Assembly: GCA_031316235.1 (NCBI GenBank)
Contig: JALDRA010000001.1
Coordinates: 2,160,001-2,192,000, forward strand
Reading direction: 5' to 3'
From: Candidatus Scalindua sp.
GTDB taxonomy: Bacteria > Planctomycetota > Brocadiia > Brocadiales > Scalinduaceae
Length of the DNA: 32,000 nucleotides
In this document: piece after piece, positions 1 through 32,000 of the stretch
Layout of the letters: each line of letters starts with the position of its first letter
Position numbering within the stretch: position 1 is the first letter of the stretch
Notes under the pieces: model-generated
What the model saw: only the letters and a program-made list of their open reading frames with translations
Told to the model about the DNA's origin: nothing
Databases searched by the model: none
Position numbers and translations under genes: made by a program

Positions 1-7
1 ACAAAAG

Positions 8-1540
8 GTGATACGTCATGATTTCGTGATAGAAGAATACAAAAACGATACGACCTACGTTTGGGATACCTGGGATCCACCCAGAAAAATCGAACTGAAA
101 CCAGGCACATTGTACGCTTATGCGCTCTACAGTGATAAAGAAAAGCGAATTATTCTGGGTCATGACCGTGTGTATTCTTTTCGCACCATGCCAGAGGGAA
201 ACGAACCTTATTCTTTCGCACTCTATTCATGCCATATGCCGTATTCATACACTATGTTTAAAAGCACTAAACTGGTAAATGAAGAGATGTGGGATTCTTT
301 TAAGGGCGCATTAGAACGCCATCGCGAAAAGGATCTCCGTTTTGTTATTGGTGGCGGTGACCAGGTTTACACTGACGGTGTGGAATCGCTCAGCATCTGG
401 GCATACCTCAATAAGGTAATGCGCAAAGAAAAAGAAACCGGTAAAATTCTTCCCACGCAGGAAGACATGGTAAGCTGGTACCGTGACATATATCGCGGTT
501 ACTGGGGGTTTAAATCACTACAAAATGTATTCTCAGATTTTCCTCTTTATATGATGTGGGACGACCATGAACTTGGTGATGGCTGCGGTTCCTATTATCT
601 AAATAAGGGCAGGAAAAAAGAACTGAACAGACTTCTGCCGGGTATAAATAATAAAAAAAAACATAAATCTCTTTCCTACAATGATGGGCTGACGCTGTAC
701 GATCGGATGATAAAGGCTGCCAAGCAGGTCTATCTAGAATATCAGCATTCACATAATCCCAAGACCCCCAATGGGCAGTATGATTATGGGTTTTACCTGG
801 GCGACCATTCGGCATTTTATTTTCTCGATGGACGTGGTTATCGAGATGTACAGCGTGATGATGAATACCGCATACTAGGCAAGGATCAATTAGATCGTTT
901 TAAGAGATGGCTTAATCACAAAGATACGAAATCCAAGAAGTGTGTATTTGTTTTAGCTGCTGTGCCCGTATTTCACATACGTTCCATAATCGCAAACAAG
1001 ACGGTAACAGATACTTTTACCCGAGAACTTTCTGATGACCTGCGCGATTCATGGGAACATGATATTCATGACAAAGAAAGATCAGAGTTTACTGAACTAC
1101 TTTTTCAAGCGGCGGGAAAAGGGCAACAGGTAAGCATTCTCAGCGGAGATGTGCATATGTCCGCAGCTTTTAAACTGATAAATGATGCAGGTCATGTGAT
1201 ATATCAGCTCACCTCTAGTGCAATAACATATAACACGCCGCTCATATCAGGCTGGTTGTTCGGTCAATTCGGTACACTGCCGGAGGAAGGAGAGACAAAA
1301 GAGGGCTATAAATTTGAAAGGAGGGCACTTTATCTTGACAGCAACTTTTCGATCATAAAAGTGAATCCGAATAATGGACAAGTTACTTTTCAACTTTATG
1401 GAAAGCAGTCCATACAACCGCCGGATAAAACACTTTTAAAGAAAAACCAGCCATACGTGGGTATGGCTGACATTCCCATTACGCACTCAATAGCGAGAAT
1501 AGACCTCGATTTTACTAAGGTAGAAAAGTCTGTTATTTAA
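8..1540 (+). CDS. PhoD-like metallophosphatase (alkaline phosphatase D family); 5' end may lie outside the window
   Basis: 510-aa ORF. Metallophosphatase/PhoD-type motifs are visible in the translation: GGGDQVYTD, MMWDDHELGDG, SGDVHMSAAF. The frame has no stop back to position 2, so the GTG at 8 may not be the true start. Confidence 0.75.
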   Translation: MIRHDFVIEEYKNDTTYVWDTWDPPRKIELKPGTLYAYALYSDKEKRIILGHDRVYSFRTMPEGNEPYSFALYSCHMPYSYTMFKSTKLVNEEMWDSFKGALERHREKDLRFVIGGGDQVYTDGVESLSIWAYLNKVMRKEKETGKILPTQEDMVSWYRDIYRGYWGFKSLQNVFSDFPLYMMWDDHELGDGCGSYYLNKGRKKELNRLLPGINNKKKHKSLSYNDGLTLYDRMIKAAKQVYLEYQHSHNPKTPNGQYDYGFYLGDHSAFYFLDGRGYRDVQRDDEYRILGKDQLDRFKRWLNHKDTKSKKCVFVLAAVPVFHIRSIIANKTVTDTFTRELSDDLRDSWEHDIHDKERSEFTELLFQAAGKGQQVSILSGDVHMSAAFKLINDAGHVIYQLTSSAITYNTPLISGWLFGQFGTLPEEGETKEGYKFERRALYLDSNFSIIKVNPNNGQVTFQLYGKQSIQPPDKTLLKKNQPYVGMADIPITHSIARIDLDFTKVEKSVI

Positions 1541-1590
1541 CGATTATTAAACTTAAGGGTTGACCTGTGAATTCAAGTTGACATTTTGAA

Positions 1591-3072
1591 ATGAATTTAA
1601 CAATTGAAAATATACTATTAGTTGGCTCTTTATTACTTTTTATAAGCGTTATTGTAGGCAAGACTTCTTATAAATTTGGCGTCCCTACATTATTGATTTT
1701 TTTAGCAATAGGAATGCTGGCAGGCACGGACGGAATTGGCGGTATTAATTTTGACAACCCACAAATGGCACGATTTGCGGGTGTTGTTTCTCTTAATTTT
1801 ATTTTGTTTTCAGGCGGGCTTGACACGAATTGGAAATCGGTAAAACCAATACTTCGCGAAGGTATTGTTTTGTCCACCCTGGGTGTTTTGTTAACAGCGA
1901 TGTCACTTGGAACTTTTGTTTGGTTCGTTACAGACTTCACTTTTTATGAAAGTATGCTGTTGGGTTCAATCGTATCATCGACGGACGCAGCAGCGGTATT
2001 TTCCATTTTACGCTCAAAGAGTCTTGCCTTGAAGACAAACTTAAGACCGACTTTAGAGTTAGAAAGCGGAAGTAACGACCCAATGGCTTATGTTCTGACT
2101 ATTGCATTTCTGACTTTAGTAATTAATCAGGACCAAAGTATTGTTTCTATTATTCCTCTATTTCTGCAACAAATGATTTTGGGCGGAATTGCAGGCTTTG
2201 CGTTTGGTAAGCTAAGTAAATTCATCATCAACAAAATCAAACTCGAATTTGAAGGACTTTATCCTGTTTTAGTAATTGCCTTAATGTTTGTTACATTTTC
2301 AGTAACTGACTTTGTCGGTGGTAATGGTTTTCTTGCAATTTATATTTGTGCGGTATACTTAGGCAATCAAAACCTGATTCACAAGAAAACTATTCTGATA
2401 ATGTATGAAGGTTTGGCTCGTCTGATGCAAATCGTTTTATTCCTTACTTTGGGCTTACTTGTTTTTCCAACTCGAGTTTTTCCTTTTATTGGTATCGGTA
2501 TACTGATTTCCATATTCCTGATTATAGTAGCTCGCCCGATAAGTGTTTTTATCAGTTTGATTTTTTTCAAAATGAAGTTAAGAAGGCGTTTTTATATTTC
2601 CTGGGTTGGGTTGCGTGGTGCTGTTCCAATTGTATTTGCCACATATCCGCTATTGACAGGAATAGAAAAAGCAGATATGATTTTCAATATTGTATTTTTT
2701 ATTTCGGTAACATCTGTTCTTATTCAGGGAACGACCTTATCGATAGTTGCGAAGTGGCTTAATGTTGCACTCCCTGAAAATGTCAAACCTTTATCTGAAA
2801 TCGAAAAGTTAATTTCAGAAATTTCAAAATCTTCTTTGCAGGAATTTGAAATTTTGCCCGACTTCCATGTGGTAAACAGGAGAATTGTTGATTTGGATTT
2901 CCCTGAATCTGCTTTCATTGTAATGATTAAGCGAAATGGCAAATACATTAGACCAGGTGGTTCAACAGTGATTGAAGCAAAGGATGTTTTGATGGTTCTT
3001 GCTGACAGTCAGAAAGATTTTGCCAAAGTAAATGATTGCCTTTACAAACCAAATAACGCAATAAAAATATAG
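1591..3072 (+). CDS. CPA1-family K+/H+ (cation/proton) antiporter, NhaP2/CvrA type, with C-terminal RCK_C (TrkA-C)-like domain
   Basis: 493-aa ORF. About 390 aa of multi-pass hydrophobic sequence is followed by a soluble tail (RIVDLDFPESAFIVMIKRNGKYIRPGGSTVIEAKDVLMVLAD) typical of TrkA-C. Architecture recognised from memory of the family. Conspicuously AT-rich. Confidence 0.8.
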   Translation: MNLTIENILLVGSLLLFISVIVGKTSYKFGVPTLLIFLAIGMLAGTDGIGGINFDNPQMARFAGVVSLNFILFSGGLDTNWKSVKPILREGIVLSTLGVLLTAMSLGTFVWFVTDFTFYESMLLGSIVSSTDAAAVFSILRSKSLALKTNLRPTLELESGSNDPMAYVLTIAFLTLVINQDQSIVSIIPLFLQQMILGGIAGFAFGKLSKFIINKIKLEFEGLYPVLVIALMFVTFSVTDFVGGNGFLAIYICAVYLGNQNLIHKKTILIMYEGLARLMQIVLFLTLGLLVFPTRVFPFIGIGILISIFLIIVARPISVFISLIFFKMKLRRRFYISWVGLRGAVPIVFATYPLLTGIEKADMIFNIVFFISVTSVLIQGTTLSIVAKWLNVALPENVKPLSEIEKLISEISKSSLQEFEILPDFHVVNRRIVDLDFPESAFIVMIKRNGKYIRPGGSTVIEAKDVLMVLADSQKDFAKVNDCLYKPNNAIKI

Positions 3073-3076
3073 AGAA

Positions 3077-3895
3077 ATGACCAAAAGATTTATTATACTT
3101 ATTGACTTTTCGGAGTATTCGAGCAACCTGATCAAGTATGCCTGTGATTGGAGCAAACAAGTAAAGGCCGAAATTCTTTTGATTCATCAAACCACAGTAT
3201 TAGCGCCTGCACTTACCGACAATGAAAGCAGACAGCATATTGCTCAACTCGCCAATGATGAAGCACTTCAAAAATTAAAATCGCTTGCAAAAGAACTCAT
3301 TCCGAATACTTTCATGGTTTCTTATTCAGTTTCAGAAAGTCATTTGCAGTTTGTTTTACAAAAATTCTTAGCAGAACCGTTTGAAAATTTAATTTTTGTC
3401 GGGCTGAAAGGCACAGGACTACTCAAAAAAATATTTCTAGGCAGTGTTGCACTTCGGGTAATTGACAACACAAATAATACTGTAGTTGCAATGCCGAAAG
3501 AAATTGACACTTTTTCACACAAAAAAATATTTGTGGCAGTTACTGAAAAACATCCTTTCAGTATATTGGAACTAAACAACTTTCTCAAATTCATAGACAA
3601 CCAGAACACCAACATCACATTTTTTTATCTGGCAAAACCCAATGAAAAAACAATCGGTATTGCAAAGCAACTGCGGGAATTATCAGAAATGTTTGCCGAT
3701 AGATTTGATACCGACTTTGCCATTTTCGAAGGGCACAACTCTTTTGACGATATTAAGAAAGTAATTAGCAACAAAACTGATGAAATGCTGATCGTTCAAA
3801 AAGGTTCACGTCATTTGACGGACCAATTTTTCAGAAAATTTTTAATCAATGACTTAATTTACGAAGGACGAACTCCTTTGATTATTTTACCATAA
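3077..3895 (+). CDS. tandem universal stress protein (UspA-family) domain protein
   Basis: 272-aa ORF starting 4 nt after the antiporter stop. Two Usp-like halves (ILIDFSEYSSNLIKYA...ILLIHQ; GSVALRVIDNTNNTVVAMP; second half ending TPLIILP). Confidence 0.6.
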   Translation: MTKRFIILIDFSEYSSNLIKYACDWSKQVKAEILLIHQTTVLAPALTDNESRQHIAQLANDEALQKLKSLAKELIPNTFMVSYSVSESHLQFVLQKFLAEPFENLIFVGLKGTGLLKKIFLGSVALRVIDNTNNTVVAMPKEIDTFSHKKIFVAVTEKHPFSILELNNFLKFIDNQNTNITFFYLAKPNEKTIGIAKQLRELSEMFADRFDTDFAIFEGHNSFDDIKKVISNKTDEMLIVQKGSRHLTDQFFRKFLINDLIYEGRTPLIILP

Positions 3896-4147
3896 AAAAT
3901 ATAAAATGATTGTAAGACCTGAAAGAAGCACAGCAGCCGACAGCACCTACCCAAAAGTGGCGGATCAGTGATAAAATCACGCTTTGTGCATCTATCCAGG
4001 TTTGTGGCTTATTGACAGTGAAGTGCTTCTAAATCACCACCTTCGGGTAGCTGCAAACCGTCAGGCACAAGGGCAGGGGCGGGTCAGAAAAGTAAGTATG
4101 CACCAGAAAATCAGAAGATACTAAGGTACTATAGTATTTCATCATTG

Positions 4148-4321
4148 TCCGGTCAGGTTTTTGCGTATTTAATTTATTGTCCCAAAACTGTCATTCCCGC
4201 CCGCCTGTACCTATTCGGGCAGGCATGTTTCTAGCGGGAATCTATGATGAAACGAGTCTCTGGATACCCGATAAAGGCGTTCGGGTATGACGAAAGCCGC
4301 CTAAGCAAAAACCTGACCGGA
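4148..4321. repeat. 174-bp composite palindromic element (family 3)
   Basis: Perfect 17-bp terminal inverted repeat: TCCGGTCAGGTTTTTGC (4148-4164) and GCAAAAACCTGACCGGA (4305-4321). It encloses two internal hairpins, ATTCCCGC (4193-4200)/GCGGGAAT (4234-4241) and ATACCCGA (4264-4271)/TCGGGTAT (4281-4288). Confidence 0.7.
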
Positions 4322-4402
4322 CGTTACTGATTGTATTTAGAAAAATGGTCAGAGATAACAGATGAAGATGAACCTGTTGTTTTATCATCTTTTGAAACGG
4401 TG

Positions 4403-4577
4403 TATACTAAAACCGATTTGATTTTAACTGTTTTCATGCTTTGCGTTCTTAGCGTCTTGGCGTGATATACTAAAACCAAAGCCTGGTTAATGGTATCCCC
4501 GGACAAAAAGCGCCGAAGACTTTACTCGCTCAATTTTATCTCGGATTGTATCCGAAAACCATTTCGAGATGAGTATA
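4403..4577 (+). repeat. family-1 repeat, rearranged copy D (duplicated left terminus, left hairpin lost)
   Basis: TATACTAAAACC occurs twice (4403 and 4466). From 4491 on it is collinear with the consensus (GGTATCCCCGGACAAAAAGCGCCGA...GAGATGAGTATA) and ends AGTATA at 4572-4577. Confidence 0.85.
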
Positions 4578-4631
4578 ATTGGGTGGGCAGTGAAACCCTA
4601 TGGTTGAAGGAAAACTGCCCAGGTACAAGGC

Positions 4632-4693
4632 GTGTAATAACTGCGGAACCGGAGCGTACTTTCAGTACGTGAGGGTTACAAAATTATTACAGC
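4632..4693 (-). repeat. family-2 ~66-bp repeat, copy 2a (inverted relative to 2b/2c)
   Basis: The reverse complement shares GTAATAATT and an exact 14-mer AGTACGCTCCGGTT with copy 2c at matching spacing. Central hairpin CGTACT-ttc-AGTACG. Confidence 0.6.
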
Positions 4694-4718
4694 AACGCCG
4701 TAGACGGGTAGTTTTCGT

Positions 4719-5291
4719 TCAACCACGTTCGATGATTTGAATAATTTCTCGCAGACTATCTATTTCGAAGTCGGGAATGACATCCATCTCAAGGTATTTC
4801 CTGTAGCGCAGCAGGGCTGTTTTTGCTCCTGCCGCTTTGCCGCACATGATATCGTATTTGTAATCTCCCACCATGAGCAGGTAGTCGGTATGGATATTCA
4901 TCATTTTACTCAATAAAAGGATGGCATCGGGGGCGGGTTTCGGCCGGGCATCGTCCCTGCTTATGACATGTTCAAAATGGATGTTGTGCTTGTTCATCAC
5001 AACATCAACCGATTTACGGCAGTTGCGGGTCAAGATCGCTGTTTTTAACTGCTTTTGTGACAGATAGTCCAGCAGTTCATGCACGCCTTCGTTGAGCTCA
5101 GACTCCATGGCGGCCTGTGTCTCAACCTGATCAAATATTTCCATCGCCTTTGCACGTGCTTCCGGGCTGGACCTTTCCGCGTGTTCAAGCACAAACCCGA
5201 TATTTTTCTCAATTTCCCGTTCAAGAGCGGCAAAATCGACTTTAGGCTTTGTGATAGTGCCATCCATATCAAATATAATCCCCTGCAGCAT
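4719..5291 (-). CDS. HAD-superfamily phosphatase/hydrolase
   Basis: HAD motifs are visible: FDMDGT (motif I), LTRN (motif II), GDYKYD (motif IV). I prefer the ATG at 5291 (AAGGA 8 nt upstream) over the TTG at 5333 used by the ORF track. Confidence 0.7.
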   Translation of the reverse strand: MLQGIIFDMDGTITKPKVDFAALEREIEKNIGFVLEHAERSSPEARAKAMEIFDQVETQAAMESELNEGVHELLDYLSQKQLKTAILTRNCRKSVDVVMNKHNIHFEHVISRDDARPKPAPDAILLLSKMMNIHTDYLLMVGDYKYDIMCGKAAGAKTALLRYRKYLEMDVIPDFEIDSLREIIQIIERG

Positions 5292-5480
5292 GAGTAAGTC
5301 CTTAACGATTGTTTCACCTATTGCGGGGTTCAAAAATTACTGTTCTCAATTTACAGAACCCGAATACATTTAAAATTACACTGTTTTCATTATAAAACCG
5401 AACTAGGTAAAATTTCAGATTTGTGTCTCCTCCCTCTGCCGGCCGGATCACCAGGCGGGGAGAGTCTGTTTTGCTCTTGA

Positions 5481-5505
5481 TAGTCTAAAACCGGTCTGGT
5501 GACGG
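5481..5505 (+). repeat. family-1 left-end fragment K
   Basis: TAGTCTAAAACCGGTCTGGT matches the consensus TATACTAAAACCGATCTGGT at 17/20 positions. Confidence 0.45.
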
Positions 5506-5623
5506 AAGAATACCTGAAATTGACTGATTTTGCAACCTCGTAATTTCTGTATAAACCGGTATCTCATAATAATATCAGTATGTCACGTCTCTCTTTTTCT
5601 GCGCCGTTTACCCTCTCAGGCTT

Positions 5624-5736
5624 TCTACTCATTTTACAATGGTTTCCGGATAAAATCCGAGATAAAATTGAGCGAGTATACCAGCAGCCAGGATCTGGTT
5701 TCCGGTAAAACCGAAAACCAGATCGGTTTTAGTATA
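5624..5736 (-). repeat. family-1 repeat, copy F (inverted, net 26-bp internal deletion)
   Basis: The reverse complement is collinear with the consensus from TATACTAAAACCGATCTGG to the right-hand hairpin. The central GTCCTCGGCGCTTTTTGTCCGGGGA segment is missing. Confidence 0.8.
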
Positions 5737-5797
5737 CCATACTCATTCGAGAAATCATCCTGGCATGGGTATATCTTTCATTTCTGTAACAAATTGC

Positions 5798-5827
5798 TTG
5801 ACACCAATACGAATGCTCTGTTACCAT
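5798..5827 (+). promoter_or_regulatory. candidate sigma70-type promoter for feoB (TTGACA-18-TACCAT)
   Basis: Perfect -35 hexamer at 5798-5803 and a 4/6 -10 match at 5822-5827. Position is sensible but unverified. Confidence 0.25.
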
Positions 5828-5838
5828 GAAACAGTTTT

Positions 5839-5859
5839 AATTGGTTCTCATTCTCAATT
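5839..5859. promoter_or_regulatory. candidate Fur-family-like operator, site 1 (AATTGGTTCTCATTCTCAATT)
   Basis: Lies just downstream of the candidate -10 and 143 nt upstream of the feoB ATG. TGAGAA-TGAGAA on the other strand resembles the GATAAT hexamer repeats of Fur boxes. The same core recurs at 12104-12124 and 12205-12225. Confidence 0.3.
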
Positions 5860-6001
5860 TCCAGGGGCTCCTCCAATCTCAGAATAAATCTCTGACAGTT
5901 ATGTTGCGATTTATGAACATGTGATTGTACCGGTCTGCACAACCGGCACCCGCTCCTCCGGCTTTTTCATCGAAGTACCGTATCAGTATGTGGATAAAAA
6001 A

Positions 6002-8275
6002 ATGGATCTATTAGAGAAAAAAACAAAGGAATCCTGTATAGCCCTTGTGGGTAATCCAAATGTGGGAAAGAGTGTAATATTCGGGTTGCTGACGGGGAAA
6101 TATGTGACTGTTTCAAACTATCCCGGAACAACCGTAGAAGTCTCCCGCGGAAAGTTCATGGAAGCAGGCGGGGCGGTGGAGGTTGTCGATACACCGGGCT
6201 CTAACAGTTTAATCGCTCATTCAGAGGATGAGCGGGTTGCAAGGGATATCCTGATCGAAGGTTCAGAGAAGAAGATCATACAGATAATGGATGCCAAAAA
6301 CCTGCAAAGAGGTCTTCTGATTACATCCCAGATAGCCGAGATGGGCCTGTCCTTAGCAATCGGCCTGAATATGTGGGATGAGACCCTGGATAGAGGGATG
6401 TCAATTGATGTTGCAAGGTTGCAGGAGATCCTGGGAGTACCGATAACAAAGACAATTGCTACACAAAAATACGGCATAAGCGCATTAAAAAATTCCGTAG
6501 ACTCGGCACAGGTACCGAAATTAACCATACATTACGGGGCCGTCATTGAAGACGGTATAAAGAGAATCGAAGAGCGGATACCTGAACATCATCTCATAAA
6601 GAAAAGGGCCATCGCCATAATGTTATTGTCTTATGACGAAACACTGGAAGAGACCCTGGGGTTCGATGCGGAGACACAAAATCACATTCATCATATCAGG
6701 GATGAGATTCAACAGAATTTTAACCTTCCGCTCAGTTACATAATAACCAAAAAACGCAGTGATTATGTTAAGAGTCTCCTGGAGGGCTTAATAACCTATG
6801 CGGTTAAAGATTCTGAAGGGAGAGGGTTTCTGAGAAATCTTTTTTTCTTCCTTGTGGCACCCCTTCTTACTTTCGCTATCGGTTTCAAGATTACTGATAT
6901 GATCTTATTCACCATATTAGGTAATGCCTCAGGAAACGGTCAATGGGAGCTGTATTTGAAAATTGCAGGAGGCGTCTTCTCTCTCGGTTTTTTCTCTTAT
7001 CATCTCTTTTCACGTGAGTACACCTCAAAACGGTCCACGTCAAATATCCTGGGCTCATTAATGATGCATCCGGTCCTGGCATGGCCGATACTCATTGTGG
7101 TGCTCTGGTGTATTTACAAGATGGTTGGCGAATTCGGTGCGGGAGATTGTGTTGATTTTATTGAGAATAAGATTTTTGGCTCATCAATGGAGAAGTCAGG
7201 GGGATTTGATTTTAAGTTTTTTATCCCTTTTACGGGGATAGAGTATGTCTTTACCCACGTCAACTTTCAGGGATTTAATTACTACCTGGGAACGTTGTTC
7301 CAGATGTTCATGAGTACCGACAATATATTCTTTCAGCTCTTTATGGGTAAAGAGGCCGGAGTGATACAGGTCGGACTGACCTATTCTATTGCAATTGTAC
7401 TGCCTATTGTCGGGTTCTTTTTCCTTGGTTTCGGCCTCATGGAGGATAGCGGATACCTGCCGAGACTGGCCGTAATGGTAAACAGGCTGTTTAAGGTAAT
7501 CGGCTTGAATGGTAAGGCTGTTTTACCGATGATTCTGGGTCTGGGGTGTGATACGATGGCGACTCTGACCACACGGATTCTGGACACAAAAAAAGAGAGG
7601 ATCATAACCACTCTCCTTCTTGCACTTGCAGTGCCGTGTTCTGCACAGCTGGGGGTTATCGCCGGTATACTCGGCAGCATATCCGGCGTCCATTTTGCGA
7701 TTTATGTCGTAGTAATTATTTCCCAGATGCTGCTGGTTGGTTTTCTTTCGTCAAAGATCCTCAAGGGAACACAATCGGACTTTCTCATGGAGATGCCGCC
7801 GATCCGGATGCCGAAGGTGACCAATATTTTATTGAAGACCTATTATCGGACAAAGTGGTTTCTCAAGGAAGCGGTACCGCTCTTCATTATCGGTACATTT
7901 GCCCTGTTTGTCCTGATAAAACTTGGTCTCTTGACCTATATCGAGAAGGCGGCCAGCCCTGTTGTAAAACATTTCCTGGGTTTGCCTGTTGAGACGGCAA
8001 GGGGTTTTATTCTCGGTTTTTTACGCAGGGATTATGCTGTTGTGAGTATTTTCAAGGCACTTGAAGATAAGGCCGGTGGCCTGGCAATTGATCCCAATCA
8101 GCTTATCGTAGCACTTGTTGTTATCACGCTCTTTGTGCCATGCCTGGCAAACTTCTTTGTCATGATCAAGGAACATGGTATCAAAACAGCATTTTTGATG
8201 CTGGGCTTTATCCTCCCTTTTGCATTTCTCGTTGGCGGTCTCCTGAGATACATCCTGCAGCTTCTCCCGATCTGA
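6002..8275 (+). CDS. feoB: ferrous iron transporter FeoB
   Basis: N-terminal G-domain motifs GNPNVGKS (G1), DTPG (G3), NMWD (G4), followed by a large polytopic membrane domain. Start moved to the ATG at 6002 (MDLLEKK...), 13 aa before IALVGNPNVGKS. The GTG at 5921 adds 27 non-FeoB-like residues. Confidence 0.9.
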   Translation: MDLLEKKTKESCIALVGNPNVGKSVIFGLLTGKYVTVSNYPGTTVEVSRGKFMEAGGAVEVVDTPGSNSLIAHSEDERVARDILIEGSEKKIIQIMDAKNLQRGLLITSQIAEMGLSLAIGLNMWDETLDRGMSIDVARLQEILGVPITKTIATQKYGISALKNSVDSAQVPKLTIHYGAVIEDGIKRIEERIPEHHLIKKRAIAIMLLSYDETLEETLGFDAETQNHIHHIRDEIQQNFNLPLSYIITKKRSDYVKSLLEGLITYAVKDSEGRGFLRNLFFFLVAPLLTFAIGFKITDMILFTILGNASGNGQWELYLKIAGGVFSLGFFSYHLFSREYTSKRSTSNILGSLMMHPVLAWPILIVVLWCIYKMVGEFGAGDCVDFIENKIFGSSMEKSGGFDFKFFIPFTGIEYVFTHVNFQGFNYYLGTLFQMFMSTDNIFFQLFMGKEAGVIQVGLTYSIAIVLPIVGFFFLGFGLMEDSGYLPRLAVMVNRLFKVIGLNGKAVLPMILGLGCDTMATLTTRILDTKKERIITTLLLALAVPCSAQLGVIAGILGSISGVHFAIYVVVIISQMLLVGFLSSKILKGTQSDFLMEMPPIRMPKVTNILLKTYYRTKWFLKEAVPLFIIGTFALFVLIKLGLLTYIEKAASPVVKHFLGLPVETARGFILGFLRRDYAVVSIFKALEDKAGGLAIDPNQLIVALVVITLFVPCLANFFVMIKEHGIKTAFLMLGFILPFAFLVGGLLRYILQLLPI

Positions 8276-8449
8276 TCAGATCTCTTCAGCGTTTCACGGA
8301 GCCAGAGTGCCTGCTCACTCACGCATCAGAGGAAATGGGCCTCACTTATTTTCAAATCATCAAAATACCCGTTGTTTCACGAGCCGCAACCTGCGGGTTT
8401 TCAGACTTTTCGGCTCTTGTCCGGGTCTCTGCCGCATTATCCGCTGAAG

Positions 8450-8478
8450 TATACGAAAACCAAACCGGTTTTCGTATA
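8450..8478. repeat. 29-bp perfect hairpin built from the family-1 terminal motif
   Basis: TATACGAAAACC (8450-8461), loop aaacc, GGTTTTCGTATA (8467-8478). 12-bp perfect stem. Confidence 0.6.
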
Positions 8479-8557
8479 TTCAGGAAATTTCGGACTGTTT
8501 TCTTCTGTTCCGCAATTGTGCAATGCCTGACAGCCTTCATCTTTCATCCGGAATTCA

Positions 8558-8767
8558 TCAGTTAATGAGCCGTATCTTTTCTCCCCATACATTTTGCTTT
8601 ATTGATATCAGGCCCTCATTTGCGAGCCAACCGATAGCCTGGTTGAAAAGGGCCCTCTTCATTCGTAACCGTCTCCTTAATTTCGGGAGAAACATCTCTC
8701 CGCTGTTTACATTTAATCGAATCCAGACTATGTCTGCAGCTACTTTAATCTGGTTTGTAATCTCCAT
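8558..8767 (-). CDS. small winged-helix-like protein (DUF2582-like by recollection)
   Basis: 69-aa ORF with a strong RBS (AAGGAG 5-6 nt upstream of the ATG at 8767), 24 nt downstream of the preceding gene. Pattern IW..L...GEM....L...L......L..AIGWLA.EG.I resembles small wHTH proteins. Confidence 0.5.
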   Translation of the reverse strand: MEITNQIKVAADIVWIRLNVNSGEMFLPKLRRRLRMKRALFNQAIGWLANEGLISIKQNVWGEKIRLIN

Positions 8768-8790
8768 AACATCTCCTTATAAAAAAGTAT

Positions 8791-10287
8791 TTATGACCAT
8801 TGCCTGGTCCCGGGTTTATCACATTCCACCATCTGATTTCCTTCATATCCATGATCTAAGCGTATACAGTTCATGTAGCTGTTAATCATGTCAACTGATT
8901 TCGGTGAATCATGTTCCCTCTGTTTGAGGAGAGAAAGCTCATGCATTGATCTCTCGAAGCCATTGGGGAAGTAAGAGATAAAGGCTGCGTAGTGTATTTC
9001 TGAAAAAAGATCTTTATTCTCCAGCCCGGCTGCCTTTTCAACACAGTTAAAACCCTCCTGCAGTAACATCTGCCCCCGCCAGCCATAGGTTATTGTGCCA
9101 ACTGCTGCGAGCACATTCGGTGAGTCCGGATGGTGCGTCTCAAGGGTTTCAAAGAAATCGACTGCCCGAAGAGTTTCCCGGTATTGCCACGCAAGCTGTA
9201 CATATCGGGCAAACATGGTACTGAATATTTCATCAGTATGTTTTCTTTCCAGGTAACCTTCAAGGATAGAGAGATGGGTATCGAGCTCTCTATCCTTTGC
9301 CGTGGAGACCTTACCGGCAAAAGCAGTATTATGAATTATGGGATAGGGGAAACGGGCAATCTCCTCACACCTTCTCTCACTCTCCTGTCCCGGTGGCCCG
9401 GTATGCAGGGGGCCAGAATTATTATCCCTTTTATCCTGTAACAGTTGAAGTTTTTTATCAATGTTTCCAGCCATGGCATAATGACCGTGCTCGCGGTAAA
9501 TCCTCGAAAGATTCTTATAGATATCATCTAAATGTGAGCGGTTATGTTTCTCTTTTTCTATAAGTAAATAGAACTGCTCTATGGCTTCCGGAAATCTTTC
9601 CGGCAGATACGCAAGATACGCTGCACGGCACAGGCGGGGGAAAAAGGCCTCTGTGTCCATTGAAACGGCTTCATCAATTTTTTTCAGGCCGTCTCTGAGA
9701 GTTTTCTCCGCATCCCAGCCACAGCTGATTACCCCCTTTGCCGTCAGGGTATAAGGTGATGACTGGTTTGTTTCATATTGGAGATCGTGGAAAAAATCTA
9801 TAGCCCGTTTCTCTTGCTCAAGATGCTTGCAGGCTGTTATATATTGTGAAAAGAGTCTGGGAAACACTCTCTTGTCAATATTCAGTTTCATACTGTTTTC
9901 AAGACGGCATAAGTCGTTTCCTGATACACTAAAACCGATTTGGTTTTCGGTTTTACCGCCCCCGCCAGAATGAGTATCGCCCGCCCGGCCTGTCAGCCAT
10001 TCGGACTGGGGCTGGCGAACGGCTGACAGGCCGGAAACCAGATCCTGGTTAATGGTATCAACAGACATACGCCGAGGACCATACTCGCTCAATTTTATCC
10101 GAAATCCAGTATGAGATGAGTATAACAGTGTGTCGACAGGAAAGCTTTCATCTGAGACTGAAGAAATTGTATCAGGTTCCTGCCCGGTCACTCCTTCTGC
10201 CGATTTGTCTGCAACAAAGAGTGCAGACATGACGAAAAGAGATAAAAGAAAAAATACGGTAACGGTAAATGGCTTTAAAAAAAACAT
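8791..10287 (-). CDS. secreted hypothetical protein with an internally duplicated ~140-aa helical module; carries a family-1 repeat in frame
   Basis: 498-aa uninterrupted ORF. GGAG RBS 8 nt upstream of the ATG at 10287. N-terminal signal peptide (MFFLKPFTVTVFFLLSLFVMSALFVA). Two paralogous modules (RAIDFFHDL...GW...AAYLAYLP and RAVDFFETL...GW...AAFISYFP). Confidence 0.6.
   Translation of the reverse strand: MFFLKPFTVTVFFLLSLFVMSALFVADKSAEGVTGQEPDTISSVSDESFPVDTLLYSSHTGFRIKLSEYGPRRMSVDTINQDLVSGLSAVRQPQSEWLTGRAGDTHSGGGGKTENQIGFSVSGNDLCRLENSMKLNIDKRVFPRLFSQYITACKHLEQEKRAIDFFHDLQYETNQSSPYTLTAKGVISCGWDAEKTLRDGLKKIDEAVSMDTEAFFPRLCRAAYLAYLPERFPEAIEQFYLLIEKEKHNRSHLDDIYKNLSRIYREHGHYAMAGNIDKKLQLLQDKRDNNSGPLHTGPPGQESERRCEEIARFPYPIIHNTAFAGKVSTAKDRELDTHLSILEGYLERKHTDEIFSTMFARYVQLAWQYRETLRAVDFFETLETHHPDSPNVLAAVGTITYGWRGQMLLQEGFNCVEKAAGLENKDLFSEIHYAAFISYFPNGFERSMHELSLLKQREHDSPKSVDMINSYMNCIRLDHGYEGNQMVECDKPGTRQWS
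9925..10124 (+). repeat. family-1 repeat, copy E (72-bp nested insertion, right hairpin half-deleted), embedded in a CDS
   Basis: TACACTAAAACCGATTTGGTTTTCGGTTTTACCG, then the insert, then CCGGAAACCAGATCCTGG...CCAGTATGAGATGAGTATA. It lies wholly inside ORF 8791-10287. Confidence 0.85.
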
Positions 10288-10354
10288 GCTTCACTCCTCT
10301 TTTAAAAATTCTCAACAGAATAGATAGTGTTTGAAAGAAAACTATCCATGTACT

Positions 10355-10420
10355 GTGTTACGGTAATAATTCCGCAATCCTCCGGGAGACGAGCATGCAC
10401 CGGTTACGGAATTACTGACA
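10355..10420 (+). repeat. family-2 ~66-bp repeat, copy 2b
   Basis: 46/66 identical to copy 2c by hand alignment, with exact blocks CGGTAATAATTCC and CCGGTTACGGAATTA at identical spacing. Confidence 0.65.
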
Positions 10421-10445
10421 TAATTCATAGTAAGTGGGAACAGGA

Positions 10446-10733
10446 TCAATTTTGCCGTATACAAGGGGGTAAATTTTTATAAATTGACGGCCATGAACGC
10501 TTTGCAAAGATGATGGGGATATCCTGCTCTTTTGCAGATCTCTTTACTACCGTTGCGAGATTATGATTTACATAGTCATGCAATACGATAATAATGTCCA
10601 TAGAGACTGGCAGACCCTTTTTTATGACGGTCTTATTCCTGCCGTCAATGTGCTTTACCTTATCGATACCAATCTTCTTAAGTTGTTTTGGAATAGATCC
10701 AAGGTGGTCTCCACCAACGATTAATGCTGACAT
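10446..10733 (-). CDS. DUF2325-like small protein
   Basis: 95-aa ORF with RBS GGAGG upstream of the ATG. The pattern LIVGGD...IDG...DIIIVLHDYVNHN...VKRSAKEQDIPIIF matches my recollection of DUF2325. Confidence 0.5.
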   Translation of the reverse strand: MSALIVGGDHLGSIPKQLKKIGIDKVKHIDGRNKTVIKKGLPVSMDIIIVLHDYVNHNLATVVKRSAKEQDIPIIFAKRSWPSIYKNLPPCIRQN

Positions 10734-10926
10734 TATTCTCTACCTCCTGTCAAAAAATTGTAAAATTCTTAATTCTCCTGCCTCTCTTCGAGAGAGGGTG
10801 CAGACCACATGCACCATACTATGGAAGGCAGGGGAGTGTCATACAGAATCAAAAGTAAAGAGTTTCAATATATTCATGAAAGACATTACCCTCAGCCAGA
10901 TCAGATTTCTGAGAATGTATTCTTCA

Positions 10927-11307
10927 CTATGAAACCTGCCTTAAACAGAGATCATATTTGAATACTGCCTCTTTTGCCCTGCTCTTCAATTCACCTATAT
11001 CCGCTGACTTGAGCACGCATGCGTCGGGCGCCCAGCTGCGGAATTTTTCCCTCTGGCAATAGTGTTCCGTATTAATAATAAGGGGAATTTCACGGAACAT
11101 TCCCAATAAGGAACGCATATCCTCGTTACAATCCATAACAGACATGGTGGACCCCATTATTATGATGTCGGGAATCTGTTCTTTAACCTGCGATACTGCT
11201 TCTCTACCATTTCTGGCGAGCGAAACATGATACCCCTCACGCTGGAACTCCCGTATGTAAAACAGGGCCTGATTTGTATTGTCTTCCATCAGCATAATAG
11301 TCTTCAT
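10927..11307 (-). CDS. single-domain receiver protein lacking the phospho-acceptor Asp (pseudo-receiver)
   Basis: Start moved to the ATG at 11307 (GGAGG RBS). Aligned to CheY by eye, DD becomes ED, the D57 position is Gly (DIIIMGSTMSVMD), and T87 (INTE) and K109 (VLKS) are retained. Confidence 0.65.
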   Translation of the reverse strand: MKTIMLMEDNTNQALFYIREFQREGYHVSLARNGREAVSQVKEQIPDIIIMGSTMSVMDCNEDMRSLLGMFREIPLIINTEHYCQREKFRSWAPDACVLKSADIGELKSRAKEAVFKYDLCLRQVS

Positions 11308-11456
11308 ACTATAACCTCCATTGAAAATTACTGTAATTTTTAGACTGGCAGGGGGGGCACGCCTTTCAGGGGGAAAGCGCATTGTCAGCACAGCTGCCAG
11401 AAGAATAAGGCTTATCGGTGATCATAGAGCAATTGAGATTCAATCTCATCTGAAAA

Positions 11457-11840
11457 TCAAAAAATTTTCTCACGGTAAATTTTCTCTTTCAAAATGCAAC
11501 TCTTTGCCAGCTTACACAAGGTTTCATTATCAATTGTCTTAGATATAATTGCATTGACTCCCCACTCCTTTACATCACCCGGCCCCACCGGCAAATAATC
11601 TGAACTCATCAGCATGACCGGAACAGCGCAATCGCTGCAGATCTCATCTATTACCTCAAAGCCGGTCATCCCCGGCATATCGGTGTCAGTTATTACCAGG
11701 TCAAAGCGATCTGTGTGGAACCGTTCAACACCATCATGACCACTATTTTCAGTCGTGACATCAAAGCCTTCATCGACCAGTGTCTGCTTAAATGCGCCGA
11801 GGATATCCTCATTATTATCAATGATCAGTATCTTTTTCAT
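11457..11840 (-). CDS. single-domain CheY-like response regulator
   Basis: KILIIDNNED, DLVITDTDMPGMTG (acceptor Asp present), MLMSS, AIISKT. ATG at 11840 with GGAG 9 nt upstream. The ORF track start at 11852 adds 4 aa. Confidence 0.8.
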   Translation of the reverse strand: MKKILIIDNNEDILGAFKQTLVDEGFDVTTENSGHDGVERFHTDRFDLVITDTDMPGMTGFEVIDEICSDCAVPVMLMSSDYLPVGPGDVKEWGVNAIISKTIDNETLCKLAKSCILKEKIYREKIF

Positions 11841-11923
11841 ACTCATCTCCATACATTAGATTTTAGTGAAGGCCGACGTCTTGAGATTTCAAGACGCCGG
11901 AACAATGAGAAAGCAAAATACAA

Positions 11924-12100
11924 CTAGTTTTCACGCACGGTAAAGACCGTCATCATACCAGCCTCGATATGATCATTCACATGACAGTGGTACACCATAC
12001 GCCTGCAGCATCGGGCCTGAAAGTAAGTGATTTGGCGGCAGCAGGCAGAATTTCAGTAACGTCAATGCAGTTGCCATTATGCTTAAGCGTAGCCCCGTGT
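11924..12100 (-). pseudogene. C-terminal relic of a multicopper oxidase (5'-truncated, one frameshift)
   Basis: Minus-strand translation of 11924-12001 gives RMVYHCHVNDHIEAGMMTVFTVREN*, containing the MCO copper motif H-C-H-x3-H-x4-M. The adjacent frame upstream reads ...NGNCIDVTEILPAAAKSLTFRPDAAGVW. A single missing nucleotide after GVW joins the two frames. A TGA at 12101-12103 in the upstream frame ends the similarity. Confidence 0.7.
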
Positions 12101-12103
12101 CAC

Positions 12104-12124
12104 ATATTGAGAATGAGAATATAT
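12104..12124. promoter_or_regulatory. TTCTCATTCTCAAT motif, site 2 (on minus strand)
   Basis: ATATTGAGAATGAGAATATAT. Its reverse complement contains the exact 14-mer TTCTCATTCTCAAT seen at 5845-5858. It lies at the break point of the MCO relic. Confidence 0.25.
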
Positions 12125-12204
12125 CGCAATGCGCAGGTAAAAAAACCCTCCTTTCTTTTCGATTACACCGGTTGAGGCGGAAGAGAGTAGTAATAATAGG
12201 TTTA

Positions 12205-12225
12205 AATTGAGTTTCATTCTCAATT
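12205..12225. promoter_or_regulatory. TTCTCATTCTCAAT-related motif, site 3 (AATTGAGTTTCATTCTCAATT)
   Basis: 18/21 identical to site 1. Near-palindrome AATTGAG-n7-CTCAATT. Confidence 0.25.
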
Positions 12226-12287
12226 AGAACGGTAATATAGAGCAGAAGTGAATCTTTGTCAATTAAAAAAAAAATTTATTTACATGA

Positions 12288-12343
12288 TATGCTCATCTTA
12301 TAATGGTTTCGGATAAATCTAAAACCGAATCGGTTTTTGTATA
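12288..12343 (-). repeat. family-1 miniature copy G (56 bp, termini joined, core deleted)
   Basis: TATGCTCATCTTATAATGGTTTCGGATAAATC joined to TAAAACCGAATCGGTTTTTGTATA. Both halves align to the two ends of the reverse-complemented consensus. Confidence 0.6.
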
Positions 12344-12515
12344 ATAATGAAAGATATTACAACAACAATGAAAGATGTTACAACTACCTGGTAATTCAAA
12401 GAGCAGGTATCGAAAAAAAGAGGGGAAAAAAGGGGAACTAATTTGATAGAATGGTTGTATATAAAAGCTAAATATAAGTTTGGTTAAACAGGTAGGGTAT
12501 TTAAGGAGATAAAAA

Positions 12516-14165
12516 TTGGCGGAGATTGGAAGCGGCAGAATAAGGTTTGGTATTTTTTCTCATCTCAAACAGGATATTCCGGCAAGTATTGTCGTGCTGT
12601 TTGTCGCATTGCCGCTTTGTCTCGGTATCGCACTGGCAAGCGGAGCGCCTCTTTTTTCGGGGCTTATCGCGGGAATAGTCGGAGGGATAGTTGTAGGGTC
12701 TATAAGCGACTCAGCACATGGGGTCAGCGGACCGGCTGCTGGCCTGGCGGTAATTGTTTTAGATGCCCTGGCCAAAATCGGATCTTTTGAAATATTCTTA
12801 CTTGCGGTTGTAATCGGGGGGGGGATACAGATAATACTTGGCCTGGTTAAAGCGGGTATTATCGGATATTTTTTCCCCTCTGCGGCAATAAAGGGGATGC
12901 TCTCCGGCATCGGCATTATTATCATCCTGAAACAGATACCTCATGCCCTTGGATTAGACAAAGAGTGGATGGGGAATGACTCTTTTATCCTGGAGGGAGG
13001 TGGCAATACGTTTAAATTGCTGTGGCAGCTTTTTGAACAGTTAACACCCGGGGCGGTATTAATTGCCATTATTTCAATGGGAATCTTACTGTTGTGGGAA
13101 TTGTATCTGACGAAGAAATATAATTTCTTTACCTTCATTCAGGGACCGATAGTCGTGGTAGCAGCAGCTGTCTGCTGCCAGTTTATAACAAAAAGTTACT
13201 TTCCTCAATATACCTTAGGTTCGGAACACCTGGTAAGTGTGCCGGTGGCAGGGAGCATGTCATCATTCATTTCCCTGTTTACCTTTCCTGATTTCAGTCA
13301 ACTGGGCAATAAGGAGGTCTATTTTTTAGCTTTGACCATTGCGATTGTAGCCAGTTTGGAAACACTCCTGAGTGTGGAGGCTACTGACAAACTGGATCCC
13401 CACAAGAGGGTTACCTCAACCAACCGGGAGCTATTTGCTCAAGGTACCGGAAATATTATATCCGGATTGATTGGTGGATTGCCGATTACGCAGGTAGTCG
13501 TTCGAAGTTCCGCCAATATCCAATCCGGTTCAAAAACGAAACTCTCAACTATCATTCATGGGCTTATGCTGTTGGTGTGTGTTGCTTTGCTTCCGGCTGT
13601 CCTGAATCTTATCCCCTTATCCGCTCTTGCATGCATCCTGTTAGTAGTAGGGTATAAGTTGTCTAAACCGGTTCTATTTGCACAGATGTATAAACTGGGA
13701 TGGGACCAGTTTATACCGTTTATGGTTACGGTTCTCGGGATTGTATTTGTGAATTTGCTGGTCGGGCTCGGGCTTGGATGTTGTGTCGGCGCTGTCGTGA
13801 TCCTGATCCGTAGCTATCAAAATTCTCACTTCCTGCATCTTGAGACATACAACGGAAGAAAACAGTTAAAAATGACTCTGGCTGAAGATGTTACCTTTCT
13901 GAACAAAGGTGCGATCATAAAAGAGTTGGCCAGAATAGCCAAAGGAACACACCTGACCATTGATCTCACGAAATGTTATAGTATTGATTACGATGTGAAG
14001 GAGATTATAGAAGATTTCATCACTTCAGCACCGGATAGGGACATTATTGTCAATCTGAAGCGCAAATCGGACATTGCCGGGAGCAGAGAAAAGATTTTCT
14101 CCGAAAAACTTGATAGATGGGTATTGGCCCTTCCCGCAAAAAATAACCTGCTGCCGGCTACATAA
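12516..14165 (+). CDS. SulP-family inorganic anion transporter (sulfate/bicarbonate permease type) with C-terminal STAS-like domain
   Basis: 549-aa polytopic ORF. TTG start with AGGAG 7 nt upstream. SulP-like segments are visible (PLCLGIALASGAP, GLIAGIVGGIVVG, NRELFAQGTGNIISGLIGGLPIT). Soluble C-terminal ~100 aa. Confidence 0.85.
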   Translation: MAEIGSGRIRFGIFSHLKQDIPASIVVLFVALPLCLGIALASGAPLFSGLIAGIVGGIVVGSISDSAHGVSGPAAGLAVIVLDALAKIGSFEIFLLAVVIGGGIQIILGLVKAGIIGYFFPSAAIKGMLSGIGIIIILKQIPHALGLDKEWMGNDSFILEGGGNTFKLLWQLFEQLTPGAVLIAIISMGILLLWELYLTKKYNFFTFIQGPIVVVAAAVCCQFITKSYFPQYTLGSEHLVSVPVAGSMSSFISLFTFPDFSQLGNKEVYFLALTIAIVASLETLLSVEATDKLDPHKRVTSTNRELFAQGTGNIISGLIGGLPITQVVVRSSANIQSGSKTKLSTIIHGLMLLVCVALLPAVLNLIPLSALACILLVVGYKLSKPVLFAQMYKLGWDQFIPFMVTVLGIVFVNLLVGLGLGCCVGAVVILIRSYQNSHFLHLETYNGRKQLKMTLAEDVTFLNKGAIIKELARIAKGTHLTIDLTKCYSIDYDVKEIIEDFITSAPDRDIIVNLKRKSDIAGSREKIFSEKLDRWVLALPAKNNLLPAT

Positions 14166-14273
14166 GGGCGGCATTTCTGGATCAGGTGCACTTTCAATGG
14201 TTAAAGTCTATATTGCTTGCTATATAAGGGGTTACAGCAATTATTCTTCCGTTATTCACCCGTTTTTTGCACG

Positions 14274-14412
14274 TATACTAAAACCGATCTGGTTTTCGGT
14301 TTTTCTGGAAACCAAATCCTGGTGAAGGTATCCCCGGACAAAAAGCGTCGAGGACTTTACGCGCTCAATTTTATCTCGGATTGTATCCGAAATCCAGTAT
14401 TAGATGAGTATA
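14274..14412 (+). repeat. family-1 repeat, full-length copy A (139 bp)
   Basis: TATACT...AGTATA. 8 differences from copy C over 139 nt by hand alignment. Confidence 0.9.
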
Positions 14413-14520
14413 TTAAAATAATTCAGTAACAATTTCTGATAACGATACAAGGTAAACCTTGAACGATCAAGGGGCACAACGTAAAGGGTCTTTAAACATT
14501 TGTGAGAATGCTGATGAGAT

Positions 14521-14601
14521 AGCCTTACTGCCGAAGAGTATTTCCATGGATTCTTATTGAATTCATTCAATATTTTTCAGCAGTAAGGCTTTTTTGTTTT
14601 T
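14521..14601 (+). terminator. strong intrinsic-terminator-like hairpin plus T-tract
   Basis: AGCCTTACTGCCGAA (14521-14535) pairs with TTCAGCAGTAAGGCT (14576-14590) at 14/15 positions. An inner stem ATTGAAT/ATTCAAT is present, followed by TTTTTGTTTTT (14591-14601). Confidence 0.55.
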
Positions 14602-14675
14602 CATGGGACATATCTGTATTTCAAAATATTACGTACGGAATTTTCCTCCAAAAAAATAATTTTGTCATTAGTTAA

Positions 14676-14704
14676 TTGTGCAAAAACCTCTAACCGGGTA
14701 TACT
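14676..14704 (+). promoter_or_regulatory. candidate sigma70-type promoter (TTGTGC-17-TATACT) for the metalloprotease gene
   Basis: Hexamers at 14676-14681 and 14699-14704 with a 17-nt spacer, 35 nt upstream of the ATG at 14739 (RBS GGGAGG). Confidence 0.35.
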
Positions 14705-14738
14705 GATTAAAATTATCTTTAGTAACGGGAGGAAAATT

Positions 14739-17177
14739 ATGAATAGTATTAACGAATACAATAAAAATTTAAGATTTCTCTGGGTGTTGTTTTTTATCTT
14801 CCTCCTTGGAATTACGACTGCTTTTGCATTTGAATCTGATAAAGAATTATTCACTGAAGCACTCCAATCATCTGATACTTACGCTACCCGGGAGAAAGCG
14901 GAGCAAGACCCAACTATTGTCAGGAGCAGATATGTAAATGTTAATTTTACATTACTTGCTGAGGAAAAAGATGTTGCATCCAAATCTCAAGGGGATGATT
15001 CTTTAATCGTCTTGAACCTGTTTGATGAAGTCGCGGTAACAGCTATTAATGAACGTGTGGAAAGAAGATCTTCGAGTAGTTACACATGGATCGGGTGGAT
15101 TCCGGAAAGGGAAGTTGGTCAGGCGGTCCTGGCGGTAGAGGGTGGTCATATGGCCGGGAATATTACTATCGGGGGGAAAATGTATCAGGTTAGGAGTATA
15201 GGCAATGGTGTACACGCCATATACGAAATAGATCAGGGGGCCTTCTCTGATGAACACCCTCCGATTCCCGTAGAAGGGCTGGATGATTCCCATGAGGCTG
15301 ATCAAAGTTCACAGGAAGATTCTGCATCCACCATTGATATTATGGTGGTGTATACGGATGATGCAAGAGCTGCCGCTGGTGGGACATCCTCCATAAATGC
15401 GCAGATCCACCTCGCCATCAGCGAAACGAACCAATCCTATGCCAACAGTGGTATATTCCAGAGAGTGAGACTTGTCCATGCACAAGAGGTGTTTTACGCA
15501 GAAACAGGCGATATGTATACGGATTTAGACCGTATCACATCAGCGGGTGACAGCTGGTTGGATCAAATACATACATGGAGGAATACCTATTGTGCCGATA
15601 TGGTGAGTTTCTGGGTTGAAAATGGGGGAAGCTATTGCGGGCTTGCCTGGCTTATGGTTGATGTTTCAAACAACTTTGAATCTGCTGCCTTCAGTGTGGT
15701 AGATCGAGGCTGTGCAACCGGGAACTTTGTCTTTGGCCACGAACTAGGACACAATATGGGGGCCCATCATGACCGTGCCAATGCCAATGGGTATGGAGCA
15801 TACTCCTATTCATTCGGATATCAAGACCCTGGTAGAAATTGGAGGACGATCATGGCATACAATTGTCCCGGTGGTTGTATCAGGGTAAATAACTGGTCGA
15901 ACCCGGACGTTTTGAGAAATGGCATCCCAATGGGTGTACCTTCCGGACAATCTGATTCCGCAGACAACCGCAAAGCGCTCAACAACACAGCATTTACTGT
16001 TGCCAATTTCAGACAAGCGTGTGGCGGTGGCAGTACCCCTGAGATAACGAGTCCGGTGCCTGGTTCGATATTAAATTGTGGTGATCTGTTTTTTAACTGG
16101 TCAGCAAATGGCACCGCAGTAAGTGAGTGGCAGCTATATGTTGGAACCATGCAGGGTGGAAGAGATATTCTTGACAGTGGCAATTTGGGCAGCATTACAT
16201 CTCTCACCGTAAGTGGAATACCAGAAGATGGGAGCACGGTTCATGTGCGGCTTCGTTATAACTCAGGAGGTACGTGGCGGTTTGTTGATTATCAGTACAC
16301 GGCAGCCAGTAACTGCGGCGGTACACCTTCAATGACATCCCCCGCATCAGGTTCGACCTTGAATTGTACATCGCATCAGTTTTCCTGGACCAACCCTAAT
16401 GGTTCCACAGCATTCTGGGTGTATGCGGGGAGCAGTAGAGGTGCATACGATTATTACAACAGCCGCAATATTGGAACGGCAACGAGTCATGCGGTCACCG
16501 GACTGCCGTCGGATGGCAGCACAGTGTACGTCAGGCTGTATTATTACAAGAACGGCTGGAAAAAAGAGGATTACACCTATAAGGCGTGTACTGGCGGAGG
16601 CGGAGGAACGGCACCTTCAGTGACATCCCCCGCATCAGGTTCGACTTTGAATTGTACATCGCATCAGTTTTCCTGGACCAACCCTGATGGTTCCACAGCA
16701 TTCTGGGTGTATGCAGGGAGCAGTAGAGGTGCATACGATCATTACAACAGCCGTAATATTGGAACAGTAACGAGTCATACGGTCACCGGACTGCCGTCGG
16801 ATGGCAGCACAGTGTACGTCAGGCTGTATTATTACAAGAACGGCTGGAAAAAAGAGGATTACATCTATAAGGCTTGTACCGACGGAGGCGGAGGAACGAC
16901 ACCTTCAGTGACATCCCCCGCATCAGGTTCGACCTTGAATTGTACATCGCATCAGTTTTCCTGGACCAACCCTGATGGTTCCACAGCATTCTGGATGTAT
17001 GCGGGGAGCAGTAGAGGTGCATACGATTATTACAACAGCCGTAATATTGGAACAGTAACGAGTCATACGGTCACCGGACTGCCATCGGATGGCAGCATAG
17101 TGTACATCAGGCTGTATTCCTACAAGAACGGCTGGAAAAAAGAGGATTATACCTATAAGGCGTGTACTGGCGGATGA
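14739..17177 (+). CDS. secreted metzincin (reprolysin/M12B-like) zinc metalloprotease with four C-terminal ~96-aa Cys-bracketed domains
   Basis: Signal peptide (LWVLFFIFLLGITTAFA). Zinc motif HELGHNMGAHHD (15738-15773, HExxHxxGxxH) and a downstream Met-turn candidate (RTIMAY). Four repeats of the SP.SGS.LNC...W.YAG...G..D...S...G....V.GLP.DGS.VY.RL...K..W...DY.Y.AC type follow. Confidence 0.8.
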   Translation: MNSINEYNKNLRFLWVLFFIFLLGITTAFAFESDKELFTEALQSSDTYATREKAEQDPTIVRSRYVNVNFTLLAEEKDVASKSQGDDSLIVLNLFDEVAVTAINERVERRSSSSYTWIGWIPEREVGQAVLAVEGGHMAGNITIGGKMYQVRSIGNGVHAIYEIDQGAFSDEHPPIPVEGLDDSHEADQSSQEDSASTIDIMVVYTDDARAAAGGTSSINAQIHLAISETNQSYANSGIFQRVRLVHAQEVFYAETGDMYTDLDRITSAGDSWLDQIHTWRNTYCADMVSFWVENGGSYCGLAWLMVDVSNNFESAAFSVVDRGCATGNFVFGHELGHNMGAHHDRANANGYGAYSYSFGYQDPGRNWRTIMAYNCPGGCIRVNNWSNPDVLRNGIPMGVPSGQSDSADNRKALNNTAFTVANFRQACGGGSTPEITSPVPGSILNCGDLFFNWSANGTAVSEWQLYVGTMQGGRDILDSGNLGSITSLTVSGIPEDGSTVHVRLRYNSGGTWRFVDYQYTAASNCGGTPSMTSPASGSTLNCTSHQFSWTNPNGSTAFWVYAGSSRGAYDYYNSRNIGTATSHAVTGLPSDGSTVYVRLYYYKNGWKKEDYTYKACTGGGGGTAPSVTSPASGSTLNCTSHQFSWTNPDGSTAFWVYAGSSRGAYDHYNSRNIGTVTSHTVTGLPSDGSTVYVRLYYYKNGWKKEDYIYKACTDGGGGTTPSVTSPASGSTLNCTSHQFSWTNPDGSTAFWMYAGSSRGAYDYYNSRNIGTVTSHTVTGLPSDGSIVYIRLYSYKNGWKKEDYTYKACTGG
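16323..17177 (+). repeat. three near-identical 288-bp tandem coding repeats
   Basis: ACATCCCCCGCATCAGGTTCGAC recurs at 16335, 16623 and 16911, a period of exactly 288 nt. The units differ by 7-8 aa per 96 aa. Confidence 0.9.
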
Positions 17178-17264
17178 AAAGAATTTCAGTATGCCCCATC
17201 GCACAGTGAGACCGACAGCTTGATCTTTCATTTCAGTGGATGTTTACACCCCTCCCCTTCATCA

Positions 17265-17939
17265 TTATTGTTGTTGGGGAGTTTTCTTTTCAGAGAAACT
17301 AAGGGCCTCATTCCTGATTGATTCTGGCACTATGCCAAGATCTTCTAACATAAATTCCTGTGTAACATCATAGTCAGGAATTTGTGCTAAATGTATTGTG
17401 GGTTGCATTGATGATGGAATGTATGTACCGGCATATGGATAGGCATAGGTGGTGACATAGGCAATTCTCGATGTTATGTTTTGTTGAAGAGCCACCTTGA
17501 CAGTGCCAAAATTCACGGCGGTATCAGAGGCGTTAAGAGCTATTCCGGGGTTTTGATGTACAGGGAAACGAATCTGTCTGTGAAGGTCCCTGTATGTAAC
17601 CCTTATCAGGTAGTAGTGCCCCTCTTCCAGGGAGACATATACATATCCGTTTTTATCCGGTTTGAACTCCCTGAGTTTCTCGTCCTCGCGCTCTTTAAAA
17701 AATATCGTAAATCCAATACTATCTTCAACAGGGATATCATTAATGAAGAAAACAAACCTTCCCGTAAGGAGTTTATTCCCGTCAAGTTCGCTGGTTGACT
17801 CGATATTATATGCCGTTGTGGTACAGCTGCAGAGGAGAGTTCCAAGCAGCAAGGTCAATAACATTGGATTGATCTTCGATCTGCCGGGATTTTTCTCTCG
17901 ATGAGAAAAAAGATGAAAATGGAGAGATAACAGCTTCAT
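17265..17939 (-). CDS. putative lipoprotein, function unknown
   Basis: 224-aa ORF with a hydrophobic segment ending in a lipobox-like LLGTLLCSC. Alternative start at the ATG at 17864. No clear RBS at either start. Confidence 0.45.
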   Translation of the reverse strand: MKLLSLHFHLFSHREKNPGRSKINPMLLTLLLGTLLCSCTTTAYNIESTSELDGNKLLTGRFVFFINDIPVEDSIGFTIFFKEREDEKLREFKPDKNGYVYVSLEEGHYYLIRVTYRDLHRQIRFPVHQNPGIALNASDTAVNFGTVKVALQQNITSRIAYVTTYAYPYAGTYIPSSMQPTIHLAQIPDYDVTQEFMLEDLGIVPESIRNEALSFSEKKTPQQQ

Positions 17940-18024
17940 GAGATCAGAAAACAGAGTTTACCATTTATTTTGTTTCTCTTGCAGAAATCGGTACTCATTC
18001 GAAAGAACCGCTGATCCTCAACCA

Positions 18025-18498
18025 CTACTTAAAAAATTCGGCAATTAATTTTCCGAGAAAATGGGTAAGGGCGACAACCGCTATTATTATGGTTAAATGT
18101 TCTAAAATTACCTTCCAGGGTTCAGTGCCCTGGGATCTGGCCAGAAAATAACTCAAAACTGTTAATAAAGAAACACCACAGATCATGTTGATTTTGATTG
18201 CAACTGAAAGATCGAATAACAGAACCGGTACAACAAATATGATGGCATAAAGTTTTGACAGGAACGCAGCTATGGTCGCAGCCCAGATTTCCAGCGTGGT
18301 CTGTGTAGGATCTGCCTCCTGGGAAATGTGTATACCAAGGGCGTCCGAAAATGAATCGGCAACTGCAATTGTTAATATCCCGCCAATCACAACACTGCGC
18401 GAATTTGTGCTGGAATATAAACCAATCATTAAACCCAACGTAGTAATTGTCCCTGATGTAAGCCCGAAGGCTACCCCTGTTTTTAAAGAATCTTTCAT
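18025..18498 (-). CDS. VIT1/CCC1-related small integral membrane protein (putative Fe/Mn transporter)
   Basis: 157-aa ORF with 4-5 TM segments. GVAFGLTSGTITTLGLMIGL and GGILTIAVADSFSDALGIHISQEA resemble the VIT-family GxxDGxxT...A.a.SMa.GeY.S segments (recollection). Confidence 0.5.
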   Translation of the reverse strand: MKDSLKTGVAFGLTSGTITTLGLMIGLYSSTNSRSVVIGGILTIAVADSFSDALGIHISQEADPTQTTLEIWAATIAAFLSKLYAIIFVVPVLLFDLSVAIKINMICGVSLLTVLSYFLARSQGTEPWKVILEHLTIIIAVVALTHFLGKLIAEFFK

Positions 18499-18514
18499 TG
18501 TTTTCTCGTCTCAC

Positions 18515-18533
18515 CCAGATCGGTTTTCGTATA
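18515..18533 (-). repeat. family-1 left-end fragment I
   Basis: CCAGATCGGTTTTCGTATA matches the corresponding part of copy F (CCAGATCGGTTTTAGTATA) at 18/19 positions. Confidence 0.5.
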
Positions 18534-18656
18534 TCACTCCTGATCTTCTCTGCGCTCCTTGCGTTGAATACGTACAGATCATTTTGCAATAGATATCGTA
18601 ACTGCGCACGCTTTTCAAAGACTGGTCTTCCGTTCGGTTCAGGAAATACTTTACCG

Positions 18657-19181
18657 TTACAACCAGTATTCAACATTTCTGCCGGTTTTTTTAAACCACA
18701 TTACCCACAGGGACAAGGAGATACAGGTGATGAAACACAAACCAAGAACGATATATGACGCCAGCAGGGAGAGAGAGAATACCCCGGATTTAAATCTGAT
18801 CAGGTATGGGCCTGACACGTTCATGACCGTACCTGCAAAGGCCGTTGAATACACCATAATCTTTACTCCTTCCCTTATATCAGTCATAGAGAGAATACGC
18901 GACATGACGAACACCATCAGGGGGATCATAAACGCATGAACATGGGTAATTTCCAGGATTTCCCTGTATGATTTCGGGAAATCCTGGTAAACATGCTCAT
19001 TATATTCGTATTCTGTTTCTTCGTGAACACTTTCACTGTTGCCGTTATAGTGATCTATTATCCAGCGTGGTGAAAATCCTGTTCTCTCGCAAAAATTGAG
19101 ACAGGAAATACCAAAAGCAATCCCCATGAGGATGAGAAAAAAAGTGATGAAGAGTTTTTTATTTAAAGTAAATGCCGGCAT
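18657..19181 (-). CDS. 4-TM membrane protein, unknown function
   Basis: 174-aa ORF between the DtxR-family gene and the VIT-like gene on the same strand. Hydrophobic segments plus an acidic/His-rich loop (NGNSESVHEETEYEYNEHVYQD). Confidence 0.45.
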   Translation of the reverse strand: MPAFTLNKKLFITFFLILMGIAFGISCLNFCERTGFSPRWIIDHYNGNSESVHEETEYEYNEHVYQDFPKSYREILEITHVHAFMIPLMVFVMSRILSMTDIREGVKIMVYSTAFAGTVMNVSGPYLIRFKSGVFSLSLLASYIVLGLCFITCISLSLWVMWFKKTGRNVEYWL

Positions 19182-19204
19182 AATGGATCTTTTTAAATGG
19201 TAGT

Positions 19205-19894
19205 TTAACCTGTAATGACTCGAACATAAATGTCCTTGACAATGTCTTTGTCCAAAGCAAGCTGTGTTTCACCAAACTGTATGACAAATGTGGGTTCCCT
19301 GTGGTGAACGGTGAACCTGAGCCCCGGGACTACCCCGACAGTTGAAAGTCTCTCCAGGCTGGCCTGTGATTGAGCAGCAATATAAGCGATATCAGCCTGC
19401 ACACCTGACCTCAGCTTGGTAAGTGGTCCAAGAACCGGTTGTAATTTTCGTTTTGCATTCATGCAGCAATCACCCGGCGGGATTTTTTTACCATGCGGAC
19501 AGGTTGTCGGATGCCCAAGCAGTGTACAGATACTCGAAACAATCTCCTCATTTACAAAATGTTCAAATTGGCATGCGCCATGTTCAAATACTTCGTCGCT
19601 GACTTCCAGAACATCATGAAGTAACCTTTCAGCTATGCGGTGGCGCCTCACAATGCGTTTTGCTTTGTCTCTTCCCGCTTTCGTCAATACATAATTTGAA
19701 TATTCACTCTGTATCATATTATTCGTAATCATTTCTCCCAGGACATTCTCCGCAGCTTCCCTGGTGAATTTTTCGTACAGAGTTTCTTTTGTAGCTTTCA
19801 CCTGTTCTTCTTCGGTAACCCATAGATGCCGAAGTATTTCGTCAACTATATGCTTTTCCGGTTTGTTAAGTTGTTTTTTTCCGACGTATATCAT
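19205..19894 (-). CDS. DtxR/MntR-family metal-dependent transcriptional regulator with C-terminal FeoA/SH3-like domain
   Basis: N-terminal wHTH, dimerisation/metal-binding helix RRHRIAERLLHDVL, Cys/His cluster (HGACQFEH, CPHGKKIPPGDCC) and a C-terminal FeoA-like segment (SGVQADIAYI...GVVPGLRFTVHH). Confidence 0.8.
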   Translation of the reverse strand: MIYVGKKQLNKPEKHIVDEILRHLWVTEEEQVKATKETLYEKFTREAAENVLGEMITNNMIQSEYSNYVLTKAGRDKAKRIVRRHRIAERLLHDVLEVSDEVFEHGACQFEHFVNEEIVSSICTLLGHPTTCPHGKKIPPGDCCMNAKRKLQPVLGPLTKLRSGVQADIAYIAAQSQASLERLSTVGVVPGLRFTVHHREPTFVIQFGETQLALDKDIVKDIYVRVITG

Positions 19895-19901
19895 TATCTT
19901 G

Positions 19902-19916
19902 ATTTATCCGATAAAT
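19902..19916. promoter_or_regulatory. perfect 7-1-7 palindrome ATTTATC-C-GATAAAT, candidate operator
   Basis: Lies 8-22 nt upstream of the DtxR-family start codon. Perfect dyad symmetry. Confidence 0.3.
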
Positions 19917-19972
19917 GCTAGAAATATCAGCCTGGTCTCCAGACGGAGCAGGCGTTCTCCCCATACAGGGCT

Positions 19973-20305
19973 TCATTGAATGTGCTTCATGCATTTCTTT
20001 TCACTTGTACCCGTTATCACTATTTCTCCATAATCGCCCGTTGAGTGAAATGCCTGTGTAAAAATCTCCGCTTTTCCTTTCTCCTTGACCTGATTTGCTG
20101 CAGTGACTTGTGGTATCGGTCTGATTGGTAGATTATGGTGCAGGAGAAATACATCAAGCACTGCGAGCAACTTTCTTATACCGCGATCAACACCCCTTAC
20201 CGATACGGGAGCTCCCCGTAATGTTGATAATGTCTTTATTGATCCGTATGAAGGTATGAACCGGTTTGCCCATATACTGATAAAGAAACTGTACTGTGTC
20301 AACAC
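19973..20305 (-). CDS. hypothetical ORF of doubtful coding status
   Basis: 110-aa ORF with only a GTG/TTG start, no RBS and no recognisable motifs. It may be a gene remnant. Confidence 0.2.
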   Translation of the reverse strand: MLTQYSFFISIWANRFIPSYGSIKTLSTLRGAPVSVRGVDRGIRKLLAVLDVFLLHHNLPIRPIPQVTAANQVKEKGKAEIFTQAFHSTGDYGEIVITGTSEKKCMKHIQ

Positions 20306-20317
20306 AAAATTAAGTTT

Positions 20318-20509
20318 TTAGCTCTTTACCAGCTTCCGCTCATCATCATAAATATGGGTTGTAGGAAGAGAGTTAACGTTAAAGTGGAATCCCAGATCTT
20401 CTTCGCCAAAAAAAATGGGATATCTGTTTCCCTTCACCGGGATAAAACTTTTTGCCCTGGTTTTATCAAAATCTAGGGAAACACCGAGAATTGATACATC
20501 ATCCGGTCT
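20318..20509 (-). pseudogene. C-terminal half of a TlpA/ResA-like thioredoxin-fold protein (N-terminal CxxC half missing)
   Basis: DVSILGVSLDFDKTRAKSFIPVKGNRYPIFFGEEDLGFHFNVNSLPTTHIYDDERKLVKS* fits the C-terminal pattern of redoxin-family proteins (V.vlgvs.D......F.......yP.......l...y.v...PttflID..GkiV). The apparent N-terminus of the ORF (MSGDTFTMIWFPVRPKTKSVLVY) is translated family-1 repeat. Confidence 0.55.
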
Positions 20510-20510
20510 G

Positions 20511-20649
20511 TATACTAAAACCGATTTGGTTTTCGGTCTTACCGGAAACCAAATCATGGTGAAGGTATCCCCGGACAAAAAGTGCCGAGGACTTTACTCG
20601 CTCAATTTTATCTCGGATTTTATCCGAAATCCAGTATGAGATGAGTATA
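20511..20649 (+). repeat. family-1 repeat, full-length copy B (139 bp)
   Basis: 6 differences from copy C over 139 nt. Positions 74-139 are identical to copy C. Confidence 0.9.
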
Positions 20650-20889
20650 TTTCGCTTGTATGGCAGAGTAGACAGGAACCTGTTGTTTACAGGGGTTACA
20701 AAAAGTGGCTCAGAAGTCAACAATAAGAACCTTACTCGCTCAAATCGAAGACTGATCATGAAAAAACAACTGAGGGTAGGGGGGGCGTTATACGGGGAGA
20801 GGTGTATAACGCCTTGTGGTTTGCCGTCTTACAATGCAAAACAGGCCTCTTTAGTCCCTTTCCTCAGTTATGTTTTTTCAATACGTAAA

Positions 20890-22302
20890 CTAAAAATAGG
20901 TAGATACTGAGAAAACCAGCTGGTTATTGCTCACCTCTTCAAGCTCACGCCCATGCTCCAAGTTAATCAGATATTCAGCCTTAAATACGGTGTCCTCGGT
21001 GTACCGATAGTTAATACCGGGTGTAATGCGGGTTCTCCTTATTTTACCTTTGTCATAACCAAAATTCCCCATATCAGTTGCGCCAAATCTTAGAACGGCA
21101 GTAAATGTAGAGAATTCATTGAAGAACGTTGGTGCAATATCCTGGAGAAGTCCCGGCATGAAATGGTATCTTGGTTCGATATAATAGCCGAATGAATCCT
21201 GGGCAATCAGATCACTCACCTCTTCTCCGGTTGACACGGTACCATCCCTGTCAGTCATGGTTTTCGCCATCTCACCAACCAATTCAAATGCCCCTTTCTG
21301 GTATGTCCAGTCAAGAGCCACAATGGTTTGGCGGTTTCTGTTCCTCTCATCTATAGTACCCGTGTGGAATGAACCGGCAAATTCCAAACCAAGAAATGGG
21401 CTATAAGCCAGACGCCCAACTACAGCAAAATTGGTATTATTGTCTGCTTTTAAACTCCCTCTTGAACTTCTAATGAATCCTTCAGCTGAGGAAGTCGCCT
21501 GTTCTCCATCATCCTGAAGTGCCTGAAAACCGTTCACGAGATAGATTTCATAGTCCAGTTTTGAGAGTTCGGTAGGATAGAATGTCCCAAAGAATCCCAT
21601 ACCTGCTTCACTTAAGGTTGTGGGAATAATATTTCTGTTTACCATGGGCCTTATGGCAAGGTCTTGAAGGGGTGAGTCGTGAACAAGGTTATACTTACCA
21701 AGGGGACTCAAAATGATACCTCCACGGTAATTTATTGCATCGTTTATGAGAAAATCAAGGGTTGCGAATTCAATCTTCATTTCACCAGATTGCCCGAGTA
21801 CGCCGCCGGGACCATCCGTTCCACCATGCTCGAATTCAATTTCAGTCGCAAACTTGATACGATCCGAAACGTCGGAGTAGATAAAGGGAATAAGGCGATG
21901 CTGGTCGAAAAAATCATTTCCACCTTCATCGAATACAAGCTCATGGTCCATATATCCGCCAACGTAGGTGTTTCTCCCGAATCTCCGTAAGAACGGTTTT
22001 GCGTACTGCTTACCAAAAGTCGGCGCAAGTCCTTTTTCCTGCAGCTCAAAGGCCTTTTTTGCCCAGTAGTCACCTTCGCCTGGAGCGAACCCTTTCAGGT
22101 CTTTCTTTAATGTCAGAAATTCCTGCTTCTCTACTTTTGAGATCTCCTGCTGTTTCTGAAACTGTTCCTTCAGATCCTGAAGCTGCTTTTCCATCGCTTC
22201 GATCTTGGCATTGAGAAATTCATCACCTTCCTGCGCATATGAATTGACAATGCCGGAAGTAAAAATAAAGAGGCAGACGAACGCAAACAGATACTTCTTC
22301 AT
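20890..22302 (-). CDS. outer-membrane beta-barrel porin-like protein with N-terminal coiled coil
   Basis: ATG at 22302 with AAGGAG 7 nt upstream. Signal peptide MKKYLFAFVCLFIFTSGIVNSYA, coiled-coil stretch, alternating beta-strand-like sequence, C-terminal ...VFSVSTYF (terminal Phe). Confidence 0.6.
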   Translation of the reverse strand: MKKYLFAFVCLFIFTSGIVNSYAQEGDEFLNAKIEAMEKQLQDLKEQFQKQQEISKVEKQEFLTLKKDLKGFAPGEGDYWAKKAFELQEKGLAPTFGKQYAKPFLRRFGRNTYVGGYMDHELVFDEGGNDFFDQHRLIPFIYSDVSDRIKFATEIEFEHGGTDGPGGVLGQSGEMKIEFATLDFLINDAINYRGGIILSPLGKYNLVHDSPLQDLAIRPMVNRNIIPTTLSEAGMGFFGTFYPTELSKLDYEIYLVNGFQALQDDGEQATSSAEGFIRSSRGSLKADNNTNFAVVGRLAYSPFLGLEFAGSFHTGTIDERNRNRQTIVALDWTYQKGAFELVGEMAKTMTDRDGTVSTGEEVSDLIAQDSFGYYIEPRYHFMPGLLQDIAPTFFNEFSTFTAVLRFGATDMGNFGYDKGKIRRTRITPGINYRYTEDTVFKAEYLINLEHGRELEEVSNNQLVFSVSTYF

Positions 22303-22527
22303 GGAACACTCCTTTCGAATAATTGTAGAGATAATTAATAACAATTAAGACTCAGTCTCAACAAGACGCCAAAAAAACTCCTCGAATCAAAGGCACTGAA
22401 TCCGGGATTTTCTTAAGGTGAGGGGATGGCTCACAGCATTGGTTATTGCAACTGAGACTAAATTAAAAAATTGCATTGTATAGCGCTTCTTCAGATTGTC
22501 AACAAAATAATTTTCAAGAATTAAATA

Positions 22528-22600
22528 TACCTGGTTTTCCGGTGAAAAACCGTTTTCAAAATATCCGCTGAGTGGATTATGATCTGGTTTTCTGTTTGAC
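22528..22600. repeat. degenerate family-1 debris J (two opposed fragments)
   Basis: CCTGGTTTTCCGGTGAAAAACCG resembles the minus orientation of the left stem region. GATCTGGTTTTCTGTTTGAC (22581-22600) matches the plus-orientation GATCTGGTTTTCGGTTTTAC at 17/20 positions. Confidence 0.35.
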
Positions 22601-22662
22601 TGGATGAGACAAGTCATTATACTCGTACTGGTCTGTGACCGGGCGGAAACTTTTCACCTATG

Positions 22663-22728
22663 GTGCTGCGGTAATAATTCCATACTCCTGAGATACAAGA
22701 GTACGCTCCGGTTACGGAATTAACACGC
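22663..22728 (+). repeat. family-2 ~66-bp repeat, copy 2c
   Basis: See copy 2b. It also shares an exact 14-mer with the reverse complement of 2a. Confidence 0.65.
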
Positions 22729-22776
22729 TTTGTATACTCGCCTTATATTTGATACAGGAATGAAAGGATCTATATT

Positions 22777-23730
22777 TTGTTATTTCAATCCATACTATTT
22801 TTTTTAGGTGTTTTCGGCGTATATGTTGGTGCTGAATGGTTTGTCAAAGGCTCCTCAAATTTATCACGTGACCTTGGGATAAGACCCATTATAATAGGAC
22901 TGACGGTTGTAGCCTTTGGAACTTCCAGCCCTGAATTAGCGGTCAGTCTGACAGCGGCTTTTAAAGGTTCAGATAACATTTCAATCGGGAATATCATCGG
23001 GAGTAATATAGCCAACATCGGGCTGGTTCTGGGCATTACGGCAATTGTTTTTCCTCTCAGGGTGGAAAGAATTATCATGAAGAAGGAGCTGCCCCTGATG
23101 ATCGGAATCTCGTTCCTCTTTTGTGTTATGGCTATGGATAAAGTGATTGGTGTTATTGATGGTTCGATTCTTTTTATGGGTATTTTCCTTTATGTTGGTT
23201 ATCAGATTTATAATACCGTAAACTCAAAAGTCAATGGAGAGAGTTCCGGCAGCATTAAGAAGAATGATTCGGCAATAAACAGGAAAACAGTATTGAGGAA
23301 TATTTTATATATCACACTCGGACTTCCGTTCCTTTTGGCCGGGGCACAATTGTTGGTTAAATCAGCAATTGGTATTGCAGGCGGATTCGGGGTAAGTGAA
23401 ATGGTTATCGGACTCACGGTAGTTGCTTTGGGGACATCAATACCGGAAATGGCAACATCAGTCGTAAGTGCCTTTAGAAGGGAGACAGATATCTGCGTGG
23501 GAAACATAATAGGGAGCAATATCTTTAATATCCTGATGGTAATTGGTTCAGTGGCTTTAGTCAGGCCGCTGGCAGTAAATCAAGATACACTCTTCTTCGA
23601 GCTTCCCGTCATGCTGCTCTTCTCAATCGCCTTAATACCCATGATAAGAGGGAACCTGACAGTAAACAGGATCGAAGGATTTTTACTGACTTTCGGTTAC
23701 GGTATATTTATTTTCTTCCTGTTTCGATAA
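22777..23730 (+). CDS. CaCA-family Ca2+/Na+ (cation) antiporter, YrbG type
   Basis: 317-aa polytopic ORF with the two alpha-repeat signatures GTSSPELAVS...GNIIGSNIANI and GTSIPEMATS...GNIIGSNIFNI. TTG start. Confidence 0.85.
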   Translation: MLFQSILFFLGVFGVYVGAEWFVKGSSNLSRDLGIRPIIIGLTVVAFGTSSPELAVSLTAAFKGSDNISIGNIIGSNIANIGLVLGITAIVFPLRVERIIMKKELPLMIGISFLFCVMAMDKVIGVIDGSILFMGIFLYVGYQIYNTVNSKVNGESSGSIKKNDSAINRKTVLRNILYITLGLPFLLAGAQLLVKSAIGIAGGFGVSEMVIGLTVVALGTSIPEMATSVVSAFRRETDICVGNIIGSNIFNILMVIGSVALVRPLAVNQDTLFFELPVMLLFSIALIPMIRGNLTVNRIEGFLLTFGYGIFIFFLFR

Positions 23731-23816
23731 ATCAGCAACTCAAAGGAGCTGATTTATGGCAGTTTGCCGCTGAACATGAAGCTGATAAAGAATTTTGAAT
23801 ATTTTTAGGCATAAGT

Positions 23817-24149
23817 ATGATATTACTGATCTTGTCCATAGTATCCCTGGTATTGACGGCTGTATGCTATTTTTTCTCCAGACCGTTTATCTGTACTCTA
23901 TTTGTCTCCATTTTTATCGTTTCGAACACGGTCCTGGCGTATGCCCTTCTCTATGATCAGCATGCCGTTATCTTTTTTTTTCTCATAACGGTATGTGTTA
24001 TATTTCCCGTTTCGTGTCTGGTCTCGTTTCTGTTTGATATTATGTACGGAATATTCTGTATTGATACCTCCTTTTCCCTGTTGATTGCGTGGGTTTTTTT
24101 GCCCTTATTACTTCCCATAAACCTGGTTCTTTTTTGCCTTGAAAACTAA
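23817..24149 (+). CDS. small hydrophobic protein, doubtful
   Basis: 110-aa very hydrophobic ORF overlapping the lpxB start by 11 nt. No recognisable motifs. Confidence 0.3.
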   Translation: MILLILSIVSLVLTAVCYFFSRPFICTLFVSIFIVSNTVLAYALLYDQHAVIFFFLITVCVIFPVSCLVSFLFDIMYGIFCIDTSFSLLIAWVFLPLLLPINLVLFCLEN

Positions 24150-25302
24150 AAAGATATTTATCAGTGCCGGTGAAGCGTCTGGAGATCTCCACGGTTCGAA
24201 CCTGATCAGGGAACTGTCAAGGCTGGATCCATCCATCGAAATCCATGGTTTGGGGAGAGCGCGGATGGTTGAGGCAGGACTTCGCTGTATTCATGACATG
24301 AGCTCTCGTTCTGTCATGTGGCTGCATACTCTGAAGAAGATTCCTGAATTGTGGGGAATCTTCTCGGACTGCAGGCGTTTCTTTGATGAAGAGAAACCGG
24401 AATTGGTTATACTTATTGATTATGCAGGCTTTAACTTTTATCTGGCGAAGTCTGCTAAAAAGAGGAATATCCCGGTTATGTACTATATAAGCCCTCAGCT
24501 CTGGGCCCATGCTCCGTGGAGGGTAAAAAAACTGAAGAAACTTGTTGACAAGATGGTGGTTATCTATCCATTTGAAGAAACTATCTTTAACCGTGGAGAT
24601 GTCCCCGTAACCTATGTCGGACATCCGCTTTTTGATGATCTCTGTACCCGCGTTATTGATAAGGAATTTAGTAAAAAATTGCGTCATGATAAACCAGGCC
24701 AGGTTATTTCATTGTTACCCGGCAGTCGAAAACAGGAAATCAGGAGGCTGGTACCAATTCTCCTGGAAGCAGCAGGCACGATACATCAGAATATCACCTC
24801 TGCCAGATTTATCGTGTCATGCAGCAATAAAAGAAATTTAGCATTGATACAGGAACTGATGGAGGACTATCTATCAGTCAACAGGCGGGAACAGTTACCA
24901 GTTGAGATTGTTCTGGAAAAAGTCTCAGAAATAATACAGGCCTCTGATCTTTGTATAACAAGTTCAGGAACGGTAACGTTGGAGATTGCTTACTATCAGG
25001 TTCCCATGATCATCTGTTATCGCATCTCACCGACAGCCTATTTCATTGCCAAACCATTTTTGAGCACTTCGTATGTCGGACTGGTCAATAAGATTGCGGA
25101 ACAAATGATTGTACCGGAAATATTAATGTATCGAGATGAAGATAAATGGCTGGCTGCGCGTGCAATAGAACTGTTGTCGAATACGGAAATGAGAGAAGAG
25201 TGTATGAAGGCCATCGAGAAAGTAAAGTCAAAAATAAGCCATCCCGGCGCATCGGAAAAGGCGGCAAAAGAGGCCTTGAGGTTGATCAATAAAAATAATT
25301 AA
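24139..25302 (+). CDS. lpxB: lipid-A-disaccharide synthase
   Basis: 387 aa. The N-terminal ISAGEASGDLHGSNLI signature and overall collinearity with E. coli LpxB as I recall it (IDYAGFN, YYISPQLWAH, VGHPL). TTG start. Confidence 0.85.
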   Translation: MKTKKIFISAGEASGDLHGSNLIRELSRLDPSIEIHGLGRARMVEAGLRCIHDMSSRSVMWLHTLKKIPELWGIFSDCRRFFDEEKPELVILIDYAGFNFYLAKSAKKRNIPVMYYISPQLWAHAPWRVKKLKKLVDKMVVIYPFEETIFNRGDVPVTYVGHPLFDDLCTRVIDKEFSKKLRHDKPGQVISLLPGSRKQEIRRLVPILLEAAGTIHQNITSARFIVSCSNKRNLALIQELMEDYLSVNRREQLPVEIVLEKVSEIIQASDLCITSSGTVTLEIAYYQVPMIICYRISPTAYFIAKPFLSTSYVGLVNKIAEQMIVPEILMYRDEDKWLAARAIELLSNTEMREECMKAIEKVKSKISHPGASEKAAKEALRLINKNN

Positions 25303-25415
25303 TAATTTCGAGTAAGTGGATCCTGCACAACTCGTTCAAAAGGGCACGAAACAACTACTTTTTTGCAGCTGTTTCACCCCTTTTGTGTATGAGGTTCCGC
25401 AATGGTCTTTCAATA

Positions 25416-27407
25416 CTACAGCCCTTCAGATTTTAACCTTTTATATATGGAGAATTCTCTTTCAGACTCTTTTACTTTCCACTTTGCCCGATAAATTATG
25501 CCCAGGGCAAAGTGGGCTTCTGCGTTATCAGGATCTATCCCAATTGCCGATCTCAACCTGAAAATCGCATCTTCCATGTTACCCTTCTTTGCGTAAGCAA
25601 TCCCGAGATTATAATTTGCATCACCATAATCAGCTTTCATTTCTATGGCATGTTTATATTCGTAAATTGCTTCATCGATCTGATTTTTAAAATCATAGGC
25701 AACGCCAAGGTTATTATAGGCTTTCGCATAAATAGGATTTAACTTTACCGCCTGTTTCCATTCGATAATGGCCCTGTCCAGGTCTCCCAGATGGCGATAG
25801 ATCAACCCTAAATTGTAATGTGCCTTGGCATGCGAAGGGTTAAGCTTTATCGCTCGATTTAATTCTGCAATGGCTTCTTCAGGCAGGTCTTTTTCAATAT
25901 AAATTGAGCCGAGATGATAGTGTGCTTCCGGATAATCTTCTTTTATCTTTATTGCCTTTTTCAGGGTACTAACGGCTTTATCCACCAGCCCCATGCTGTA
26001 ATAGGCAAATCCTAAATTATTATACGCCTTATAATGTTTCGGGTTTACTTCTAATGTTTTTTTCCATTCTGCAACCGCTTCCTCCATTAAACCTTTATCG
26101 CTGTAGGCATTTCCCAGGAGAAAATGGAGCAGGTCGTTGTCTGGTTTAAATTCAATCCCCTTTTTTAACATGTTTATGGCATCTTCGTAGAGCTCCTTTT
26201 TCAGATATGCAAAACTTAAGTTATAGTATGCCTCAGCATAATCCGGGGTGATCTCAATAGCCCTGTTGTACGCAGAAATAGCTTCATCCGGCAACCCTTT
26301 TTTATAATACACCACACCCATGTTAATGAATGCCTTCGCAAAAGAGGGATCTCTTTTTAAGGTTTCATTAAACTCTCTTAAAGAGTCGTTGAGCATGCTC
26401 TTTCTCAGATAAATTACACCCAGATTATAGTGGGCCCTTACATGATCGGGCTCTAATTCCAGCACCGCCTGAAATGCCGAAATCGCATCATTGAACATCC
26501 CCTGCTTGAAATAGGTAATTCCCCGGTTATAATGAACCTTTGGATCTGCCGGGTCAATTTCTGCAATATTCTCATATGTTATAATCGCATCCTCAAATTT
26601 TCCCATTTCATGAAATGTTATTGCCAGATTGTTCAGAATCCTCGTATCTTTCGGATCGATGGCAGACGCCTTGATCAATATTGATAACGCTTCATCCAGC
26701 ATCTCTTTCTTTCTATATGCCAGCCCCAGGTTGTAAAATGCATCGATAAAACCTGGTGCCAGTTCAATAGCTTTTTTCAGGTTTGAAATCGCACTTTCTA
26801 ACTGATCCTTCTCAAGATATACAGTGCCGAGATTATAGTATGATTCAGCATAATCGGCATTTACCGCTATCGCCTTTTCATACATTGATATTGCCTCATC
26901 GATTACTCCATTGGCACAATAAATATTCCCCAGGTTGTTTAAAGCCTGATAGTAATCAGGCTTTATTTCGACTGCCCGTTTAAATGCGGTAATCGCATCA
27001 TCTATCAACTCTTTTTTGTGATAGATAAAACCGAGATTATACTCTGCCATTGCATTGGCGGGATCAAGCTGCGTAATCTGTTTAAAGATATCGATTGCTT
27101 TTTCAAGCTCACCTTGCTGAAAAAAGATAGTACCCAGATAAGAATAGGCATTAACATAATTCTGATCTAATTCGATAATTTTGTTAAACTCGTCTATCGC
27201 CTCAGGTATCATTCCTTTATCATAAAACGCTAGTCCGAGAAAATAACGAACTTCAACATTTGATGGCTCTATTTCCAGGGCCTTCTGCAGTTCGTTAATA
27301 GAGTTCATCAGATCGGTTTTAACGTCTTCTTCTCCATGGACATACATGCCATGATGAAAAATCAGAACTGCAATGATAAGAAATGAAAAGTATTTGACTC
27401 GAGACAT
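25416..27407 (-). CDS. secreted tetratricopeptide-repeat protein (~18 consecutive TPRs)
   Basis: 663 aa. GGAGG RBS, signal peptide, then uninterrupted 34-aa periodicity (A..YNLG..Y...g..deAI..y..Ai.l.P..a.a). Confidence 0.9.
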   Translation of the reverse strand: MSRVKYFSFLIIAVLIFHHGMYVHGEEDVKTDLMNSINELQKALEIEPSNVEVRYFLGLAFYDKGMIPEAIDEFNKIIELDQNYVNAYSYLGTIFFQQGELEKAIDIFKQITQLDPANAMAEYNLGFIYHKKELIDDAITAFKRAVEIKPDYYQALNNLGNIYCANGVIDEAISMYEKAIAVNADYAESYYNLGTVYLEKDQLESAISNLKKAIELAPGFIDAFYNLGLAYRKKEMLDEALSILIKASAIDPKDTRILNNLAITFHEMGKFEDAIITYENIAEIDPADPKVHYNRGITYFKQGMFNDAISAFQAVLELEPDHVRAHYNLGVIYLRKSMLNDSLREFNETLKRDPSFAKAFINMGVVYYKKGLPDEAISAYNRAIEITPDYAEAYYNLSFAYLKKELYEDAINMLKKGIEFKPDNDLLHFLLGNAYSDKGLMEEAVAEWKKTLEVNPKHYKAYNNLGFAYYSMGLVDKAVSTLKKAIKIKEDYPEAHYHLGSIYIEKDLPEEAIAELNRAIKLNPSHAKAHYNLGLIYRHLGDLDRAIIEWKQAVKLNPIYAKAYNNLGVAYDFKNQIDEAIYEYKHAIEMKADYGDANYNLGIAYAKKGNMEDAIFRLRSAIGIDPDNAEAHFALGIIYRAKWKVKESEREFSIYKRLKSEGL

Positions 27408-27543
27408 AGCTTCCTCCTATCCTGTTATGTGTGGCTGGTTGTTTTATGGGAGATTGAAATATTTTACTGGTTACCCCGACCTGGTCAGGACGGGCTCTAA
27501 AATGGAAACCTGCGGTTTTCAAACTTTCCCATATCGTTAGTGT

Positions 27544-27562
27544 ATAAAAGAGCGAGGCGCTC
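27544..27562 (-). terminator. weak terminator-like hairpin after the 284-aa gene
   Basis: The minus strand reads GAGCG-cct-CGCTC followed by TTTTAT. Only a 5-bp stem. Confidence 0.3.
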
Positions 27563-27580
27563 ATCCAGGTCTTGTATCCG

Positions 27581-28435
27581 CTAAGGTAAGAGTAATGTTT
27601 CCATAACCTGTATTTCCGGTTCTTCGTCGATACCTTCTTCCAGAGTAACTGGTTGAACCTCACTTACTGAGACCTCTGCTTCTTTTTCCTGCTGACTGAA
27701 GACCGCACGCAATAGACTCATAGAGGCAATCTCTTCTGATGGATAGTGCAAAGGCGATGACACCTTATTTCCCGAAGACTGTTTATTCATGGCAGCGAAG
27801 CTGTCTTCAATAGATGCCATAATCATCCTTGTCCTACCCGGCGTGAACCCTTCAATTTCAGCAAATTTCACTTCATAGTTCAACGTTTCCTGTGGAATAC
27901 TGAAAGCGTGAAACCTCTCTTTGAGCATAAAAACATGATCAAGCTCTTCCAATGGCAAAAATGAGGGGTCCCCCATCAAATCTTTCTCAGGCTTTTCAAA
28001 TGGAGATTCAATAGTAAACTTTTCTGTTTTTGTCTGGGTAAATTCTCCGGGAATGATGTTTTCGAGTTTCTTGGCCAATAGTGCATCAGGCCTCTCTTTT
28101 TTTATACCCACTATTCTCTGCACCAGGAAATCACCTATAAGATATTCCTTAAAAGTATATTCTGGATGCCTTTTCTTCTGCATGCTGAAGTTTGCAAACA
28201 GAAACATGATGGCTATCAGCAATGATAATATGGTAACAATCATGGATGAAGAGTGAGGTATTACCTTCTTCAGGATATGGAGAAATATAACAAATAAAAG
28301 TGATGCGCAACCGACCTCAAAAAGACCTGCCTGCGATTTTCCTGTGAAGGTTATGTAGACAAATGCAGCTGCAATGAAAAAAAAAGCGATACAGATATAA
28401 ACAGTAGCCTTTTTAAAATTTTTCTTTATCGTCAT
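27581..28435 (-). CDS. membrane-anchored hypothetical protein
   Basis: 284-aa ORF with three N-terminal TM segments and an acidic soluble C-terminal part. No recognised motifs. Confidence 0.5.
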   Translation of the reverse strand: MTIKKNFKKATVYICIAFFFIAAAFVYITFTGKSQAGLFEVGCASLLFVIFLHILKKVIPHSSSMIVTILSLLIAIMFLFANFSMQKKRHPEYTFKEYLIGDFLVQRIVGIKKERPDALLAKKLENIIPGEFTQTKTEKFTIESPFEKPEKDLMGDPSFLPLEELDHVFMLKERFHAFSIPQETLNYEVKFAEIEGFTPGRTRMIMASIEDSFAAMNKQSSGNKVSSPLHYPSEEIASMSLLRAVFSQQEKEAEVSVSEVQPVTLEEGIDEEPEIQVMETLLLP

Positions 28436-28726
28436 GGAATGATTTGCCGTTCATTACTCAGGACGCAGGCTGCGCCTGAGGTTTCAGATCAAGAGAAGCT
28501 GACCGTGATAACAGACCAAGCCGTTTTTTCCTGAGTCCTCATGCATCAAGAGAAAGGCACTATAAAAGAGACGCTGAAAGATTTGCAAAAAATTTGTAAG
28601 CAGTAATGTTTGTAAGGGTTAATAATAGCGGAAAAAAAGATTTTTTCAAGCGAATTTACTTTTGCTTCACCCTGAACAGTGATAGAATTCTCTTTTGAGC
28701 AATAAAGTTCCGGTTAAGGGCCCAGG

Positions 28727-29194
28727 TTATTCGTTTCTTTTAAAAATATTCCAATCATGTTTCAGATCAAAATTGCCATCAAATTTAAACTTAATATCGA
28801 ATTCCTCTTTAAAATCATAAACATCCTTAAAGTCTTCCCGTGTATCTGTTTCGGTTTTACCCATTAAACCGCTTTCTACGAGATTAAAAACTATTTCCCC
28901 AAAATCCGCGCTTTTGGTAATACCCCATTGCTCTAAAACTTTCCTTGTCATATAACCGAACCTTTCTAATGCACACTGTTTGATTCCTTCTGAAAGTTCC
29001 TGCCCGGTGACATGACGTTCCTCCTCTTTCGAACTGTTATACTTCTTTCCGAGACTTGATGCAGTATAATCAAGTGCTTCAAAAATAAACTGGTACGCTT
29101 GTATTGAATACCGCTTATCCTTTTTTATGACATCCTGAAGTTTTTTCCATGTATCAAAAACTGTTTTTTTTCCCACATTTTTCTCTCTAAACAA
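28727..29194 (-). CDS. conserved hypothetical protein, Minf_1886-like (family recalled as Planctomycetes/Verrucomicrobia-enriched)
   Basis: 155 aa. RYSIQAYQFIFEALDYT...HVTGQELSEGIKQCALERFGYMT...WGI.KSADFGEIVFNLVESGLMGKTETDTREDF matches my memory of this family. The start is uncertain (TTG at 29194 or GTG at 29176). Confidence 0.6.
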   Translation of the reverse strand: MFREKNVGKKTVFDTWKKLQDVIKKDKRYSIQAYQFIFEALDYTASSLGKKYNSSKEEERHVTGQELSEGIKQCALERFGYMTRKVLEQWGITKSADFGEIVFNLVESGLMGKTETDTREDFKDVYDFKEEFDIKFKFDGNFDLKHDWNIFKRNE

Positions 29195-29209
29195 TCATAT
29201 CAACAAGGC

Positions 29210-29348
29210 TATACTAAAACAGATCTGGTTTTCGGTTTTACCGGAAACCAGATCCTGGTGAAGGTATCCCCGGACAAAAAGCGCCGAGGACTTTACTCGC
29301 TCAATTTTATCTCGGATTTTATCCGAAATCCAGTATGAGATGAGTATA
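29210..29348 (+). repeat. family-1 repeat, full-length copy C (139 bp)
   Basis: TATACTAAAACAGATCTGG...GAGATGAGTATA. The last base is immediately adjacent to the metG stop codon (29349-29351). Confidence 0.9.
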
Positions 29349-30893
29349 TTATAAGTTTTCCACCTTTGGGAACAGAGGAATTCCCTTTTGAACTTTTGTT
29401 TCCGGTTTCATACCACCCCATGCAACACCTTCGTAAGTAAGCTCATCATCTCCTTTCAAACCTAACTGTTTTTGTATCTCGATTGCCTTATTCGGCATAA
29501 AGGGAAAGATGAACAATGAAATTATCCTGATAGCCTCTAGCAGGTTATAGAGAACAGCATGTAAATTGTCCCTGGTATCAGGATCTTTTGCCAAAACCCA
29601 TGGCTTTGAAACCTCCACATATTTATTGACGAACCTGATATATTCCCAGATGCTCTCTAACGCCCGGCTGAATTGCAGGTTTTTCATTGAAAATTCTACC
29701 TCTTCATTGAGTGTTTGTAACTTTTCTTTCAATTCCAGACCCTCAAATGCCTTCCTTTTCGGTTCCGGAACAGTTCCGTTACAGTATTTCTCAATCATGG
29801 TTAAGGCTCTATGAAGAAGATTTCCCAAATCATTTGCCAGATCATTATTAATTCTGTTTGCAAGGGCACTGGTAGAAAAATTGCCGTCAAGACCAAATGG
29901 TACCTCTCTTAATAAAAAATATCTATACTCGTCTACTCCGTACCTATCTATTATCTTAATAGGATCTATTGCATTGCCTAAAGATTTTGAAATCTTCTGT
30001 CCTTCTAATGTCCACCATCCATGAGCAAAAATTTGATACGGTATTTCTATGCCTAACGACAGCAGCATTGCAGGCCATACAACACCATGGAACCACAGGA
30101 TCTCCTTTCCTATTATCTGCACATCTGCCGGCCAATATTTCTTGAAGATCTCGGAGGCACTGGTATATTCAAGAGCTGTTATGTAATTGAATAGTGCATC
30201 AACCCAGACATAAATAGTGTGGCTTGAATCCATTGGAACGGGAATACCCCATTCAACAGCAGCCCTGCTCACACTGATATCGTCTAAACCTTTTACGACC
30301 CTTTTGTGTAGTTCGTTTCTCCGGGATTCAGGTTTTATGAAATCGGGATGTTCTTCAAGGTATTGTAAAAGGATTTTTTGAAATTTAGACAGCCTGAAAA
30401 AATAATTTTTCTCCCTCAGTTTTTCCACTGAGCGATGGCATTCCGGGCAATTCCCGGAAATCAGCTGCATATCTGTCCAAAAACTTTCACATGGAACACA
30501 ATACCACCCTTCATATTCTCCTAAATAAATATCGCCATTTTCGAAAAGTTTTTTACATATGCTTTCAACCTGCCTGATGTGACGCTCCTCAGAGGTCCTT
30601 ATGAAGTCAGAGTGTAAAATATTACAGACTTCCCATAAGTGTTTGAAGACTTTTACCGTTCTGTCCGCTAACTCAACTGGCTTTTCATTATTTTCCCGGG
30701 CAGCTTTCTCTATCTTTTGTCCATGTTCGTCTGTTCCGGTCAGGAAAAATACGTCATAACCCCTCATCCTCTTGTATCTCGCTAATACATCAGCAGCTAT
30801 AGTCGTGTACGAATGGCCAATATGAGGTTTGTCATTAACATAATAAATCGGTGTTGTTACATAAAAGGTTTTTTTATTCACATTCTTTCCCAC
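29349..30893 (-). CDS. metG: methionine--tRNA ligase (short form without C-terminal tRNA-binding domain)
   Basis: 514 aa. TTPIYYVNDKPHIGH (HIGH), KISKSLGN (KMSKS), zinc knuckle CVPCESFW...CPECHR. GTG start. Confidence 0.95.
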   Translation of the reverse strand: MGKNVNKKTFYVTTPIYYVNDKPHIGHSYTTIAADVLARYKRMRGYDVFFLTGTDEHGQKIEKAARENNEKPVELADRTVKVFKHLWEVCNILHSDFIRTSEERHIRQVESICKKLFENGDIYLGEYEGWYCVPCESFWTDMQLISGNCPECHRSVEKLREKNYFFRLSKFQKILLQYLEEHPDFIKPESRRNELHKRVVKGLDDISVSRAAVEWGIPVPMDSSHTIYVWVDALFNYITALEYTSASEIFKKYWPADVQIIGKEILWFHGVVWPAMLLSLGIEIPYQIFAHGWWTLEGQKISKSLGNAIDPIKIIDRYGVDEYRYFLLREVPFGLDGNFSTSALANRINNDLANDLGNLLHRALTMIEKYCNGTVPEPKRKAFEGLELKEKLQTLNEEVEFSMKNLQFSRALESIWEYIRFVNKYVEVSKPWVLAKDPDTRDNLHAVLYNLLEAIRIISLFIFPFMPNKAIEIQKQLGLKGDDELTYEGVAWGGMKPETKVQKGIPLFPKVENL

Positions 30894-31734
30894 AATTGGT
30901 CGAACAGTTTTTTCTTACGTTAGTACGTTTTGTACTCTTTTTCTCTAAAATCTCACTATGAGACACCACCATTACCTTCTTATCCTTTGTTTCCATTGTT
31001 ACTTTTTGCTGAAGGACATCAAAATCAACAACTATGCCCTCACCTTTTGAAGTTTTTATAGAGGTCCCTCTTCTGGGAAGATGTTTTTTTAACGCTACAT
31101 ATGTATGATCTTCATATCGCAGGCAGCACATTAATCTGCCACATCTACCGGAAATCTTTGACGGATCAAGGGTCATTTTCTGGTTCTTTGCCATCCTCAT
31201 GGTGACAGGTTCCAGATCTTTCAAGAACGTTCTGCAGCAAAGTTCACGCCCACATTGCTGATACTCGGCCAACAATCTCGCCTCATCTCGAACACCTATC
31301 TGCTTGAGCTCAATCCTGGTTTTGTACTCCCTTGCCAGGTCTTTTACCAGCTCCCGGAAATCAATCCTGCCTTTTGCAAGAAAATAAAATATTATCTTTT
31401 TGCTTCCGAAAAGATGCTCTACCTTGGCAAGTTTCATTGGTAAATTATGCTCTTTAATTTTCTTCTTGCAGAAACGGTATTCTGAAGGTACAAGCTCTTC
31501 TTCTATATCCTGCTGTTTTTTTTTATCTTCTTCTGTTGCCTTGGAAAGAACCTCTCCCAGGGTTACCGACCCGGCTTCAACATTTTCTTGCTCATGCGAA
31601 ACAACTTCTCCAAATTCGATCCCGCGTGATGTCCGTATAATTATCTGGTCATCTTTCCTCAAAGCGGAAATCTTTGTAGTAAAATTGCCTATATTTTTTA
31701 AAATACCGTATCTTACGGTTATCTGGTAGTTCAT
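30874..31734 (-). CDS. PSP1 C-terminal domain protein (YaaT/RicT-like)
   Basis: 286 aa. The PSP1-type core (EYQQCGRELCCRTFL...GRCGRLMCCLRYE) and a Cys-rich tail NCSTNCGKECE. It overlaps the metG start by 20 nt. Confidence 0.85.
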   Translation of the reverse strand: MNYQITVRYGILKNIGNFTTKISALRKDDQIIIRTSRGIEFGEVVSHEQENVEAGSVTLGEVLSKATEEDKKKQQDIEEELVPSEYRFCKKKIKEHNLPMKLAKVEHLFGSKKIIFYFLAKGRIDFRELVKDLAREYKTRIELKQIGVRDEARLLAEYQQCGRELCCRTFLKDLEPVTMRMAKNQKMTLDPSKISGRCGRLMCCLRYEDHTYVALKKHLPRRGTSIKTSKGEGIVVDFDVLQQKVTMETKDKKVMVVSHSEILEKKSTKRTNVRKNCSTNCGKECE

Positions 31735-32000
31735 GATTATTTTATGTTATTTTTTCTACACGAATAACTTACTTCATACGTAAGGAAAATGAGAAAAACA
31801 TCACAATAATACCAATACTTCACTCATGTTACAATTTTAAAATGCTTTATCTTTATACTAGTCATAAATTTATCTTTTTGTCCAAACAAACTCGTTGATT
31901 ATCAATATGTTTTCTATATGATTAACAGTAAGTAAGACAGAAGCTTTGTTCAATTTGTCATAAAAAAGGTTAAGGAGAATGTGTTAATGGGCCTATTAGT

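Follow-up and report, generated by a model that had tools for sequence, protein, structure and literature searches.

The window, that is, the whole 32-kb stretch of DNA analysed here, carries a dense repeat that we call Family 1. It comprises three full copies of 139 bp and three that are rearranged, as well as two miniatures and a minimum of two relics of the left end; all are intergenic. The individual features are as follows (TIR, terminal inverted repeat):

4403-4577, plus strand: copy D, a composite copy
5481-5499, plus strand: degenerate relic of the left end, 16/19 positions agreeing with the left TIR
5624-5736, minus strand: copy F, the 113-nt short form, in a divergent intergenic region
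8450-8478, no strand assigned: 29-nt palindrome of two left-end TIR halves (TATACGAAAACC..GGTTTTCGTATA)
9925-10124, plus strand: copy E, of the 139-bp type, with a nested GC-rich hairpin module at 9959-10030 and 12 nt missing from the right domain
12288-12343, minus strand: 56-nt miniature in which the right end directly follows the left TIR
14274-14412, plus strand: copy A, a full 139-bp MITE with an apparent TA duplication flanking a 135-bp element; a c-di-GMP-I riboswitch lies 28 nt downstream
18515-18533, minus strand: relic consisting of a left end on its own, identical to the left TIR at 18/19 positions
20511-20649, plus strand: copy B, a full 139-bp MITE, antisense to its flanking genes, which lie in tandem on the minus strand
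29210-29348, plus strand: copy C, a full 139-bp MITE flanked closely by the metG stop codon (29349-29351) and the next ORF start (29194), in an apparent operon

A preliminary description of this DNA had delimited A, B and C as 139-bp plus-strand copies. Their coordinates are borne out, as are the 6 differences between B and C, the 8 between A and C and the identity of B and C over positions 74-139; the three copies are mutually 94-96% identical. Copies D, E and F, described there as rearranged, are significant end-to-end profile matches (E-values 1e-27 to 1e-34). In copy D, a left-end fragment with unrelated sequence (4403-4464) precedes a part (4465-4577) that has lost the left hairpin between AAACC direct repeats. 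The 72-bp module of copy E occupies the left-hairpin loop, and like modules are present in many other copies. Copy F indeed matches on the minus strand, but it is no oddity, since in related genomes a form of 112-113 nt is more common than any other size class among the matches listed. The proposed fragments at 5481, 8450-8478, 12288-12343 and 18515-18533 stand, whereas 22528-22600 gives only a weak match (nhmmer E ~1.2). Allowing for 3 mismatches at most, a 19-nt pattern of the left end occurs 10 times in the window versus 0 times in shuffles, and the relics at 5481-5499 and 18515-18533 are among these occurrences. Altogether, element sequence makes up ~3% of the 32-kb window, with roughly one locus per 3-4 kb. 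The element had also been thought open in at least two reading frames: frame -2 is fully open, but frames +1 and +2 hold one stop each. As suspected, element copies extend or create ORFs of the window (8791-10287, 14074-14325 and 20318-20759), and a search of the 32-kb window for transposase genes again found none.

A profile scan of other genomes, run as a check, recovered Family 1 beyond the window: more than 116 blocks of eight kb, from at least five Scalinduaceae genomes, contain it. Among the matches listed, there are at least 198 profile matches and at least 140 end-to-end copies in ~0.93 Mb (the window together with at least five genomes), with a mean column identity of 96% for the copies in other genomes. 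Only 9 of the 140 end-to-end copies listed overlap a crude ORF, the rest being intergenic. Longer variants of 146 to ~220 nt carry nested GC-rich hairpin inserts, and the right domain is also found alone as a 57-nt mini-MITE; miniature and right-domain-only copies keep the same TATA ends. The variant ATCCAGTATGAG is present in three window copies versus 0/71 copies elsewhere among the matches listed, and the window copies also share the paired change GATCTGG / CCAGATC. Such a diagnostic subfamily points to lineage-specific amplification of Family 1 in the window lineage. Metagenomes gave zero matches when scanned with the right end specific to the window and only 3 loci with the common right-end 26-mer; a scan of viral sequences gave no matches. 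One 'Eubacteriales' match (L025) was rejected as a copy, being a 26-nt partial match only.

The ends of the element are sharply defined. In 103 unique end-to-end copies among the matches listed, the boundaries run TATACTAA...GAGTATA, the outermost TATACT..AGTATA hardly varies and the sequences on either side are unrelated. The TIRs, previously given as 6 bp, are instead ~26 bp long and imperfect, the left end agreeing with the reverse-complemented right end at 17-18/26 positions; they consist of an outer TACT and an inner TGGTTTTCGG. All of these 103 listed copies are bounded by TA on both sides, and the flanks beside the TA are AT-rich with a symmetric A-T/G-A preference. The outer TA on each side is taken to be the target-site duplication, which leaves 135 bp for the element proper. 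This duplication is read from sequence, and at that level a duplicated and an element-borne TA are formally alike. Within copies of a second repeat family, a paralogous empty site reads GCGCCTTG-TA-CCTGGG and the corresponding filled site GCGCCTTG-TA-[TACT..GAGTG]-TA-CCTGGG. A presence/absence comparison at one orthologous locus in three species gave the same picture, with a single TA when empty (CTCTGA-TA-TC in the CBDCUS genome) and TA on both sides when filled (CTCTGA-TA-[element]-TA-TC in SCAELEC01 and RBC_AMX3). For two further pairs of loci (L028/L077 and L049/L052) the flanks are too diverged for a clean empty-site comparison. The orthologous copy in the two species is ~97% identical, its differences clustered, with flanking genes at 81-84% nucleotide identity. 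This ~97% identity needs gene conversion, re-insertion or selection beyond simple decay.

A search for an autonomous element with like termini identified, in Scalinduaceae genomes, a 1.1-kb IS630-family IS whose right inverted repeat (IRR) agrees with the MITE ends at up to 23/26 positions. One copy, at 4690-5811 of the 8-kb locus L042 of the CBDCUS Scalinduaceae genome, is 1122 bp long; its 343-aa ORF scores 210 bits against NF033545 (IS630 family transposase; cutoff 100) and contains DDE_3 and HTH domains by Pfam. The same locus holds a MITE copy at 1939-2078; thus, IS and MITE share one genome. Ten more IS copies at different sites start with TATAC and end with GAGTATA, with one exception that has a degenerate right end. 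The likeness is centred on the IRR, which the right MITE end matches at 21-23/26 and the left MITE end at 19/26 positions (19-23/26 over both ends). The left MITE end and the left inverted repeat of the IS agree at only 13-15/26 positions, and the two IS ends with each other at only 14-18/26. Past the terminal ~26 bp, the interior of the MITE bears no relation to the IS, which indicates that Family 1 did not arise by simple deletion from the IS copies sampled. The transposase cluster is present in Scalindua sp. AMX11 and other MAGs and has multiple copies across those of Scalindua and Planctomycetes, and the intact IS copies with full-length ORFs at several sites imply recent IS activity in the clade. 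A Scalindua IS630 transposase (P0035) also lies on a 4.1-Mb contig. Other candidate partners were discarded. When ends 0.35-4 kb apart were paired across the 116 loci listed, each pair proved to be two separate MITEs; orphan left ends in L083 and L090 have ordinary genes as neighbours (TPR, radical SAM); and a second IS630-like IS, in L103, is not the partner because its TIRs (TATTAACYCGGCAAATAAATA) are unrelated to the MITE ends. Clustering of ORFs across the listed loci found no multi-copy ORF.

Family 1 is thus very probably a non-coding MITE of the Scalinduaceae (anammox Planctomycetota), with 135 bp, TA duplicated on either side and IS630-type ends. It is small, dispersed, multi-copy and non-coding (copies of 113-220 nt), as prokaryotic MITEs are. 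Among the options raised initially, the non-autonomous MITE is favoured by the sharp ends, the TIRs, the TA duplication seen when filled and empty sites are compared, and a partner IS whose ends are alike. It is a modular two-hairpin MITE, comparable to RUP and Correia elements, with an IS630-family DDE transposase acting in trans as its most likely mobiliser. The DDE transposase of the 1.1-kb IS, or of a near relative, would bind both TIRs, cut the element out (cut-and-paste) and re-insert it at a TA in an AT-rich palindromic context (ATA|TA|TAT), where the TA would be duplicated. Each of the two hairpin domains resembles a small TIR-TIR palindrome, and variants arise by internal deletion, giving the 113-nt form, or by nested GC-rich hairpin inserts, giving forms of 146 to ~220 nt. 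We infer both the mobilisation in trans and present activity in the window's own genome.

It is possible to read the same architecture as that of an IS200/IS605-type PATE, single-stranded DNA moved by a Y1 HUH TnpA via subterminal hairpins and inserted 3' of a short specific target without duplication. PATEs and REP/RAYT elements, which lack both TIRs and target duplications and need Y1 HUH transposases, are like Family 1 small hairpin-rich intergenic repeats; two strong hairpin domains do lie near the element ends, and by sequence alone the left TA might be the target and the right TA element-borne. However, the remaining features of such elements are absent from Family 1. Its ends are ~26-bp TIRs in common with a DDE IS630-family IS rather than asymmetric, its hairpins are TIR-derived palindromes, and its mini copies are plain TIR-TIR palindromes. 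Flank conservation is limited to TA in a symmetric AT-rich context, with no asymmetric left-side target of 4-5 nt, and instead of insertion 3' of such a target without duplication, TA is found on both sides when filled and once when empty. No Y1 or TnpB gene is tied to the ends in ~0.93 Mb of listed loci, where the sole IS-like ORFs detected are IS630-type. The PATE option of the preliminary description, given TIRs, TA on both sides and a DDE IS630-family IS as the only related autonomous element, therefore retains almost no credence. The likeness to REP is limited to the nested GC-rich hairpins ('family 3') considered below.

That the repeat is a structured non-coding or cis-regulatory RNA (an sRNA, attenuator or terminator) whose copies are kept for RNA function, rather than being insertions, had been judged equally compatible at the outset. 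Indeed, both strands fold far better than shuffles (z -4 to -8.5), 94.9% of cells are paired, a small number of double-sided changes surpass the shuffles, the GATCTGG / CCAGATC change in the window lineage is a compensated stem change, certain copies lie within operons or adjoin a riboswitch, and similarity across species stays high. However, the palindromes are accounted for by the TIR-derived architecture, the 'structure' is often altered by deletions and insertions, and with only 5/1226 double-change cells the copies vary too little for covariation to inform. Copies are unbiased in strand (71 plus versus 69 minus) and in orientation to genes (30 sense versus 40 antisense) among the matches listed. 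A search of the window against Rfam matched no family to the repeat, not even for copy A at E<=10, the only gathering-level match being the c-di-GMP-I riboswitch, and no promoter or terminator signal appears intrinsic to the element: scans around copies A and C found nothing element-intrinsic above shuffles. Together with presence/absence polymorphism involving TA duplication and copies inserted into other repeats, this makes an RNA family highly improbable. A fossil MITE, no longer mobile in the window's genome and resembling IS ends through ancient ancestry only, as in Correia, would fit the failure to find a transposase in the window, the several family members that are degraded or rearranged (D, E and the relics at 5481 and 18515) and at least one insertion older than the split of two species. 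We nevertheless consider it quite improbable, because A, B and C are 94-96% identical and share diagnostic changes lacking in ~100 listed copies of other genomes, because mean column identity is 96% among the listed copies of those genomes, and because intact IS copies with full-length ORFs at several sites speak for recent IS activity in the clade.

Within Family 1, the MITE reading being retained, the nested family 3 hairpins deserve separate comment. They are REP-like and 26-33 nt long (CCYGYCYG...CRGRCRGG). Independent positions or types of insertion number at least four, and in three of these the hairpin follows immediately on a TTTTA within a loop, with no net duplication. A further scenario, which we regard as unlikely, is that Family 1 loops are preferred landing pads for family 3 and that some copies have in addition been co-opted as RNA/DNA structural modules. 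If true, the former would suggest that a single-strand or hairpin-targeting insertion mechanism is superimposed on a MITE of DDE type, one parasite exploiting another. Candidates for co-option are the copy kept at ~97% by two species and the copies within operons or beside the riboswitch.

Several known repeats resemble Family 1. RUP of S. pneumoniae is intergenic, non-coding, ~107-140 bp long and present in high copy, with TIRs like those of IS630-Spn1, whose transposase is proposed to mobilise it in trans with insertion at a duplicated TA (PMC2229807). Both elements are alike in size, TA duplication, IS630-like TIRs, proposed trans-mobilisation and insertion into other mobile repeats, and the TIR likeness to the IS spans 26 bp in Family 1 versus 9 contiguous bp for RUP (PMC2229807). 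Unlike RUP, Family 1 has a Planctomycetota host, two-domain hairpins, right-domain-only minis and nested GC-rich hairpin modules. Correia/NEMIS elements of Neisseria likewise show TA duplication, TATA-starting termini, TIRs of ~24-26 bp and dense intergenic spread, and their main classes of 107 and 155 bp differ by an internal segment (PMC2229807; PMC10969869). Dense intergenic spread and likely co-transcription with neighbouring genes are shared with Family 1 (PMC2229807; PMC10969869), and so are TA duplication, TATA termini, ~26-bp TIRs and two size classes (113 and 139 bp in Family 1). Family 1 differs in that simple promoter/terminator scans around A and C were negative and in that a matching IS630-family IS exists. 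No autonomous partner or transposase is known for Correia. A recent review cites Nezha as an active cyanobacterial MITE (PMC10969869). Nezha and other bacterial MITEs have cut-and-paste movement, TIRs and high within-genome identity in common with Family 1. Nezha targets TA and derives from an IS630-family IS; Family 1 belongs to another sequence family and host, and its interior does not come from a sampled IS. ERIC/IRU of enterobacteria (see also Table 1 of PMC2229807) is an imperfect palindrome of ~127 bp with longer forms through inserts at fixed internal sites. Family 1 too is an imperfect palindrome with insert-lengthened variants, but its inserts are discrete GC-rich hairpins in hairpin loops. 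The TIRs of ERIC are 7 bp long, and no transposase is known for it.

Family 1 is therefore unfamiliar by sequence but not by kind, being a MITE of the ordinary IS630 type that targets TA. The initial impression that it matches no recognised family holds for the sequence, of which, as of any Scalindua or anammox MITE, no description was found in the literature searched, but not for the kind of element, which is already known. While it leaves the current understanding of transposition unchanged, it documents a dense MITE family with a probable IS630 partner in anammox Planctomycetota, a phylum absent from a recent review of MITEs in prokaryotes (PMC10969869). Repeats of this type break up Scalindua MAG assemblies and yield spurious ORFs. 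The copies are also strain-level insertion markers and may rewire the expression of neighbouring genes, as with the copy beside the riboswitch and that in the metG operon, and the three repeat families nested in one another provide a natural system for studying how small mobile DNAs target each other.

The interspersed repeat of about 139 bp in the window (family 1) is confirmed as real. The three 139-bp copies (A, B and C) and the three rearranged ones (D, E and F) named in the preliminary description were all found again by direct sequence reading and with a repeat finder, and the difference counts given there are exact, with 6 mismatches between B and C, 8 between A and C, and identity of B and C throughout positions 74-139. 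Within the window, a 33-nt core pattern has 4 matches where 0 are expected, and a 19-nt left-end pattern, at up to 3 mismatches, has 10 matches versus 0 in shuffles; this bears out the earlier count of 10 or more loci and shows that the small relics are genuine. With a profile derived from 103 copies, all six large copies are recovered at E values of 1e-27 to 1e-45. The smaller pieces listed previously also stand, save 22528-22600, which gives no significant match to this profile.

Family 1 in the window (A-F by direct sequence reading and repeat finder)
14274-14412, copy A, 139 bp
20511-20649, copy B, 139 bp
29210-29348, copy C, 139 bp
4403-4577, copy D, rearranged
9925-10124, copy E, rearranged
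5624-5736, minus strand, copy F, rearranged
12288-12343, 56-nt miniature, left end joined to right end (profile match)
8450-8478, 29-nt palindrome (profile match)
5481-5499, small relic (19-nt left-end pattern)
18515-18533, small relic (19-nt left-end pattern)

Every copy in the window is intergenic, among genes of ordinary housekeeping content (PhoD-like phosphatase, Na/H exchanger, FeoB, SulP transporter, MetRS, LpxB, response regulators and others), and no transposase was found in the window, as had been stated before.

The boundaries of the element are razor sharp: in 103 unique end-to-end copies the termini, TATACTAA...TGAGTATA, are near-invariant and the flanks unrelated. Copies fall into discrete size classes.

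Size classes of family 1
112-113 nt, 37 copies, the commonest class, including F
about 139 nt, 30 copies, including A, B and C
132 nt, 8 copies
146 nt, 4 copies
about 165-177 nt, 20 copies
about 200-220 nt, 4 copies

What sets the longer classes apart is that discrete GC-rich hairpins of 26-33 nt are inserted into the loops of hairpins belonging to the element itself, and the 72-bp insert of copy E is built from such modules as a nested composite. Folding of either strand gives two hairpin domains, independent of each other (z-scores -4 to -8.5), and both are TIR-like palindromes. On its own, the right domain forms a 57-nt mini-element, again with TATA ends, in two of the 8-kb loci retrieved by the family scan (L040 6676-6733, L007 1639-1695), and a miniature joining left end to right end, like that at 12288-12343 of the window, lies at L002 2557-2613. 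The 6-bp TIR proposed earlier is too short, since 17-18 of 26 positions agree between the left and right ends, with the outer TATACT and an inner TGGTTTTCGG common to both. Frame -2 of the element is free of stop codons, and four mechanically called ORFs of the window (8791-10287, minus; 14074-14325, plus; 20318-20578, minus; 20499-20759, minus) are made or lengthened by read-through of MITE copies; they are likely annotation artefacts, as the preliminary description had suspected.

Copies are not confined to the window. When one genome per species was scanned with a 21-nt internal pattern, more than 116 eight-kb blocks matched, and the hosts among the matches listed are nearly all Candidatus Scalindua/Scalinduaceae MAGs (RBC_AMX3, SCAELEC01, CBDCUS and OFTM1), along with one Planctomycetota MAG. 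The sole 'Eubacteriales' match, merely a 26-nt partial, was rejected as a family copy. Within the matched loci nhmmer gave about 198 matches, 140 of them end-to-end; the pattern was absent from viral contigs, and only three further loci came from the JGI metagenome collection. The window and SCAELEC01 share 93-94% identity across the genes at 1590-3900, and the window therefore represents a related but distinct Scalindua lineage.

Many Scalindua loci also contain a second family of MITE-like repeats, about 155 nt long (e.g. L116 about 6610-6765). Its TIR is TAGTGTTTGAACGAAAAC, a TA stands at each end, and it hosts nested family 1 insertions.

Second repeat family in the window
4593-4726, minus strand
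10316-10414, plus strand
22647-22722, plus strand

Two independent comparisons of filled and empty sites gave concordant results. In SCAELEC01, empty second-family repeats read GCGCCTTG-TA-CCTGGG and filled ones GCGCCTTG-TA-[TACTAAAA...GATGAGTG]-TA-CCTGGG, while an orthologous intergenic locus is empty in CBDCUS (CTCTGA-TA-TC) and filled in SCAELEC01 and RBC_AMX3 (CTCTGA-TA-[element]-TA-TC). At paralogous and orthologous sites alike there is thus one TA when empty and a TA on both sides when filled; therefore, the outer TA of each terminal TATA is a target duplication, which leaves 135 bp for the element itself. Pooled flanks have a symmetric A-T/G-A preference beside the TA, indicating an AT-rich palindromic context. 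Such a target context is known for Tc1/mariner and IS630 elements.

An autonomous element with similar termini exists. When all loci were translated in six frames and searched for the catalytic signature of IS630/Tc1 transposases, a 343-aa ORF emerged in L042 (CBDCUS), at 4759-5790. It carries DNARYYRS...LPVYSPNLNLIERLW, scores 210 bits against NCBIfam NF033545 'IS630 family transposase' (cutoff 100) and contains Pfam DDE_3 and HTH domains. The insertion sequence (IS) spans L042 4690-5811 (1122 bp), from TATACCGGTCACGAAAAAG to CCTAAAACCATTTCGTAATGAGTATA. Ten more copies from metagenomes and MAGs have differing flanks, and all start with TATAC and end with GAGTATA except for one degenerate right end, a pattern that would fit an active TA-duplicating IS. 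The ends of family 1 match its right inverted repeat (IRR) at 19-23 of 26 positions.

End similarities
MITE right end versus IS IRR, 21-23/26, binomial P about 1e-7 to 1e-9
MITE left end versus IS IRR, 19/26
IS left inverted repeat (IRL) versus its own IRR, 14-18/26

Since L042 also holds a 140-nt MITE copy (1939-2078), both coexist in one genome. The similarity is restricted to the ends, and none of the sampled IS copies is the source of the MITE interior. A Planctomycetes MAG has several members of the transposase cluster, Scalindua sp. AMX11 has truncated copies, and CBDCUS has it too. A second IS630-like IS, in Scalindua RBC_AMX3 (L103, about 3540-4670, 346-aa ORF, TIR TATTAACYCGGCAAATAAATA), was rejected as a partner because its ends are unrelated.

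Separately, a sister TIR type, TATACCCATCACGAATTGGTTTT(C/A)GG, occurs at L053 588-613, L066 6093-6118, L090 5655-5680, L002 2677-2702 and L111 291-316. Compared with family 1, it is nearer to the ends of the IS630-family IS, suggesting that more MITE families may be mobilised by the same IS group.

The preliminary description had left open whether the repeat is a MITE, an IS200/IS605-type PATE or a structured RNA. The MITE option stands on the TIRs, the TA duplication and the IS relative, and family 1 would be a modular, TA-targeting MITE mobilised by IS630. The same features make the PATE reading fail: family 1 has TIRs, a TA flanks it symmetrically, and its autonomous relative is a DDE IS. 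That family 1 is a structured RNA is not supported either. Rfam returns no match at the gathering score or at E<=10, and orientation relative to genes is unconstrained. The arrangement of the neighbouring genes could be classified for 111 copies: it is tandem at 70 (copy sense at 30, antisense at 40), divergent at 30 and convergent at 11, against a background of 440 tandem, 88 divergent and 78 convergent spacers. Overall strand use is 71 plus versus 69 minus, and the one departure seen is that spacers of the divergent, AT-rich kind are modestly over-represented. In the 113-nt class 94.9% of cells are paired, with double-sided changes in just 5 of 1226 cells, too few to inform covariation. Simple promoter and terminator scans around copies A and C found nothing intrinsic to the element.

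Copies A, B, C and E have common variants missing from about 100 copies in other genomes. ATCCAGTATGAG is present in 3 window copies versus 0/71 elsewhere, and a paired GATCTGG/CCAGATC change is likewise specific to the window. In window copies CTGG was acquired by both TIRs and by the internal mirror of the left one, which points to amplification from a putative lineage-specific master copy; perhaps this subfamily co-evolved with a variant transposase. At least one insertion predates the SCAELEC01/RBC_AMX3 split, and the sole difference between the orthologous copies is a clustered 8-nt patch that separates two subtypes, a pattern that implies conversion or replacement and not decay alone. 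The second repeat family, with a family 1 copy nested in it, has spread as a composite to five SCAELEC01 sites, with the GAGTGTA variant in 5/5.

The GC-rich hairpins (26-33 nt, CCYGYCYG...CRGRCRGG) look REP-like and occur in many loci (e.g. L020 6604-6633, L033 4765-4797, L046 7006-7031). They enter MITE hairpin loops without net duplication, three types directly after TTTTA, and 17 were found free-standing, many of them capping longer palindromes. Their colonisation of MITE loops is the most novel feature here, along with the possibility that individual MITE copies have been co-opted. Downstream of copy A by 28 nt lies a c-di-GMP-I riboswitch aptamer (RF01051; 43.2 bits, gathering score 35), upstream of an 812-aa reprolysin-like metalloprotease ORF in which three tandem 288-nt repeats, 92-95% identical, encode three 96-aa repeats.

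Further features of the window
9959-10030, GC-rich hairpins inside copy E
4196-4223, GC-rich hairpin
14441-14535, plus strand, c-di-GMP-I riboswitch aptamer
14739-17177, metalloprotease ORF
16324-17187, tandem repeats

By mechanism, family 1 comes closest to RUP of S. pneumoniae (107 bp, TA target, TIRs like those of IS630-Spn1; PMC2229807), and by form to the Correia/NEMIS elements, which duplicate TA, have TIRs of about 24-26 bp and occur in a longer and a shorter version (PMC2229807, PMC10969869). Planctomycetes are unmentioned in the 2024 review of prokaryotic MITEs (PMC10969869), and the literature searched yielded no description of Scalindua MITEs; family 1 is therefore a new MITE family, but of a well-known kind. 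We consider it highly probable that family 1 is a TA-targeting, IS630-mobilised modular MITE, and it is probably the first MITE family described for anammox bacteria.

Follow-up and report, generated by a model that had tools for sequence, protein, structure and literature searches.

In a 32,000-nt stretch of a Candidatus Scalindua sp. genome (hereafter the window) we find a miniature inverted-repeat element (MITE) that, in our reading, inserted in frame behind the signal peptide of a gene which stayed intact and is read through from its original ATG; we put the probability of this reading at about 80%. The in-gene copy is RPE-like in behaviour, i.e. it resembles the palindromic elements of Rickettsia, but it is not an RPE. 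The initial annotation had proposed such behaviour in an unrelated lineage, and the proposal is borne out by the absence of the segment from orthologues, an empty site, a sister insertion, selection on the body of the protein, predicted disorder and a second in-frame case.

The coordinates of the gene and of the repeat copies are collected in Table 1. The initial annotation placed the whole of copy E within an uninterrupted 498-aa ORF, at residues 55-121, and checking of the ORF and the alignment gave the same result (L55, TTA, to V121, GTA). Its reading of the start sites is also correct: a ribosome-binding site, GAGGAG at 10294-10299, lies 7 nt 5' of the ATG at 10287, whereas no purine-rich motif precedes the ATG at 9891 (codon 133). 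Further in-frame ATGs are found at codon 20 and codon 74 (10068), the latter likewise without a Shine-Dalgarno-like sequence. A scan for promoters and terminators around the gene gave match counts no higher than in shuffles.

Table 1. Host gene, in-gene element and other repeat copies of the window (positions are those of the window)
Feature	Position	Strand	Remarks
Host gene, 498-aa ORF	8791..10287	-	Uninterrupted ORF, ATG start at 10287
Signal peptide (predicted)	10210..10287	-	About residues 1-26; read by eye from the sequence
MITE copy E	9925..10124	+ (antisense to gene)	200 nt including both TA copies; family alignment, translation
TA target-site duplication, one copy	9925..9926		Filled versus empty site
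TA target-site duplication, other copy	10123..10124		Filled versus empty site
Expanded GC-rich M1 module	9958..10032	+	75 nt versus about 30 nt in other copies; family alignment
Diverged M2 module	10059..10082	+	24 nt; family alignment
MITE copy A	4403..4577	+	175 nt, variant 5' half; intergenic
MITE copy B	5624..5736	- (inverted)	113-nt core form; intergenic, upstream of feoB
MITE copy C	14274..14412	+	139 nt; 29 nt upstream of c-di-GMP-I riboswitch
MITE copy D	20511..20649	+	139 nt; intergenic
MITE copy F	29210..29348	+	139 nt; fills intergenic gap, abuts stop codon of ORF 29349-30893

The encoded protein is laid out as a signal peptide, a disordered linker that holds the insert, and two all-helical TPR-like modules. 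The predicted signal peptide consists of MFFLK, a hydrophobic stretch PFTVTVFFLLSLFVMSALFV of about 20 residues and then the polar ADKSAEG, with a non-canonical cleavage site; a signal-peptide-like N-terminal pattern is kept in 12 of 12 aligned orthologues, and the AlphaFold2 model has a helix at residues 7-25, i.e. within the predicted signal peptide. The helical modules are modelled with high confidence at 122-289 and 329-478. The pLDDT is below 50 for residues 1-119, as compared with about 90 in the body, and this region, which includes most of the insert, is predicted to be an unstructured spacer, in agreement with the disordered linker that the initial annotation had raised as a possibility. 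The homologues of the protein (n=21) all belong to Scalindua or Planctomycetota, some of them being annotated as TPR repeat proteins, and on this evidence the gene is specific to the Scalindua lineage. A Pfam search with the protein gave no match, and Foldseek against the PDB gave weak matches to TPR superhelices (best E 2.5e-3).

By its sequence features the repeat is a MITE, and its family is Scalindua-specific among the matches listed. The copies have the ends TA-TACT...AGTA-TA, with terminal inverted repeats that are about 26 bp long and imperfect, and the TA of the target site is duplicated; a core of 113 nt can be extended by GC-rich hairpin modules. When the terminal repeat TATACTAAAACCGATTTGGTTTTCGG is compared with the reverse complement of the opposite end, TATACTCATCTCATAATGGTTTTCGG, about 18 of 26 positions agree, the outer TATACT and the inner TGGTTTTCGG among them. 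Copies are 100-200 nt long and fall into size classes of 113, 139-140, 143, about 166 and 196 nt; they carry no transposase gene, their sole open frames being peptides of 36-66 aa. A pattern scan in which 185,579 species were represented by one genome each found at least 120 loci, in four Scalindua-lineage genomes, and the assemblies among the matches listed were Scalindua or Scalinduaceae only, plus one labelled 'Planctomycetota'. The roughly 1 Mb examined holds 138 distinct full copies, and the M1 module is almost confined to them (26 occurrences inside versus 4 outside). No Rfam family matched the repeat, either in the whole window at gathering thresholds or in 9800-10500 at permissive settings, where sub-threshold matches to generic-hairpin miRNAs were the only ones.

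The family has been mobile. The density in the window is about one copy per 5 kb, and the positions of the copies differ between close relatives: copy C is missing from a 96%-identical locus (L001), which in turn has a copy at 8321-8432 that is missing from the window. Copy C and the empty site in L001 make up a filled/empty pair with TA duplication, additional to that of copy E, and a third pair (L062 versus L127) is compatible with TA duplication, being too diverged for an exact call. Copy B is found at the orthologous place in Scalindua sp. AMX11 as well (L002 14061-14172). TA target duplications are linked to the IS630/Tc1-mariner superfamily, which has a DDE_3-type transposase, and we infer for this reason that a transposase of this type may mobilise the MITE. 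In the same 1 Mb, no autonomous partner was found among paired ends at a spacing of 0.4-4 kb, among solitary 5' ends or among the neighbouring ORFs. A split copy (L077) was considered as a parent element and rejected: it holds an unrelated IS110-family transposase, which is a secondary insertion.

The Correia elements of Neisseria and MITEs derived from IS630/Tc1-mariner elements have TA duplications and terminal inverted repeats of about 26 bp starting with TATA. Such MITEs are 100-160 nt long, occur in high copy number and mostly in intergenic positions near genes, and owe their size classes to internal modules or deletions. The Scalindua MITE shares with them the TA duplication, the TATA-starting ends of about 26 bp, the size range with its discrete classes, the high copy number and the placement. 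However, no sequence relationship is apparent, the Scalindua repeat is confined to its lineage among the matches listed, and it has modular GC-rich hairpins (M1, M2, M3) in its stem-loops instead of a single internal deletion.

Copy E is, judged from the alignment, not a plain member of the family, as it combines an expanded M1, a diverged M2 and a 12-nt deletion. The family model matches it with nhmmer in two pieces, 9926-9958 and 10030-10124. Its M1 holds an inverted M1 duplicate, forms a near-perfect hairpin of about 20 bp at 9985-10034 and encodes ...GLSAVRQPQSEWLTGRAGDTHSGGGG..., and its M2 reads GAG TAT GGT in the gene's frame where other copies have GAG TAA AGT. The tryptic peptides expected from the element region are LSEYGPR, MSVDTINQDLVSGLSAVR, QPQSEWLTGR, AGDTHSGGGGK and TENQIGFSVSGNDLCR. 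The RNA fold of the in-gene copy has an energy of -83.9 kcal/mol (z = -5.0), and a canonical copy folded as DNA has z = -4.4. We note that in the host gene this very stable hairpin is located inside the coding region, where it might hinder translation, a point against our reading.

The initial annotation regarded the stop-free run as unlikely by chance across AT-rich repeat sequence. When the 200 nt are shuffled with their composition kept, only 4.3% of the shuffles lack a stop in the frame of the gene. With its nested GC-rich module included, the element is not especially rich in AT. Taken alone, the shuffles are suggestive, not decisive, and it is the comparative evidence (orthologues, empty site and dN/dS) that decides that the open frame is more than chance. 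The gene's frame, i.e. the reverse complement at offset 2, had also been described as open in copies B, C and F. This holds for B; in C and F, as well as in D, it is closed by TAA, and D and F are open in another minus-strand frame. In other words, the element as such cannot be called intrinsically translatable: among copies of the 113-nt class 32 of 47 have the frame open, and among those of the 143-nt class 7 of 9, but in the 139-nt class, which includes C, D and F, only 3 of 57 do, and as far as the sequences tell the description applies to the first two classes only.

The gene without the insert is found in at least 12 orthologues of about 431 aa, in which the same signal peptide is joined directly to the same helical-repeat body, so that exactly the segment of about 67 aa singled out beforehand is lacking. 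The gene order is kept as well (response regulators, DUF2325, host gene, feoB, HAD hydrolase), and since fusion and synteny are both conserved the signal peptide does not come from a different, disrupted gene. The filled site reads CTGT-TA-[TACTC...TAGTG]-TA-TCAGGAAAC, and Scalindua sp. AMX11 has CCGT-TA-CCTGAAAAC as the corresponding empty site; judged from this alignment, the insertion is precise and TA-flanked.

An orthologous insertion in the 143-nt form is present in a genome 92-97% identical; among the homologous proteins, P0001 has a 48-aa version of the insert at this site. We considered an independent gain at the same TA in the two genomes and rejected it: a single insertion is more parsimonious, given that the two agree in site, in orientation and in the subfamily signatures CCTGGTTAATGG and AATCCAGTATGAG. 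Three separate regions differ in length between the two in-gene copies, by 45, 24 and 12 nt, each a multiple of three, for which the chance under neutrality is about 1/27. M2 is present in the window's copy and missing from the sister copy, and an ancestral form bearing M2 would have carried a stop and a frameshift, which is a difficulty for the history proposed below. Neither of the insert-bearing lineages has a stop or frameshift. Since the shared insertion the body has been under purifying selection, with a dN/dS of 0.24 between the two insert-bearing genes (377 codons, 90 substitutions), which is in the range of the insert-free pairs (0.21-0.33).

A scan for other in-frame copies, as had been suggested, revealed one further, independent case, in the signal region of a ChrB-domain (ChrB_C) protein from another Scalinduaceae genome. 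The orientation and frame are identical to those in the host gene, and the protein with the insert has 207 aa; its AMX11 counterpart has 172 aa, and the length of other homologues is about 165-170 aa. A copy at L025 was rejected as a further in-frame case: the true start and signal peptide come after the element. In-frame residence inside long ORFs is thus rare in the family (2 independent loci out of 138 full copies). A census with a peptide profile (ten translations) returned 29 short ORFs of 40-111 aa and missed two known positives (P0001 and P0022), so it is uninformative on the absence of long fusion proteins.

These observations suggest the following history. The MITE would have landed at a TA in a linker of low conservation that directly follows the signal peptide of a conserved, exported protein with helical repeats. 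The host would have been an ancestor shared by the window's genome and contig ERZ25039603:contig_16601, presumably at a time when the lineages of P0002 and AMX11 had already branched off. The insert probably belonged to the 143-nt class, whose copies lengthen a gene by 141 nt (47 codons) and mostly lack stops in the relevant reverse-complement frame; as this class is frame-neutral and usually open, the gene could survive as an in-frame fusion. Translation would start at ATG 10287 and pass through the element, which would become an unstructured spacer of 67 residues ahead of the folded body; translation through the element and export of the product are what the sequence features point to. Later changes of the element were probably kept only if they preserved the frame; they comprise the expansion of M1, an M2 that one copy has and the other lacks and that reads TAT for TAA, and the loss of 12 nt. 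The insert itself appears to be a tolerated passenger rather than a functional gain.

Alternatively, translation could start internally, at ATG 9891 or at ATG 10068, the signal peptide being lost and 9892-10287 being an undecayed remnant. The dN/dS of the N-terminal 55 codons is about 0.95 between the insert-bearing genes (just 8 differences), which does not show that the signal peptide has been under selection since the insertion; an element that is stop-free in about 4% of shuffles is not astronomically unlikely either, and a weak sigma-70-like match (9/12) spans the insertion junction at 10136-10108, in a region where the count of such matches is not above that of shuffles. Neither internal ATG has a Shine-Dalgarno-like sequence, however, and M133 is nearly invariant in the insert-free, signal-peptide-bearing orthologues, which marks it as an internal residue and not a start codon. 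Three independent length differences that all preserve the frame, the removal of the family-typical TAA and the 121 and 102 stop-free codons kept upstream of the body in the two lineages would also be hard to reconcile with an untranslated remnant, and it would be odd for a protein whose orthologues are all of the exported type, and whose body is under purifying selection, to become cytoplasmic suddenly. We consider an internal start unlikely. That the gene is a decaying pseudogene in the window's lineage, its intactness being a coincidence of recency, is the most improbable of the alternatives: the gene region is about 92% identical in nucleotides between the window and L001, below the flanking genes at 96-98%, but the selection on the body, the intact frames of both lineages and the in-frame nature of every indel all speak against decay.

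The insert could also have been exapted, the spacer or the mRNA hairpin now being selected as a longer tether or linker or as a translational pause after the signal peptide emerges, and the open frame of the family being kept by selection, as proposed for RPEs. It is conspicuous that the two independent insertions both lie right behind the hydrophobic core of a signal peptide in the same frame, that the copies encode a well-conserved peptide, YSS.NGFRIKSEIKLSEY..QDLVS.KTENQIGFSI, that the dN/dS of the element region is 0.58 (9 differences), and that the hairpin is very stable (z = -5). In a young repeat family, however, conservation of the DNA itself accounts for that of the peptide, and in the classes whose net length is a multiple of three only the reverse-complement frame at offset 2 is commonly open, so that survivorship by itself would give rise to insertions alike in frame and orientation. 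For a sequence of 113 nt it is not unusual that one of the six frames is open, at about 7% per frame. Moreover, only 2 of 138 copies lie inside genes, the prediction for the segment is disorder and most orthologues function without it, and selection for the insert is in our view quite improbable. That the stable hairpin acts as a translational pause aiding export is a remote possibility. A broader and rather doubtful idea is that the family is, in the manner of RPEs, a recurrent donor of translated spacers, with 113/143-nt forms tuned, by a net length divisible by three and one stop-free antisense frame, to be harmless on landing in one orientation and frame, and the zone behind signal peptides as a preferred or preferentially tolerated landing site; if true, the MITE would remodel the N-terminal tethers of the Scalindua secretome.

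Insertion followed by in-frame read-through, our preferred reading, has precedents in Rickettsia, Coxiella and other bacteria, and Scalindua adds a clear new example. RPE-1 and its relatives are described as in-frame palindromic repeats inside Rickettsia genes (Ogata et al. 2000, as summarised in PMC10969869). The likeness covers a short (100-200 nt), palindromic, multi-copy repeat that resides in frame in genes, adds a few dozen residues outside the folded core without destroying the host protein, and encodes a peptide conserved among copies. Unlike the RPEs, the Scalindua repeat occurs in anammox Planctomycetota and not in Rickettsiales, it is unrelated in sequence as far as the taxonomic range and the lack of an Rfam match indicate, it has a clear TA target-site duplication and terminal inverted repeats, and it is frame-open in some size classes only. 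Its in-gene residence is also rare, whereas nearly half of the RPE copies of R. conorii are in ORFs (PMC10969869).

In-frame fusions have been reported for the Coxiella MITEs QMITE1/2 (PMC5896051) and are listed for intragenic ERIC, pneumococcal BOX and Anabaena MITEs in a 2024 review that calls MITE in-frame fusions 'not unusual' (PMC10969869). Like the Scalindua repeat, these elements are mostly intergenic and hairpin-rich, with occasional in-frame copies that lengthen proteins; in comparison, the Scalindua case adds a new host lineage and a new element family. It differs from other bacterial MITE fusions in that the insertion is internal, between the signal peptide and the mature domain, and it is backed by a shared insertion, two diverged genomes, frame-preserving indels and dN/dS, which most of the published cases are without. 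Literature searches for miniature inverted-repeat elements in Scalindua returned no papers, and those for MITEs in anammox bacteria nothing relevant.

The case does not change the view of how MITEs work. It is, nevertheless, a well-documented example of selfish DNA absorbed into a functional protein outside the obligate intracellular bacteria, in a free-living and environmentally important anammox lineage. The dense MITE family will confuse gene calling in Scalindua, as the 29 spurious small ORFs already in public protein sets illustrate. The element also adjoins regulatory elements, including a c-di-GMP riboswitch, and it may therefore matter for gene regulation and strain typing.

The minus-strand ORF 8791-10287 (498 aa, ATG start), here called the host gene, contains no stop codon, and copy E of the MITE lies wholly within it, antisense to the gene and encoding residues 55-121 (LYSSHTGFRIKLSEYGPRRMSVDTINQDLVSGLSAVRQPQSEWLTGRAGDTHSGGGGKTENQIGFSV), as the initial annotation had stated. 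The sequence GAGGAG is found 7 nt upstream of the ATG at 10287, while the later ATGs of the frame, codons 20, 74 and 133 (10230, 10068 and 9891), are preceded by no similar motif; this bears out the earlier assignment of a ribosome-binding site to the first start and of none to that at 9891, the next after the repeat. The claim that the stop-free stretch is unlikely by chance stands in a weaker form: 4.3% of composition-matched shuffles of the 200 nt of copy E are stop-free in the host-gene frame, i.e. the open frame alone is improbable to a mild degree only. What makes the in-frame case strong is comparison with other genomes.

MITE copies in the window
Copy	Position	Orientation	Evidence
A	4403-4577		alignment to family
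B	5624-5736	inverted	alignment to family
C	14274-14412		alignment to family
D	20511-20649		alignment to family
E	9925-10124	antisense to host gene	alignment to family
F	29210-29348		alignment to family

The spread of the family was investigated by scanning 185,579 species, each represented by one genome, with a 3'-arm pattern of the repeat. At least 120 loci matched, and the matches listed all belong to Candidatus Scalindua sp. SCAELEC01, Scalindua sp. RBC_AMX3, a Scalinduaceae MAG (CBDCUS01) and one 'Planctomycetota' MAG. An nhmmer model made from copies C, D and F gave 194 hits and 138 distinct full-length copies over ~1 Mb. All copies have the termini TATACT...AGTATA with variable flanks and imperfect terminal inverted repeats of ~26 bp, and each copy folds as a hairpin chain (z about -4.4). 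A TA target-site duplication is seen in both filled/empty pairs: the in-gene site, ...CTGT TA[TACTC...TAGTG]TA TCAGGAAAC versus CCGT TA CCTGAAAAC in Scalindua sp. AMX11, and copy C, GCACG TA[TACT...AGTA]TA TTAAAA versus GCACT TA TTAAAA in the 96%-identical sister locus L001. On this evidence the repeat family is a recently active MITE. Duplication of TA typifies transposition of the IS630/Tc1-mariner type; no autonomous partner was found within the ~1 Mb. The element is modular, with a 113-nt core and optional GC-rich hairpin modules M1 (~30 nt, within the first hairpin loop), M2 (26-27 nt, loop length variable) and M3, which occur essentially only within MITE copies and give size classes of 113, 139-140, 143, ~166 and 196 nt. 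Copy E consists of the core, a 75-nt expanded M1 (including an inverted M1 duplicate) and a diverged 24-nt M2, minus 12 nt; in the mRNA it forms a very stable hairpin (-83.9 kcal/mol over 200 nt, z = -5.0), which might affect translation. The repeat has no family match in Rfam, and the literature searches that completed returned no account of such elements (MITEs) from Scalindua or from anammox bacteria. The family is Scalindua-specific, modular and TA-duplicating and, as far as these checks reached, previously undescribed.

All 21 relatives of the host protein in the databases come from Scalindua or Planctomycetota. The N-terminal signal-peptide pattern is common to all 12 aligned orthologues (402-451 aa, typically 431), in which a short, poorly conserved linker leads from the signal peptide directly into the conserved body; the 67-residue segment, whose possible absence from orthologues the initial annotation had raised, is present in 0/12. 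Synteny is kept as well (two response regulators, DUF2325, the host gene, a convergent feoB and a HAD hydrolase). Together, the synteny and the architecture of the orthologues show that the putative signal peptide is the host gene's own, and they contradict its derivation from another, disrupted gene. P0001, a 479-aa sister orthologue (contig ERZ25039603:contig_16601) whose DNA is collinear with the window and 92-97% identical to it, carries a 48-residue version of the insert, identical in site and orientation. Its copy is of the plain 143-nt class (core plus M1), like those at loci L034 and L072. Shared position, orientation and subfamily signatures favour a single ancestral insertion, which would have taken place after the split from the lineages of AMX11 and of P0002, an insert-free orthologue. 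The N-terminal 54 codons of P0002 (L005 438-600 versus window 10126-10287) resemble the AMX11 type and are far more diverged from the window (dS 0.79) than its body is (dS 0.27), which suggests a recombinant, mosaic history of the locus.

Five lines of evidence lead us to infer that copy E is translated as part of the host protein. The insert adds a net 198 nt in the window and 141 nt in P0001. Three distinct regions account for the length differences between the two copies (45, 24 and 12 nt), and each difference is divisible by three. M2 normally reads GAG TAA in the host-gene frame, whereas copy E has GAG TAT GGT. Comparison of the two insert-bearing genomes gives a dN/dS of 0.24 for the body (377 codons), against 0.21-0.33 in pairs lacking the insert, so that the host protein has been under purifying selection ever since the insertion. 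For the 55 N-terminal codons dN/dS is 0.95 on 8 differences, which are too few to show selection. As to the alternative start at 9891 considered in the initial annotation, the corresponding M133 lacks a ribosome-binding site and is nearly invariant in orthologues whose start is upstream, and it is an internal residue; all orthologues are predicted to be exported-type proteins. An AlphaFold2 model run with the orthologue alignment has pLDDT <50 at residues 1-119 and ~85-97 in the helical modules 122-289 and 329-478. This would place the insert in a disordered tether, as had been envisaged, where added residues do least harm.

The host-gene frame (offset 2 of the reverse complement) is free of stops in 32/47 copies of the 113-nt class and 7/9 of the 143-nt class, but in only 3/57 of the 139-nt and 2/19 of the ~166-nt class. 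The element is therefore intrinsically translatable, as the initial annotation had it, only in the former two classes for the most part; the same frame, said to be open in copies B, C and F, is open in B but has TAA in C and F (and in D). That a sequence of 113 nt should have one of its six frames open is nothing unusual (~7% chance per frame). At the commonest lengths the net addition is a multiple of three (113 nt adds 111, 143 nt adds 141). The open frame is probably also the cause of 29 public 'hypothetical proteins' (P0142-P0170, 40-111 aa), which are translated intergenic copies and would be gene-calling artefacts.

Among the 138 full copies, only the window locus and its L001 orthologue lie deep within a long ORF. 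The search for other ORFs with in-frame copies gave a second, independent case of the 113-nt form, L062 3805-3917 (Scalinduaceae MAG CBDCUS010000014.1, ~2,419,805-2,419,917), in the same orientation and frame as in the host gene. It splits the signal region of P0022, a 207-aa ChrB_C (PF09828) protein, as MRRTLLICIYFIFICQ[LYSSDNGFRIKSDIKLNEYNCNQDLVSSKTEYQIG]FSIFINSCREAHA..., and is missing both in P0023, the 172-aa orthologue from AMX11, and in further homologues (~165-170 aa). Since the hydrophobic core is parted from the ...AHA cleavage-like motif, export of P0022 may be altered. Another candidate, locus L025, was rejected, as its real start codon comes after the element. In-frame residence of the MITE is therefore recurrent but rare, and the one frame common to both events is as survivorship predicts.

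Several other copies have conspicuous neighbours. Copy C lies just upstream of a c-di-GMP-I riboswitch (14441-14535; 43.2 bits in Rfam), its end being 29 nt away, and, as it is missing from L001, is a recent insertion right at the riboswitch promoter or leader. The riboswitch precedes the 812-aa ORF 14739-17177, which contains three tandem 288-nt units (16324-17187, 92-95% identical), i.e. a repeated 96-aa module, and whose L001 orthologue has reprolysin-type metalloprotease domains. Copy F (29210-29348) fills the entire gap between two minus-strand ORFs, its end abutting the stop codon (29349-29351) of ORF 29349-30893. A 76-nt direct repeat (74% identical, no Rfam match) lies just upstream of minus-strand genes at 10339-10414, where it precedes the host gene, and at 22647-22722; it may represent regulatory sequence common to the two sites or a further family of small repeats. 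In Scalindua sp. RBC_AMX3 (L077 4440-6277) a 1.7-kb insert with an interrupted IS110-family transposase frame (PF01548 and PF02371) divides a copy at model position 70, which suggests that IS110-type elements target MITE hairpins. In the Scalinduaceae MAG (L072 ~580-2605) a truncated copy (model positions 1-101) adjoins a 419-aa ORF whose N-terminus resembles a reverse transcriptase, possibly a sign that a group II intron has entered a MITE. A defence-island-like 5.3-kb block in the sister genome (L001 3136-8431; AAA_15/AAA_21 ATPase, SLFN/AlbA_2-HATPase_c_4 and RHH genes), versus ~0.5 kb in the window (11858-12366), has a MITE copy at its border (L001 8321-8432).

In structure the nearest elements are TA-duplicating MITEs such as the Correia elements of Neisseria, a likeness that comes without evidence of sequence relationship. 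Rickettsia palindromic elements (RPEs) and other MITEs have been reported as in-frame fusions, and the in-frame behaviour of the Scalindua MITE is the same. Nevertheless, the element is not an RPE, because of its different lineage, its clear inverted-repeat ends with TA duplication and the rarity of its in-gene copies; the proposed analogy thus holds for behaviour only. In-frame MITE fusions are considered 'not unusual', RPEs being exceptional only by frequency (2024 review, PMC10969869), and similar cases are found among the Coxiella QMITEs (PMC5896051). The initial interpretation was essentially correct: that the MITE went in frame into the N-terminal linker of a presumably exported protein, and was tolerated there, is well supported, and the case is of a kind already known.
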